Source: Chiloscyllium plagiosum (lineage: Eukaryota). From it: a DNA stretch of 64,000 nt. Below are positions 1 to 64,000 of this stretch, in pieces. Made by a program: the position numbers and the translations under genes. Under the pieces are notes generated by a model. The model saw only the letters and a program-made list of their open reading frames with translations. It was not told the origin of the DNA and searched no databases. Within the stretch, counting starts at the first letter, position 1; the number at the start of each line of letters is the position of its first letter. The stretch covers positions 11,319,122 to 11,383,121 of the forward strand of contig NC_057750.1 in assembly GCF_004010195.1 (NCBI RefSeq), in the 5' to 3' direction.

Positions 1-575
1 TATTGCATCCGCTGTACCCGATGTGGCCTCCTCTATATTGGGGAGACAGGCCGGCTACTTGCGGAGCGTTTCAGAGAACACCTCTGGGACACCCGGACCA
101 ACCAACCCAACCGCCCCGTGGCTCAACACTTCAACTCCCTCTCCCACTCCACCAAGGACATGCAGGTCCTTGGACTTCTCCATCGCCAGACCATAGCAAC
201 ACGACGGTTGGAGGAAGAGCGCCTCATCTTCCGCCTAGGAACCCTCCAACCACAAGGGATGAACTCAGATTTCTCCAGTTTCCTCATTTCCCCTCCCCCC
301 ACCTTGTCTCAGTCAAATCCCTCGAACTCAGCACCGCCTTCTTAACCTGCAATCTTCTTCCTGACCTCTCTGCGCCCACCCCCACTCCGGACTATCACCC
401 ACACCTTGACCTCCTTCCACCTATCGCATTTCCAGAGCCCCTCCTCCCTACCTTTTATCTTAGCCTGCTGGAAACACTTTCCTCATTCCTGAAGGGCTCA
501 TGCTCGAAACGTCGATTCTCCTGCTCCTTGGATGCTGCCTGACCTGCTACGCTTTTCCAGCAACACATTTTCAAC
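1..575 (+). mobile_element. Penelope-like element (Neptune-type) 3' fragment: GIY-YIG endonuclease C-terminus (frame 1, to 345) plus terminal region; truncated by window edge
   Basis: Frame 1 reads YCIRCTRCGLLYIGETGRLLAERFREH...HFNS..H...RRLEEERLIFRLGTLQPQGMN, the PLE GIY-YIG/CCHH signature. It is near-identical to 27873-28200 (minus). A degenerate hammerhead lies at about 485-518. Confidence 0.9.
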
Positions 576-1639
576 ACTCCTGAGAGCCCTACTATTAACT
601 GCGTAAGTCCTGCCCTGGTTTGCCTTACCAAAATGCAACACATCACATTTACCTAAATTAAACTCCATCTGCCGTTCCTCGGCCCATTGGTCTAGTTGAT
701 CAGGATTCCACTGTACTCTCAGATAAGCTTGTTCATGTCCAATAGGCCACCAAATTTGGGAAGTCTGTAATCTCAGCGGCTTTGAAAGAGTTAAACAATT
801 TATCCCATTCTTTCCATACAGTGCTGCATATGTTCATTTTTCTTGTATATTCCCCTTTGAGTTACAGTTGCATCCATTTTCAGGCAGCACACTCCAGATC
901 AGGACAACCTGTTACATAAACAAGTGAAAACTTCTGTTTCATTTGCCAATGGCTGTCAACAACTACTTCATTTATATAGCACCTTTAACATCATCACAGT
1001 GTCCTCTGATTAACAACCCACCTGCCAGTAGAATAGTTTCTCATTTTTCCTCCATCTAAATCCCCTCATTATTCTAAGCCCCTCGAGCTACTCTCCTCCT
1101 AACGTTCTGAGGTGAACAGTCCTGGGCTTCTTGAGATTTTTCACACTGCAGATATTCAGTACTCGTTAACAAATACAACTTGTTCTTTGCTGGATTTATA
1201 CCTCCTCCAGGATATAAACCACAAATGGGCTTGAAATGATCTCTCCATACAGACTCTCATTTTCATATTTCTTTAATTTCAAACATTCTGATGTGGGCAC
1301 AACTGGTACCATGAATGTATTAGTTAGGCAGCCATAAACTACATTGTATTTTACAGTGACACCAAACTGGCACCTTGGATAAATGTTTCAACACCAACAC
1401 TGTTAATTAAACAGCTCAACACCTTCTGGAGATTTTTGCAAACACCACTGATGAACAGGGGTGTGTTTGTAAGGAACAGTCAGTTCCATTTATTTGTTAA
1501 CAGATTGCCACTGATTTTGTTTGCTCTGAATTGATGTGACATTTACTGGTCCTCCTGTCAAGTTTTGCAGGGGTGTGCTGATTTCTTTGTGAAGAGGTTA
1601 AACTTTAAGCACGAAAGCTAACTTTTGAGAAAATAAATA

Positions 1640-2400
1640 CTATGCAGACCAAGGTGCCCTTGATATACAGGTCACAGAAAGATACCACACAGAGGTACAG
1701 CAAGCAATTCAGAAGGCAAGTGGTATATGCACCTTTATTACAAAGTAATTTCAGTAAAAGGGTAAAAAGGATTTACGACAATTGCATAAGACCACATCTG
1801 GAGTACTACATATAATTTTGGCCTCCATACCTAAGATGGTTTTGGAGAGAGTTCACCTGAGTAATTCCTGAATATTCTTATGAGGAGTGACAAAGTAGAT
1901 TGGGTCTATATTCTCTTAGGTTTGGAAGGCTGAGAAGTGATCTCAATAAACATATTAATTTTTTTAAAAAACATGATAGGATAGATGCTGGGAGAATGAT
2001 TCCTCTAGCTGGGGAGTCAGAATTTATGAGTTCGGGGTAAGCCATTTAGGATTAAGATGAAAGGAAATTTCTTACTAAAAGGGTTCTTAATCTTTCAAAT
2101 TCTCAACCATATCGTGGATTCTGAAGAAGGATCACTTGACCCGAAACATTAAGTCTGATTTCTCTCCCCAAAAGCTGCCAACCCTGCTGAATTTTTCCAG
2201 AAATTTCTATTTTTGTCATGGATTCTTAAATGTTAAATTTATTCAAATCTGACATTGACAGCTTTTTTGGCTACTGTGGGAATCAAGGTTTAATGCAGAT
2301 AGTGACGGAAGGTGGAATTGATGCAGATAATTAACCATTGAATGGTGGAGCAGGTTCAAAGAGTCGAAAGACCTGCTCCCGTGCGAATGCATTACGTTCT
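1640..2400 (+). mobile_element. Decayed CR1-type LINE 3' fragment, interrupted by a short PLE-end insertion
   Basis: Contains RPHLEY-like coding remnant (agaccacatctggagtac) and a CR1-like 3' UTR; many stops. Confidence 0.7.
2117..2215 (+). mobile_element. Short PLE-terminus insertion with hammerhead motif
   Basis: CTGAAGA (2121-2127), stem GGATCA/TGACCC, GAAA (2143-2146), CATT. Flanked by near-identical tc(g/a)tggattct at 2112-2122 and 2216-2226. Confidence 0.6.
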
Positions 2401-3212
2401 TATTCACTGAAGGTGTAATGTGCTGTATTTAGGTTACACCTTGAATATGCTATGTCCAGCTCCAGTCATCAAGGCACAGAAGAAGATCCAAACTGTGACA
2501 GTGCTGGACAGAAGGGCCACAAAGCTGATCTCTAATGTCAAAGAACAAGGAAAAATTTGAAAAATAAAGGTACTTCAGTCTAAAAGTAGGTGAAGCAGAG
2601 AGTTCCTAAGAGGGAATGCTAAAAATATATTTCGAAATAAAGCAAATTGAAGCAATTTTACAAGTTAAATCACAAGCCTGATGATAGCAAGACTGATAGC
2701 AAGGAAACATTTTGCCACTCAGAGTGATTGTACTCTTGGAAGAAGAGTGAGGGGAAACTCAGAAACTGCTGCTTAGATATTGTTTAGATACAATAATAGG
2801 CATTTTCGCAGGCAATAGGGTAAATGGGTACAGTGACTTCCCTCATCATTGAATATGGTCCCATTAGACACTCTACACCAGGAATCCTCCTGCCTGTGCT
2901 CCATGAAAGGTATTATCCACTTCCCCCTTTTTCATTAGCTGGAATTTACAATAGAAGAAGGTGCAATACTAATCCTGGAATTCCCTCCCTCAGGGCATTG
3001 TGGACCAACCTACAGCACATGGACTGGAGTGGTTCAAGAAGGCAGCTCACCACCCCCTAATCAAGGGCAACTAGGGACAGGCAATAAATGCTGGCAATAC
3101 GTGAAAAACTTTTTTTTAAAATTAGCTATGGTCTAAATGAACGGAAGAACAGTCTTGAGGGGTATACTCTTGTTCCAACTTTCAGAAGAAACATGTTCAT
3201 AAAGAGACTAGA

Positions 3213-3432
3213 GTCAAAAAGTGTGGTGCTGGAAAAGCACAGCAGGTCAGGTGACATCCAAGGATCAGGAGAATTGATGTTTTGGCCATAAGCCCTTCGT
3301 CACATTCCTGATGAAGGGCTTATGCGCAAAATATCGATTCTCTGGATCCTCGGATGCTGCCAGACCTGGTGTGCTTTTCCAGCACCACACTTTTCAACTC
3401 TGATCTCCACCATCTGCAGTCCTCACTTTCTC
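3213..3432. mobile_element. Palindromic PLE-terminus element (two inverted ends, each with a degenerate hammerhead)
   Basis: Inverted arms centred near 3302. The 15-bp TSD cataaaga(g/a)actaga lies at 3198-3212 and 3433-3447. Confidence 0.85.
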
Positions 3433-4039
3433 CATAAAGAAACTAGATCCAAGATCAGTCAAGTATGTGGGTCAGGAAATGATAATAAATGAATTAACAA
3501 AACAGCAGAACCCCCAACAGCCAATAAAGACACAAACTTAATCATGTCGTTAAACAAGGAAAACAAAAAGAATGTGCCAGGATGCTTGTCAGGAAGCTGC
3601 AATTATTCTCAAAACCATGAGGCGAAAGAGGAAGATCATTAAGGAGTCTGACTCCTGACTTCTCAATAATGTGGATAAATGTGTGAATGCCAGATGAAAA
3701 CTGAATTACGGCATTTGATGGTAGAATGCTCACTCTCTCACACAGACACACATTCACGGGAATGGTGATTGGGCAGCTTATTGATGCCTACCAGTTTCTG
3801 GGGAAACAATCCAGCTTCTATACACAATGCCTCCCATAGAAAATTGGAACAGCAAAGAGAGTCTGAAGAAGAGTACCAGGTCACCAAAAAGTTGCACTTT
3901 GTAAACTTTATCCTGCTCCGTACAAAAGACAAATCTGAGCCATGAATACTTCCAGATTTGTTACTCAAATTTCTCACTATTCTGGGACTTGTTTGGGGTA
4001 TGGGTAATGGGATAACATTTTTGTCCTAAAGCCCAAAGA

Positions 4040-4595
4040 GTACAGGAGGAGTGAAGTCTTGCTTCAATTTTAAAGCAGCTTCATTAGACTGCACCTGGGT
4101 ACTGTGTGTAGTTTTGGTGTCCTGATTTCAGAAAAGATATTATTGCCATAGAGGGAATGCAACAAAGGCTCACCAGACTTGTTCCTGGGATGGCACTATT
4201 GTCCTATGGAGAGAGATTGTGCAAATCAGGCCAGTACTGTCCAGGGTTTCAGAGCTTGAGAGGTGTTCTCATTGAAACCTATAAAATACTTACAGGATTA
4301 AAAGGGTAGATCCAGATAATATGTTTCCCCAGTTGCAAGTCTAAAACCAATTAGCACAATTTTTTAAAAAAACGGGTACCATTTAGGTCCAATATATGGA
4401 GATTTTTTTTATGCAGAGGGTTGTGAATCTTTGGCTTTGAGTATATTTAGGTGTGAATAGATTCCTCATTTCTCAAATTGTGTACATAATTATGGGGATT
4501 AGTGGCTAAAAGGCACTGAATTATTCGATCAGCCACGATCGTATTGAATAGCGGAGCAGACTTGGGTTGAATGACCTACTCCAATTCCTATTACA
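4040..4595 (+). mobile_element. Decayed CR1-type LINE 3' fragment
   Basis: attagactgcacctgggtactgtgtgtagttttgg is a [12 protein letters not shown] remnant, followed by a CR1-like 3' UTR. Confidence 0.7.
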
Positions 4596-4669
4596 AATCA
4601 CCATGTAACAGTAACGTTAAGCAGCAAATCTCAAATATCCTTCAAAAATGAAATTAGTTGACTGAAAAA

Positions 4670-4935
4670 AACTTATATTCATATAGCACCCTTCACAAGC
4701 ATAGCAGCCAATTTACACACATCAAGCTCCCACGCAACAGCAGTGTGATAATAACCAGAGAATCTCTTTTATTGGTATAGGGATAACTAACAGCCAGGAC
4801 ACGTGAAAAAATCGTTCCTACTTTTCTTCAAAATAGTGCAATGGCATCTTTCTATCATCTAGCCAAGAGGGGAGCCCACATCTTGGTTTCGTTCTTAACC
4901 CGGAAGTTGGAACCTCTGACGGTGCATCACTCTGT
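4670..4935 (-). mobile_element. DeuSINE (SacSINE/AmnSINE-like) remnant
   Basis: The reverse complement has Deu-domain motifs (aaagatgccattgcactattttgaagaa...gtcctggc...atccct) also seen at 12770, 39215 and 52190. Confidence 0.65.
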
Positions 4936-5336
4936 GCTGTAAGTGCAGTTATTTTCCTGGATTTTCTATAGAATGGGGTCTGACATAAAGGAGTGGCAAT
5001 ACTACTATTCAGCTGCAGCTGTTATGGTGCAAGTGCACATCCTGAAAATGTGAAAGATGCGATAGAAATGTTAGCTCTTTTAAAACATATACTGCAAGCT
5101 CCATTGTAAACCAGCCCTGATCCAAAATAACGTGCCAGTTTCTCTGTACACCCCACAAACTTTCGAAAATCCCATTTGGTGCTCGTAACCGTTGTGATTG
5201 ACTCTTAACTGCTGCCTGAAATGGCCATCAAAATCCACCGTAATCACAGTTTGGAGGTGATGATAGGTACATCTCAAAAATGAATTTTGAAAACTGCCTC
5301 CCTTACTTTCTCTGATTATATATTTTTAGCTGCACT

Positions 5337-5342
5337 TTTATT
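5337..5342 (-). terminator. Candidate polyadenylation signal (AATAAA) of thioredoxin-like gene A
   Basis: tttatt on the + strand, about 80 nt downstream of the stop at 5422. Confidence 0.5.
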
Positions 5343-5421
5343 TATCCAGAGAATTCAAACTCCAGTTAATTTTTTTGGCTTTTGTGTTTCCCTGTCTATT
5401 TTTTAACTTATAACAGGCCGC

Positions 5422-5739
5422 TCACTGCAGCTCGTCCAATAGGCGCTCCAACTTCTCCCTCTTGGTCCCCGAAAATTCTCCCATTCTGGCCGAGCGCCGG
5501 AAGAAGTGGAAGGTCGGCATGCACGTGATGCCGGCGGACCGAGCCAGAGGCTCTGCGTCGTCGACATCCACCTCCACGAAGACGACATTGGTCAACTGCT
5601 CCGAGAGGTTGTAGAAGTGCGGTCGGATCATGCGGCAGTTGCTGCACCACTCAGCCGAGTACATAACAACCACTAGCTGCTCGGTCTGGCTCAACAGGTT
5701 CTGGAACTGCTTGGCGTCCTCCACGTGTCTCACCACCAT
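5422..5739 (-). CDS. Intronless thioredoxin-like protein A (105 aa), active site WCSNC
   Basis: Co-linear with vertebrate TXN1 and the same length: SAEWCSNCRMIRP, FVEVDVDD, CMPTF (cis-Pro), EFSG..EKLE. Kozak gcagcATGG, intact ORF, CpG-rich. Confidence 0.9.
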   Translation of the reverse strand: MVVRHVEDAKQFQNLLSQTEQLVVVMYSAEWCSNCRMIRPHFYNLSEQLTNVVFVEVDVDDAEPLARSAGITCMPTFHFFRRSARMGEFSGTKREKLERLLDELQ

Positions 5740-5743
5740 GCTG

Positions 5744-5905
5744 CTTCCGGGTCCGTGCCCCGCTTCCCACTGGCCCCGCCCTCAAACCCGCACCCTATTA
5801 TGACGAAGGTCGACGTCAACATCCCATTGGCTGATTCTCATTGGCCGCTACGGTTTGCTACTTTTTTCATGAATGGGTCGGAAGGGCGTCAGCTCCATTG
5901 GCTGG
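5744..5905 (-). promoter_or_regulatory. CpG-island promoter of thioredoxin-like A
   Basis: ETS CCGGAAG (5744-5750, minus), GC box (about 5774-5781), CRE-like gacgtca (about 5812-5818), and three CCAAT boxes on the minus strand (about 5826, 5841, 5897). Confidence 0.65.
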
Positions 5906-6084
5906 AATGGGGTGATTGACGGCGCAAATAGCCTATCAGAAAGTCCATCAAGGCGGTTTCGTAACCACCCCAATTCTATTCAAAACGACCGGAGACGGTG
6001 GATCTGAACTTGCCAAGGACAGATTTCACAAACAGCAATGATATAATGCTCTGTTAAAAGGTCCTGGTGGAAGAGGGTTAGTTA

Positions 6085-6218
6085 GGTAAAAACAATGACT
6101 GCAGATGCTGGAAACCAGATTCTGGATTAGTGGTGCTGGAAGAGCACAGCAGTTCAGGCAGCATCCGAGGAGCAGTAAAATCGACGTTTCGGGCAAAAGC
6201 CCTTCATCAGGAATAAAG
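6085..6218 (-). mobile_element. Short PLE-terminus element carrying an intact-core hammerhead
   Basis: The reverse complement is nearly identical to 15118-15216 and extends into the PLE 3' tail. Confidence 0.8.
6178..6215 (-). ncRNA. Minimal type-I hammerhead ribozyme motif
   Basis: Minus strand reads ATTC-CTGATGA-A-GGGC-TTTT-GCCC-GAAA-CGTC-GATT. All core nucleotides are present, with a palindromic ACGU stem III; stem I is weak. Confidence 0.7.
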
Positions 6219-6928
6219 GAGTGTCTCTACCTTTGAGGGTTCGCGTCCCACCTGCCCGAGAGGTGTGTAATAATATACCTAGGCAGGTTAATTAAAATAT
6301 GTAAACAAAATAGCGATCCATTCATGGTATTATTCCTCCCCCTGCCTGAGGGCCATGAGACTGAGGTTCAAGGCCTGCTCCCAAAGTGTCAAAACTGCCT
6401 GAACAGGTTGGTTAGAAATATGACCTGTTCTGAGTTAATTAACCTAAAACTCTCAACTATGCTTCTCTCTTCGCAAATGCTGCAAGATCTGCTTCAGTAT
6501 TTCCTGCATTCACAGTATTTTACCCCAGAAACAATGATCAATTAATTCGAGGGAGACTCATATTGGACTCAAAACAGTAACTCTTTCTCTCCACGGGTGC
6601 AGCCAAACCTACTGATTTTATCCAGCACTTTCTTTTTTTTTATAATTGATCTTTGTAACTATTGTTTGAGGATAAATATTGGCCAGGACAACAGGAGAAC
6701 TCCCCTATTCCTAGCTCAGAAGCAGATCAATTAGTCAAATTAGCCTTTACTTGTTTCATATGCATGTCTCCTCCTATACCTTCAATTCCATTTTCAGTAG
6801 CATATGTTTCTACTCTCTTTTCTCTCATGTACTCATCTAGTCTCTTTTTGAAAGCATATTTGCCTTGAAACTTCCAATCAGCCTCTTTTGTCTGCTCCAG
6901 TCCTTCAAATGAACATCATTATCCACAA

Positions 6929-7640
6929 GGAGAAAGTGAGAACTGCAGATTTTGGAGATCAGAAAAGTAGATCAGGCAGCATCGCAGGAGCATCGATGTT
7001 TCGAGTATAAGCCCTTTATCGGGAATATGGTAGTGGAGAAGAGGGCTGAGAGATAGGAGGGTAGGGGTGAGGGTGAGGTAGCTGGGAAGGCGATAGGTAG
7101 ATGCAGGTGGGGGGTAATGGTGATAGGTCGGAGGGATCAGAGGGGAGGAATAGGTGGGAAGGAAGATGGACAGGCAGGACAGTTGGATCTGGGATGAGGT
7201 GGGGGGAGGGGAGATGAAGAAACTGGTGAAGCCATGTGATTGCAGGGTCCCAAGGCAGAAGATCAGGTGTTCTTCCTCCAGGCATCAGGAAGAATGTCTC
7301 ATCTTCCTCCTTGGGACTCTTCAACCACATTGCAGCAACGTCGACTTCACCAGTTTCCTCATCTCCCCTCTCCCACCTCATTCCAGGTCCAACCCTCCAA
7401 CTTGGCATCACCTCTTGAACAGCCCAACCTGTCCATCTTCCTTCCCACCTTTCCGCTCTACCCTCCCATCTAACCTATCACCCCCCCACCTGCATCTACA
7501 TATTACTTCGCCCCCACACCAGCCCTCGCACCCTCCTGTTTACTTCTCAACCCTCTCCCACCCACATCCATCCACTACATTCCTGACAAAGCCTTTGCCC
7601 AAAACATCGATTCTCCTGCTCCTTGAATGCTGCCTAATTT
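6929..7640. mobile_element. Older inverted (fold-back) PLE 3'-end pair
   Basis: The minus arm (about 6929-7290) and plus arm (about 7290-7640) both carry EE.LIF.LGTLQP remnants and degenerate hammerheads (about 6992-7026 minus, about 7579-7615 plus). Confidence 0.75.
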
Positions 7641-7644
7641 CTAA

Positions 7645-8252
7645 ATGTAGGTTTGCTCACTGAGCTGGAAGGTTTGTTTTCATCACCATATTAGGTAACA
7701 TCTTCAGTGAGCCTCCGGATTAAGCACTAGTGGTGTAGTCCGCTTTGGATTTATATGTTTGGGTTTCCTTGGGTTGATGATGTCATTTCCTATGGTGATG
7801 TCATTTCCTGTTATTTTTCTCATGGCATGGTAAATGGGATCCAAGTGAATGTGTTTGTTGATAGAGTTCTGATTGGAATGCCATGCTTCTAGGAATTCTC
7901 GTGCATGTCTCTGTTTGACTTGTCCTTGGATGGATGTGTTATCCCAGTTGAAATGGTGTCCTTTCTCATCTGTATGTAAGGATACTAGTGAGGGGGGGGG
8001 GGGTCATGTCTTTTTGTGGCTAATTAATGTTCATGTATCCTGGTGGCTAGTTTTCTGTCTGTTTGTTGACTGTAGTATTTGTTACAGTTCTTGAAAGATA
8101 TTTTGTAAGTGACATTAATTTTACTTGTCTGTATAGGGTCTTTCAAGTTCATTAGCTGCTGTTTTAGTGTGTTGGTGGGTTTGTGGGCTACCATGGTGCC
8201 AAGGATGATGACTTGAAAGACCCTATACAGACAACAAGTAAAATTAATGTCA
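7645..8252 (-). mobile_element. Second PLE family (Poseidon/Penelope-type) GIY-YIG remnant with short 5' inversion
   Basis: The minus strand translates to AHKPTNTLKQQLMNLKDP..NVTYKI...RKLATRIHEH...HHFNWDNTSI...HAREFLEAWHS. A hammerhead-like CTGAAGA-TGTTACC-loop-GGTGAT-GAAA is at 7678-7710, and 8110-8148 is inverted at 8211-8252. Confidence 0.75.
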
Positions 8253-8574
8253 TGGGTACCGCTGCAGAATACTCAGTTGAGAATCCTGATAGGGTGACAT
8301 GCACAGATAGGCAGGCACTTTAAGATGCTGCGTATGTCAGCTGGCCCATCAAACACTTTCCTGACACTGTCAAGGACATGGAAAAATCCAGCTTCCAGCT
8401 GGCAGAAAGTATTACTACAGCTAGCCTATTCCCCAGCTGTGGTTCTATTTCCCTATCCTGCTGAAGACCCAGAGGTGCTCGCACTGCTACCACACTCTTG
8501 CTGCAGTCTATGTGTGGACTGGTCATCCGTTTTTCCTCCTTTCCTATGAGGTGCAGCAACACACTAGCATATAT

Positions 8575-9025
8575 TACCAAGGTTGGAGGATTTGCATTAT
8601 AGGGAGAGGTTGAATAGGTTGGGGCTATTTTCCCTGGAGCGTTGGAGCTGAGGGGTGACCTTACAGAGGTTTATAAAAATCATAAGGGGCATTGATAGAG
8701 TAAATAAACCCCGGGGTGGGGGAGTCCAGAACTAGAGGGCATAGGTTTAGGGTGAGAGAGAAAAGATATAAAAGAGACTTAAGGGGTAACTTTTTCACGC
8801 ACAGGGTGGTGCGTGTGTGGAATGGGCTGCCAGAGGAAGTGGTAGAGGCTGGTACAATTGCAACATGTATGAGGCATCTGGATGGGTACATGAATAGGAA
8901 GGGTTTGAAGGGATGTGGGCCACATATTGGCAGGTGAAACTAGATTGGGGTGGCATATCTGGTCGGCATGGACAAGTTGGACTAAAGGGTCTGTTTCCAT
9001 GCTGTACATCTCTATGACTCTATGT
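8575..9025 (+). mobile_element. CR1/HER1 LINE 3' fragment
   Basis: SRTRGH.F.VR...RGNFFTHRVVRVWNGLPEEVVEA is the CR1 ORF2 C-terminus; ends in a ctatgact tail. Confidence 0.85.
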
Positions 9026-9061
9026 CTTGTGAGCTAGACAGTTGACTGATGGTATAGCACA

Positions 9062-9255
9062 GCTGAAAATGTGTTGCTGGAAAAGCGCAGCAGGTCAGGC
9101 AGCATCCAAGGAACAGGAGAATCTACGTTTCGGGCATAAGCCTATGCCCGAAACATCGACTCTCCTGTTCCTTGGATGCTGCCTGACCTGCTGCGCTTTT
9201 CCAGCAACACATTTTCAGCTCTGATCTCCAGCATCTGCAGCCCTCACTTTCTCCT
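9062..9255. mobile_element. Near-perfect palindromic PLE-terminus element
   Basis: About 78-bp inverted arms around a 4-nt loop (gggcata-agcc-tatgccc, 9132-9149). The 15-bp TSD tga(t/g)ggtatagcaca lies at 9047-9061 and 9256-9270. Confidence 0.9.
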
Positions 9256-10776
9256 TGAGGGTATAGCACAACCAGGCAGCAATAGTTGATCTCCATAAAT
9301 GGGTTATGCAACCAAATTTGTAGCTCATACATCACACCAACATTTAATAGTTTCTCAAATTTATAAAATACTCACTCATATCACTTTGACCACCTGCTGA
9401 AGAAGCGCCGCTCCAACAGCTAGTGATTCCAAAAACCTGTTGGACTATAATCTGGTGTTGTGTGATTTTTAACAATGTAAACACTCTTCCAACTCACCAT
9501 TCAGGCAACCCTTGCCAGTTAATTAATTTAATCTAGATGAAGGTTAAAAATCACCCATGATTTTCAACATAACTTATTCATAAACACCAATTATCTGATA
9601 TGGTTTCCCCTGTCCAACAGTATGGTTGCAGTTAGGGTACTCATAAAAGTGACTTCTTACCTTCTCAATCTCTATCCAGGTCTACACCCTAACATCCAAC
9701 ACTAGGATCATTTCTCTTGTATTGTATTGGCACTATTAATAGAGCAGTTGTTCGCTCCATCTTTACCAAGCTTCCTGCACTTTCTAAATATCACATACTT
9801 ATGAAATTGCAGGTCCTAGATTTTGGTATTTTGCGACCATGTCTCGGTAATGACTACTTATTTCTATTTATGATGCAAAATCATGTTTTGTTACCAATTC
9901 TTTTTTTTTACTGTTTTCTAATCTTTGGTTCTACCTATTGTTACACTCTTACATTAGTACACTTTATCCCTTCCTATCATGTTCTGATACAATTTGCTTC
10001 ATTGCTACCGTGCTCTTTTACCTTATCTCCTGTATTAACTGATAGAATCTTTCACAACTTGATCCCTTTCCCCCTAATATGTAAAGTCCTCTCTTCTGAC
10101 CTAGTTATGGCGCGCCAGAGCACAGGTCCCAGGAAGTTCTGCTGAAGACCGTTCCATCAATATAGCTACCATTTTCCCAGTAGTGGTGACCCAGGAATCA
10201 AAAGCCATTTCTCTCACGTCAATTTTTGAATCACACATTTAATTTTATTTACAGAATGTCAGTTTCCTTCTGGCCAGCATAAATACAATGGACCAAAGAG
10301 CCTGTTTCTGTGCTGTAAAAACCCTATGGCGCGAATGTTAAAAAGAAAAACACGCGTTTGAAATGCTATAGGATACAATGTGGTCCAGTGGTAGTGTCCT
10401 TTCTCCAAAACAGAAGGCATTGGTTCAAGTACCACCTGTTCGAGACATGTGTAATAGCACGTTTGAATAGTTTGATTAAAATTGTCTAAAATACAAAGAT
10501 TAAAGCAGCTTTTGATTATGCCTTAACTGCGCTAAGCCTGATCTCGGATTGATCATTGCTGAGTATTCAAAGTGGAAAAATATTCCTACTCACATCATTG
10601 AGCACACAAGTGCTGCCAAATCCTACTGGTAAATGATATCCCCAGTTCTGTATTTTGGAATGGAATATCCACGATTACGTTTGCTTGGTACCAATTATTA
10701 TTTTATAAACTTGCCCGAAAAATATAACCTTTCTCTCACCTAGAAAATGAATACTACTTAATATATCTAAAATACT

Positions 10777-10835
10777 CCGAAAGCTAGTGCTTCCAATTAA
10801 ACCTGTTGGACTATTACCTGATGTGTGATTTTTAA
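10777..10835 (+). mobile_element. Tiny PLE-terminus insertion (third family; 3' half of a hammerhead)
   Basis: ccgaaagctagtg...aaacctgttggactat is shared with 9390-9470, 38572-38731 and 48480-48562. The 10-bp TSD ctaaaatact lies at 10767-10776 and 10836-10845. Confidence 0.7.
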
Positions 10836-10973
10836 CTAAAATACTACTGGTCAATTGCTTGAGAACGGGGTTGGAATAATGAGGTGAATGGTGCGGTAAT
10901 GCTCTGTGCTGTGAAACCTCCGTGACTCTAATCTTCAAAAAGGGGAGAAAAAGAAAACGCAGACAGAAAACCA

Positions 10974-11342
10974 TTAGGTATTGGCCTGCTTTAATTTAGG
11001 TGAACACTGCAAATCATCTCCCTGCAGCTTTTGGATCATCCGCTCCAGAAGGCAGCGGTTGGGTCCCTTGAACTGAAAGATCTTGGCTCCGGTCCTGTAG
11101 AACTGGAAGGTGGGGAACCACTCAATGCGGCAAAGCTGCACCACGTCCTTGGCTACGTTGATGTCAACCTCGTAGAAGGCCACCTCCGGATAGGACTCGG
11201 CGAACTCATCGAAGTAGAGCTGGATCATCTGGCAGAACTCGCACCAGTGCGCGGAAAAGAGCATGACGACCAAGCGCTGCTCACTCTCCCGCAAAGCCGC
11301 CTCGAACTCCACCACACACTTGACGGTGTTGACCTCGCCCAT
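10974..11342 (-). CDS. Intronless thioredoxin-like protein B (122 aa from ATG 11342; 132 aa from 11372), active site WCEFC
   Basis: FSAHWCEFCQMI, FYEVDI, WFPTFQFY (cis-Pro) and FKGPN give a thioredoxin fold with a short C-terminal extension. The ATG at 11342 has a strong Kozak (gcgATGG). Intact and CpG-rich. Confidence 0.88.
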   Translation of the reverse strand: MGEVNTVKCVVEFEAALRESEQRLVVMLFSAHWCEFCQMIQLYFDEFAESYPEVAFYEVDINVAKDVVQLCRIEWFPTFQFYRTGAKIFQFKGPNRCLLERMIQKLQGDDLQCSPKLKQANT

Positions 11343-11359
11343 CGCTCCGCCTACTGAGC

Positions 11360-12600
11360 CGGCCCCGCCCATTCAAGACCCTGGGGCCGGCACTTCCACC
11401 CGCAGCCTCGTGACGTCATGGTACGTGACACAGAGACCGCCGACGCCATTGGCCAACACCGTTCAACACCGCCCCGCCAATCACCATCAGCCTCTCCCGT
11501 AACTTAGCAACGTCGGTTAAAAATACATTTCAAAAATGGCGTTCTCACTGTTGATAATTCACGTTCTACCGTCGGTTACTCACAGTCGACCAATGATTCG
11601 CTCCTAAGTCAGAACTCGGTAGTTTGAAACTCTCATCTCAACCCGAAATCGTTTGATTTGTTGGGGTTTTCAAACCAAGTTTCTTGGTCCCCGCCCACAG
11701 CGGAGACGCGATGGCGATTGGGCGAGCGGGCAGTCCGTTGGCGAGACCCGCCTCCGTCGCGATGATGGACGGCATTATTTACCAATCGTAACCGCAGTAG
11801 AACCGACCCCTTTCTCCCGATTGGCCTGTGCCTTCCGACGCCTGGCCAATAGGACAGGCTCCAGGGGGCCTGTAGCTCGAGCTAGTGTCTTGATTTGCAC
11901 CGAGCGCGGCGGCCGGGAGGAGGAGTGCAGACGAGAAAAACAACATGAAGAATTAACTCGGCGGGGAACGGACGGGTTATGGCGGACGGGGGTCGATGAG
12001 GAGGGAAAGCCGTGTCTACCTACTGTGATGATCGGGATATAATTAAAACAAATAATTGCGTCCAAGTAAATCAGCAGGTAGCGACCCGCTCCCAGCGAGA
12101 GTGTGTTTTTTTTTAATTTGATTGCTGTGGTGCTCAGGGCGCCCGTTACACGGCGGCTTCGAAGTGCCCGTTGGTTTTTTTTCCATCATCCAGGCCAGGA
12201 ATTCGCGCTGAAGGAGCCGGTTTCCCAGAAAGTGCCTCTCTGGAAAGGATTGATTCCGGGGGGGTGGGGGGGTACAGTCCTCTTGCCCCACCAAGCCCAT
12301 CTTGTGGGTGGGGGAAGAGGGGGGAGGGGCGGGGGCAAGTTCTCGACAGCTCTAACTGCGCATGGGCGCCGAGCTGGCCGGGACTTGTAGTTCTGGTACT
12401 ATTTCTCCTTTAGAGAGCGAGACTGTGTTGTCTTTTTTTTTTGTAGGAAGGTAGTTGGAGGGTGAAGCATCCCAGTAGAGATTTTAGATAGGCCGACTGG
12501 CCCTGACCCGGTGTTGGTTCCCGTACCGCAGGATTGCAAGGATATCTATCACTCGGTGAACTACAAGGCCCAGCATGCACCGGGTGCAGCCAAGCGCGAA
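11360..12600. promoter_or_regulatory. Bidirectional CpG-island promoter (thioredoxin-like B on minus; SERTAD3-like on plus)
   Basis: GC box 11363-11370, perfect CRE TGACGTCA 11411-11418, several CCAAT boxes on both strands, RFX X-box-like GTAACTTAGCAAC 11499-11511, YY1-like AAAATGGCG 11533-11541, ZNF143-type ACTACAAGTCCC 12380-12391 (minus). CpG-dense. Confidence 0.75.
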
Positions 12601-12769
12601 AAAGGGGCAGGTCTTCACTGGCAGGAGCGGGGAAGAAGTGTCAGAATCCTTCGAAATTCAGCTTCAGGTGGAGTTGTTCAGGTCATGGTGGTATTTGGGA
12701 TATTTGATCTTTTAATACACATTTTATCTATGCTGATTGAGAAGCAGTACCTCCTCCTTGCTAGTTAAT

Positions 12770-13030
12770 GTGGGAGCATTTTTTAGGATCTGCAGTTATA
12801 TTGAGTGATGGTGTTATTCTTCAGTGCTGTAGTGAGGAGAGTGTTGCATTGTTTGCAGCAGCTCTTTTCAGATAAATGTGAAAGATCCCTTGGTGCTATT
12901 TTGATGAGGAAGCACAGTGGAGTTGGCTGATGCCTTAGCCAATGTTTATCCCTCAACCAGCATTGCCCAAAATATCTTGTTGTGGGATCTTATTGGCACA
13001 GGTTGGCACCAGCATTACAAGTAATGATTA
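12770..13030 (+). mobile_element. DeuSINE remnant
   Basis: aaagatcccttggtgctattttgatgag...gccaatgtttatccctcaacc is a Deu-domain sequence. Confidence 0.6.
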
Positions 13031-13049
13031 TACATTAAACATATATAAA

Positions 13050-13380
13050 TAGAAAAGGTCTTTTCCCTGGGGTGGGGGTGTCCAAACTAGAGGGCATGTG
13101 TTTAAGATGAGAAGGGAAAGACTTAAAAGGGACCTAAAGGGCAAAGGTTTTTTTTATGTAAAGGGTGGTGCATGTATGGAATGAGCTGCCACAAGAAGTG
13201 GTGGAGGCTGGTATAATTACCCGGTATTTAAAGGACATCTGGATGGGTATATGAATAGGAAGGATTTAGAGGGATATGGGCCAAATGCTGCCAAATGGGA
13301 CTAGATGAATTTTGGATATCTATTTGGCATGGACAAGTTGGACCAAAGGGTCTGTTTCCCTGTTGTACATCTCTGACTAT
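13050..13380 (+). mobile_element. CR1/HER1 LINE 3' fragment
   Basis: Highly similar to 8710-9025. Confidence 0.85.
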
Positions 13381-13429
13381 AATGCCTTGTGTTTTTGAAA
13401 AGTCCTTTATTAATGCAACCCCTTCTATT

Positions 13430-13540
13430 TCCTAATGAAGGGCTTATTCTCCTGCTCCTTGGATGCTGCCAGACCTGCTCTGCTTTTCCAGCACCACACT
13501 CTCTACTCTGATCTCCAGCGTCTGCAGTCCTCACTTTCTC
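13430..13540 (+). mobile_element. Short PLE-terminus insertion (hammerhead partly deleted)
   Basis: cctaatgaagggctta...catc/gtctgcagtcctcactttctcc; flanking ctatttcc repeat at 13425 and 13541. Confidence 0.7.
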
Positions 13541-13769
13541 CTATTTCCAATATTTGCATGGCATAAAGTTTGATTGTGGTCAGCTCACTTATAACGGTTG
13601 TCTGTAGTCAGCAGAAAAGTAAGGAGGGGGATGGTGATTGGAATCTATCTTTGAAAGACTCTGACAATGATTGAGAGATTTGGAGGACACTTGTAGATGG
13701 TAGGTAGAAATAATTTAGAATGGTTGGACTGCCTTCAAAATATTATCTTTGTCATGATTCATTTTGTCC

Positions 13770-14710
13770 AATGTGGTCGTTGCTGGCTGGCTAGCATTTA
13801 TTGCCTGTCCCTACCTGCCTTGAGGAGATGGTGGTGAATGGCCTTCTTAAATTGCTGCAGTCCACTCATACTGCCATTAGGAAGGGAATTCCAGGATTTG
13901 GATCCAGCGACAGTGAAGGAATGATTATATATTTCCAAGTCATGATGATGAGTGGCTTGGAGAGGAGCTTGAAGATGGCGGTGTCCCCATATATCTCCTA
14001 CCTGTGTCCTTCTAGGTGGAAGTGGTCATGGGTTTGAAAGGTGCTGTTTGAGGATCTTGAGTGAATTTCTGCTCTGCATCTTGTACCACTGCTATTGAAT
14101 GTTGGTGGTGGAGGGAGTGGATGCTTGTGAATGTAATGCCAGTCAAGTGGGCTTTGTCCTGGATGATGTAAAGCTTCTTGAGTGTTGTTGGGGCCACACT
14201 CAACCAGGCAAGTGGAGAAGTTTCCATCATACTCCTGACTTGTGCCTTGCAGATGAGGATCAAGCTTTGAGGAGTCAGGAGGTGTGAGTTACTTGCTGCA
14301 ATTTTCCTAGCCTCTGACCTGCTCTTGTAACCACTGCAATTATGTGGTGAGTCAGTTGAGTTTCTAGTCTATGATACATCCTAAGATGTTGTTAGCATGG
14401 GAAGGTAACACCATTCAATGTTGAGGGGTTTTGGTTAGATTGTCTCCTTTTGGTGATGATCATAGCCTGGCATTTGTGTGACGCAAATGTTACTTGCCAC
14501 TTGTCAGCCCAAGACTGGATATTGTCCAGATCTTGTTGCATTTGCACAAGGACTGCTTCAGTGTCTGAGGAGTCACGAATGGTGCTGAACATTGCACAAA
14601 CATTGACAAATGTCCCCACTTCTGACCTTTTTGATGGAAGGTAATTGATGGAACAGCTGAAGATGGTGGACCTAGGACACTACCCTGAGGAATTCCTGCA
14701 GAGATGTCCT
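13770..14710 (-). mobile_element. Decayed CR1/L2-clade LINE RT 3' portion
   Basis: The minus strand gives GIPQGSVLGP, MQQDLDNIQSWADKWQVTF...KCQAM and YKAQVRSMME-like motifs. Confidence 0.8.
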
Positions 14711-15117
14711 GGAATTCCTTTGATTTTCCATTCTCAGGGTTTATGTATTTGTTATCTGATGCAAGTGGCACCTTGACTACTATGTATATTGTTTTGAACA
14801 GTTTGCCATTCAGAGTTGCTTGCTTAATGTACGTTTTGAAGCCACTTAGTCCTCTGTGAGAAAGTCTCTGTGGTAAATGGGCAACCTCCAGTTATCTGAT
14901 TCTCCCACAAGAAGAATAATTCTTTCCATATTCACCCAGTCAAGTCTCCTCGGGGCTTGATGTTTCAATTACATCACCTCTGACTCTTCAAGAACCCCAG
15001 TGGATATGGATTTAGCTTTTCCTCAGAAGACAATCCTTTGTTAGTTGCTTTCTCATATAACTGGTTTGGTTTGTGCCATATGAGCGGCTGAGTCAACTAG
15101 GCATATGTTGTCTGAAG

Positions 15118-15216
15118 GCTTTATTCCTGATGAAGGGCTTTTGCCCGAAACGTCGATTTTGCCTGTCCTTGGATGCTGCCTGAATTGCTGTGCTCTTCCA
15201 GCACCACTAATCCAGA
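15118..15216 (+). mobile_element. 99-bp PLE-terminus insertion with intact-core hammerhead
   Basis: Perfect 15-bp TSD atatgttgtctgaag at 15103-15117 and 15217-15231. Confidence 0.9.
15123..15158 (+). ncRNA. Minimal type-I hammerhead ribozyme motif (predicted cleavage after GUC at 15154)
   Basis: CTGATGA 15127-15133, stem II GGGC/GCCC 15135-15146, GAAA 15147-15150, CGTC 15151-15154. Confidence 0.7.
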
Positions 15217-15839
15217 ATATGTTGTCTGAAGTTTAGAAGAATGAGGTGTAATTTTGTTGAAACAGAAAATTCTGAAGGGGCTTACCTTTGAATTTTCTTT
15301 TTAATAATGGTGTGCAGTTTCAAGGTAATCATTCAGGACTGAGGAGAAATTTATGAATCTATGTAATTCTATGCCCACACAGCCAAATGCACCAACATTG
15401 AATAAATTTAAGGCTCATTGGATAAATTTAGAACTGTGTGGATTTTTTTCACTTCAGAATTGAGAAATGTGGTTGGGAAAGATGGTATTGAGGCAAAAGA
15501 TTAGTCATGGAATATTGAATGATACAGCAGGCCCAAAAAAACCACCTACCTATTACTCTTGCTTCTTATTGTCTTAAGCCACATAAAAATAGACCAGGAA
15601 TCTTGTTTCTTTCCCTAAAATGCGGAACCAGGTTGGATGTTACAGTAATACATAAACTTATAAGATCCTTTTATTGGCACCAATTTTGTATTTCCAGACT
15701 TGTTTTGCTTTTGGAAGCTCAGTTCAGATCCTCGGTCTACTGTGATGGGATTTGAACCCTTATATATTGGGATTGCCCACTCATGGTCATTTCAGTGATT
15801 GATGACTGAGTCTGATTTGGAGAGTTCTGGGCCACTAAC

Positions 15840-18200
15840 CGTAAGAATTGGAGCAGAAATAGGTAATTCGTCTTTTGAATCTGCTTCATTGTTTGATATG
15901 TTTTTCAACACCATTTCCCTGCCTTCTCTCCGTAATCCTTATCCCCTTACCTGTTAAGAAACCATTTATCTCTGTCTTAAATGCACTTAAATGTCTTGGC
16001 CTCTACAGCCTCTGTGGCAACGAGTTCCATGATTCACTACCCGCCGGCTGAAGAAATTTCTCCTAATCTCAGTTCTAAACGATCATCCTTTCGTTCTGAG
16101 GCTGTGTCCCTAGATAACCTAATTCTCTCCTTGTGGAGGCATCTTCTCCACGTCCACTCACTCCAGGCCTCTTGGTATTCTGCAAGTTTCAGTGAGATCC
16201 CCCTCCTCCTTCTAAACTCCATCAAGTACAGACAGAGTTTTGAACCGCTCCTTCTATGACAAGCTCTTTGCCCTGGGATCATTTGCTTGAACCTCCTGTA
16301 CACTATGTCCAAGGTAAATGCATCCTTCCTTCAATAGGTGGTTCAAATGCAGTTTGACCAGAGCCTTATTCAACCTCAGTAGTACATTTCTGCACTTGTA
16401 TTCAAACCTTTTTGAAGTGAATGCCAACATTGCATCTGTCTTCCTAATTGCCAACTGAAGCTGTATGGTAACCTTATTAGAATTCTGAACTAATCCTCCC
16501 AAGTCCCTTTGTACTTCAGATTTCCAAAGCATTTCTCCGTTTAGAAAATAGACTATGTCTTTTCTTCCTACCAAAATGCGAAATCTCATATATGGAATGC
16601 TGTACTTCAGAAGGCAGTGGAGGCCGAGTCTCTGGATACTTTCGAGAGAGAGAGAGATGGATAGAGCTCTTAAAGACAGTGGAATCAAGGGTAATGAAGA
16701 TAAGGCAGGAACAGGTTACTGATTGTGGATGATCAGCCATGATCATAATGAATGGCTCGAAGGGCCAAATGGCCTACTCCTGCACCTATTGTCTCATGCT
16801 TGTCCACATTGTATTCCATCTGCCACTTCTTTGCCCACTCTCCTAACCTGTCCAAGTCCTTCTGCAACATCCCCGCTCCCTCAACATGTGTCATCTGCAA
16901 ACTAAGCAACAATGCCCTTGGTTGCTTTGTCCAGATTGTTAAGGTTGTTAATATGCAAATTTCCTAGCTCTTAGGTTCTGGATGTGATATCTTTTGCATC
17001 AACAGAAGTTTTCTACGCAAACAAGTTGGGTATTGAGCATATCACTCAGGCCAAAAAGCTTTCTTCCCCATTATGTTGCTGTGAAATACCTGACAGACAT
17101 AGTTGAGATATGGCAAACTCCAATTTAAATACCCAGTGGCAAAGATGTATTTTTGAGGGAAATGTGTAGGATGCATTTTACAGCATGCAAACCCTAAACA
17201 AATGTCACCACATTCACAGGCAAGGTAAAAGAAATAGTCTCTATTCTTCAAAACCTGCAAAACCTCTCACTTTCCCATATCGTGTTCCATCTACCACTAC
17301 TTTGCCCTCTCTCCTAGTTTGTCCAAGTCCTCCTTCAGCTGCTCCACTTTCTCAGCGATTCTTGCTCCTCCACCTGTCTTTGTCCAGACCATTAATGTAC
17401 AATGCAAATAGTTCCAACATGGACTCCCGTGGAACTCCATTAGTCACTGGCTGCCATCCTTAAAAAGTCCACTTTCTGCCAGTCAGCTAATCCTTTATCC
17501 ATGTAAGTACCTTGCCCTTAAAACCATTGACTGTTTTCTTAGCAGCCTCCTGTGTGGCACCTTGTCAAAGGCCTTCTGGAAATCCAAATCGATCTCATCC
17601 ACTGGCTCTCCATTGTCTAATTTGTTCATTACCTACTCAAAGACTTCCAAAGAATAATAAGATTTGTTAGCCATGACCTCCCCTTGATGAAGCTGTGCTG
17701 ACTCCACCCTATTTTACCGTGCACTTCCAAATACTCCGCAATCTCATCCTTAACAATGAACTCTTAAAATCTTACCAACAACTGACATCAGGCTAACTGG
17801 CCTATAGTTTCCTGTCTTCTGCCTCCCTCCCTTCACACATGTGCACACACATATGTTGGTGTTACATTTACCATTTTCCAGCCATCAATCTCTGATTCCA
17901 GTGATTCTTGAATCAGATTCCTTCAGAACTCAGGTTGGTTTATTTACCATCAGACCTTTCAACTTACCCAGCATCTTTGCCTTCGTGATGGCCACTGCAC
18001 TCACTTCTGTTACCTGACTCTCTTGAAGTTCTGGTGTCTTCTACTTTGAAAACTAATGCAAAGTACCTAATTCAATTCCTCCACCTACCTTATTTTCTAG
18101 TCCAATGTGCACTCTGCCTCTCTCTTTACCTTTTCGGTATCTTAAAAACCTCTTGCAATCTTTTTTATTATTACTAGCTAGCTTACTCTTACATTCAACA
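15840..18200 (-). mobile_element. Fragmented CR1 LINE pieces (mainly minus; a plus-strand 3' fragment at about 16600-16795)
   Basis: QRDLG..V, LRLNKALVKLHL and DFQKAFDKVPH (gtggcaccttgtcaaaggccttctggaaatc at about 17555-17585) remnants. Confidence 0.7.
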
Positions 18201-18395
18201 GTGACCTGCTGATTGATGAATTCTGTTGAGTAAAGTGTCACTGTGACTCGATATTCCCACTTGGTTTCAGCAATCTGCAAAGAGATGTCTTGATGGATTT
18301 GCCTGTGTCAAACAAGCAGTTGCAGTTTACTAGTGTTCTGTATATGTGGATTGTGTCGGTTTTGTTCCTTTTTTGCAGCAGATGCCAAACTACTT

Positions 18396-18750
18396 GGGCA
18401 TTACGATGGCTTAGTGGTTGCCACTGCTGCCTCTGCGCCAGGGACCCGGGTTCAATTCCAGCCTCTGGCAACTATCCGTGTGGAGTTTGCACATTCTCCC
18501 TGTGTCTACATGGGTTTCCTCAGAGTGCTCAGGTTTCCTCCCGCAGTCCAGATATGTGCTGGTTAGGTGAATTGGCCATACTAAATTGCCTGTAGTGTTC
18601 AAGGATGTGTGGGTTAGGTACATTAGTCAGGGGTAAATATAGGATAATAGAGTAGGGGAATGCGTCTGGGTGGATTACTCTTCGGAGGGTTGGTGTGGAC
18701 TTGTTGGGTCGCAGGGCCTGTTTCCACACTGCAGGAATTCTACGATTCTA
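18396..18750 (+). mobile_element. HE1-type V-SINE (tRNA-derived)
   Basis: A box tggcttagtgg, B box ggttcaattcc, V-domain gtgtggagtttgcacattctccc...ggtttcctccc, CR1-like tail. Confidence 0.85.
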
Positions 18751-19689
18751 CTTTGCCAGTTCATCTCCAAATGAGACTGTGCACATCAGAAACCATGGCT
18801 GGTCTGGCTACATTCCTGCCTTTCTCTGAATTAACAGATCCCAATAGCAGGAAATGTGTTTCCTGCTTCACTGGGGTGGTTGGCAGTTAATAGTAACCAA
18901 GCACTCTGCCTCCAATAATTCTGAAAGTGTGTGTGATTGAGACGGCATGTTGTGCTTGGATGTGGAGCCATTGTAGTTGGAATTTATTGATGGTACAGGT
19001 GAGTATGAGCTTTTATTGTAAAGAAAGTTAGAATCCATTAAGGAATCCAAATAGATGCCATCATTAAATTCTATCAGCATTCATGAAGATGGGAAGCTTT
19101 GAATTTAACATTCTTTTCCCCATCAGCTGAGTTAACTTTTATTTAGAAGGCTGTCACAATCTGTCAGACATCTATGATTCCTCATTCAGAGATTTATGTT
19201 GCTACAAGATCCATAGTGCATTTATTATCAAATGCATCTAACATGACCTTTGCTAGTTCAGTAATAATTGTTGACGAGAGGTGAGAGGGAAGAGTGCTCA
19301 TACTTTAGGGCTGCTTTTCATTGCAACTGCTGTATTTCAGTTTATTGTAGCTTAATGAAAAGTCTAGTCTCATCAGGGTTTCTGGATGACCGAAAAGTGT
19401 CTCGTGTTCAATATTTGGTTACTAACCCATCAGTAGAAGCAGCACTGAATGAACAGCTATTCACTTTGTGATGATGCTATGTTAGCAGAAATCAGGTCTT
19501 CTCTTCCGATGTTGCTTTATTGTCTTTCTTTCTCATTTGCTCCTGTGTCCTCAATCTTTCAAAGACCTTAATCCATATCTTGTCCAACTGCGCACAAGTC
19601 TTTGAATGTTGACAGGCTGTTTGAGTGTATGAATTTATCGAGGAGCTGACAATTCCTCATCTGATCGAATCTGAATTTTTTTTAGCCGA

Positions 19690-19995
19690 GATCATAGAGT
19701 CATACTGCACGGAAACAGACCCTTCAGTCCATCTCACTACACTGGCCACGTATCCCAATCTGACTTAGTCCCATTTTCCAGCACTTGGCCCATATCCCTC
19801 CAAACCCTTGCTATTCATGTACCCATTCAAATACCTTTTTAAATGTTATAATTGTACAAGCCTCCACCTCCTCTAGCAACTCATTCAATGCACTCCAAGC
19901 TTCTGCATGAAAAAGTTATTCTTTAGGTGCTTTTTAAAATCTTTCCCCTTAATCCTGTGCCCTCTAGTTTTAGACTCCCTCCACCCTAGGAAAAA
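19690..19995 (-). mobile_element. CR1/HER1 LINE 3' fragment
   Basis: The reverse complement matches 8700-9025. Confidence 0.8.
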
Positions 19996-22051
19996 TGGGC
20001 AAATTTTCAAATGATAAAAGAATGAAAGGGTGACGAGTAATGTTGGTTCACTGATTTATAATCTAGAGCATTTTGTCTGAAAGGGTGTTGGGAGCAGATT
20101 CTGTCATCGGTTCAAAGGAAATTGAATACATGAAAAGGAAAGCTTTTGCAAGGTTAAGGGAGTAGTTTGAGTGGTCATCTCCTCTGATCTCCAAAAGCCT
20201 AATTGGACAATCGGGAGAAGATCCAAAGCAGCCTGATTTTCTTTTCACTCTCCCCACCCCAAGAAGCATCTATTGATGGAGTTTGTTGAAGAAGGTACGT
20301 TTTATGAATATATTATTCCTGGTTCAAGTTAGTAATTGAGGGGTAATTTATTTTAGTTCTGGAAAGATTAAAGTTATAAAAGTGAGGGACTTAAAATACT
20401 GGGCTGTAGGCATTTACAGCTAAAGGAATGGCATTTCAGAAAGTTAAATGTTTGTTTAACCAACTCAGAATAGAAGAGATGGCACTATAATACAGCAAGT
20501 GGGCTGGCTTAGCTATGAAGAACTGAAGACACAACATCCGCAATCCTTGCAACAAGGGAGATTTTAAATTTTTTTGGGGAGTTAAATGCTCAACTGGTTA
20601 GAATTCCATGAATGCTGAAATGTTGTGAAGCCACTTATTTCGCCAAATCAAAGAAGAAATTGTAAATAAATAATTTAAAAGCTGATTCGAGGGCATTTGA
20701 AATGGGTAGAGTTTAGACGATCTCTAGTTTCGGTTTATCTGGTTGTTTGCTGCAGGAGTTAGTTTTGGATCGTGTATGGTTTGCAGCTCACAGAGAAGAT
20801 AGCCACAGTAGCTGACAGTCTATTCTGTGAACAAAGTAAAAGTCTTACCTTGGTTCACTGTGTAGAATATGGGTGGGGCTTATTTTCTGTTTTCTGTTTG
20901 AGGGAATAGAAAGTGAATGTTTATCTAGTTGAATTAGAAGATAATAATCTACACTGTGCCCCACAGATTCTTGTTTAAAATAAAGAAATTTGCTGAATAA
21001 GCTGAGTAGTATTGATAAAGTAAACAGAAGAAGGGATCAAAGTATTCACAGTCATAGATGGTAAATTAAAGTTATGCACCTGAGAATAGTTGGAGCTGGG
21101 ACAACGTGAAGATCACCATGATTCTTTGGAGGCTTAATTACAGTTGTTCCCTACAAACATTTTTTTTAAACCTTTTAAAAATTGATCTGTCTTGGAGAAT
21201 GCTTAACTAAAGTAGGGAGTAAACCCAAGTTCATTACATAGTTATAAACTATATTAATCAAAACAAAATCTATTCACTTATAATAACTGTTATAATAACT
21301 GAATATTCCCTGTTACCATGCTGGTAGAGGACATTAGCATTACCTCATTAATGTCCAAGGAAACCTGCTCTGCTTAGTGCTCAGCTGTCTCACTCCCCAC
21401 TTGTTGCTTCATCAGTGTTGCCCTCCCACATTCGGTGCCCTGCTTGACGTGCTATAGAGCACAGTAGTGAGTGCGATGAAGTCAGTGAAGGATGAGGAGC
21501 AGGTCGTGCAAGTATTCAGAGTGGGGTAGTGAAAGAATTAGGATCCCAGAATTGATTTTGTTTAAACCTTTGCAAGAACATATATTTTCTATTGCTCCTC
21601 TCCTTTAGTGCAGACACCTTGCTGTTGTGTTTTGCTGGCCATTGATGAAACAGGCACTACCACTGCATGGTGATGAGTGTCCCTCCTGCAGTTCTGATGG
21701 CAGTAATCACACCAATACTATAAAGTTTGCTTACTTTCTAAAACAGAAGTGAAATATTTTTGATACATTTTGCTAAAACAGAATATTTTCGGATTTTTTT
21801 TTAAAAAAACATTATTGGTCCCTAACTAGATCATAAGTGGTTAGAGGTTTGGTTGTAATGTAAATGCTGACATTGATTAGATGGGCTGAATGGCCAGTTG
21901 TTTGCAGTAATTCCTGAACAACCAAGCTAATAAATCTTCTTTTGCCCTTTACAGATATGCTAGTGTTGGCACAGATACTAACCATGCCTGTTGGCATCTC
22001 TCTGGGGATCTGTACAATGTTAACAGCTGTCTTTTATCTTGGCAGGTCTCA

Positions 22052-22885
22052 ATGGTTGGAAAGGGTGTGAAGCGGAAGCGCCATGCCGATGGGGGTCTGG
22101 ATTCCTGTCAGAACCTTGCTGACTGTCCGGAGTCCTATAGCCTCAAGCGGCAGCTGGTACTCAACACCTCCCTGAATAAGATGCAGAATGGGCGGGCACT
22201 GCCGGAGCTCAGCCTTCGGCGCACTGTCCTGATTGCTAACACCCTGCGGCAGATCCAAGAAGAGATCCGGCTGGAAAGCAGCCAGCTGGCATCTGCCATG
22301 GCCTTGGATTCTGGGTGTTCGGAATTAGGCAGCCAACGGGATGTCCCACCTTCGCGGCTGACAACTGAGAGCCACCCCGCTGGATTCGGCGATGGCCTTG
22401 AGGACTTTACATCTGCTGCTTCTGATGAGGACCACTCCCTCTCCTCTGCTATCAACTCCATCCTCCGGGATCTTGACATCATTGTTGATGAAAGCCCTTC
22501 ACCTTCAATCCCACAGGACAATCTGGGCCTGCCAGAAGCAATGGACACAGCAGCAGAAGACTGGAACAAAGAGGAAATCCAGTCCACAGAGCCCTGTAGA
22601 CCTTTGGAGTCAGTTTTTGGCAGCTTTGAAATCATGAGCTCTAGTTACCTTGTAGGTGTGACCTTGGATGACCTTTTTCTTGACATTGACACCTCTGTGT
22701 GTGACTGCGATGTGGCTACAGTGGGGCCGGCTCCCAGTGGCCGTGCAGTGCCCCCTGGTGTGGCTGATGACCTGGCTAAGACTTTCACCTCATGCAATTC
22801 CTCTTCTTCATTGGGAGCCAGTCCAACTTTAAGAACTGACCTGAATGACCTGGATCACATCATGGAGATCCTGGTCAGCTCCTGA
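22052..22885 (+). CDS. SERTAD3: SERTA domain-containing protein, SERTAD3-like (277 aa, single coding exon)
   Basis: Basic N-terminus GKGVKRK, SERTA motif RQLVLNTSLNKMQ...SLRRTVLIANTLRQIQEE, DDLFLDIDTS, and C-terminal DLDHIMEILV. Splice acceptor (ttttatcttggcag) 6 nt before the ATG. Paralog assignment rests on motif resemblance and tandem order with SERTAD1. Confidence 0.85.
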   Translation: MVGKGVKRKRHADGGLDSCQNLADCPESYSLKRQLVLNTSLNKMQNGRALPELSLRRTVLIANTLRQIQEEIRLESSQLASAMALDSGCSELGSQRDVPPSRLTTESHPAGFGDGLEDFTSAASDEDHSLSSAINSILRDLDIIVDESPSPSIPQDNLGLPEAMDTAAEDWNKEEIQSTEPCRPLESVFGSFEIMSSSYLVGVTLDDLFLDIDTSVCDCDVATVGPAPSGRAVPPGVADDLAKTFTSCNSSSSLGASPTLRTDLNDLDHIMEILVSS

Positions 22886-25800
22886 GGAGCTACCTCACTG
22901 TGACAGGCTACTGACTGACTTCTGCAAGCCAAAGACACACCCCCTCACTTTCGAAGGGCAGCAATGCTGGCGCAGTCCTGTTGCTCACTTTCTACTCAGG
23001 GCTCCATATCAACATGGAGCAGTGTTTCAGATCAATGTATATGATTCGGGGAGTTAGGGGCTGTAAATAAATGTAATTTTTTATCTATTGGTTTTGGCCC
23101 TACCAACATCATCGAACAAATGCCTCCGGGCAGCTGCACAGGGCCTTATGAGAACAGATCAAAGTTACTCCTTATTGTATCCTAAAAATAAGGTTGAACA
23201 TTTTTTTAAAAAATTAATCATAGTGCTCTAAGTGTGTGTGTATTGTGTGACTTCTGCTTTTTTTCCAAAATCTGGATTTGAAGATTTTTTGTTTTTAAAT
23301 TGAGATTATACAAAGGAAGAGTTGTCTTTTTGAGCCTCCCTCCATTTTGAATGCAAAGTCATGCATGTCATGTTAATTGCAAGGGAACTGGAATGAAGCT
23401 GCTGCTGGAATAAAGCCATTGACTCATATTCTGACTCTACAATGCAGTTACAAGGGAGGTTCACCAGGCAGGTCCTAACCTTATCCAAAGTGGTTGTGGT
23501 TTTAGACCTGTGGCTTTATCGATATTTTTAATAAGCCTGTTCAGACCCTATGATGCACTTCTGGAGCAGGTGATCTGAACCTGGGCATTCTAGCCTAGAG
23601 GTAAGAACACTTCCACTGCATCACAGGAGTCTCCAGACCAACAGCTTCACACTGTTGCCTGCCAGATGAATGTGGATTTCAGGTAGTGTTTAATTGCTGC
23701 AGTTTTCAACTGAGCAAAGAGGGCTAGGCTCTAGATGTCTTGCTGTTGTTCCAAAATATGACACTTATTGTCCAGCTTTTGAGACCAGATTTTTTATTTT
23801 ACACCCCTTCTCCCCACCCATGCTCCAAACTTGCACTGTGGATTTTGATCTGTTAAAGAGCTTGGAAAGTTAACTGTGTTGAATCTCAGCCCCAGTCATC
23901 CTGCTGCTGTGGTCCAGAGCAGTCCTATGCCTTAATTCTGTTCCTTACATTGGGAATCTGGTGGCTGCCAACCTTTCACCTGCAAGCCTCCTTATCTCCT
24001 AAGGATTCTGATCTGAATGGAGTTGTTTACATTGTCAGCTGCGTATCTTGCCTTTTCTGAACTTGAACTTGCCATCCGCTACTGATGTGGAGGATAATGG
24101 CTGAAGGTAGACAGTTTGGAGTTCCTTAGTGTGTGACAGGAATGAAAATGCCCTTGTCTTCTAAAACGTTTTAACAGTGAACTAGCCAGCCCAATGGATA
24201 TGGTGTAGAGGTGCTACAGTGATTCTGTACTGATATTTACTTGCTATTTGTGTTTTTGACTGCTTCAGCATGTTGTTAATCTTTATCTGCAGTATATAAA
24301 GCTGTCAGATACGAATTTCACAGGGTGGAACAACTTAAATTGCTTTGGATTTGACATAGTTTTCGAAGCACCATTCAGTATTGTTTAGTAATTTTTAAAA
24401 TGTCTTGATTTTCTGATACAGGTAGATATTCAGAGCATGGACACAGCTGTTGAAGGTTGAGGTCCCCTTTTAGTTTTATAAGCGAAGATAGGTTAAATAG
24501 CCATATTAATTGATTGGTATTTAATGACCGCACTGTAGGCACAGTTAAATATTCTTAAATCTCTGTTTCATGAAAGCACATTGCGTGGAACAGAGTTTTA
24601 TAGTATTGAGTTAACTTTTTGTACTGTGTATATGCCACTTAATTTGTACTGTGTTTATTTTTCATGGGGGATGGTTCAGATGAAATAGGTATGGACTGGG
24701 GTGGAGGGGAGGAGGTAGGGCACACAAAGTTCCAAGCCAGTCCTAGCATTATCCATTTCACAAGGCAAAGTTTTTTTTTAAATGAGAGTATCATTTAGCC
24801 AATGCTCCCAGTTCATGTACTTTTCTTCCCTAAAGGGGAAATTTGAAATTTAATGGGAGCGTCCAATAAGGGTGATTTTATAACTTCGGTAACATGAATT
24901 TTGTGTGGCAGTGATCACAAATCATGATGCAACCAAGGTGCTTTTTAACACTAAGTGTGGAAAGAAGCCTCCAACATAAGAAATGATCATTAGTAAGTTT
25001 GGTCCGTAATCATGCAGGTTGCTGAACTGATGCATGCACTTGAGATTCTGGTTGGTGGCTTTACTATGTTGTTAGGGTTCGTCGAGTTATTCCTACAGGC
25101 TGCAATGTTTACCCCACCCTCTCCCAAATTTTAACTTTAGACAATTTATATTCCGTACTCTAGGGCAGTACAGTTTGATCATTTTTCAGAGGATGAAGCA
25201 GTGGAGAAACCAGTTGCATGCTTTTGATTTTTTTTTTTGCTTATTTTGTCACTTTATATAGTATTGATTTTGCACCCAGTATCTTAGGATACTGAGCAGA
25301 TAATGTGACTTATTAATTTTTTTTCTTCCTTCTACCAGTTTTCTCTCTCACTCTCTGTTTCTGCATTATGAATTCTTGTGTATGATGTCCTATGGCTTGA
25401 ATCTTCAGTCCTATTTAAGCCATGCTTTGATTGTATAACTTTGTATTCCACCTTCCAGAGAATTTTTAAAAATCCTCCACACATCATGCACCCTCCCATG
25501 GATGACTGCTTTTGTATCATTTTATACAAATTAATTTTATAGTGGTGGTTTTGAACTTTTAACCCGAAGTATGGTTTCTGCCATTCTGTTAGCTGCAGCA
25601 CCTGATGTTTAGTTTCCTATTTAATTGCCCACTGGTGAATACCACTCTCATTTCATTGTTCAAACTTTGAGAGCTTTTGACACCTTAAGTATAAGTACTG
25701 GGTCTTGGGGAATAGTGGTGTCACCACCTCTAGGCCAGAAAGTTTGGGTTCAATTTCTGTCTCTCCTGGAAATGTCAGAACATGCCTGAACACATTAATT

Positions 25801-26044
25801 AAAACTCTATTTTTTTGAGACTTAAAAATGTGGTGCCCTGTTTAGCCTCCTTGCTGGATTGAGAACTGCTTCCCAAGTTGGAAGGACTGCACACTTAATG
25901 CCTGTCCCTAGTGTTTGCTTTATTCTATGCAAGTTTAACCTCACTGAAATGATTGCTTTAATTTTTTTTATGTAGTTATGGATAAAGGTTTATGCTTTCA
26001 CCTTCCCCTAGGCCACGCTTCAGTTTGGATATTTAAGAAATAAA
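22886..26044 (+). other. Probable long 3' UTR of SERTAD3-like gene with alternative poly(A) signals
   Basis: Repeat-poor, U-rich region. AATAAA at 23066 (overlapping Pumilio element TGTAAATA 23062-23069) and at 26039, with another at 27624. Confidence 0.45.
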
Positions 26045-27730
26045 ACGGTTGCAAATATTTTAAAAGTTTTCACATTTGTTAATGGTGCAGTGAAGTGTTC
26101 TGTGGGGTTGTCCAGTAGAACTGTTAAGGTAGGGTACACCTTGTACACATTTTAAAAAATCTTGTAGTGGGAATTAAATTACTGATTATGGGAGTGTAGA
26201 ATTGGAGAAGGTGAGCAGGAGTCTGCTGTTAATGGATGCTTTTGGGAATATGATTAATTGTTGGTTTAACAATTGGGGATTGGCAGTGCTGAGAATAACG
26301 TTGCAGGCTAGCAAGTGTGGAAGAATGCTCCCTGTTTTGTGCATCTGGTCCAGGTTGCTTACACTGACCTAGCTTGTCCTGTGCCAAGGTGGCTGTAGAT
26401 CATATTGTTTCTGGAATGCGCCTTCCGATTGTGCATTTATGATTAATGGCCCAGGAACTGGAGAGGGTGGGTATGTTGTAATAATCTTGTATTCAGTTGC
26501 GATACGTCTGCAACATTTACCCCTGGAGGCCAACAGCCAAGCTTGTGGAAACACTCAACAAATCAATCAAAAAAGAGATGGTCAGGCCACTGTTTCTGTA
26601 GGACTGCTGGCTGATCAATCTCTTTCCCATTCTGTCCAATGCGTGTGTTCATATTCCTTTTTTGCCCTGGGTGGTAAAAGCTAACTCGACTATCCAGAAT
26701 CTGAACTTCAAATTGAGAAGTTAACAGTTATCTTTAATTGCAAAACAAGGGTCACAAACTGTAGAACACTTCAAGCTAACTTACTATGGAATGATAGTTT
26801 TGATTATGTCAGTTCAATACTGGAGAAAGCAGGGGGTTTGAAAAAGACTTTGTTTGTGTGTATGTATTAAAAAGACTATCTTGTTAAGGGAAAATTATGT
26901 GAATTTTATTTAATGATAATAGTTATATATTTATGGAAATGTTTAATGCTGGAAGATTTGATTTAATGCAGTAAGTCCTTTAGAGTGAAATTACACATCT
27001 ACCTGTAAACAGTTCCACACGAACCCAGCACAACTGTTCAACACAGACTTCTGGGGAATAGCAGTGAACTCGAGAGGTTTTAATTTGGTTGCAGTTTCTC
27101 CTGTCTGAGTGGCGCTGATATGCTGAGGTCTGGATGTACAGGGACTAACTGTGCTCTAGATTCTTCCTGCATGACACCTGCCTGTTCAGAGAGGGGTTGA
27201 TGCAACTCATTGATCTATTTGCACCTCGTGTTCTCACACATGCACTTTCCAGTAAAGGTTGCCGAACAGTGATCTAGCATGGAACTCTTTACCACCACAA
27301 AAGCCTTGAATATTAAGGTTTCCTACCACTGTGAGGGGATTACTTATGCCCCTATCTGTTTAAACTGGCTAGCCAGTGTCTCCAGCTCCAAAGTCTGTTC
27401 AGTGCTTGTACCTGCAAGTACACCTTGTTTCCTCATTGGGGTGAGGATTGTAAAAGGAGCAGTCATTCTGGATGTGTGAGGTGCTTGTTATTTAAGCTGC
27501 TAATGCAGGACCTGGTTGGTACCAGCAGTGTGCTGTGGTTTAGTGTGTCAAGCAGACTGTGGTGCTGCTCAATTTCTATGCAATTACTGTCCAATGAAAA
27601 TGCAGGTATTTACATTTTCTTAAAATAAAAATTTTAAACAGACAAATTGTGCATCTGCAGTTTTGTTTTTACAACTTTTAACACCTTCTGTCTTTTTCAT
27701 GCAACAATTACCATACTTCAACCTTGAGTT

Positions 27731-29795
27731 AGGAGAAAGTGAGGACTGCAGATGCTGGAGATCAGAACTGAAAAATGTGTTGCTGGAAAAGCGCAGCAGG
27801 CCAGACAGCATCCAAGGTTCAGGAGAATCGACGTTTCGGGCATAAGCCCTTTTTCAGGAATGAGGAAGCAGGCTAAGATAAAAGGTAGGGAGGGGGGATT
27901 TGGGGGAGGGGCATTGGGAATGCGATAGGTGGAAGGAGGTTAATCCCTTGTGGTTGGAGGGTTCCTAGGCGGAAGATGAGGCGCTCTTCCTCCAGGCGTC
28001 GTGTGGCCAAGGTCTGGCGATGGAGGTGGCCAAGGACCTGCATGTCCTTGGCGGAGTGCGAGGGGGAGTTAAAGTGTTCAGCCACGGGGCGGTTGGGTTG
28101 GTTGGTGCAGGTGTCCCAGAGGTGTTCTCTGAAACGTTCCGCAAGTAGGCGGCCTGTCTCCCCAATGTAGAAGAGGCCACATCGGGTGCAGCGAATGCAG
28201 TAAATGATGTGTGTGGAGGTGCAGGTGAATTTGTGACGGATATGGAAGGATTCCTTGAGGCCTTGGAGGGAAATGAGGGGGGAGATGTGGGCGCAAGTTT
28301 TGCATTTCTTGCGGTTGCAGGGGAAGGTGCCAGGAGTAGAGGTTGGGTTGGTGGGGGGTGTGGACCTGACGAGGGAGTCGCGGAGGGAGTGGTCTTTCCG
28401 GAATGCTGATAGGGGTGGGGAGGGAAATATATCCCTGGTGGTGGGGTCTGTTTGGAGGTGGCGGAAATGACGGAGGATGATACGATGTATCTGGAGGTTG
28501 GGGTGGTAGGTGAGGACCAGTGGGGTTCTGTCCTGGTGGCGATTGGAGGGGAGGGGTTCAAGGGTGGAGGAGCAGGATGTGGAGGAGATGCGGTGGAGAG
28601 CATAGTCAACCACGTCTGAGGGGAGATTGCTGTCTTTGAAGAAGGAGGCCATCTGGGTTGTACGGTATTAAAATTGGACCTCCTGGGAGCAGATGCGGCG
28701 GAGGCGAAGGAATTGGGAATATGGGATGGCGTTTCTACAGGGGGCAGGGTGGGAGGAGGTGTAATCTAGGTAGCTGTGGGAGTCGGTCAGTTTATAGTAA
28801 ATGTCCGTGTTGAGTCGGTCGCCCAAGATAGAAATGGAGAGGTCTAGGAAGGGGAGGGAGGAGTCTGAGACGGTCCAGGTAAATTTGAGTTCGGGGTGGA
28901 AGGTGTTAGTAAAATGGATGAACTGTTCAACCTCCTCGTGGGAGCATGAGGTAGCGCCGATAGTCATCGATGTAGCGGAGGAAAAGGTGGGGGGTGGTGC
29001 CAGTGTAGCTGCGGAAGATGGACTGTTTATTAACACCTTCCACCCCGACCTCAAATTTACCTGGACCATCTCAGACCCCTCTCCATGTCTATCTCGGGCG
29101 ACCGACTCAACACGGACATTTACTATAAACCGACCGACTCCCACAGCTACCTAGACTACAGCTCCTCCCACCCTGCCCCCTGTAAACATGCCGGTACCCA
29201 TGGCTACTCTTTTGGTTTGGAGGAAGTGGGAGGATTGGAAAGAGAAGTTGTTCAGAGTGAGGACCAGTTCAGTCAGTCGAAGGAGGGTGTAAGGGGAAGG
29301 GTACTGGTGGGAAAGGAAGAAGCGGAGGGCTTTGAGGCCATCGTGATGGAGGATGGACGTGTATAGGGACTGGATGTCCATGGTGAAGATAAGGCGTTGG
29401 GGGTCGGGGAAGCAAATCATGGAGGAGGTGGAGGGCGTGGGTGGCGTCCCGAATGTGCGTGGGGAGTTCTTGGATTAAGGAGGATAGGAACCCTCCAACC
29501 ACACAGGATGAATACAGATTTCTCCAGCTTCCTCATTTCCCCCCACCCCCCCCCTCCCCACCTTATCTCAGTCCCAACCCTCGGACTCAGCACTGCCTTC
29601 TTGACCTGCAATCTTCTTCCCGACCTCTCCACCCCCACCCCCTCTCCGGCCTATCACCCTCACCTTAACCTCCTTCCACCTATCGCATTCCCAATGCCCC
29701 TCCCCCAAGTCCTTCCTCCCTACCTTTTATCATAGCCTGCTTGGCACACTTTCCTCATTCCTGAAGAAGGGCCTATGCCCGAAACTTCGATTCTC
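27731..29795 (-). mobile_element. Rearranged Neptune-type PLE insertion (RT C-terminus plus GIY-YIG, with two inverted segments)
   Basis: ORF 27873-28652 contains IIYCIRCTRCGLFYIGETGR; RT motifs FTMDIQSLYTSI, NNFSF...VAMGT and LPFLDLSI...YYKLTDSHSYL are present. Perfect 15-bp TSD cttcaaccttgagtt at 27716-27730 and 29796-29810. Hammerheads at both ends. Confidence 0.92.
29757..29792 (+). ncRNA. Minimal hammerhead ribozyme motif
   Basis: CTGAAGA 29761-29767, GGGC-CTAT-GCCC, GAAA 29781-29784, CTTC (stem III palindrome mutated). Confidence 0.55.
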
Positions 29796-30504
29796 CTTCA
29801 ACCTTGAGTTCCCTGGTTTATGACAACAAAAAGGCTTGCATTTGTGTAGTGCTTTCACAGTCTCTAGATTTGCCTGAAAATAGAGAACGTTTTTGAAATG
29901 TAGGAATTCCAGCAGCAATTTTTCACAAAGACTGTGAAAATGGAGGGAAAAGAAAAGTTTTTATGAGGTGATAGTTGGTCAAGGGCCATATATTGGCCAG
30001 GACATTAGGTACTCTGAGACAGAGAGAAATTTTACTGGATTTTTGGAGATGCATTATTTCTTTTCTTGTGGTAAGAATTGACTTTACTGTTTGTGGGGAC
30101 AGGGAGTACTGTGGGTTATGTTGTCCAAGGATAAGAGTGTGTTGAACAAATAGGCAGATGGTTCCTTCTGTCTCTCTATACATTTGTTATTGCAGTAGAG
30201 AGAGTCCTACTGGATACCTCCATAGTTTCTTTAACTGCCATTATTCATACCCTCAAAATGCATAGTAGTGTCTTGGGATGTAGTGGTTTTCTCTTGCAAA
30301 ACCTTATTGGGAATCTGTGCCCCTTTGGGATTAGTTCAGCTCGTTTGGCGATGCTCCACATTCTCGTCTCTTTGACTTTTTGATCTGCTCTTTGCCTGGC
30401 AACATTGTTATAAAATACTCATCCATTGTTTCAAATCTCACTGGGCTCATTCCTCCCTATCTCTATAACCTCTACCAACATTCAGATCGCTGTCCTCTTG
30501 CACA

Positions 30505-31260
30505 TAGTCATAGAGATGTACAACACAGAAACAGACTCTTCGGTCCAACTCGTCCATGCTGACCAGATATCTCCACCTAATCGAGTCCCACATGCCAGAA
30601 CCCGGCCCATGTCCCTCCAAACCCTTCCTGTTCATATACCTATCCAGATGCCTTTTTAAATGTTGCAATTGTACCAGCCTTCACCACTTCCTTTGGCAGC
30701 CCATTCCACGCATGCACAACCCTCTGCATGAAAAACTTGCCCCTTAGGTCTCTTTTATATCTTTCCCCTCTCTCCCTAAACCTATGCCCTCGAGTTCTGG
30801 ACTCCCCAACCCCAGGGAAAAGACTTTGTTTATTTATCCTATCCATGCCCCTCATAGTTTTATGAACCTCTAAGGTCACCCCTCAGCCTCCAACGCTCCA
30901 GGGAAAACAGCCCCAGCCTGTTCAGCCTCTCCCTATAACTCAGATTCTCCAAACCTGGCAACATCCTTGTAAATCCTTTCAAGTTTCACAACATCATCTT
31001 TCCGATAGGAAGGAGACCAGAATTGCACGCGATATTCCAAAAGTGACCAAACCAATGTCCTGTACAGCTGCAACATGACCTCCAACTCCTGTACTCAATG
31101 CTCTGACCAATAAAGGAAAGCATACCAAACTCCTCCTTCACTATCCTATCTACCTGCGACTCCGTTTTCAAGGAGCTATGAACCTGCACTCCATGGTCTC
31201 TTTGTTTAACAACACTCCTTAGGACCTTACCATTAAGTGTATAAGTACTGCTCTGCTTTG
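30505..31260 (-). mobile_element. CR1/HER1 LINE 3' fragment
   Basis: YTLNGKVL..QRDHGVQVH and SRTRGHRF...QRVVHAWNGLP on the minus strand. Confidence 0.85.
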
Positions 31261-31454
31261 CAATGATCACAAATATATAGATCACAAATATATAGCAGAT
31301 ACAAAAATAAACTCTGCTTTTAAAATCCTACCAAGATAAAAGCTGTTCCGTTGAGACAATCCTTAGATACAAATCATGTGATAACTCTGCTGTTTAGATG
31401 GTGAAGCACACCTACAGACATGCACTAAAGTGATGATCAAAATTTTAAAAAGGG

Positions 31455-31735
31455 GAGGTGATGGTTTAGTGGACTATTGATCTCGAGTCCCAGGTAAATC
31501 CGACTGTAACAAATGGCAGAATTTGAATTCTGTAAAAAACAAAAATCCAGTAACAACTATGAAAATGTTGAATGTTAGGAAAGACCCATCTAGTTAAATG
31601 ATGTCCTTCAGGGAGGGAAACTACCATCCTTATGTGGTCTGGCCTGCATGTGACTCCAGATCCATATCAATGTAGTTGTCTTAACTGACTGAGACGAGCA
31701 ATAAGTGTTAGCCTTGCCCTCATCCAGTGAATGAA
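31455..31735 (+). mobile_element. SINE/LINE-tail repeat (family also at about 36715-36900 and 52590-52830)
   Basis: Shares atttgaattc, tgtccttcagggagggaaac and tctggcctgcatgtgactccag motifs with the other copies. Confidence 0.5.
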
Positions 31736-32149
31736 TTTTTTAAAAAAATGTTCTGCACTTAGGTTCTTCCTTTACACTGTATGTAGGCACTTCATAATTA
31801 GACACATCCTCATTTAAATCCCACCTCAGGTTCCTCCGTCCTTAGAAAAATGTCTATCCATTCATTCCTTATAGCTAAAATACTCCATTTCTGGCAACTC
31901 CATCCTCACAAATCTCCTCTGCAATCTTTTAAATTAAATCATATTACTCTTGAGTTGTGCAAGAGCTATACTGTAGCCTTGGCCTAACTAACGTTTTATA
32001 CAATTCTAAAATGGCATCATAACTCCTGAAAAGTGTCCTGCATACTTTCTTAATCATCTATCTATCTATCTGGCTATCTTCAGGGATTTATGGTTCTTCA
32101 CTCCAAGGTCCATTTGTTGCTCAACACTTTTTGTTTCCTGCCATTTGTG

Positions 32150-32355
32150 TTTTCCCCAAATATATTTCTCCAGACTGGACATCTGTTGATGATCATCCAT
32201 TGATATCTCCCTGTGGTTTGCAATTTTGTTTTAGAACATAGAACATAGAAGAATACAGCGCAGTACAGGCCCTTTTCCCCAAATATATTTCTCCAGACTG
32301 GACATCTGTTGATGATCATCCATTGATATCTCCCTGTGGTTTGCAATTTTGTTTT
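32150..32355. repeat. 83-bp perfect direct duplication flanking a 40-bp inverted CR1 tail
   Basis: 32150-32232 is identical to 32273-32355. The spacer 32233-32272 reverse-complements to gggcctgtactgcgctgtattcttctatgttctatgttct (compare the CR1 end at about 47040-47060). Confidence 0.9.
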
Positions 32356-34277
32356 CTTCACTATCATTCACACTATTAAATACTGTATCATTATCCAATT
32401 TCTTAAGCATGCTTCTATATTTATGTCAAAATCATTGATATATTTTGTAAAAAGCAAGGGACCCAGCATGAGAAACTCCACTGGCATTGAGATGCATAAC
32501 AAATGTTGGCCTAACCAGTGATGCCCATATCCTGTGAATGAATTTTTAAAAAACTTCTGATGTGAGAGTGGGAGCTGTCATGTCTCACCTACTAGACTAC
32601 TTGTATGTGGATACTAAAAAATTACCTTTTTTGAAGGGTGAGTTAGATGAATGTGTAGTGGGTATCACTGGCTTAACACAAGGAAAAAAAATCCCCACGG
32701 TACCAATTGAAAATGTTACCTTTTTTGACAATCTTAAATTCAACAACAACCAGAAAATCAATTGTTTCAGTGGAAGTTTAATTTTTGAAATGTTGCAAAA
32801 CTGTGAGAAATTTCAAAGCCATCTAGGACTGTCTATTAAAAGTTTAACTCAACACTTACTTATTTATCCTGTCTGGAGAAGCCAAGGACATACAGTTTAT
32901 ATATTAACTACTCCATGTGGTGAGTTGGTACATGTGGCACTTGCTACTGGGGGCCTTGCTAGAGAAGGCTGTGCAAGCTTTTTTGCCATAGCATCTTTAT
33001 AAGTGACAGATGGTATATTTCATAAGCAGAGATTCTGCATCTTTGTACAAGTTGATGTTTGTATTAATAGCAATGCCATTAATTCAAACGTGTTAGCAAT
33101 AGCAGCGGGAATTTTCAATCATCTGCCTTAACTTTGGGGGAATTAGATGTTTTCCCCGATCTTGTGCCAAAATTAGAATGAAAGATTGTAACTCCCCTTG
33201 GAAGAAATGTTCTGGTTCCCATAGCCCCCATGTTGAATTTAACCTTTGAGAGACGAAAGAAACTCCACTAGTTGTGGAAAACCAGTATGTGAAAAGTAAT
33301 GAAAAATAAAAGATCAAGGTCCATCTAATTCATCTTCTATCATCCATGTCATCATTTGATACACCAATAATTGCTCTGATTAGTCAGCATATCAATCCGT
33401 TTTTTGTCAATTAGTCTCTGACAGGTTCAGACATGCCATGAGAAAAATCCCAGTGCTGGAGAGATTTGGGAATCATAAGCCTCACCATGATTGTTCCTCA
33501 CAATAAATAATCTCAAGTTCAATATTTCTGGTGGAATTTAAATTCAATTAATAAAATTTGAACATACAAAATCGGAGCAGAAGTAGACTGTTTGACCTCC
33601 CTCCCATTCAGTAAGATCGTTACTTATCTGTTTGTGTTTCTCAAATTCCTTCTCTCCACCTACTCTCTTGTTTCCCCTGCTTCACAAGTATCTATCTACC
33701 ACTGCTTTAAAAATATTCAGTGTCCCTGCTTCGAATGCTTTCAGAGGCAAAAAGTTCCAAAACCTTTTGAAGTCTGGTCTCAGTAAGGGCATCTGGATGC
33801 GTACATGAAAAGGAAAGGGTTTAGAGGAATATAGGCCAAATCCTGGCAAATGAGACTAGATTAATTTAGGATATCTGTTTGGCAGGAATGAGTTGGACTG
33901 AAATGTCTGTTTCCATGCTGTACAACTATATAAATCTTGCCCTTTGTGTAATTTGGCCTATATGTGACTCCAGGCTTACTGCAATCTGGTTAACTGCCCT
34001 CTGAAATAGCCTTGCAAACCACTCAGTTCAAGAACGAAAAAGGATCGGTAATACTTTGCCAGGAACACCCATATATGGTGAAAGAACAAATCAAAGGAAT
34101 TCAATCTGACTTGTTCATATATCACTGTTTCTTCTGTGGAACTGGATTTATTTTACCATTCCTCTCCTATTGCCATAGTTGAAAACCATTATCCTAAGAA
34201 CGAAGAAAGGTCCAATGCCACCTTTTCAATGCAACTATGTCCACAAGTGTGGCCGTACCGAGAACACCCATATCCTA

Positions 34278-34843
34278 TGTAAGAGGTAATTTCGGTTTAA
34301 ACTTTAAGATGTGCCTGGACCACAGACTGATCTATAATAAAAGACAAAACCTTTGTTTCTTTTCTAACAACCATTTTATATACTCAAAAGTAGAGTAGTT
34401 TAAATTGTGCAGAATGCTGACAATTTGTGAGCTATAGTGAAAGCGAGCAGGCTCTTGATTAATGAAGCCATACACACAGCAGAGAAGGATGAGTCCTTTC
34501 TTGATAAGACTCCAGGATGGGAGTACGACTTGACATCTGTTTCAGATTAAAGCTTTTGACTGATAAGACTACAGGGTGAGAAAAACAACAAACTTTGGAG
34601 ACTCTGGAGCCTTTTGTTGCAGACTTTGTGATAAAAATAATGATGTTTTTAAGAATGTGAACCTCATGGCTTGTTGGAGCCAAGGAGAGGAGGGACTTGT
34701 CCTATAAATAATGGAGACTTTGTAAGCCTCAGCGCGCCTTTTCTTTAAGGGTGCCCGACTCTGCAGACTTGACTTGTTAATAAAACTTTGTTTTCCTGAA
34801 TTTGTCTAGAGCGATTATTGAGAAGCGATTTTCGTTTCTAACA
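34278..34843 (+). mobile_element. Solo LTR (566 bp) of an LTR retroelement/ERV
   Basis: TGT...ACA termini with a short imperfect inverted repeat (TGTAAGA/TCTAACA) and 5-bp TSD TCCTA (34273-34277, 34844-34848). TATAAATA at 34703 is followed by AATAAA at 34779 in U3-R-U5 order. Confidence 0.8.
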
Positions 34844-35399
34844 TCCTAGGTGTTAGAAGAGGAAAATCTTTCTTCTCCCTTTTAGTTAAATTCAGTGTTA
34901 AGGTTGATCTCAACGTCCTTGAGTCATAGGAGGAAAAGTTGACAAAACTTCTCATTCCTGATCACTTGCCTTGTTTTTACTTGCCAGAGATGGATGTGTG
35001 TAGACATCAGGTGGGCTGAGATGGTTAACGTACATTGTGGATGCATGGTCTCATTCACACTGGGAGAAAGGTTTTTGGAGAGCACCAAAAGGATGTCAAA
35101 AACGTCATCCAAACCTGTTCCTACATTTGATTAAAATCGTGTCTGACCTGGTTGTAGTCTCAACTGAAAAGAAATGCTGGACATCACAGTAGAGAGAAAG
35201 CAAGTTAATGTTTCAAGTCTAGATGACTCTTCATAACTCCTTTCCCTAAACCTGTTATCTACCAAGAGTCAAAATCAGCTCTGGACAGCTGTTGGCGTCA
35301 GACAAAGGCTTTACAGTGTGTTGGCATTCCCATGGGGCCATTCAGGATTCGTACCTCTAAAAGATAGACCACTGAGACGTAGCTGGACGAAAGAATCAT

Positions 35400-36330
35400 T
35401 GGTTCAAATGGCGTCCTGTGTCAATGACCCAAAGCCTACTGCTTTCTGCCTCTGACACCAATAAAACTACAACTCCCGAAAGGCACGCGGAGTGCAGCAG
35501 CTTCGTGCGCAGGCGTTCTCGTCCGGAAGGGAGGTGAGGAGTTCTGGCTGCCCTGCCCCTGATCCACCCCCGTCGTGTTGCCCAGCAACTAGATCCGGGT
35601 CCACGGTCGGGAGTAGCTGACACTGTCCGGAGCGAGTGAAACTGACACAGCGAAAGGTTACAATGTAGCCGAGCGCGCTGACTGGACGCACAGGGTAAGT
35701 TACAAAGTGTCAACCTCATTACCTTTCTAAAGTGGATACTTTTTGTAGCAAGGGAAGAATTACTGCTCCTTGGGGTTTTTAAAAAAAAAACTTTATAGAG
35801 CAGTTACTTTGACTTGAAGTCCAATTTCCCCAAAGTGTGCTGGGATCCCCCGCGATCCTGATTTTTCTTTTTGAAAGACTGACAGGGAAAAAGAAAAGTG
35901 GAGACGGGGAAGGCGCGCGGGGGAGAGCGGGGGGAAGAAGGTAAGAGGCGGTGAGAATTGCGTGAGTACGACTTCGTAAATAGCGAGTGATTCATCGCTG
36001 AGCCTGGCAGGAGAGAGCGCCTTCGGGATCGTGACGAATACAGCAGACTCCGCGCCGACCTTGTCCCCTCCTCTCCAGTTTAACTCTACTGGGACCGTTC
36101 AGAAAGACAGACACACAAAGAGAGAGCGAAACATTCTGGGAGTGGGGTTAGAATTAAAGCAGTTTGAAAGTTTTGCATCCGCGCTGAAAGTTCCGGAGAT
36201 ACGGCGCCTCAGTGGACACAGAGCTCCGATTGCAGCGAGGTCGCCAGTGACCAAAGGGGGTCACAGTTGATTGGTTGTAAGAGACTATATGAGTGACGGC
36301 GACTGTCCAGCTTTCCGTGCTGTCTTGTGC
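35400..36330 (+). promoter_or_regulatory. CpG-island promoter and non-coding first exon(s) of SERTAD1-like gene
   Basis: YY1-like CAAATGGCG at 35405, ZNF143/THAP11 motif ACTACAACTCCC 35466-35477, ETS CCGGAAG at about 35523. Consensus donor CAGG|GTAAGT at 35694/35695 and a second donor AAG|GTAAGA at 35940/35941. Confidence 0.7.
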
Positions 36331-37545
36331 CTGTCAGTGGCGTGCTCCATATCCCCAATACCTCACATGAGTTTTTACGTATTGGTCTAGATTGGTCGAC
36401 TTCGAATCTACACTATCCAGCAATCTTAACCACCACCTCCCCAACTCTATCCCTTTCTCTCCCATTCCATTCTCTTGTGCCCTCTGCGCTCCGTTTCTGT
36501 TAATGTTCCCCTCACCTCCTTTCTATTATTGCTCCTTTGTATTGGTTATCCCCCCACCCCGACCCCCTTTCTCTATATGGTCTCGACTCTTTCTTAGCTT
36601 TTGTTTGCCTATTCAATTCAATCGAAGCTAAAGGATAAAAATGTCAATAAATAAATGGTTACTTAATTAAATATGAGAGGATTCCATAGACCAAGTTCAA
36701 GATTAGAAAGATGTGGCAAAGTGATCATGGCACTAAACTAGTAATGCTGACAGCCAAACTAATCTCTGGAATTACATTTCAAATACCACCACAACCACTA
36801 ATTCTTTGATTCCAAATCAGCTCTCCTTATCTGTCTGGCCTAGATGTGACTCCAGGTACAGCAATGTGATTGACTCTCAATTGACTTCTGAAGTGATCAG
36901 ACAAACTAATCAGTTCTACCAAATCACTTTTAAAAAAAAAAGATAAACTTGATGAATCACTTGGCATCAAACTGGGCAGCGGAAACTACAATGGCACCAC
37001 CAGCTAATTGGGAGAGCAGTCCCATAGGCAAGTAAATAACAGCCTGACACAGTCACACTCATCAAATCATACCTGACAATGTCCCAGACAGCACCACCAC
37101 CATTCCCAGAGTTGATGCCATAGTGATATACAGTTAGAAAGGAGATGTCCTGGGAGGTCTCAACATTGACTCCAGACCCCATGAAGTCCTAGTGTCATTA
37201 TGGCAAATTTAGGCAAGGAAACATCCTGCTGGCTACCCATTACTGCTCCCTTCCTCCACCTCATCTGATGAATCAGTTCTTCTCCCTGTTGAGCACCAAT
37301 TGCAAGAAGCATTGAGGTGAGATACTTCGGTCGCCATCTCCAGCAGTAGCTCAGTAGTACCACAGCCTGAGCTGACCCAGTCCTGAAGGACTTAGCTGCT
37401 AGTTAGGGTCTGCAGCAGGTGGCAATGGAACCAACAGAAGGGAAAAGCCTACTTTACCTCATCTTCACCAATCTACCTGTCACAGATGCATTTGTCCATG
37501 ACAGTATTCCCCTCCACAATGTTGTGTGGTACTATACCATGGGAT

Positions 37546-37835
37546 TTTAGATTAGAGTGGTGCTGGAAAAGCACAGCAGGTCAGGCAGCATCCGAGGAGC
37601 AGGAAAATCGACGTTTTGAGCAAAAGCCCTTCATCAGGAATAGAGGCAGGGTGCCTGCAGAGTGGAGAGATAAGTGGAGCCCTGGAGGCTCCCTGCCTCC
37701 ATTCCTGATGAAGGGCTTTTGCCCAAAATGTTGATTTTCCTGCTTCTCGGATGCTGCCTGACCTGATGTGCTTTTCCAACACCACTCTAATCTAAACTCT
37801 GGTTTCCAGCATCTGCAGTCCTCACTTTTGCCTAT
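37546..37835. mobile_element. Palindromic PLE-terminus element with two CpG-decayed hammerheads
   Basis: Inverted arms at about 37546-37652 and 37690-37795. The 11-bp TSD taccatgggat lies at 37535-37545 and 37836-37846. Confidence 0.88.
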
Positions 37836-38446
37836 TACCATGGGATACTGGTGGGACACTGGCTATGGTAAAGGCTGTGGGTGTTGTGCTTCAGAACTAG
37901 CTGCATCCCTAGCCAAGCTATTCCAATGCACATATAACATTGGCATGTATCCAAACATGTGAAAAACTCTCTAGGTATGTCCTGACCACAAAAAAAACAA
38001 GACCAATCCAACTCAGCCAATTACTGCCCAGTCAGTTTACTTTCAATCATCAGTAAAGCATTCAAAGAGGCCTTGACAGTGCAATCAAATGGCACTTGCT
38101 CACTGATGCCCAATTTGGTTCTGCCAGGGTGACTAAGTTCCTGACCCAATTGAAGCCGTGCTTGGTCCAAAACAAACAAAAGGGCTGAACTTGAGAGATG
38201 AGGTGAGGGTGAGTGCCCTTGATATCAAGCTGGGATTTGACCAAATGGAGCCTCAAGGAATCATAACAAAACGGTAGTCAAGAGAAATTAGGAGGAAATC
38301 TCTTCACTGGCTAGAGTTATGCTGTGGACAAAAGAAAATGGGTGTAGTGTTTGAGGTCACTCAACCCAGGACATTGCTGCAGGCATTCCTAATGATAGTG
38401 TTCTGGATCCATTCATCTTCAGTTGTTCAAAAATGTGGAAAATTGT

Positions 38447-38930
38447 CAGCACAGTGCTCAGTGGTGAGTTCGATTCCAGCCTCTGGTAACTGTCTATGTG
38501 GAGTTTGCACATATTCCCCAGGTCTGCATGGGTTTCCTTCAGGTGCTCTGGTTTCCTCCCATAGTCCAAAGGGGCCATGATATGGTTACAGTCCAGTAGG
38601 TTTATTTAAAATCACAAGCTTTCAGAGTGCTGCTCCTTCGTCACTTCACCTGATGAAGGAGTAGAACTCCAAAAACTTGTGATTTTAAATAAACCTGTTG
38701 GACTATAACTGGTGTTGTGAGACTTCTGACTTAGCCCAAAGATGTGCAGGTTAGCTGATTGGCCTTGCTAAAATTGTCCTAGTTTCCAGGGATGTGCATG
38801 CTAGGTAGATTGTCCATGGGAAATGCAGGTTTACAGGGATAGGGTGATGGGGTCTGGGTGGGATGCTCTTCAAAGGGTCAGTGTGGACTCGATGGGTCAA
38901 ATGGCCTACTTTCCCACTGCAGGGATTCTA
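38447..38930 (+). mobile_element. HE1-type V-SINE interrupted by a palindromic PLE end
   Basis: A/B boxes, V-domain and tail as at 18396. Confidence 0.8.
38572..38731. mobile_element. Palindromic PLE-terminus element (third family), two degenerate hammerheads
   Basis: CAC-CTGATGA-AGGAGT-AGA-ACTCC-AAAA-ACTT-GTG on plus, with an inverted copy. TSD tag(t/c)ccaaag at 38562-38571 and 38732-38741. Confidence 0.75.
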
Positions 38931-39214
38931 TGAATGAATGACCTTCCCTCCTTCATAAAATCAGAAGTGGGAATGTTTGTGATGATTGCACAACGTACAG
39001 CACCATTCATGACACTTCAGATACTGAAGCAGTCCACTTCATATGAAGTAAGTCCTAGGTGATATTTAAGTTTGGACTGGTAAATAGTAACATTTCTGCC
39101 AGTAAGTGCCAGGTATTGACTATCCCTGAACAATTGGAACATATGGGAGTGCGACTGTTGTGGTGGAGTTGTAGTGTCCCTATTTCTGAATTAGGAGACT
39201 CGGTGCCCAGAAGA

Positions 39215-39545
39215 ACTTGAGGAAATGCTGCACTGCTGAATGTTCCATCTTTTAGGTGAGTGAACAAACTTTGCCCCCATTTTTCATCTTCAGGAGTACA
39301 AAAGATCCTGTGACACTATTTTGAAGAAAATCGGGGCATTATTCCTGGCTTTCTGGTCACTATATATCTCTCAATTGACATCATACAAAAAGATTATCTA
39401 GAGTCTAGGAGCTTCTTGTGAGCAAATTTCCTGCCGTGTTTCCTAAATTGCTTTTTGAACTGCAGCTCCTGTTGTAATTCATTGACTTTAAAATGTTTTG
39501 AGACATCCAGTGGTCAGGAACTGTGCTATAGATATGCACCTTTTA
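39215..39545 (+). mobile_element. DeuSINE remnant
   Basis: aaaagatcctgtgacactattttgaagaa...agattatct...gctatagatatgca. Confidence 0.65.
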
Positions 39546-42500
39546 TCTGCCTTGCATTTTCTCTTGATCTTTTATGAAGAGAGAGCAAAGCAGCCAATCC
39601 TTCCTCATATACCATTCCCTTAACAACCACCTGCAGTCGTAGAGTGCCAATAAAAATATCCCCAGGTGCTTCACAAAATGTAGCCAAGAATATACTAACA
39701 ATGAGCTATACCAGAAATATTAGGACAGGTGATCAAAAAGATGCTCAAAGAGAGTTTTTTAAGGAAAATCTTTAAGAAGGACAGAGGACATTAGGAAGGG
39801 AATTCCAGAGTTAGGCTGATGAGGGCTCTTGGTTTAACTATGTAATTTTCCTTTTTTTTTTGTCAAGGAGTGGAGTGAATCAGTACTGACTCATGTGTAG
39901 GCTCCTCTCCTCCCCTTTACACTCCCACTGATCCCTTCAAACTCCTCCAGGTAGAAATGTTAGTTATCCCATTAACACCTTGCATCCCCGAACCTTCTGT
40001 AATCTGCAATTCCTGTCCTTATAATTAAGCACTGCACAATAGCTTGTGACAAAGGTTAATATATGTGGATAATATGTATACTTTCCTAGCTACCGTCAGT
40101 TCTGAGGAAGGGTCACAGTCCGGAACGTAAACTTTGATTTCTCTACACAGATGTTGCCAGACCTACTGAGCTTTTCCAGCAACTTCTGTTTGTGTCGTTA
40201 TTAATGTATGTGGAGTTGGCCAATAACTGAATGCATGGCAAACTGCCCAACAAAGAAAGCGAAAACTTGGACTTTGGAATGAGTAACTCAATAGTATATT
40301 TTGCAGATGATAACACATTTTAGAGGAGGTGGATGTGCAGCAAGCACAGAAAAAGAAGCAACAAAATATAAGACATTAGAAAGTTTGCGATTAACAATTT
40401 GTAAAGATGGGCTATGGCAGGAAATGCAGGAAATCACATGGCTTAGAAAATAAAGAACATAATAGAAATTGAAATAGATAGAAAAGCAGAGATCTAGGAA
40501 TATTGGAGAACTAAAAGCTGCACTGCAGATCATTAGAACAATGGAGTTATCGACGTAACATTTCTACAGATATACTGTATGAATCAGAAATAATGAAGTT
40601 ATGAAGAGTTATCTAGACTCGAAACATTAGCTTGCTTTCTCTCCACTAATTGTATAGTATCCTAGTCAAGTGCACTTAGCATACAATGCACAGTCCGATC
40701 TCCATAATTTAAAAAGGATACAGGAGCATAGATAAAAAGAACATGGAAGTATTTACAAGAATGGTACAAGAATTGAGAGATTACAACTATTTGCGAAGAT
40801 AAGCTATACATTAATTTTGGCTGAAGTGGTAAAGGCGAGTACAATTACAACATTCAAAAGCCATTTGGACAGTACATAGATAGGAAAGGTTTAGAGGGAT
40901 ATGGGCCAAATGCAGGCAAATAGGACTAGTTCAGTTTAGAAAACCTGGTTGACATGGATGAGTTGGGCTGAAGGGCCTGTTTCTGTGCTGTATGACTCCA
41001 TGAGTTATTGGAACAAATGCAGTGGAATTCTATGTGATTGCTAAGTATTGCTGGACTGAAGGGAAGAATCTACAAGGCAACTATGAGACCAGCCATGTTA
41101 TTAGATGCATAAACTTGGGCAAGATGAAGAAGAGAAACTGTGACTGGATATTGATGCTGAGATGTGGAATAATAGGAAGGAAAATCAGAAATCAGCACAT
41201 TAGGGGTCAGTGAAGATTGTGTTGAAGAAAGTAACTAAGAAGAGACAGAAGATGTCATGGTTATGGGTTAGGCTGGAAGTGTGATGAAATGAATGATTAA
41301 GATGGAACTCTTAGGAAGAAGGGTTGGCACAGTAGATGTAGATAGAATGCTTCCACTTGTGGGATAATTCAAAACTAGAGGCCATATGTGTAAGATAGTT
41401 ACTAGGAAATCTAGTAGTGATATAAACAGAAATGTCTTCACACACAAGGTGGGTAGAATATAGAATTAGTCATCACTGTAAGTGCTTGAGACAAATAGCT
41501 TAGATACTTTCAAAAGGAAACGAGAGGAGTATGTAAGAGAAAAAGGAATAGAAAGATTCCCTTAAGGGGTGAGGTGGAAGAAATGGAAAAAAAGGTATGT
41601 GTAGAGTAACTGGACTGACTGGCTTGTTCCTCTGATGTATGTACCATATAGTGTTGTCATATCTATTTCTGAGTTACAGATCTCTATATACTTTATTGAA
41701 ACAGGGAGACCAAAATTACACACAACTTCAGATGTGATTTCACCACATTTCAGTTTGAAATGAGCCACTGCAGATTCAGACTGAGTGCACAACATAAAAT
41801 TCACGTAGCTCTCTGCTCATGTTTTCCGTGAACTGGCGCCGCAGTCGATGAAAGCACCTTTCCTGCTGAGCTCCATTCTTGGTTCCAATCAGATTGAACG
41901 GCACATACCTGGTCATGGAAATCAAAGTAATGGGGTGATTGATCAGAGGAGACAGGTTTGCCATCCCATTCCCAACATGTTCCATATACAAGAAGGACGG
42001 GTTGCACCTGAACTGGAGGGGCACCAATATCCTGGGCTTGCTAGAGCTCTACAGAAAGGTTTAAACTAGTTTTTTAGGGGGGTGGGAACCGGAGCCACAG
42101 ATCTGAGGATGGAGTAGCTAGTGAACAGCCAGATACAACATGCAGAGAGTCTGCGAGGAGGAATAGACAGCTGATACGGCAAAGTTGCAGTCAGTAGGAT
42201 GGGTTGAAGTGTGTCTATTTTAACACCAGAAGTATCAGGAATAAGGGTGATGAACCTAGAGCATGGATCACTACTTGTAACTATGATGTTGTGGCCATTA
42301 CAGAGACTTGAATATCACAGGGGCAGGAATGGTTGTTGGATGTTCCAAGGTTTAGATAGATCAAAAGGAATAGTGGGGGGAAGTAAAAGAGGTGGGAGTG
42401 GCATTGCTTATCAGGGATAGTATCACAGCTACAGAAAGGGAAGTCATCAAGGAGGGTTTGACCACAGAGTCAGGATGGGTCGAAGTCAGAAACCGGAAAG

Positions 42501-42732
42501 AAGCAGTCACATCATTGGAGTTTTCTACAGAACCCCCACTAGCAACAGAGACACAGAGGAGCAGATTTTGGAAAGGTGCAGAAGTAACAGTTGTTGTTGT
42601 CATTGATGACTTTAATTTTCCTAATATTGGAACCTCTTTAGTTCAAATAGTTTGGATGGAGCAGTTTTTGTCAGGTGTGTTGAGGCAAGGATTCCTGACT
42701 CATTAAGATGGGCTGACTAGAGAGGAGACCAT

Positions 42733-44778
42733 TCACCCCCTCCGAATGAGTAGCGCTCCACTCTCTCCACACCAACCCCTAGTTCACCATCAAACCTGGT
42801 GACAAAGGCAGGGTAGTAACCTGGATAACGAACCTCCTTTATCGCAGAGCCCGAATGTCAACTTTCTGACACCACATCCTAAGTCCCCCTTGCCCATGAT
42901 CCCACCATGACCCATCATTGCTAAAATTCCTCACACTGTCTGTGACCTTATTGCCTCCAGTAATCTCCCCTCCACGGCCTCCAATCTCATAGTGCCCCAG
43001 ACCCGCACTGCCCGGTTCTATCTGCGCCCCAAGATTCACAAGCCCAACTACTCCAGCTGATCCATCATTTCGGCATGCTCCTGCCCCACCGAACTCACCT
43101 CGTCCTATCTCGCCTCCATCCTCTCCCCCTTGGTTCAGGCACTTCCCACCCACATCTGTAATACCAACCACAACCTCCACCTCTTCAGTAACTTCCAGTT
43201 CTCCGCTCCCCACCCCCCCAGTGCTTTAGCTTCACTATGGATGTGCAGTCCTTTTACACATTAATACCCAACAAAAATGGCCTCCAGGCCCTCAGCTTCT
43301 TCCTCTCCAACAGACCCATCCAGTCCCGCTCCACCAATGCCCTCGTCTGCCTTGCTGAATTGGTCCTCACCCTTAATAACTTTTCCTTTAACTCCCCCCA
43401 TTTCCTCCAAATTCAGGGGGTGACCATGGGCACTGAGATGGGTGCCACCTATGCTGGCCTCTTTGTGGATTAAGTCAGACAGTCCCTCTTCAGTACCTAC
43501 ACAGGCACTGTGCCTCAACTCTTCCGCCATTACATTGATGACTGCATCGGTGCAGCGTCCTGTACCCAGGTTGAACTTGAGCATTTCATCAACTTCGCCC
43601 ACCCTCAAATTCACTTGCTCCATCTCGGACACCTCCCTCCCCTTTCTTGATCTTTCCATTTCCATCTCTGGCGACAGTCACCAGATGGACATTTACTACA
43701 AACCCAAAGACTCTCATAACTACCTGGCCTACATCTCCTCCCACTCAGTATCCTGAAAGAACTCCATCCCGTTCTCCCAATTTCTCTGCCTCCGTCACAT
43801 CTGCTCAGACGAGGAGACATTCTACACCCAAGCATCCCAAATGTCCACCTATTTCAAACAATGTGCCTTTCCCACCTCTGTCATCCACACAGCACTCCAC
43901 TGCGCCACCTCCAGCCCCTGTTCCACCTGCTCTAAACCCCCCACAATACAATAAAGACAGAGTCCCTCTTGTCATTACCTAACACCCCATCAGCCTCTGT
44001 ATCCAACGCATAATCCTTAAACACTTCTGTCAACTCTAACAAGACCCCACCATCAAGAATATCTTTGCCTCCCCACCCCAATCTGCCTTCCTCAAGGACT
44101 GTTCCCTTTCCCCACCGACACCCCCAATCTGGTATACCATCCACCTCACCTCCATCCAGGGCCCCGAACAGTTCTTCCAGGTGAGACAGAGGTTCACATG
44201 CCTCTCTTCCAACCTAATTTACTGCAGCAGGTGCCCCTGATGTGGTCTTCTCAACATCGAGGAGATGAAATGTAAACTGAGGGAACGGTTCGCCGAGCAT
44301 CTCAGCCTGGCCTGCAGGGGCCGACCGAACCTCCCAGTCACCACCCATTTTAATTCCCCTTCCCACTCCCTTTCCAACATGACCATCCTAGGTCTCCTCC
44401 GTTGCCACAATGAACCAAACCGCAAATTGGAGGAACAACACCTCCTCTTGCGTCTGGGCAGCCTACAGCCCGGAAGACTCAACATTGAATTCTCCAATTT
44501 CAAATAACCTCCCTTCCCTTCCCCCAGCTCCCTTCCCAGCCCCCTCCTCCTACCTTCCTCTCCTCTCAGCCACCTACGAGATTCATTCCTCCCAATGACC
44601 AACCAGGTTGTACCCTCTACCTGTCTTCACCTATCCCCACCCTGCCCACCCCCTTTATCTGCAGCTCCCCTTACACCACCCCCAGTCCTGAAGAAGGGTT
44701 ACATCTGAAACATCGACTTCGACACCTCCTGATGCTGCCTGGCCTGCTGTGTTCTTCCAGCCTCCTGCTTGTCTACCT
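42733..44778 (+). mobile_element. Neptune-type PLE (RT plus GIY-YIG, disabled) nested in the CR1
   Basis: RTARFYL.PKIHKP, FTMDVQSFYT.IP, NNFSFN...GVTMGT, FRHYIDD, LPFLDLSI, IYC..CP.CGL..I.E, RERFAEH and EEQHL..RLGSLQP..LN. Terminal hammerhead. Confidence 0.9.
44684..44718 (+). ncRNA. Minimal type-I hammerhead ribozyme motif with paired stem I
   Basis: AGTC-CTGAAGA-A-GGGT-TAC-ATCT-GAAA-CATC-GACT. Stem I AGTC/GACT is fully complementary; stem II carries G-U wobbles consistent with C>T decay. Confidence 0.65.
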
Positions 44779-47700
44779 TGGCAACAAACCAGGCCAGATG
44801 TCTGATATCTCAGTGGGAGAGCATTTTGGTGACAGTGATCACAACTCCCTGACCTTTACTATAGTCATGGAAAGGGATAGGAGTAGATGGTATGGGACAA
44901 TATTTAATTGGGGAAGGGAGAGTTACAATGTTATTAGGCAGGAACTGGGGTGCCTAGATTGGGAACAGATGTTCTCAGGGAAATGCATGACTGAAATGTG
45001 GAGGTTGTTTAGGGATCACTTGCTGATAGTGCTGGATAGGTTTGTCCCACTGAGGCAAGGAAGGGATGGTATGGTGAAAGAACCTTGGGTGACAAGGGAT
45101 GTGGAACATCCAGTCAAGAGGAAGAAGGAAGCTTACTTAAAGTTGAGGAGACAATGATCTGACAGGGCTCTAGTGTGTTACAAGGCAGCCAGGAAGGAAT
45201 TGAAGAATGAACTTAGGAGTGCTAGAAAGGGGCATGAGAAAGCTTTAATGGGTAGGGTTAAGGAAAACCCTAAGGCATTCTAAACTTATGCGAAGACCAA
45301 GAGGATGGCCAGAGTGAGGGTAGGGCTGATCACAGTTAGTGGAGGAAACTTGTGCCTGGAGTCAGAGGAGGTAGGGGAGGTCCTTATTTAATGATTTGCT
45401 TCAGTATTTGATGTTTGTGAGGACAGTGTGAAACAGGCTTATATGACCGAACAGGTTGCTATTAAGAAGGAGGATGTGCTGACAATTTTGAAAAATGTAA
45501 GGATGAATATCCCTAGGCCAGATGGGGTACACCCTAGGTTACTACAGGAAGTAAGGGAAGAGATTGCTGGGCCTTTGACAATGATCTTTGCATTCTCACT
45601 GTCCACTGTAGTGGTGCCAGATGACTGAGGGTGGCAAATGTTATTCCCTTGTTCAAGAAAGGGAACAGGGATTATCCTGGGAATTATAGACCAGTCAGTA
45701 TGACGTCTATGATGGGCAAATTATTGGAGAGGATTCTGAGAGACCGGATTTATGATTACTTCAAAAAGCATAGCTTGATTAGAGATAGCCCGCATGACTT
45801 TCTAAGGGACAATCATGCTTCACAAACTTTATTGAATTCTTTGAGGATGTGACAAACACATTGATGAAGGTAGAGCAGTAGATGTGGTGTACATGGATTT
45901 TAGCAAGGGGTTTGATAAGGTTTCCCATGGTAGGCTCATTCAGAAAGTAAGGAGGCATGGGATACAGGGAAATTTGGCTGTGTGGATACAAAATTGGCTG
46001 GCGCATAGTAGGCAAAGGGTGGTGGTAGATGGAAAGTATTCAGCCTGGAGCTCAGTGACCAGTGGTGTTCTGCAGGGATCGGTTCTTTGTGACTTTTATA
46101 AATATCTTGGATGAGGAAGCGGAAGGGTGGGTTAGTAAGTTTGCCAATGACACAAAGGTTGGTGGAGAAGTGGATAGTGTGGAGGGCTGTTGTAGGTTGC
46201 AACGGGACATTGACAGGATGCAGAACATCAGTCCCCACTTACTCCAGGATGCAGAACTGGGCTGATAAGTGGCAGATGGAGTTCAACCTGGAAAAAGTGT
46301 GAAGTGATTCATTTTGGAAGGTCGAATTTGAATACTCAATACAGGGTTAAAGGCAGGATTTTTGGCAGTGCGGAGGAACAGAAAGATCTTGGGGTCCATG
46401 TCCATAGATCCCTCAAAGTTGCCACCCAAGTTGATAAAGTTGTTAAGAAGACATATGGTGTGTTGGCTTTCATTAGCGGGGGATCGAGTTAAGAGATGCA
46501 AGGTTATGCCACAGCTCTGTAGAGCCCTGGTTAGACCACACTTGGAATATTGTGTTCAATTCTGGTCACCTCATTATAGCAAAGATGTGGAAGCTTTAGA
46601 GAGGGTACAGAGGAGATTTACCAGGATACTGCCTGGACTGGAGGACATATCCTATGAAGAAAGGTTGAGGGAGCTAAGGCTTTTCTCATTTGAATGAAGA
46701 TGGATGAGAAGTGACTTGATAGAGGTGTACAAGATGATGAGAGGCATAGAGTGAATAGTCAGAATTTTATTCCCAGAACAGACATGGCTATCACAAGGGG
46801 GCATAATTTTAAGGTGATTGTGGGAAGGTTTAGGGGAGATGTCAGAAGTCCGTTCTTTCCACAGAGAGTGGTGGGTGCCTGGAATGCACTGCCAGCGGTG
46901 GTAGTGGTAGTAGTCAGATACATTAGGGACATTTAAGCGACTCTTGGATAGACACATGGATGATAAGAAAATGAAAGGTGTGTGGGTTAGTTTGACCTTG
47001 GAGTAGGATAAAGGGTCGGCACAACATGGAAGGCCGAAGGGCCTGTACTGTTCTATGTTCCGATTTTCAGCATTCCTATTATTTTTATTCCCTGGTCCTC
47101 TTGGATCAAGCGGAGGCCATTCAGCCCAAAGAACCTGTTCTGCCATTAAGATCGTGGCGGTTTCACATTCTATTCACCTACCTGTAATCCATGCCCTTTG
47201 ATACCCTCAACCCACAAAGATCTCTGTGTCTCAAACATGAACACTCGCTGCTGGGATGATTATTTGTTAATTATCCTCTTCTTTCATCGTGATGTGGATG
47301 AGTCAGCCATGACTCGCGTGTAGGCTGCTCGCTCAGCCCCCACTGGTCCGTAGTCTCCTCCAGTTCGAAATTTACATCTTTTCCGTTAACTCCTTGAGTT
47401 CCGCCTTGCTTCCTATAGCCCTCTAATTCCGATATGTTTTGAAATGTGTTCCTATTTGAGGCAGTGAGGGCCGCTTTTATTTCTCATCAGGTAGAGAGTG
47501 CCCCGAAGGCACAGATTCTGGAGTCACGACAGGGGAAAGGACCCTGAAAGCTTTCAAAACAAAATATGCCAAAATGCTAGATTTTATGAATTCACAAGCA
47601 GTTTGTGTGGGATTTGAATCTTTGACACCTCCAGGTTAATTGCTGGGAATGAACATGCTGGAGAGCAGGCTCTGATTGTAGCTAGCTGCCAGGTTACCGA

Positions 47701-47845
47701 CTCAGAAGAATGTGAGAGTTTGTAACTATCTCCTGTGCCGTTTGGTGAGTAGGAGGTACCCTCTCTGGAACAGTCAGTCAATGTGGGGCTGAACGGCAGT
47801 GGATAAGCTGCTGCCGGTTAGAGGGAGGGATCAGGCCGGGCTACC

Positions 47846-47863
47846 TTTCAGTTTCACTTCCTG
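47846..47863 (-). promoter_or_regulatory. Overlapping ETS-IRF composite and ISRE element
   Basis: The minus strand reads CAGGAAGTGAAACTGAAA (GGAAnnGAAA plus GAAAnnGAAA). An AP-1 site TGAGTCA is at about 47319 and a donor-like CAG|GTATGT at 47980/47981. Confidence 0.5.
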
Positions 47864-50800
47864 TGTGTGGGTTGGCTTTACTCTATATCATGTGATAGGG
47901 TATGGAGGGGGGGACTCTCAGCTGCTTGTTTGATAGGAACCAGTCGGCACTGATCCAGCAGCTTGGGGTATCCCTGGCAGGTATGTAAAGATTTATAAGT
48001 TCTCGACACGTTTAAGGAGAAGTTAGATAAATAGGTTGAAAGGAATATTGGATTGAATACTGGCAGGATTGGAGGGCGCTCAAACCCTAGTATGGATCAG
48101 TTGGACCGAATGGCCTGTTTCTCTGCTCTTTATAGTGGTGAGCTGAGCATTCTGAAGCATTCAAGGGAAGCGGGAAGGCGGAATTTTGAGTCAAGAAATT
48201 CCCGGTTGGTGTCTTCACCAGATCTCTAAAAGACTGACTGTTACTTCTGAGCTGTCGCTGTATTTGGGATTGTGACCAAGACCGTAGAGATGTTCCTTCT
48301 CTCGCTGTATATCTATCTATCCGTGTCTGTCACTGACGATTCGGGGTTTCCATGTCCCAAGCTGTTCCAGGGAGCGGGAGATTTTGTTTTAATTCTGCTC
48401 CAGATTTTATTTGCAACTTGCTTTGAAAGCCCCGCCTCTAGAGCCAGTCATGATTTGGAGGTACCGGTGTTGGAGTGGGGTGGACAAAGTTTGAAAATCT
48501 TACAACACCAGCTTATGGTCCAACAGGTTTTATTTGGAAGCACTAGCTGCTCCTTCATCAGGGTGGGATCAGTCAAGTCGAGATATCACTGTGGTTTGGG
48601 AGGGTTTGAAAGTCCGATTTCGGTATTAGGAGCTGGACATGTCTGTAGACCCCCATCTGTGTGGTTATAGGCGAAGGTTTTTATCTGGGGAGGAAGGGAA
48701 GGTCCCTCTAACCTCCTTCCAACCTCAGGGCTCTACTCACTTGACTATTTTAGACAAATTGTACAGTTGTCCTTTTTTGGTCCATTCCTGTTGTCTCTGG
48801 AGACCTCCAGTTTGTTGACTGCCTTTCTCCCTGTTCCGTGGAACGATTGTCGCCGTTGTATTTCAGACTTCCTTTACTGATTAATATTGTTCCCGCTAGT
48901 TGCAAGTGCCTTTCACGGCGAGGGGTGTCGCTCTGAATGAGACACGCCCCCCTGAGTCTGTGACTGAAACCGGGATCTGAAATCTCGGGTGAGGAATCCA
49001 AGTGATTTGTGGCTGGAGGAACTGTTGGAGATGTAAAGACCATTATATAATCCACCCGCTGTTGGTCTCCCACTAGAACTGAACATCTTTGTACAGGAGG
49101 CAAAGTTTCCCTTTATTTCTCACCACTCCAGTGAAGTGTATGTCGTTTAAATGTAGAAACAGTGGACAGCCAGTATGTATGCAGTAGGCCCCTAAAACAG
49201 CATCGAGATAAGGCACAGAATATTTTGTTATTTGTGATATTGATCAAGGGAGAAACGTTGGCTCAGATTATCGGCCAGACCTCTCTCCTTTTGAAATTGG
49301 ATCGTTTTACGTCCACCAGAGAGAAATGTCTTGGTTCAATACAACGTGTCATGAGAGTCTGCGCTTCCGACAGAACTGCACTCGCTCAGTATTGGTCAAG
49401 GCTATTGCTGTTGAACTCTGGGCTGGGGCTTGAACCCACAACTTTCTGAAGCGAAAGTGCATTGAGGCACAGCTGGCGTCCATGAGAGTGGTTTTAACCT
49501 CTCATGTAGGTACCTTGTTCAGAGTCAACACAGTAAAGGCAAGGAATTTGAATTATATTCTGTAAGGAAGTGTTGTCAATGAGAGAGGTTGTCATAGACT
49601 GCTTATTCTGTAGTTAGTGAGGTGTTCACAGGGTAAATAATAACGCACTTCTTTACTACACAGAGGAACACTTTTTCAAGATGAAAGAAATACATCCAGT
49701 CTTCAGTGATGCAGTGTAGAAGGCTGCGAACATGGGTGGATGAGTTGACCTAAGGGTCTGTTTCCGTGCAGTTTCACTTTATGACTTGTTCTTCACTGTG
49801 TGAGACTGACCAGAGAGAACCTGATGATACATGAGCAGTGATCTATCTGATGTGGTGCCATAGCAAACACTCTAAGTGGCCACAATTTGTAACTTTATTT
49901 TTAATTCATACCAATGGGATGTGGCTGGGCCAACAGTTATTGCCCATCTCTAATTGTCCTAAAGAAGGTGGTGGCAAGTTACCTCCATGAACTGTTGCAG
50001 TTCTTCAGTGTAATGGCACCTACAGTGATATGAGGTTGGGAGAGTCACTTCAAGCGGTTCTTATAGTTTGCTGGAGTGTGCAGAGGAAAGAGGAAGCACG
50101 TTAGTCATAGGAATGCTGGGAATACAAAGTTCAGACGGCAGCAATGAGTTAAACACAAACTTGCAAGCATGACTGGTTACAATGTCTTCTGTTGCAATTC
50201 TATCTTATCCATGAGTTCCTCCAGTAACATTGTCTCCCACAATCTATTAAAGCTCAATCCTGGTGTCCTTAACTGTAACATGGAATCATAGGAAAAGTAG
50301 TTTCTCATTTCTATTGAGCTTTGCACAAAGTGTTTTACAGTCACTGAAGTGCTTTTAGAGTCTGGTCACAGTCATAATGTGGGAGACACACCAGTCACTT
50401 TGTACACAGCAAGCTCCCACAAATAGTGCTGACAATGAGCAGAGAATCTGTTTATTTTCTGAGATAAAATAATAGAAATAGAAGTAAGCCATTCAGCTCC
50501 TGAATCCGATTCATCAAGCAACATGATTATGGCTGATGGTCAGTCTCACCGCCGTACTTTTGCTTTCTCTCTGTGACACTTCTCTAGAAATCTATCTTTC
50601 TGAAACATTTTCAGTGACTTTGCATCCATAGCCATTTGTAGTAAAGAATTCTACTAGTTCAACAGTCTGAATGAAGAAATTTCTTACCTTGTGGCTTACC
50701 TCATATCCTGAGATCATTCCTCCTCAAGCTAGACTCCAAGCCACAGAAAATCATCTCTGATGTTGTTTAAGGGATATATACATGCTGAGAAATTGAATAA

Positions 50801-51775
50801 ATCTCTTCCTTTTGAGATTTGCACAAGAATAGACAAATAACAGTTTCAAGTCTTGTTCAACAGACATTGCCTCTGACATTTCTGCATGGAATGATCCGTG
50901 GATATCAGACTAGATTAATATTCTTGAGTCTACATGATGGTTGATGCAACAATTTAAGGAGGATTAAATCTAGCAAATTTATCTTCAGCCACCAAAAATC
51001 AGTCAAGTACATTCAATTGTTTAATATTTCACCTCTCGAAAGACACTTCCAACAGTGCAGTATACCCTCAACCCTGCCTGGGTTCTTGTGTTAAATCTGG
51101 GGGGATGGTCAAGTCTCACTCCAACCTTTTAAACTGGAGGCAAGAATGCTTCCACGGCCAAGTTTATTCATAAATCTACAGTGTTTGTAATCTCTTAGCT
51201 TTGATGTTCCTCTCTGACTAAATTAACCCACTTTTTTTAAAAAAAAAACCTCATGCCCTCAGCTCTCTTCAGAGTTCCCCAAAAGTTTTTGTTTCCAATT
51301 GTGTGGCAAAACTAGATACCGTTAATAAAATATTTACATTGGTAAATTCACAGGAATTTGGGAAAAGCTAAAGTCTTCATCTTTCAAAACGAGAAGCTGG
51401 TGGGCTGACCTGAAATTATGAAGACATTTGATAGTGTGGATGCAGATATGGTGTTTCCACCTCCCAAAACGAGGGACAAAAAATATGAAACAGTGATAAA
51501 TCAATGGGGAATTCATTGAAAACCTTTTTATCCAGAGAAAGGTGAGAATGTAGAATTACTATCACCAGGTGCAGATGAGGTAAGATAAATGAACTTGTTT
51601 TAGAGAAGTTTAAGGGTGAAAAGGGTCAAAATAATAGGGTTAGGCAGAGAGTTATGAAGAAGCTCGTGTTGAGCATAAAGGCTGGTTTGGATCCATTAGA
51701 ACCAAATGGCTTGTTTTTCTATACATACCTTGCAACTGGACCTGAACTAATCCAAATTCTCCCCTTTGCTTTTAG

Positions 51776-51864
51776 GTGTGAATGGATCTGAAGATAAAGT
51801 GTGAGAAGCACGGACAACTTACTGGTTTGTGAATCTTTCAAAAGCAGCCAATGGCTGCAAGCAG
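51776..51864 (+). other. SERTAD1: Predicted internal exon of SERTAD1-like gene (5' UTR with uORF plus start codon)
   Basis: Branch-like actaat, acceptor ttctcccctttgcttttag|G, donor CAG|GTGTGT; uORF at 51782-51832. Confidence 0.7.
51851..51864 (+). CDS. SERTAD1: SERTAD1-like coding exon 1 (MAAS plus AG, phase 2)
   Basis: ATG GCT GCA AGC AG|gt joins in frame to ag|T TTT CCG TTG GGT AAA at 57735. The joined CDS is 810 nt (269 aa). Confidence 0.65.
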
Positions 51865-52189
51865 GTGTGTAAAAAAAAAAAACTTGAGGCAAACTCGATT
51901 CTTGTATAAAGTAGGTAGAATGAGCTGTTGGCGGTTAGTAACTATCCATTTCTTGTGGAAAAGAGAGCTTATATGTTTATTCTACAATTTATCCTCTTCC
52001 TTCATCAGGTCACTTGCTCCCTGAGTTGGGGGGGGACAATCCAGTGAGAAGTTTGCCATCCCCCTCTCCACTTCTCCCTATTCGTTCTTGAGACATCAAT
52101 AAGTTTCATTTGACTTGTGGACAGTCAAGACCCATTGATTTGGAATGTCACAAGTCATTTAATGATTAAAAACCTGCAGGCTACATGAT

Positions 52190-52555
52190 GTCAGTTGTGG
52201 CTCAGTGATTAGCCCTTCCATCCAAGTCAGGAGTTCCTAGCTTCAAGTCCATCACCAGGACATGAGTTCAAAGTCTAGGCTAGCGCTCCAATTTAATATA
52301 CACTGTCAGATGAGCCATCTTTTAGATGAATCATTAAACAGAGTCCTGTCTACCCTCTTGGGTGGATGTTAAAGATTCTATGACACTATTTCACAGAAGA
52401 GCTGGACAGTTTCACCAATATTTTTCCCTGGCTCAATATTTTTTTAAAAAATCATTGCTGTTCATGAACTGGTTGCCGTGATAACACACATTATTTTATT
52501 GACTGTAAAACACTTTGGGACATCTGGTGGTTGTGAAATTTTAGACAAATGCAAA
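52190..52555 (+). mobile_element. DeuSINE remnant (further minus-strand copies at about 29830-30015, 49130-49470, 50325-50465)
   Basis: tRNA-like head, gatgaatcattaaacagagtcctgtc, aaagattctatgacactatttcacagaagagc. Confidence 0.65.
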
Positions 52556-53079
52556 ATTTGTTTTGGGGTACAGTAATCTAACGATTCTGTCACTGGGTCA
52601 GCAAGGTGGAGCTCCTCAGTTCAGATTCTACCATAACAAGTTGTAAAATTGAATTCAATATTTTAAATTTTTGTTTTGGGTGGCAAACAGAAATTGGCAA
52701 TAAATATTGAGGTTGCTGTTAAAAACCTAATTGCATCACTAATGTCCTTCAGGGGAAGAAACCTGCCACCCAACTATTCCTGTCTAACACCTAGATGTTG
52801 ACCCAATGTCCTCAGGATAGTAAGTGCTGACTGGCTTCCAAGATGCAGGTCTCGATATGATTGTTGCAGTTTCATGGTTATTCCACAGGGTTCTGTCCTT
52901 ACCAAAGTGCACTCAGTGAAGATTATTAGACAGTCAGTGGTCACTGGAAGCAAGCAACAATTTTCACTTGTAAATTAAAACACCACAAGGAATCTCACAG
53001 AAGTATAATTGGGCAAAAGTTAACACCCAGTCAAAGAAAGAAATGTTACACTAGGTGATCAAAAATGAAATGTTTTAAG

Positions 53080-53800
53080 GCCTGGGGAATATTGCTGAAC
53101 AAAGAGACCTTGGAGCGCAGGTTCTTTGTTCCTTGAAAGTAGAGTCACAGGGAGATAGGATAGTGAAGAAGGCATTTGGCTGTTTGCCTTGATTGGTCAG
53201 TGCATCAAATGTAGCACTTGGGAGGTCATGTTGTGGCTGTGCAGGACACTGGTTAGGCCGCTATTGGAATACTGTGTGCAATTCTGGTCTCCCTGCTATA
53301 GGAAAGATGCTGTGAAACTTAAAAGGGTTCAGAAAAGATTTACAAGGATGTTCCCAGGATTGGAGAGTTTGAGCTACAGGGAGAGGCTGAATAGACTGGG
53401 GCTGTTTTTCCTAAAGTGTCAGAGGCGGAGGGTAATCTCACAGAGGTTCATAAAATCATGAGGGACATGGATAGGGTGAATCGTCAAGGTATTTTCCCTG
53501 GTGTGGGCGAGTCCAAAACTAGAGGTCATAAGTTTAAGGTAAGAGGGGAAAGATTTTTATAAGGGACCTAAGGGGCAACAATTTCATGTAGAGGATGGTG
53601 TGTGTATGGAAGGTGCTGGTACAATTACAGCATTTAAAAGGCATAAGACTCTGATATCTGGATGGTAAATGAATAATAAGGGTTTAGAGTCATTATAGGC
53701 CAAATGCTGGCAAATGGGACTAGCTTAATTTAGGATATCTGATGGGCATGGATGAGTCGGACCGAAGGGTCTGTTTCCGTGCTGTCTATATCTATGACTG
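53080..53800 (+). mobile_element. CR1/HER1 LINE 3' fragment
   Basis: [22 protein letters not shown]...RVQKRFTRM.PGL..LSYRERL. Confidence 0.88.
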
Positions 53801-54841
53801 AGTATCTTAAAGGAGGAAAGAGAGGTTTAAGGAGGGATTAAAGAAGTTAGCACCCTGGCAGCTGAAGATATGGCCAACAATGGTAGAGTGAAAGAAGTGG
53901 AGGATGTGTGAAAGACTAGAATTAGAGGAATGCAGTTATCAGAGGCAAGTACATTTTGGAGAGGGGGGAATTGAAATTCAATGCGTTTATAACAGAATCT
54001 CTGACAGCAGATCGCGATGGTGAGGAACAGCATACAAGTTCCCCTGATCCCTTTTCCACAAGGGAGCAGTGTCTTTGGCAAGCTGGGGGCAGTGGGCAGA
54101 TACAGAGACATGGCCAAGAGACCGAGGAGGAGGAGGAGGAAGCCAGGACATCAATAGGATGTTTCTGTTTCTGGCTAGAAAATCAGAAAGGAGAATTAGA
54201 GCTGGCATTACAACTACTGGGTATCCAGCTATTGTTGACTGACAGTGGTTAGAAAGCTGGGAAGTGCCAGTGGCAACCAAAGTGAATGATCTGTACAAAA
54301 CTTCTGAATGCAACAAATCCAGAGGAACAATACATCTTTTTTGGGTCTGGGAGACATGGTAATTGGTATTATATGGTAATAGGAAATTAACTGGAGGAGC
54401 TTCTCCAACTGAACTCATTACCCAGCTGGTTAGAGATCAGGAGTCAAGATCCTCGAGCCTGCTTGACCATTCAGTAAGATAATGGCTGATCTGTTTGTGT
54501 TCCAAATTCCACATTCTCACCTACCCTTGATAAGTTTGATTCCTTTGCTTAGCAAACATCTATCTGTCATCGTCTTCAAAAATATTCAATGACCCAGCTC
54601 CCACTACCTTCTGAGGCAGAGTTCCCAAATCCTTCAACCCTGAAAAAATTCTCCTCATTTTGGAACTAAAAGGGTGACCTGTAAATTTAGACCAGTGCCC
54701 CTAGTTCTGGACTCCCTCACAAGACAAAATATCCTTTCCACATTCAGGATCTTATACATTTCAATCAAGTCACCCCTCGCTCTTCTAAATTTTAAATAGA
54801 AAAGAGACCAGACTGTCCAAACTATCCTCATAAGACAACCT

Positions 54842-55176
54842 GGTGGCATGGTTGCTCAGTGGTTAGCACTGCTGCCTCACAGTGCCAGGGACCTGGTTTG
54901 ATACCACCCTTGAGTAACTGTTGGTGTGGAGTTTGCACGTTCTCCCCGTATCTGCGCATGATTCCTCCAGATGCTCTGGTTTCCTCCCATGGTCAAAAGA
55001 TGTGCAGGTTAGGTGAACTGGCCCTGCTAATTTGCCCTTGGTGTCCAGGATGTGCAGGCCAGGTGGGTTACCCATGGGTAAGGGGGCTAGTCTGGGTGGG
55101 ATGCTGTCTGGACGGTTGGTGTTGACTCAGTGGGCCAAATGGCCTGCTTCCACAAAGTAGGGATTCTATGATTCTA
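54842..55176 (+). mobile_element. HE1-type V-SINE nested in a minus-strand CR1 remnant (about 54435-55700)
   Basis: gctcagtggttagcactgctgcctcacag head, V-domain, ctatgattcta tail. Confidence 0.85.
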
Positions 55177-56599
55177 ATCCATTCATTCTGGGTGTGAGTC
55201 TCGTGAACTTCATCTGAATCACTTCCAATAAATTTACACCCTTCTTTAAATAAGATAATTAAAACTGCACACCCTATTCACAATGTGGTCTCAGCAATTC
55301 CCTGTGTAACTGAAGCATAACATTCTTTCATTTTATATTCAGATCATTATGTAATAAAGAGATTGTTTTCCACCAGCCTTTTGCATGCTGTATCTGCAGA
55401 GTGACGTTTTCATGAATCAGAACATCTAGATCACGTTATACCTCCAAACTCTGCAGTCATTCTCTACTTATTCTGCTTTTTCATTCTTCCTGCTCAACTT
55501 CAAATTTTCCCACATTGTACTCCTCTCTCACTCACTCAACTTAAGTCCTTCTGCAAATACTTTATTATTGCTTCTTAATAATAATTTGCTATCTCAAAAT
55601 TTTATCTCCCATGCCTTCACTCTCCTCTAATTCATTGATGTAAATAGTAATCTTTGAGGCCTCAGCTCCAACCTCCTGTGGGAATCTACTTGTCTCACCC
55701 TGCCAAACAGACAGACACATTTATTTATGAATATGCTGTTTTCTGCCAACTAGAAATAACCCTGCACCATAATTTTTCTTTTTCCAACAATAACTGGAGC
55801 AGGCATGCAACACTTGAATAGCTAATCAACTGGCAGCACCATTTTAGCCAGCCAAGCCTCATGGAGCAAGAGAGAGCAGGGCAACAGCAAAAAGTTTATG
55901 TAGGTCCATGAATAGTGCAGACCAAAGCCACTCATGGCAGCTTAAAAGATGGGAAATTGTATTGGAGTGAGCCACGGAGAGATCAGGAGTGTATTTCAAT
56001 AATGATATGCTGATGGATCTGCGATATTTGGGTGAACATCCATTGTAAATAATTAATTCCTCTAAGTTATACTTTTCCATTATCTATAAATATTGCCATG
56101 GAATTTTAAAAATCGCTCTTTTATAATCTTTGTACACTGTTTTTGTTAATTGTCTATTACACACGGATGGTCAGAAACAGTGTAGGTCAACAAGCATGGG
56201 GCTGACTGGATTTGGTGGAACGTAGTACATAGCATGGATCTTCAAAAGCTGAATTTCATGGACCGGCAGGTGGGGGTTCACTGGCCATAGGTACATCGAA
56301 CAGTTGAGTTTGAAAGTAGGAATGGTGTGAATGAGAGTTTCAGCAGTTAATAACTGGTGATATGACCGAGGTGGAAGAAGGTAGTCCTCCTGGTGGAGAG
56401 GATAAGGAGTCAAGAGCTCACCTCTGTCTCAAATAGGGTGCTGTGGGTACATACATTTGGTTCAGTTTCAATAGCCAGGAGGAGAGATCGGATCATTAAT
56501 AAGGGAATGGATTTAGTTCAGTGACAAAACAATGGTTCAGTTTATCCAGTTGTTAATTAGAGTAAATCTCTGCACTTACATTACTGGCTGATCTTCACT

Positions 56600-57200
56600 T
56601 TGAGTTGAGAATGTGGTGTTGGAAAAGCACAGCAGGTCAGGCAGCATCCGAGGAGCAGGAAAATCCCTGTTTCGGGCAAAAAACCCTTCTTCAGGAATGT
56701 TTAATTTGAGGTTAGTTCTGGCACTTTGACTGAGCTACCACAACACAAATTGGGGTCAACCTCCTGGACTGAATGGCAGGATTGCAGTGGGTCACCAGGA
56801 GGAATAAATGCAGTATTCATGATGAAAGTCTAGAATCTTCAATCTCTCACCCTTCATTAATTGGTTGGATCTGACCTTTCACTTCCTCGCTTCCCTTTCA
56901 CCAGAGCCCCTCAAAACCCCAAACAGGTGAAATGTGATATACTATATTTCCTGTTCACAACACAACCACCTCTACACTGGAGATACCAAAAGTGGACTGT
57001 GTGACCAGTTTACAGAGTGTCTCATTCAGTCTGCAAGTATTACCCTGAGAGTTTGATTGTTTGCCACTCTGATTCTTCTGTCCTCCACCTTTCAAATTGA
57101 TCTAGTGAAGCTCAGTGCAAACTTGAAGCTTCATCACATCATCTTTCAACTGGGCACTTTATACCCTTCAGGACTCAGCATGGAGTTTGATAACTTGAGA
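56600..57200. mobile_element. PLE remnants: minus-strand terminus (56600-56700) and old plus-strand GIY-YIG fragment (about 56920-57200)
   Basis: gtttcgggcaaaaaacccttcttcaggaat; HHIIFQLGTLYPSGLSMEF. Confidence 0.6.
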
Positions 57201-57734
57201 ATAACTATGCTCTCATTTACTCAAGATAAGAGCTGTTGGTAATTTTTCTGCTTTTCCCACTTCCCTTTTGGACCAAATTTTGTTCCTCATTCCTTGCACC
57301 ATTACATCTCCTTTTGCTTTGCAGCATCATCCCATTAGTCACTCCTGAACCCTATCACTCAAGCTAAGTAATGGATGTTCGGAATCTGATTTGAAAACAG
57401 GAAATAGCCAGTCTGGTGATATTGGCAGAGAGACAAAACTGAAACCTTAAACTCTGTTACTCTCTCTTTATCAATAAATTATTTTAGCGTGAGTAATTAT
57501 GGAATTTCCTACCTGTATTACAAATCTCTCCCTTTAGATTTTCTTCCCTTCTCCCTACTTTTGTCTCTGACTTGTATTTGTGTTTAAAAATTGCTAAATC
57601 TTAATGTTTTCCTGGTTATTATGAAAGATTGCAATGTTTACTTTGCCTCTCTCTGCAGTTGCTGCCTGAGTCTGGTGAGGATTTTTCACCTTTTTCTGTT
57701 TTCAGTGCTGATAGTGTCTTTTTGTTTTGTGCAG

Positions 57735-58530
57735 TTTTCCGTTGGGTAAAGGAGTGAAGCGGAAACGCCACGAGGATGACGGTGGTCAGGCTGCAGCAGA
57801 ATACACTCCACAAACCTTCCATTGTGGCACATTGCTAGACATCTCTCTGCTTAAACTGCATCAGAACTGTGTTCTGGCAGAGCGCAACTTACACCGCTCC
57901 GTGCTGATTGCCAATACCTTGCGCAGGCTGCAAGCGGAGATCCGCTGGGAGAATGGTCACAACACGATGCCCAGTGAGATGCCACTGCTGCCACCTGAGC
58001 AACTTACTAGTGGTGCCAACCAACTACAGCCCCTCTCCAAAATGGGAGAGGAAATCACTGATCTAAACAACAACATTGCCAAGGCACCCTCGCCAAGCCT
58101 CACTGAAGCACCCTTCTGTCTCCTCTCTGGCAATGACAGCTCATTGTCCTCTGCCATCTCCACCATACTTCAGGACCTGGACTATGTGGAGGACCTGAGC
58201 ACCCCTCCAGGCCAAGCACCTCCCGAAGATGACCATCTCTTGCCGCTGAAGCCAGTGAGCCCAGATCCCCGGCCGGAGCCCAGATCCCTTGATTCCATCT
58301 TCACAGCCTTTGAAATTGCAGACTCAGATGACTTCCTTATTGACGGTTCCCTTGATGCAATCTTTGAAGACATTGACACCTCTATGTATGATGTCCCGCA
58401 GGGCTTCCCTGCAGGGGCCTGTCCCACCATCCAGCCTAACAAAGCTTCACGAGGCATCCCTTCAGCAAAGCCCCACAACAGCCGGACAGACTTTGAGTTG
58501 GAGAATCTGATGGACCTTCTTGTTGGTTGA
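57735..58530 (+). CDS. SERTAD1: SERTA domain-containing protein, SERTAD1-like (TRIP-Br1), main coding exon
   Basis: LGKGVKRKR, SERTA LLDISLLKLH...NLHRSVLIANTLRRLQ, IFEDIDTSMYD and ELENLMDLLVG resemble SERTAD1 (FEDIDTSMYD...ELDYLMDVLVG). Acceptor tttgttttgtgcag at 57734. Confidence 0.88.
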
Positions 58531-59402
58531 TACTTTGTGCAAGGGGATTTATTCCCTTTTTGGAATATTAACTGGTATTTTTCCAAAACCCAAAAGACTT
58601 GGACAAGAACTACCTGGGCTGCTGTTCCACCTCCGTCTTTTTCTCTTTGCAGAGTTTCTGGCCTCTAAATATTCTTCTCTGTAGAGTCCCCACTTTAAAG
58701 CCACTGGGCTCATACCTTTGTCCCCCTTGGGAAAAGACAGTTTTAGCTTCTGCTGGCAGACCAGTCTACATGTCACATGCCTAAATGGATGGAGACTGGA
58801 TTTGCACACAGGGAGGCAAAGGAATAGAAGTTTGCACTCATAGAATTCTATGCGGTTAGATAGGAGGAGGCCCATACGGATACCAGCATAGTCCATTTCG
58901 GCTGAATGGCTGACAGGATGGGTGGTCCTCTAATCACCTCTGTCAGAAGTGGTGAACAGAGCGTTCCTTTGGGCTGCAGATGACCTACTTGTGTGCATCC
59001 AAGCATGACCATAGTGGGGAGGGGTAATTAATTGGTAATAAGTCAGATTGCTCACCATCACCTTCTCAAGCACAATTAGAGATGGGTAAGAAACTCTAGC
59101 CTTGTCAGCAATGTTTCCTGTTCAGTTTGCATGCATGTAGCTGTTCAGAGGGCCCGTGCACAGCATTGGTGTGCCACACTGTTTGCAGCATCAATTTCTG
59201 GTTCTGAAAGTTGCTGCCACATATGGATCTGAGTTCCATGCAGAAGAAAAAATGTAGCAGGAACACTGCTTGTCAGTGAAGTTCACATAATTTTCTTTCT
59301 TACAAGAAGTTTCCCTCTCCCATTTTCCATGTTTCTAATGCCCAGTTGAAGAGTTCATGCCTAATTTTAACTTTTCTGTATGTATGTTAATATTGAGATT
59401 TT

Positions 59403-59445
59403 GTGTGTGTATATAATAGATGTGTGTGTGTGTGTGTATATATAT
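59403..59445. repeat. (TG)n/(TA)n microsatellite
   Basis: Seen directly. Confidence 0.8.
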
Positions 59446-59586
59446 TTTGTCCTCTGCATGCCTTGGTTACTCCAAGTTGTTAACGTTTAACACTTGATGA
59501 ACATCAGCAAGGGCCTGGATAAAGATGCAATGTCATTTGATCTATTTATTTCGCAGTGCATTTACCTTTCCTCTCCTGAAGGTGCT

Positions 59587-59720
59587 GACTCTCCCTGGAT
59601 ATAGGTTGCTCATAACTGGAGTCTCCCTGGGGTACAGATTCCACAGGGCCCAACTCTTCCTGGGGACATAGTTTTCATAGACTCTCCCTGGGGTGTGGGC
59701 CCCACAGTCCCTGATTCTTC
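59587..59720 (+). repeat. Degenerate ~30-bp minisatellite (4 units with core actctccctgg(gg)) in SERTAD1 3' UTR
   Basis: The core recurs at about 59588, 59620, 59652 and 59681. Confidence 0.6.
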
Positions 59721-60231
59721 TTTATCCCTCTCCCATGTTGCCCTTCAATGAGGTGCTCTGCCCAGTCACTGCCTACTCTTTTTGACAGTGATGGCACTAA
59801 TATATTTCAATGCTGTAACTTTTATGTAAAGCAGACATGTCCTATGCTAGCTTCCTGTTGGAGGTGGGATGGATGCAGATTGTCCTGGCACACACTGCAG
59901 GCAGAGTGTGCCAGCATTAAACCTGGTGACCAAGAATGATCCACCCAATGTATTTATAGAGCAGACAGGCAAGATTTGGGGGCGAAGGGACATAAAGGAA
60001 AGAGCCAAAGGAACAAGCACCAGCAAATCTTGGAGACACTCTGATCATAACAGTGAAGCCGGTCTTCGTTCCCCTTCTTTGTTCCCGTAGCACCCAGTCC
60101 CTTCCTGAATCTGTTCACATGTGGCTCACTCCAGTCCTACTTTCTTCCATGCCTGCTTTTGTTAGCATTAACTAAATAATGAAATTACACTGTGCTGCTT
60201 TTGAGCTATATAAAATTAATTTAAGAACAAC

Positions 60232-60237
60232 AATAAA
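60232..60237 (+). terminator. Candidate poly(A) signal of SERTAD1-like gene
   Basis: AATAAA followed by a U/GU-rich tract. Confidence 0.5.
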
Positions 60238-60420
60238 TATTTTTGTTTTGATGTTTCCTATATTGTTTCTCGCATTCCTGGCAGTCACTTCTCACAGTTC
60301 AAAGGTTTACTCTCTAGGTCAGTAGTTTTTCACCTCTGACCCCTTGACATTGGGCCTTAAGATCTGACTTGTTAAAGGGCTACATGGTTGTTCATACTGT
60401 CCAGAACAAATAAACGTTTG

Positions 60421-60650
60421 GGGGCTTGGTTAGCTCAGTTGGCTGGACAGTTGGTTTTACAATATAGAATGATACCAACAGCTTGGGTTCAATTCCCACA
60501 CTAACTGAGGTTTCCAAGAAGGACTGCCCTTCTCAATCGCTCCCCTTGCCTGTGGGGTGGTGACCCACAGGTTAAACCATCACCAGTTGCCTCTTTGTAA
60601 GAAGAGAGAAGCCTGATGGTCTGGTAAGACGATGGCAACTAACTTTACAG
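60421..60650 (+). mobile_element. tRNA-derived SINE of a different family (Meta-domain-like centre)
   Basis: A box tagctcagttgg, B box ggttcaattcc, central gtggtgacccacaggttaaaccatcacc. The superfamily call is from recall only. Confidence 0.65.
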
Positions 60651-61206
60651 TTCGTCGAAGTACGTAAGACTGGAGTTCTAGCCATTCCCCAATCTTCCCT
60701 TGACAGGGATTTGGTTTTGACCGGCCAACAGCATCTTGGATAATAGATAAAGTCAGATTCTGGGAGAGTGGGTCCTGACCCCCCCCCCCCCCACTGTAAA
60801 TGAAATCCCTCTGCAAAATAGGTATTGACAATACTACTAGAATTGTGTTGGAATTGAACAAAATGCACCACCTGAGGCCTAAAGTGATGGCATATTGTAG
60901 TTTTAGTATTTAAGTTGCATTTTTGATTGAAATTACTTCAAAAGTCTTAAGGTGAGTGAGAGGATCAGGGATGAAATGCTGAACTTGTATTACAACAGCT
61001 CCAGGTAAATGCAACTTTCTTGAAATAAAACAAACTGTGAATGCTGAAGAACTGAAACAAAAACAAATTGCTGATGAAACTCCTAGCTCATATATCTTTT
61101 CTGAGTTGCTGTACTTAGAGCTGAATGAAATATTCCAAATGTTTTGCAACCATGGATTTCTACGACTCTAGCATCATTTCCACCCCATTCACTTTCACGG
61201 TTGACT

Positions 61207-61530
61207 TAGAATCATAGAATCTATAGAGCGTAGAAGCAGGCTCTTCAGCCCATCAAGTACACACTGACCCTTTGAACAGCCGCCCCTCCAAACTCACCCT
61301 ATTCCTACATTTCCCATGACTAATCACCTAGCCTGGACACCACTGGCAATTTAGCATAGCCAAGCCATCCAGCCTACACATCTTTAGACTATTGTGGGGG
61401 GGAAACAGAGCACCCGGAGGAAACCCGCACAGACGTGGGGAGAATGTGCAAATGCCACACAGTCACCCAAGGCTGGGATCAAACCTGGGTCCCTTGCACT
61501 GATACAGAGCAGTACTTGCCACCGTGCAGC
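61207..61530 (-). mobile_element. HE1-type V-SINE
   Basis: The reverse complement matches 18396-18750. Confidence 0.8.
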
Positions 61531-62250
61531 CACTTATGCTCTAGATCCCGATTCGAGACCACAATCCATGTTAAACTTGAGTGCTACACATTTAGCCATA
61601 TTGTCGTCGAGTTCTCAATCCAAATCCCAGCCAATGCTATCACGGGGATCTCGACCCTAAACCACTTAAAATTGTATCCTAAACCCTAACGCAATTTGGA
61701 GGGTAATTAGAAAATACTTAGAACGGATTAGGTAACACTCTCTCACATTGCTGGAAAGAATGCCAAAAAGGAATAACTTCTGATGGACAAAAGACCTCTC
61801 ATTTCCAACCCCTCTCCGTTGCACGCTTTCTTACCTCTGTTTTTGTTCCGTTTTATTGATGGCATTCCAGCAGTCTGGAGTTGGAACGTATTAACGTTTT
61901 AAAGTTTAGTTGTAACCTTAGCCTCACCTGTTCATTATCTCGCCACTGCACCGCCTCAACCGCAAGACGCAACACAATGATTTTGAGTGTGGCTCGCAGT
62001 TGTATTCCAAAATACTACATTGAACTCGCTGAACGAACAAAAACTGCTGGAAATATTCGGGTTAACCAGCATCTGTGAAAAGATTAATGTCATGACACTT
62101 CAGTCACATATGAAAGGGACTGCACATCCTGGTGACAATGGAGGGAGAGAGAAGCTGTACATTCTGGTGTGGTGGAGTGAATGAATGCCAGATAAATGGG
62201 ATAATAAAATGGAGTAAATAGAAGAGAAAATAAATCAGTCCACCTGAGAA

Positions 62251-62265
62251 CCGCTAGAGGGCAGT
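62251..62265 (+). promoter_or_regulatory. CTCF-like motif in MAP4K1 promoter region (ETS-like CAGGAAATGAA at about 62295)
   Basis: CCGCTAGAGGGCAGT matches the CTCF core CC(A/G)C(C/T)AG(A/G)GGGC. Confidence 0.5.
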
Positions 62266-62403
62266 GAGACACTGCGGGTAGGTTCAGTCCTGGGACAGGA
62301 AATGAACACGTGAATGCAAGAAGATCTTTAGTTCAGCTGCTGTCGGAGCAGAGAGTGCGAGAAAGTATGAAATGTGCTCACTGTTGGTGCTGATGGTCGA
62401 ACA

Positions 62404-62508
62404 ATGAGCTCAAATCAGGTAGCTTTGGATATCTCTTCGAAAAACCCACAAGATGACTTTGAGATCATACAGAGGGTTGGCGGAGGAACCTATGGGGAGG
62501 TGTACAAG
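62404..62508 (+). CDS. MAP4K1: MAP4K1/HPK1 (GCK-I family Ste20 kinase), first coding exon; gene continues beyond window
   Basis: [35 protein letters not shown] followed by phase-0 donor AAG|GTAAGA. The Gly loop GGGTYGEV fits MAP4K1 rather than MAP4K3/5 (GSGTYGDV) or MAP4K2 (GAGTYGDV). Human MAP4K1 and SERTAD1/3 share band 19q13.2. Confidence 0.85.
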
Positions 62509-62954
62509 GTAAGAATTCTCTCGGATGCAGGGCACCTGTCCGGATTATGTAGCGATCGCGTAGACTGAGGATGTTTGCAAGACCCATCATAGATCAATTG
62601 CAGAAAGAGCTTGGGCTGTGTAAGCTCAATGATAAAGTTGCCAGTGTCTTGTGTGGCACATTTAAAACGATTGCACCGGAACTCTTACAGATACTCGATT
62701 TGAATCCTTTGGCTGGATTTCACTTTCACTATTGAGATACTTCCCATCTCTTGGCTCTTGTCTGCTGTCCGTATTCTAAACCCTCGATCAAGGCCCGTCC
62801 ATCCATCATCTCCCCTAGCTAGCTCTCGATTACTGACACTGCTGTAAATTCTCATCCGAGTGTTTAAATCCCTCCCTGGTCCCATTCTCTCCAGATCCCC
62901 AACCATCTGAGATTTCTTGCACTCATCTAATTTTAAGCATCACTAATTTTAATT

Positions 62955-63095
62955 AGAGTCATAAAGACGTACAGCACGGAAACAGTCCCTTCGGTCCAAC
63001 TCGTCTATGCCGACCAGATATCCGAACCTAATTTAGTCCCATTTGTCAGCACTTGCCCCATATCTCTCTAAACCCTATGGATATACCCATCCAGA
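62955..63095 (-). mobile_element. CR1/HER1 LINE 3' tail
   Basis: The reverse complement matches 8880-9025. Confidence 0.8.
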
Positions 63096-64000
63096 TTCAA
63101 CCTTCATTGCCCTTTCAATGACCTGAGGTGTGGGCACTGAAGTATTTTCCCTAAACCTCTCAACCTGGTATCCTCCTGTTAAGACATCCTTTTAATCTGA
63201 ATAAATTTGTGGACATGTCTAAATATGCCCTTATGTGATTCAGTGTCAAATGTTTGATTGATATTATGTCTGTGGAGCACTTTGTGATGTTTTCCTGTGT
63301 TAATGACACAACATAAATACAAGTTATTATTAATGCCTCATTCAGATTTACTGGAAGAGGTTTGATGTTTATGTTCGGATTTGTACCTGTTCAGGAATTC
63401 TCACTCATGTGGCCACTAAGATTAATACTTTTTATATCACAGTTTTATGTACATAATATTCACTAACCAGAGTTAGTCAAACAGCTCCTGTCAAAGCTGT
63501 GAAGGTTGCTACTATTGTCAACCCACTCTGAAGGGTGACCTGAGAGTGACTGTTCACTGCAATCAGACATCTTGTAGGGTTGGACTGAATGAGAGTGAAA
63601 TGGATGAATTTGACAAAATTCTGTGAAACCTGACTGAAAATGAGAAAAGGTAGGATGGCCCAAGGCACCGGTGAGATTCATTACTCCTGGTTAAGGTATC
63701 ATCAGACCCGAAGGTAGAATGCAGAATATGAGCGGCTGTGATGGAGGCATTTGGTATTGGGGCAAAAGCGGCGAAAGGGTAGGGAGGAGGGCATTGGGAA
63801 GAGAAAGAAGATTGAGGAAGAAAGGATAAGTTGCAAGGAGGCAGGGTGGAAGGAGGAGGAATAGATAGGTAAGAGAGGGAGAGCACAAATGGAGGACAGG
63901 TGGGGAAGGGAGGAAGAAGAGGGAGGGGTGGGGTAGTGGCTCAGCAACAAATTTCAAAATAGTCTTTTTGCATTTTCAGCCCTATTCACTTCCTCATTTA

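Follow-up and report, generated by a model that had tools for sequence, protein, structure and literature searches.

A profile search of the 64-kb stretch of DNA analyzed here (hereafter the window) identified 28 relics bearing a hammerhead ribozyme motif: 15 of family 1, 1 of family 1b, 4 of family 2a, 2 of family 2b, 5 of family 3, and 1 of family 4. The same search of a reversed 1.2-Mb control returned none. The principal features are as follows.

482..578, plus strand: family-1 relic, core with a 3-nt deletion
2113..2222, plus strand: family-2a relic with decay in stems I and III
3198..3447, unstranded: fold-back of two decayed family-1 copies that meet at the ribozyme 5' edge, with a target duplication
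6179..6214, minus strand: intact family-1 minimal hammerhead within a short copy (6083-6218), 36-nt tail at the end
6423..6640, plus strand: two old family-2a relics (6423-6519 and 6562-6640)
6961..7639, unstranded: fold-back of two family-1 Penelope-like element (PLE) 3' ends, decayed hammerheads near 7030 (minus) and 7576 (plus)
7636..7762, minus strand: family-4 (Poseidon-type) fragment of a pseudo-LTR (pLTR), with a TATA box at 7750-7755 and a 9-nt deletion that breaks the hammerhead
9047..9270, unstranded: family-1 fold-back pair joined inside stem II
9387..9491, plus strand: decayed family-3 relic
10773..10847, plus strand: family-3 copy truncated inside stem II, target duplication at the flanks
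13426..13518, plus strand: family-1 relic, deletion spanning loop II to stem I
15123..15158, plus strand: intact family-1 minimal hammerhead found by the descriptor (stem I from 15123, C3 at 15127, predicted cut after 15154), heading a 100-bp insertion (15119-15218) with target duplication 15101-15117 / 15215-15231
27714..29810, unstranded: single Neptune-type PLE insertion with target duplication 27714-27730 / 29794-29810, comprising a 5'-truncated ORF on the minus strand (RT end 28668-29150; Zn-finger linker and GIY-YIG 27873-28667), a 3' pLTR hammerhead on the minus strand (C3 at 27857, G8 mutated, tail present), and an inverted-arm hammerhead on the plus strand (29757-29792; core intact, stem III mutated)
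29725..29761, plus strand: putative promoter motifs, a T-rich motif at the TATA position (29725-29731) and an initiator-like motif whose A at 29757 opens stem I and is the predicted transcription start
35153..35245, minus strand: family-2b relic, C3 lost
37534..37846, unstranded: family-1 fold-back pair, G12 mutated in both copies
38567..38744, unstranded: fold-back of two decayed family-3 copies that meet at the ribozyme 5' edge
40091..40199, plus strand: family-2a relic, A13 mutated
40594..40691, plus strand: family-2b relic, C3 lost
44677..44787, plus strand: family-1b relic with a mutated stem III, preceded by the remnant of a Neptune-type endonuclease
48468..48562, minus strand: family-3 relic that has lost half of stem II and GAAA in an internal deletion
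56599..56700, minus strand: family-1 short copy with a mutated stem III, its start lying at the ribozyme edge

The pair listed at 9047..9270 (9056-9231) and the relic at 6423 had been overlooked in the initial annotation. Relic density in the window (28 per 64 kb, or 437/Mb) compares with 357/Mb in a genome sample (418 in 1.17 Mb), and the window is average for the genome, with no special enrichment. No tandem or head-to-tail arrays of ribozyme-bearing units were found in the window, the sole scope of that search.

The initial annotation had described two intact family-1 cores among decayed ones and suggested Rfam and descriptor searches. The strict descriptor recovered only 2 intact motifs, with C3 at 15127 (plus) and 6210 (minus), on opposite strands and 9 kb apart, compared with a mean of 0.1 in 20 shuffles, one of which yet also gave 2; with one core mismatch allowed, the window yielded 8 motifs versus a shuffle mean of 0.7 (maximum 3). 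The other 26 of the 28 copies are broken in the core, stem III, or stem I. The Rfam search gave no hammerhead match up to E=10, as would be expected for motifs without stem III. The core CUGANGA / GAAA / UH, the extra base after A9, and the G10.1-C11.1 pair are present in the commonest natural motif of 8 of the 9 family patterns, the family-1b pattern being the one that returned no natural motif. Stem II measures 4-6 bp, stem I carries a U.U mismatch in 2 of the 3 young family-1 subfamilies, and stem III is palindromic (ACGU or AGCU) in 7 of 8 motifs, the decayed family-2b example reading ACAU. These features bear out the initial identification of PLE minimal type-I hammerheads with a palindromic stem III, and motifs are present at the positions it gave, with two amendments. 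"Family 2" comprises two families (2a and 2b), and the "family 4" layout at 7678-7710 was a mis-parse, the 9-nt deletion having taken the real GAAA, stem III, and cut site; this copy is a separate Poseidon-type fragment beside a family-1 fold-back rather than part of one shared element. A ribozyme-less family-4 subfamily was considered and rejected: the deletion occurs in 8 of 20 query-biased best hits (one a duplicate) and in 0 of 12 unbiased copies, and copies with the deletion did not cluster together in a tree of weak support. A likelier origin is repeated slippage between two GAAA words.

The motifs are minimal hammerheads of Neptune- and Poseidon-type PLE pseudo-LTRs, mostly decaying leftover insertions. 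Families 1, 1b, 2a, 4, and 5 lie downstream of GIY-YIG ORF ends, with the endonuclease upstream of 56 family-1, 13 family-1b, and 11 family-2a contexts and a Poseidon-type endonuclease upstream of families 4 and 5; family 3 has one weak ORF link (9/18 identical), and for family 2b an ORF link was sought and not found. The window ORF matches the GIY-YIG domain at E 3.5e-4, just short of the Pfam gathering cut-off; RVT_1 (RT) was matched at E 8e-9 in L090 and 9e-8 in L297, and the RT piece has 65,132 first-look candidates. A CX4CxxC linker, conforming to the Neptune signature (CX2-5CxxC before the endonuclease), is present in the window ORF 27873-28667 and in family-2a contexts, and a Zn-finger-like linker is present in families 1, 1b, and 2a and absent from families 4 and 5, as in the corresponding clades of Craig et al. 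2021 (PMC8557442). Judged by motif rather than by tree, families 1, 1b, and 2a would thus belong to Neptune and family 4 to Poseidon. Each motif follows the endonuclease stop by about 150 nt and, where copies are in tandem, precedes the ORF start by about 170 nt. The copies have two fixed 3' end points 36 nt apart, which constitute the PLE tail (30 genomic copies), target duplications of 8-17 bp, and, in 101 of 177 family-1 copies, an inverted arm; the short ones are of uniform size (95-135 bp). The 5' truncation, inverted 5' arm, 30-40-bp tail, and C-terminal GIY-YIG are likewise shared with the Neptune and Penelope/Poseidon clades (PMC8557442).

Genome-wide, 61,112 exact family-1 motifs were counted, and extrapolation gives about 170,000 intact motifs and 1.3 million relics. 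Non-CpG changes are no rarer in the core than in control positions, in family 1 (28/848 versus 79/2206, p=0.74; 86 of 203 copies spanning), family 3 (21/408 versus 78/1095, p=0.20; 41 of 82 copies), or family 2a (32/265 versus 106/687, p=0.22; 27 of 83 copies). The cores decay as fast as neighboring bases and, at the population level rather than copy by copy, lack the conservation above neighboring repeat sequence that would mark a host-domesticated ribozyme. The structural covariation proposed initially, with its compensatory stem changes, therefore holds between families and not among copies: pair 1.1-2.1 is C-G/U-A/A-U, pair 1.2-2.2 is U-A/C-G/A-U, the second stem-II pair is G-C/A-U/U-A, and pair 15.2-16.2 is C-G/G-C, as judged by comparing pairs rather than by a statistical test. 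Similarly, of the very large catalytic load that had been claimed, the motif numbers are indeed huge, whereas neutral core decay and the broken window copies leave a load of working ribozymes unsupported.

The 5' ends of the copies are informative about the RNA from which they were made. They fall at -12..+9 from C3 in 93 of 177 family-1 and 37 of 76 family-3 copies (family-2a ends are unreliable because the family is old), at a rate of 0.057/nt in the pile versus 0.0032/nt upstream, whereas only 14 of 177 family-1 ends lie within 3 nt of the predicted cut. Because the pile lies 25-35 nt upstream of that cut, the templates spanned the scissile bond, and about half of the family-1 copies were made from uncut RNA that probably started on the first bases of the ribozyme. 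Ends defined by cleavage were rejected, the scissile bond having no dominant peak, only a small local excess (0.013 versus 0.008 per nt). An artefact of a missing reference is countered by inverted joints (63/101) and target duplications (9/10) within the pile. The pile is 20 nt wide, with -4 as the precise start in only 12 of 177 family-1 copies; genome counts gave 7,198 intact copies that begin precisely at -4 after a non-element letter, 1,815 at +1, and, as bare sequence matches, 1,078 purine-preceded at the cut site. By hand count, G precedes the element in 58 of 100 copies at the first stem-I base (-4) versus 16 of 100 five bases further in (p=9e-10), with 47/71 versus 11/29 by subfamily. 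In three DNA runs from three organisms, loose ends had their best support at -4/-3, and the letter next to -4 was again mostly G on the element strand. At non-inverted loci the G excess is modest (9/19, p=0.046), and in 7 of the 9 G loci the G is also present in the target, which points to microhomology rather than a plainly untemplated base; 30 inspected loci included 10 inverted joints, 5 of them ambiguous.

Initiator and TATA consensus motifs are short. Initiator-like and TATA-position motifs at conserved spacing occur in 112 of 293 family-1 contexts. TATAAA/CATAAA is positioned at -33..-35 in families 2a and 2b, -38/-40 in family 3, -48 in family 4, and -53 in family 5; families 1 and 1b carry a T-rich motif at -34/-36, family 1 having no canonical TATA. 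Ends of family 4 at -18 (3/31) and family 5 at -23 (1/22) lie 30 nt after their own TATA boxes, and family-3 ends peak at -4 (9/105) versus the TATA-predicted -8 (3/105). One raw single-cell RNA run displayed read-through on either strand, with no peak marking a start. In D. virilis, Penelope has a TATA-less internal promoter and an intron upstream of the ribozyme (PMC2377424, PMC4209133).

We consider it probable that these sequences are neutrally decaying relics of Neptune- and Poseidon-type PLEs, about half of the Neptune-type copies starting at the ribozyme 5' edge, likely as run-off cDNAs of an uncut, likely capped mRNA whose start is likely the first base of stem I. In L1, capped full-length junctions bear an additional G (PMC11702581), and the G at the 5' junction is read here likewise as a cap trace; the L1 insertions are full-length, whereas full run-off products here measure 95-135 bp, with synthesis likely starting inside the mRNA, and junctions here often use microhomology too. 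By analogy with the internal initiation demonstrated for the anole element, the reverse transcriptase would start in the 5'-proximal tail of the mRNA and run off at the capped 5' end once about 95-135 nt had been copied, and the products, ribozyme plus tail with no promoter, would be dead on arrival. Selection would then act on the ribozyme only in source elements, where it may cut only with the help of a dimer and/or an element protein.

Alternatively, the 5' pile on the same relics might arise where the reverse transcriptase stalls or changes template on meeting the folded, protein-bound ribozyme of the 3' pseudo-LTR, and not from an RNA 5' end. The breadth of the pile and its overlap with the ribozyme would suit this, as would the frequent inverted arm and the protein-assisted anole ribozyme (PMC11167929), but a structure would block the enzyme at its 3' edge (+28..+32), before being copied, and the rate there is only 0.013/nt; neither the G excess specific to -4 nor the -18/-23 ends of families 4 and 5, few as they are, that track TATA spacing would be predicted, and we regard this explanation as unlikely. 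Less likely still, the short copies could be a SINE-like non-autonomous family derived from a few short masters that started by chance at the ribozyme edge: very high copy number, uniform size, target duplications, and the existence of non-autonomous PLE derivatives (bioRxiv 10.64898/2026.07.22.740005) are compatible with it, but the same boundary recurs across families 1b, 2a, and 3 and at least 3 subfamilies of family 1, each matching its own long parent in sequence, start points differ base by base, the upstream promoter-like motifs are absent from short copies, and the window has no tandem arrays. That working ribozymes are present in the genome in very large numbers, cutting host or element RNAs as dimers and kept by selection, is highly improbable: about 49 intact motifs per Mb of genome sample, transcription of motifs within host RNAs, and between-family covariation are outweighed by a core without excess conservation, 26 of 28 broken window copies, the origin of copies from uncut RNA, a predicted fold that draws core bases of the intact window monomer into a hairpin, active dimers 5-14 kcal/mol above the co-fold minimum in 8 of 8 motifs (energies without tertiary terms), same-family, same-strand partners within 1 kb for only 4 of 57 intact sample motifs, and low in vitro activity reported even for dimers (PMC4209133).

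Minimal hammerheads of metazoan PLE pseudo-LTRs, their massive occurrence, and opposite-strand pairs have been described by Cervera and De la Pena 2014 (PMC4209133), whose motifs share with ours the type-I topology, the extra base after A9, G10.1-C11.1, a palindromic 15.2-16.2, a 3-4-bp stem I, several covarying families per genome, mostly solo copies, and opposite-strand pairs. The 4-6-bp stem II differs from theirs, and family 1 alone has 61,112 exact motifs compared with about 4,000 in coelacanth and 9,000 in Xenopus, although counting methods differ; the parts of that paper compared here name no sharks and contain no 5'-boundary or promoter mapping. The Anolis Poseidon element (Frangieh et al. 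2024, PMC11167929) likewise has two 3' end points forming a tail, an uncut RNA template, and a ribozyme near the 5' end of the ORF region, but its ORF starts inside the ribozyme, whereas the family-1 ORF start about 170 nt downstream places the ribozyme in the 5' UTR, and most copies here are Neptune-type. Non-LTR retrozymes also carry type-I hammerheads from PLE pseudo-LTRs (bioRxiv 10.64898/2026.07.22.740005); they form head-to-tail arrays, in contrast to the solo or head-to-head copies of the window.

More speculatively, it is possible, if doubtful at present, that the shark Neptune hammerhead forms the first 36 nt of a capped mRNA, overlapping the initiator, and that protein-assisted cutting would remove a capped 32-nt leader, a self-decapping switch ending translation or freeing the RNA for circularization; the hundreds of thousands of mini-copies would then be cDNAs of the uncut capped form that record the start at single-base resolution.

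Such ribozymes were known as a kind; of potential importance is the use of genomic copies as an in vivo read-out of the role of PLE hammerheads, a function that Craig et al. 2021 (PMC8557442) call unclear. Motif counts overstate catalytic RNA, as the copies decay neutrally. The uncut-RNA origin of the copies is in line with in vitro work on the anole element, in which uncut RNA is the main substrate (PMC11167929), and argues against cutting being needed for these insertions. If the start-site reading is true, the ribozyme would lie under the cap and its role would become directly testable as a decapping switch; the reading would also account for the abundance of solo minimal hammerheads in fish-like genomes, and PLE promoters could, as a general approach, be mapped from DNA alone.

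We found all hammerhead motifs listed by the initial annotation at their places in the window; its family 2 resolved into two families, 2a and 2b. A strict descriptor recovered 2 intact motifs (mean of 0.1 over 20 shuffles, one of which reached 2), allowing one mismatch yielded 8 (0.7 in shuffles), and a family profile search identified 28 relics; no hammerhead model of Rfam matched the window. In the 3.56-Gb vertebrate assembly to which the window belongs, whose repeats suggest a shark, we applied the strict descriptor and profile search to an unbiased 1.2-Mb sample (120 stretches of ten kb each, drawn from contigs C1–C40; 1.17 Mb without N), which contained 57 intact motifs and 418 relics, with 0 of either in the reversed sample. 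The relic density of the window (437/Mb) is near that of the sample (357/Mb), and extrapolation, with unplaced contigs outside the sample, puts the genome-wide totals at ~170,000 for intact motifs and ~1.3 million for relics. The exact family-1 pattern alone had 61,112 genome matches (reversed control pattern, 0). Positions below count from C3 of the hammerhead core (0); the predicted family-1 cut lies between +27 and +28. The window features are as follows.

15127 (+): C3 of an intact hammerhead motif
6210 (-): C3 of an intact hammerhead motif
7678-7710 (-): family-4 copy, listed initially as a hammerhead, from which a 9-nt deletion has taken GAAA together with stem III and the cut site; the deletion, between two GAAA words, recurs at loci L112-L128
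27714-29810: insertion of a Penelope-like element (PLE)
10974-11372 (-): intronless thioredoxin-domain ORF (132 aa, Pfam E 3e-17), either a retrogene or a thioredoxin-like gene, with the active-site word WCEFC (usually WCGPC) and a GC-rich promoter-like stretch directly upstream
21911-22885 (+) and 57715-58530 (+): a tandemly oriented pair of SERTA-domain (SERTAD-like) ORFs, each a single exon
60424-60507 (+): weak match to a tRNA (Rfam, 23 bits, below gathering) that may be the head of a tRNA-derived SINE

The ribozymes are of PLE origin. The 27714-29810 insertion combines a shortened ORF, encoding a CX4CxxC linker and a GIY-YIG domain, with a 3' pseudo-LTR holding both ribozyme and tail; it also has an inverted arm and is flanked by a target duplication. 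Its reverse transcriptase piece has 65,132 first-look candidates genome-wide, with RVT_1 present at related loci. Endonuclease ends lie upstream of families 1 (56 contexts), 1b (13), and 2a (11), with the linker in all contexts where it is covered, and by this feature, as given in PMC8557442, the three families appear to be Neptune-type. Upstream endonuclease ends of families 4 and 5 lack the linker (Poseidon-type); family 5, a further young family (L297, L235, L245) whose minimal hammerhead is intact and which has a TATA box, occurs in the genome sample and is absent from the window. Family 3 has a single weak endonuclease link, and family 2b none among the contexts examined. Young copies show two 3' end points 36 nt apart, corresponding to the PLE tail, which PMC11167929 ties to two internal reverse-transcription start sites. 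In tandem copies the ORF starts ~40 nt past the tail, which places the family-1 ribozyme ~170 nt upstream of the ORF. In family-1 subfamilies where core position 7 is U (e.g., window 15127-15133), an AUG within the catalytic core begins a short upstream ORF (~17 codons) in the predicted 5' UTR; subfamilies with A there have neither. The target duplications of Neptune-type insertions (L311-L360 and the window) are long (~8-17 bp) and lie in non-microsatellite DNA; in head-to-head insertions the tail is often on one arm only.

The boundary of the copies is the 5' edge of the ribozyme, and their templates were uncut RNA. Among the 177 of 203 family-1 copies scored for 5' ends, 93 began at -12 to +9, 14 no more than 3 nt from the cut, and 37 further upstream, and the end rate per nt was 0.057 in this pile, 0.0032 upstream, and 0.013 at the cut. 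The same interval held 37/76 ends in family 3, 7/14 in 1b, and 27/76 in 2a, an old family in which 28 more ends at +10 to +26 are unreliable; families 4 and 5 had 1/22. Missing references are not the cause, because the pile is present in 63/101 inverted joints and in 9/10 copies with target duplications of at least 10 bp. Of the copies retrieved with sequence lying 3' of the cut, most reach across it. Genome-wide, 7,198 intact copies began at -4 with a preceding letter that is not the element's, 1,815 began at +1, and 1,078 purine-preceded copies began at the cut, the patterns being of unequal breadth and including point mutants.

The -4 junctions carry an excess of G. In hand counts of the first 100 among the matches listed, the letter before -4 was G in 58, A in 27, and T in 15, versus G in 16, A in 49, and T in 35 before +1 (p = 9e-10 for G). 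Ten of the 30 loci read were inverted joints, of which 4 have a G that the arm does not explain and 5 are ambiguous; the 19 independent non-inverted loci had G in 9 (p = 0.046), 7 of which have G also in the target. DNA runs from three organisms had their best-supported loose ends at -4 and -3, and the majority letter beside -4 was G on the element strand. An extra G marks capped templates in full-length L1 insertions (PMC11702581). The junctions record a template that was uncut and probably capped.

Promoter-like motifs lie at matching distances. TATAAA/CATAAA occurs at -33 to -35 in families 2a and 2b, -38/-40 in 3, -48 in 4, and -53 in 5, whereas families 1 and 1b have a T-rich word at -34/-36; the base at -4 in families 1, 1b, and 2a is the A of an initiator-like word. 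In family 4, 3/31 ends (two being arms of one insertion) fall at -18, and in family 5, 1/22 at -23, both 30 nt past the TATA box; the family-3 peak is at -4, not at the predicted -8. RNA runs contained read-through only. Promoters within pseudo-LTRs are known (PMC2377424, PMC3846280), with TATA and initiator noted for a rotifer element in the latter.

Stem covariation, claimed initially, held between families, where compensating pair changes around a constant core speak for selection in the source elements, but not among genomic copies, which decay neutrally. Changes in non-CpG core versus control columns did not differ (all p ≥ 0.2) in family 1 (28/848 versus 79/2206; 86/203 copies spanning the region), family 3 (21/408 versus 78/1095; 41/82), or family 2a (32/265 versus 106/687; 27/83). 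G12, within a CpG, was lost in 12/84, 13/41, and 11/26 copies, respectively. An 18-nt tandem duplication starting exactly at the predicted family-1 cut is common to loci L154, L160-L163, L168, L174, and L177, as either a subfamily trait or recurrent slippage. As a monomer, the intact window motif is predicted to have its core base-paired within a hairpin, and in 8/8 motifs evaluated the active dimer is predicted to lie 5-14 kcal/mol higher than the co-fold minimum (secondary structure only). Only 4/57 intact sample motifs have a partner of the same family and strand within 1 kb. The catalytic load proposed initially is mostly inert relics.

We infer that an upstream pseudo-LTR promoter would start a capped mRNA at stem I, that reverse transcriptase would initiate in the 5'-proximal tail and run off after 95-135 nt, and that extension of one or both target strands would leave promoterless copies, either solo or head-to-head. 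Cleavage, if it occurs, might decap the source mRNA or might release a unit able to form circles, the latter being a proposal of PMC4209133. That paper already describes minimal hammerheads of PLE pseudo-LTRs, along with their mass occurrence and the opposite-strand pairs, and PMC11167929 describes the tail and the uncut template; PMC8557442 gives PLE clade features and calls the ribozyme's function unclear, retrozymes, including one chondrichthyan, appear in bioRxiv 10.64898/2026.07.22.740005, and the topic is reviewed in PMC6765202 and PMC6155905. Our literature search, with subscription papers mostly outside its reach, turned up neither a paper that maps the PLE start to hammerhead stem I nor a report of G at PLE hammerhead-copy junctions. 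The initial identification was correct and the ribozymes are of a known kind; the present analysis adds the evidence, preserved in the junctions, of a template that was uncut and probably capped.

Follow-up and report, generated by a model that had tools for sequence, protein, structure and literature searches.

To our knowledge, cytosolic thioredoxins hardly ever depart from the active site WCGPC and the buried Asp26, and the roles of both are known mostly from engineered mutants. Two thioredoxin genes in a stretch of 64,000 nt from the genome of Chiloscyllium plagiosum, hereafter called the window, lack both features, which raises the questions of whether they are functional, how they arose, and what chemistry their products perform.

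5422 to 5739, minus strand: coding sequence of gene A, a single exon for a thioredoxin of 105 aa; ORF without stops
10974 to 11342, minus strand: coding sequence of gene B, a single exon for a thioredoxin of 122 aa; ORF without stops

The two intact single-exon ORFs, which the original prediction had placed about 5.2 kb apart on the same strand, are separated by 5,234 bp, both on the minus strand and free of stops, and the motifs VVMYSAEWCSNC and VMLFSAHWCEFC are present as first described. The two genes had also been called well diverged, and indeed the proteins are 38% identical (39/104) and blastn of the A against the B gene region yielded no meaningful DNA alignment. In bovine TXN numbering, A has WCSNC, Met26, Arg36/Arg39, Pro40, Asp58/60/61, and Cys73-Met74-Pro75, while B has WCEFC, Leu26, Leu40, Asn60-Val61, Trp73-Phe74-Pro75, Pro92, and Cys95. 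The residues at 26, the missing Pro40 of B, Pro75 in both, and Cys73 in A are as had been noted. Both products match PF00085 (gathering cut-off 23.5) with 84.1 bits for A (E 7.9e-24) and 62.9 bits for B (E 3.1e-17). AF2 predictions, the input alignments of which included canonical TXN rows, have pLDDT values of 93 (A) and 88 (B), and superimpose on human Trx1 (3m9j) with TM 0.96 (by target length; 0.96 for A) and rmsd 0.6–0.9 Å. They suggest a thioredoxin fold in which helix 2 starts with the CxxC, followed in B by a disordered tail of 12 aa (residues 111–122, pLDDT <50).

For gene B, two start codons had to be weighed.

11343 to 11372, minus strand: in-frame extension of B by 10 codons from an upstream ATG, probably unused; overlaps a GC box

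From the first ATG, the ORF would span 10974-11372 and encode 132 aa. However, the ATG at 11372 is a GTG in runs X1 and X4, and the orthologues lack the N-terminal extension of 10 codons and begin at the second Met, so that the start at 11342, as originally predicted, is correct.

5776 to 5901, minus strand: putative promoter of A (motif scan), with a GC box at 5781-5776, TGACGT at 5818-5813, and CCAAT at 5830, 5844, and 5901
5337 to 5342, minus strand: proximal AATAAA of A; an X1 contig ends at 5335
4773 to 4768, minus strand: distal AATAAA of A; an X4 contig ends at 4653
11365 to 11481, minus strand: putative promoter of B, with GC boxes at 11370 and 11474, TGACGTCA at 11418-11411, CCAAT at 11452, and ATTGG at 11481
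10244 to 10249, minus strand: AATAAA downstream of B, 724 bp past its stop

With a post hoc choice of motifs, the combination at A was matched in 1 of 2000 shuffles and that at B in 0 of 2000. Transcript support comes from contig runs that are presumed to be RNA. An X4 contig (4653-5762) spans gene A unspliced and starts near its promoter, a second one (10948-11692) covers gene B unspliced, and together with the continuous ORFs they show that both coding regions are intron-free. X1 contigs tile 10272-12251, with a depth of 0 at 9719-10019. Stranded RNA reads in X19 are present for B, but zero reads were found for A in the ~2% of this run that was sampled. The expression that had been asked for is thus backed by contigs for both genes and by X19 reads for B only. 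The bins at 4000-4601 also have a depth of 14–31 in the three contig runs presumed to be RNA.

The “tandem pair” of the original prediction is indeed tandem, but it is part of a cluster of three genes, since a third paralogue, C (WCxNC, Phe26), is located outside the window. The order is C-A-B in C. punctatum (accessions GCC31411/12/13 for C/A/B), and the three genes are on contigs of identical size in Pristis and likewise in Amblyraja. Our family table comprises 34 rows (11 A, 12 C, and 11 B, from sharks and rays, plus Callorhinchus for A and C) and 24 other rows. Intact orthologues of A and C occur in sharks, rays, and Callorhinchus, and those of B in sharks and rays, while no match for B was found in Callorhinchus. 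Among sharks and rays, the orthologues of A are 84–99% identical (the window gene versus rays 84–88%), and those of B 61–99% (64–72%). The searches retrieved zero family members outside the chondrichthyans, and the literature searched contained no description of A, B, or C, which carry only the database name “thioredoxin-like”; within these searches, the original view of uncharacterised chondrichthyan thioredoxins is supported. The fold itself is a known one, and automatic annotation has already given the proteins this name.

Intronless genes with odd active sites might be decaying processed pseudogenes that drifted neutrally, and the length of their stem branches in the 58-row tree described below (0.72 and 0.98 changes per column) would be compatible with such a fate. 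This is extremely unlikely. Among the 10 differences to X4, a related species, that were listed in both coding sequences, 9 are synonymous versus an expected fraction of 0.21 (p 6e-6), and pN/pS is ~0.03, far from the value of 1 proposed as the mark of pseudogenes. The frames are intact across sharks and rays, and for A also in the chimaera, although the source protein databases contain intact calls only and would hide disabled copies. The derived motifs are invariant, and transcripts are present. A and B are transcribed and under purifying selection, and the results support the view that A, B, and C are functional TXN1-related thioredoxins with rewired active sites, restricted to chondrichthyans in the searches run.

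The origin of the cluster was studied with three trees, i.e. one of 58 rows (the fullest), one of a 31-row set, and a mixture tree of 27 rows. A and C form a clade with 100/100 support, from which the long branch of B stands apart. A clade of A+B+C was recovered in none of the three, but the respective constraint was not rejected (p-AU 0.38 for the 31-row set, 0.24 for the 27-row mixture tree). TXN1 is a multi-exon gene, and we infer that the cluster probably arose by retroposition and that tandem duplication probably gave at least A and C. Of the proposed single TXN retrocopy with local duplication, the relationship to TXN1 and the lack of introns hold, while descent of A and B from one copy is neither recovered nor rejected. 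Beyond the missing introns, no hallmarks of retroposition were seen (the 400 bp downstream of A hold only short A runs); poly(A) or target-site remnants are not expected to survive at the age of the cluster.

Alternatively, A/C and B could derive from two separate events, e.g. retro-insertions from different WCGPC parents, with parallel loss of Asp26 and Pro34. The failure of all three trees to unite A, B, and C is compatible with this history, as are the weak placement of B with shark WCGPC thioredoxins (83/86, unstarred, 27-row mixture tree), the different replacements (Met/Phe versus Leu at 26, Asn versus Phe at 34), and the promoters of A and B, which share no DNA similarity. We regard it as possible but doubtful, because the constraint values do not reject a common clade, the genes lie next to each other on one strand and are single-exon wherever seen, Arg94 is common to 33/34 family rows versus 2/11 TXN rows, and the order of promoter motifs is similar.

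A link of A/C to mammalian TXNDC2 (Sptrx-1), the coding region of which is one exon, is unlikely, and it is very improbable that A/C are its ancient orthologues, lost in the intervening lineages. TXNDC2 is likewise a fast-evolving TXN1 derivative; the 27-row mixture tree unites it with A/C at 87/87 (unstarred), the correspondingly constrained 31-row tree is better by 2.1 lnL (p-AU 0.63), Glu63, Leu65, and Lys/Arg67 are common to both, and an unnamed TXNDC2-like match (P0153) also has Val at 26. However, A/C and TXNDC2 each sit on a long branch, outgroups also have the residues shared at 63–67, and the phylogeny with TXN and TXNDC2 that had been called for places TXNDC2 with mammalian TXN in the 58-row tree (96/93, starred). 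In addition, TXNDC2 has a CGPC-type site, retains Asp26 and Pro34 in 6/6 rows, and comprises 238–660 aa (named matches 330–660 aa) with a long N-terminal extension, whereas A and B are single domains of 105 and 122 aa. The human TXNDC2 locus is presumably not beside SERTAD1/3, which also counts against orthology with A/C. Constraining B with TXNDC2 gave p-AU 0.069. TXNDC2 is also reported to be mammal-only (PMC11276731).

The closest solved relative of A and B by sequence and fold is TXN1 (identity to bovine TXN 49% and 38%, respectively), from which W31, C32, C35, D58, P75-T76-F77, and G91 are kept in both and C73-M74 in A. In contrast, A, B, and C have CxNC or CEFC instead of CGPC, a hydrophobic residue 26, and, where seen, a single exon; A lacks Cys62 and Cys69, and B lacks Pro40, Asp60/61, and Cys73. 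W31, C32, C35, and P75 are present in 34/34 family rows, and Pro75, judged by sequence, precedes strand 3 as a cis-Pro would. Asp26 and Pro34 are each found in 0/34 family rows versus 24/24 other rows, and position 26 is Met, Phe, or Leu in all 34. A/C rows have Asp58 and Asp60 in 23/23 cases, are acidic at 58/60/61 in 23/23, and have kept Cys73 but lost Cys69 in 23/23. Of the docking acids, B has Asp58 only (Asp60 in 0/11 rows). Lys/Arg39 occurs in 10/11 A, 12/12 C, and 4/11 B rows.

As the fold, Trp31, Cys32, Cys35, and Pro75 are kept, dithiol exchange of the usual type is the simplest mechanism; Cys32 would attack the substrate disulfide and Cys35 would resolve the intermediate. The reading that we prefer, with a probability of roughly 55%, is that A and C act in the cytosol as specialised dithiol reductases recharged by TrxR1, and that B is poorly served by TrxR1 and works with one dedicated partner, all encoded together in an old, conserved C-A-B cluster of intronless, TXN1-derived genes next to the SERTA-domain genes of cartilaginous fishes. 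A and C would be slower or more selective than TXN1-type reductases; they have an intact acidic patch for docking (58/60/61) and an intact Cys73-Met74-Pro75 loop, and the basic residue 39 (plus Arg36 in A) would be placed to keep Cys32 reactive next to a hydrophobic residue 26. It is on these acids and residue 39 that this reading of A and C is based. In an ancestral bacterial thioredoxin, D26I is reported to lower activity and raise stability, and A39K to restore activity almost fully (PMC9601870); that scaffold keeps CGPC, but combines a hydrophobic residue 26 with reductase function, and A/C have Arg/Lys39. Lys39 is also present in 6/11 canonical TXN rows, so that a basic residue 39 in A/C may be simple inheritance. 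In the bacterial proteins CcmG, ResA, and StoA, which provide reductant, the buried acid is naturally missing and position 26 is hydrophobic (PMC3961690), but they are described there with a buried Glu at the sixth residue past the first Cys, where A, B, and C have Ile38.

In B, the hydrophobic face for substrate and reductase is rebuilt (Glu33-Phe34, Gln36, Asn60, Val61, Lys/Arg63, Trp73, Phe74, Pro92, Cys95). TrxR1 efficiency is reported to drop to 21% for K36E, 57% for D60N, 25% for D58/60/61N, and 31% for Q63R (PMC8189816). B would most likely form long-lived mixed disulfides with its one dedicated partner. The “non-TrxR partners” of the original prediction would fit B, which lost Asp60/61, but not A, which kept Asp58/60/61. 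Sharks retain separate WCGPC/Asp26 thioredoxins (P0036, P0076), and in Heptranchias a WCGPC thioredoxin with isoforms is on another contig than A (P0076 on 141.9 Mb, A on 17.1 Mb), suggesting that A, B, and C are specialists and not replacements. The functional steps of the dithiol-reductase model are extrapolated from mutants of other thioredoxins, and the model leaves the loss of Pro34 without an explanation.

A/C could instead be Fe-S-binding thioredoxins, in which Cys32, with Cys35 or Cys73, holds a [2Fe-2S] cluster that bridges a homodimer, inactive until oxidative cluster loss, as proposed for Grx2; without the CGPC proline, Cys32 would be able to hold the cluster. The site of A/C is CxNC, x being small and polar, and their Cys73 is invariant. 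In human TRX1, CSYC is reported to permit Fe-S incorporation with an unaltered cis-Pro, so that A/C might be cluster-loaded, Cys32 and Cys73 play a part when P75 mutants bind iron, and clusters are bound by IsTRP (NCFAC) and a WCKHC PDI-A (all PMC6210436). The CSYC variant, IsTRP, and Arabidopsis TRXo resemble A/C in a non-CGPC site with retained cis-Pro, but their motifs differ from those of A, B, and C. We consider Fe-S binding unlikely, because Pro75, thought to block metal binding (PMC2757866, citing Su et al. 2007), is universal in the family. Conservation of the TrxR-docking acids, too, is what an active reductase would show.

Oxidase or isomerase activity of A, B, and C, possibly in male germ cells, is rather unlikely. 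The dipeptides are non-GP, and a lack of introns together with CRE-like and CCAAT motifs in the promoter, as seen here, is a pattern known from germ-cell retrogenes; mammalian Sptrx-1 reportedly has an oxidising activity, according to the title of a study listed in PMC11276731. However, in A, B, and C the second Cys is not preceded by a His and, on inspection, an N-terminal signal peptide is absent. DsbA, BdbD, and PDI are described as retaining a buried Glu at the position of Asp26 (PMC3961690), which A, B, and C lost, so that the suggested oxidase/isomerase chemistry is poorly supported.

At the opposite extreme, one or more paralogues, above all B, could be adaptors without redox activity, for which the fold would serve as a binding module. 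B lacks Asp26, Pro34, Lys36, Pro40, Asp60/61, Cys73, and Ala92 and has gained an invariant group of exposed hydrophobic residues, Phe34, Trp73, Phe74, and Phe87 (11/11 rows each). Yet Trp31-Cys32-x-x-Cys35 and Pro75 persist in 11/11 B rows while nearby positions vary, and with both cysteines kept a purely structural role is not expected; we deem it quite improbable.

TXNDC8 (Sptrx-3), a multi-exon gene that adjoins TXN, is a TXN1 paralogue that is likewise divergent, has a single domain, and is of similar size, and a TXNDC8 cluster was found among language-model look-alikes, alongside many unrelated thioredoxins; the trees contained no TXNDC8 sequence. Its site is given as CGPC (PMC6928294), which A, B, and C lack. 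The cluster adds apparently unnamed, lineage-restricted genes to the vertebrate thioredoxin repertoire: three natural paralogues lost WCGPC and Asp26, and their altered state was thereafter fixed throughout sharks, rays, and chimaera. They offer natural tests of whether basic residue 39 replaces Asp26, of the effect of the dipeptide on redox potential and Fe-S binding, and of the surface residues needed by TrxR1, kept in A and absent from B.

5351 to 6050, no strand: CpG island over gene A, GC 0.53, CpG o/e 0.89
10951 to 12650, no strand: CpG island that gene B shares with a divergently oriented SERTA-domain gene, CpG o/e 0.89
11889 to 12077, plus strand: putative first exon of the SERTA-domain gene, donor GT at 12078 (contig match and splice sequences)
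22046 to 22885, plus strand: coding exon of the SERTA-domain gene, acceptor AG at 22044-22045, ATG at 22052, PF06031 with E 1.2e-15

Both genes are in CpG islands (o/e of the whole window 0.32), as had been stated, but that of B is not its own, being shared head-to-head with the plus-strand SERTA-domain gene. In the part of the window compared with it, an X4 contig of 5,663 nt aligns by one end and at 11889-12079 alone; the remainder of the contig falls outside that part. In the most far-reaching scenario, which is decidedly speculative, the cluster would be a private thioredoxin subsystem of cartilaginous fishes older than the chimaera split, in which A/C switch between an Fe-S-bridged resting dimer and an active, Asp26-free reductase, and B is a TrxR-independent thiol trap for one partner, co-regulated with the SERTA-domain gene. 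If true, natural cytosolic thioredoxins of a vertebrate that toggle between these states would be seen in A/C for the first time, and B would be tied to a SERTA cell-cycle gene via a common promoter. The SERTA-domain exon itself is a marker of the locus, separate from the thioredoxin genes.

Both A and B, which the original prediction had described as intact single-exon thioredoxin frames, were found to be real, without interruption and on the same (minus) strand, with a spacing of 5,234 bp:

5422-5739, minus strand: coding sequence of gene A, uninterrupted reading frame, 105 aa
10974-11342, minus strand: coding sequence of gene B, uninterrupted reading frame, 122 aa

For B, a product of 122 aa is likely, because the in-frame ATG located 30 bases 5′ of its start is a GTG in two sequencing runs aligned to the window, X1 and X4, and because the start of the B orthologues is the second Met. 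A 132-aa version using the upstream ATG was discarded for the former reason. Both proteins score far above the cut-off of the Pfam thioredoxin profile, their best solved-structure relative is human Trx1, and the ESM Atlas search led to generic thioredoxin clusters and no others. NCBIfam has no discriminating power here, as all five proteins tried, including bovine TXN, remained under its thioredoxin cut-off. A and B are 38% identical at the protein level, and their third codon positions are saturated (3/15 four-fold sites identical); blastn of the A against the B gene region yielded nothing longer than chance matches of 12-15 bp.

The word-index search, which relies on shared words, gave 12 matches among 15 candidates for A and 7 among 9 for B, and a joint-profile search (E up to 1e-10) gave 20 among 3,338. 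All named matches are chondrichthyan. They sort into A, B, a third paralogue C (WCxNC, Phe26), and one WCGPC protein (P0036). A tblastn search of the window with 35 family proteins found A and B alone, i.e. C is absent from it. In Chiloscyllium punctatum, C, A, and B are GCC31411, GCC31412, and GCC31413, and we infer the gene order C-A-B from accession order alone. In Scyliorhinus torazame, A and B directly follow each other as loci of a single 102-kb contig, and in Pristis, as in Amblyraja, the contigs given for A, B, and C have one identical length. Callorhinchus has A-like and C-like proteins, with N-terminal halves identical at 30/47 positions to A and 32/48 to C, showing that A and C are older than the chimaera split, ~400 million years ago; the same searches yielded no B from this genus. 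The last 58 residues of these two Callorhinchus milii proteins (P0008, A-like; P0011, C-like) are identical, while the N-terminal halves sort cleanly with A and C, a pattern that hints at gene conversion within the tandem array or at a chimera produced during annotation or assembly. The shared C-terminus accounts for the grouping of P0008 with C in trees.

An index-free search used 50% representatives, behind which relatives can hide, and its listed matches are mostly multi-domain proteins. Among the best 150 of 45,258 matches, 40 domains reached at least 100 bits, three of them family members; the other 37 all have Pro34, and 36 have Asp26. The exception is P0153, a TXNDC2-like protein with Val26 and an intact CGPC, i.e. 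an independent Asp26 loss in another TXN derivative. WCENC occurs in one unrelated low-scoring domain of these best 150. No bony-vertebrate orthologue was found in the word-dependent searches or among the best 150 of the 45,258. In Heptranchias perlo, two annotated isoforms on a 141.9-Mb contig (P0076/P0196) combine a WCGPC thioredoxin domain with a following WCMPC one; they may represent neighbouring TXN genes fused in the annotation or a genuine two-domain protein.

A, B, and C are members of the thioredoxin family, but lack both the WCGPC motif and the Asp26 of classical TXN1. They also lack the CGPC given for TXNDC8 in an excerpt of PMC6928294. TXNDC2 is reported as mammal-only in PMC11276731, and A, B, and C do not show its features. 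The database names of the three are 'thioredoxin-like' or hypothetical, nothing else, and no description of the genes was found in the literature listings searched, although a mention in the tables of a genome paper is possible. The proposal of a possibly uncharacterised chondrichthyan subfamily is upheld: the three paralogues A, B, and C, the first two of which lie in the window, make up a real, conserved, and apparently undescribed thioredoxin subfamily.

Identities between the window shark and rays are 84-88% for A, 64-72% for B, and 77% for C. Within the A and B coding sequences, 9 of the 10 listed differences between the window and X4 are synonymous, where a share of 0.21 would be expected (binomial p 6e-6; pN/pS ~0.03, uncorrected); 17/20 and 17/21 of all differences in the two contigs were listed, and if all of the at most seven others were replacements, the synonymous count would be 9/17. 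A dN/dS near 1, named beforehand as the mark of pseudogenes, is not what the listed differences indicate, and the genes are almost certainly functional.

Each gene lies inside a CpG island (o/e 0.89, compared with 0.32 for the window). The expectation that each has an island of its own held for A, but that of B (10951-12650) also serves a SERTA-domain gene arranged head-to-head with it:

11889-12077, plus strand: putative first exon of the SERTA-domain gene, from an X4 contig match
22046-22885, plus strand: coding exon of the SERTA-domain gene, with an AG acceptor directly before 22046

The X4 contig (5,663 nt) matches the window only at 11889-12079, stopping at a GT donor, and the first exon would be spliced to the coding exon at 22046. 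This first exon lies ~550 bp from the ATG of B, and a single X1 contig reaches across the two starts. No match was obtained when the protein was searched against the PDB. A further SERTA-domain gene, which shares 32% identity with this one, has a single coding exon at 57715-58530 (plus strand), an open frame without a visible in-frame ATG at its beginning. Translation probably begins in an exon further upstream, for which the CpG island at 35251-36500 could provide the promoter. The tandem pair resembles SERTAD1/SERTAD3; the SERTA comparisons serve here to mark the locus.

Expression was assessed with 4 of 24 listed runs, i.e. ~2% of the raw single-cell poly(A) run X19 and the runs X1, X4, and X7, whose RNA nature is a guess. 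In X19, depth over B falls from 24-27 at 11011-11049 to 3-5 at 11268-11289 in a single orientation throughout; the reverse orientation is weak (depth 0.7) and confined to the divergent plus-strand exon. This split is consistent with sense transcripts of B. The 2% of X19 contained zero reads for A. X4, presumed to be RNA, has unspliced contigs over A (4653-5762) and B (10948-11692). X1, presumed likewise, contains a 207-nt fragment of A together with contigs that tile 10272-12251, and the presumed RNA run X7 covers most of B but drops to zero depth in 5505-5805. In X1, X4, and X7, almost nothing maps to the unique bin 9719-10019 (0, 0, 0.61). Downstream of A, the bins at 4000-4601 have contig depths of 14-31 in these three runs, which could reflect a 3′ end of A that reaches far downstream, a transcript from the vicinity of C, or a repeat. 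Loose poly(A) ends of X19 at 10813-10814 were discarded as the 3′ end of B, being inside a repeat.

The main tree (58 rows, LG+C20+F+G4, 107 columns) was calculated without the isoforms or near-duplicates P0007, P0023, P0024, P0025, P0029, P0031, and P0189 and without most of the 150 representatives, including P0153. A+C (100/100) and B (100/100, on a long branch) were recovered, and TXNDC2 grouped with mammalian TXN (96/93); the backbone lacks resolution. Smaller row sets shift the topology. One reduced-row tree united A/C with TXNDC2 (87/87), a constraint not rejected in another row set, and we read this grouping as probable long-branch attraction; in the same tree, B joined shark WCGPC proteins (83/86). 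The original prediction envisaged one retrocopy that was then duplicated locally. A clade of A, B, and C was recovered in no tree, but was also not rejected (p-AU 0.38 and 0.24), and this origin is plausible in view of the adjacency on the same strand, the loss of both Asp26 and Pro34, Arg94 in 33/34 rows of the family alignment, and similar promoter motifs. Retroposition is probable, as the genes lack introns and Heptranchias has a WCGPC thioredoxin on a separate contig. TXN1 is multi-exon and is not known to adjoin SERTAD1/3.

The predicted models of A and B show the usual thioredoxin fold (pLDDT 93 and 88; TM 0.96 to human Trx1, target length). With positions numbered as in bovine TXN, W31, C32, C35, D58, P75, T76, F77, and G91 are present in all 34 family rows, whereas Asp26 and Pro34 occur in 0/34, compared with 24/24 other rows. 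A, B, and C would most likely work like TXN1. Oxidase/isomerase activity was among the chemistries suggested in the original prediction. A section of PMC3961690 describes the buried acid as present in the oxidases DsbA, BdbD, and PDI and absent from the reductant providers CcmG, ResA, and StoA, so that its loss is no pointer to an oxidase. According to an extract of PMC9601870, the D26I protein is less active and more stable, and A39K restores activity almost fully. Lys/Arg39 is found in 10/11 A, 12/12 C, and 4/11 B rows; as 6/11 canonical rows also have it, the residue may simply have been inherited and not be a compensation.

For TrxR1, PMC8189816 gives remaining efficiencies of 21% for K36E, 57% for D60N, 25% for D58/60/61N, and 31% for Q63R. 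In A, residue 36 is Arg, and 58, 60, and 61 are acidic. B has Gln36 in 10/11 rows, an acid at 60 or 61 in 0/11, and Lys/Arg63 in 9/11, and has gained invariant Phe34, Trp73, Phe74, Phe87, Pro92, and Cys95. A and C may be dithiol reductases still fed by TrxR1 with a narrowed range, and B a poor TrxR1 client shaped for one specific partner; we assign this mechanism as a whole a probability of roughly 0.55. Alternatively, A and C may bind an Fe-S cluster. The cis-Pro is thought to prevent metal binding, as stated in a passage of PMC2757866, but human TRX1 with CSYC bound Fe-S with its cis-Pro intact, and iron binding also depended on Cys73 (excerpt of PMC6210436). Cys73 is present in 23/23 A and C rows, which keeps cluster binding as a less likely alternative. 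The complex predicted for two A chains and a 2Fe-2S cluster (score 0.07, mark 0.32) carries no weight for or against it.

Elsewhere in the window, 27873-29500 and 43261-44107 contain broken reverse-transcriptase and GIY-YIG-like frames, in part as inverted copies (GIY-YIG match under the cut-off, E 3.5e-4), which we take to be probable Penelope-type retroelement remnants. A short interspersed repeat forms inverted head-to-head pairs, 80-94% self-complementary, at 3204-3407, 9058-9223, and 37543-37799. A perfect 83-bp direct duplication in 32150-32355 (copies 32150-32232 and 32273-32355) may have arisen recently by tandem duplication or be an error of the assembly.
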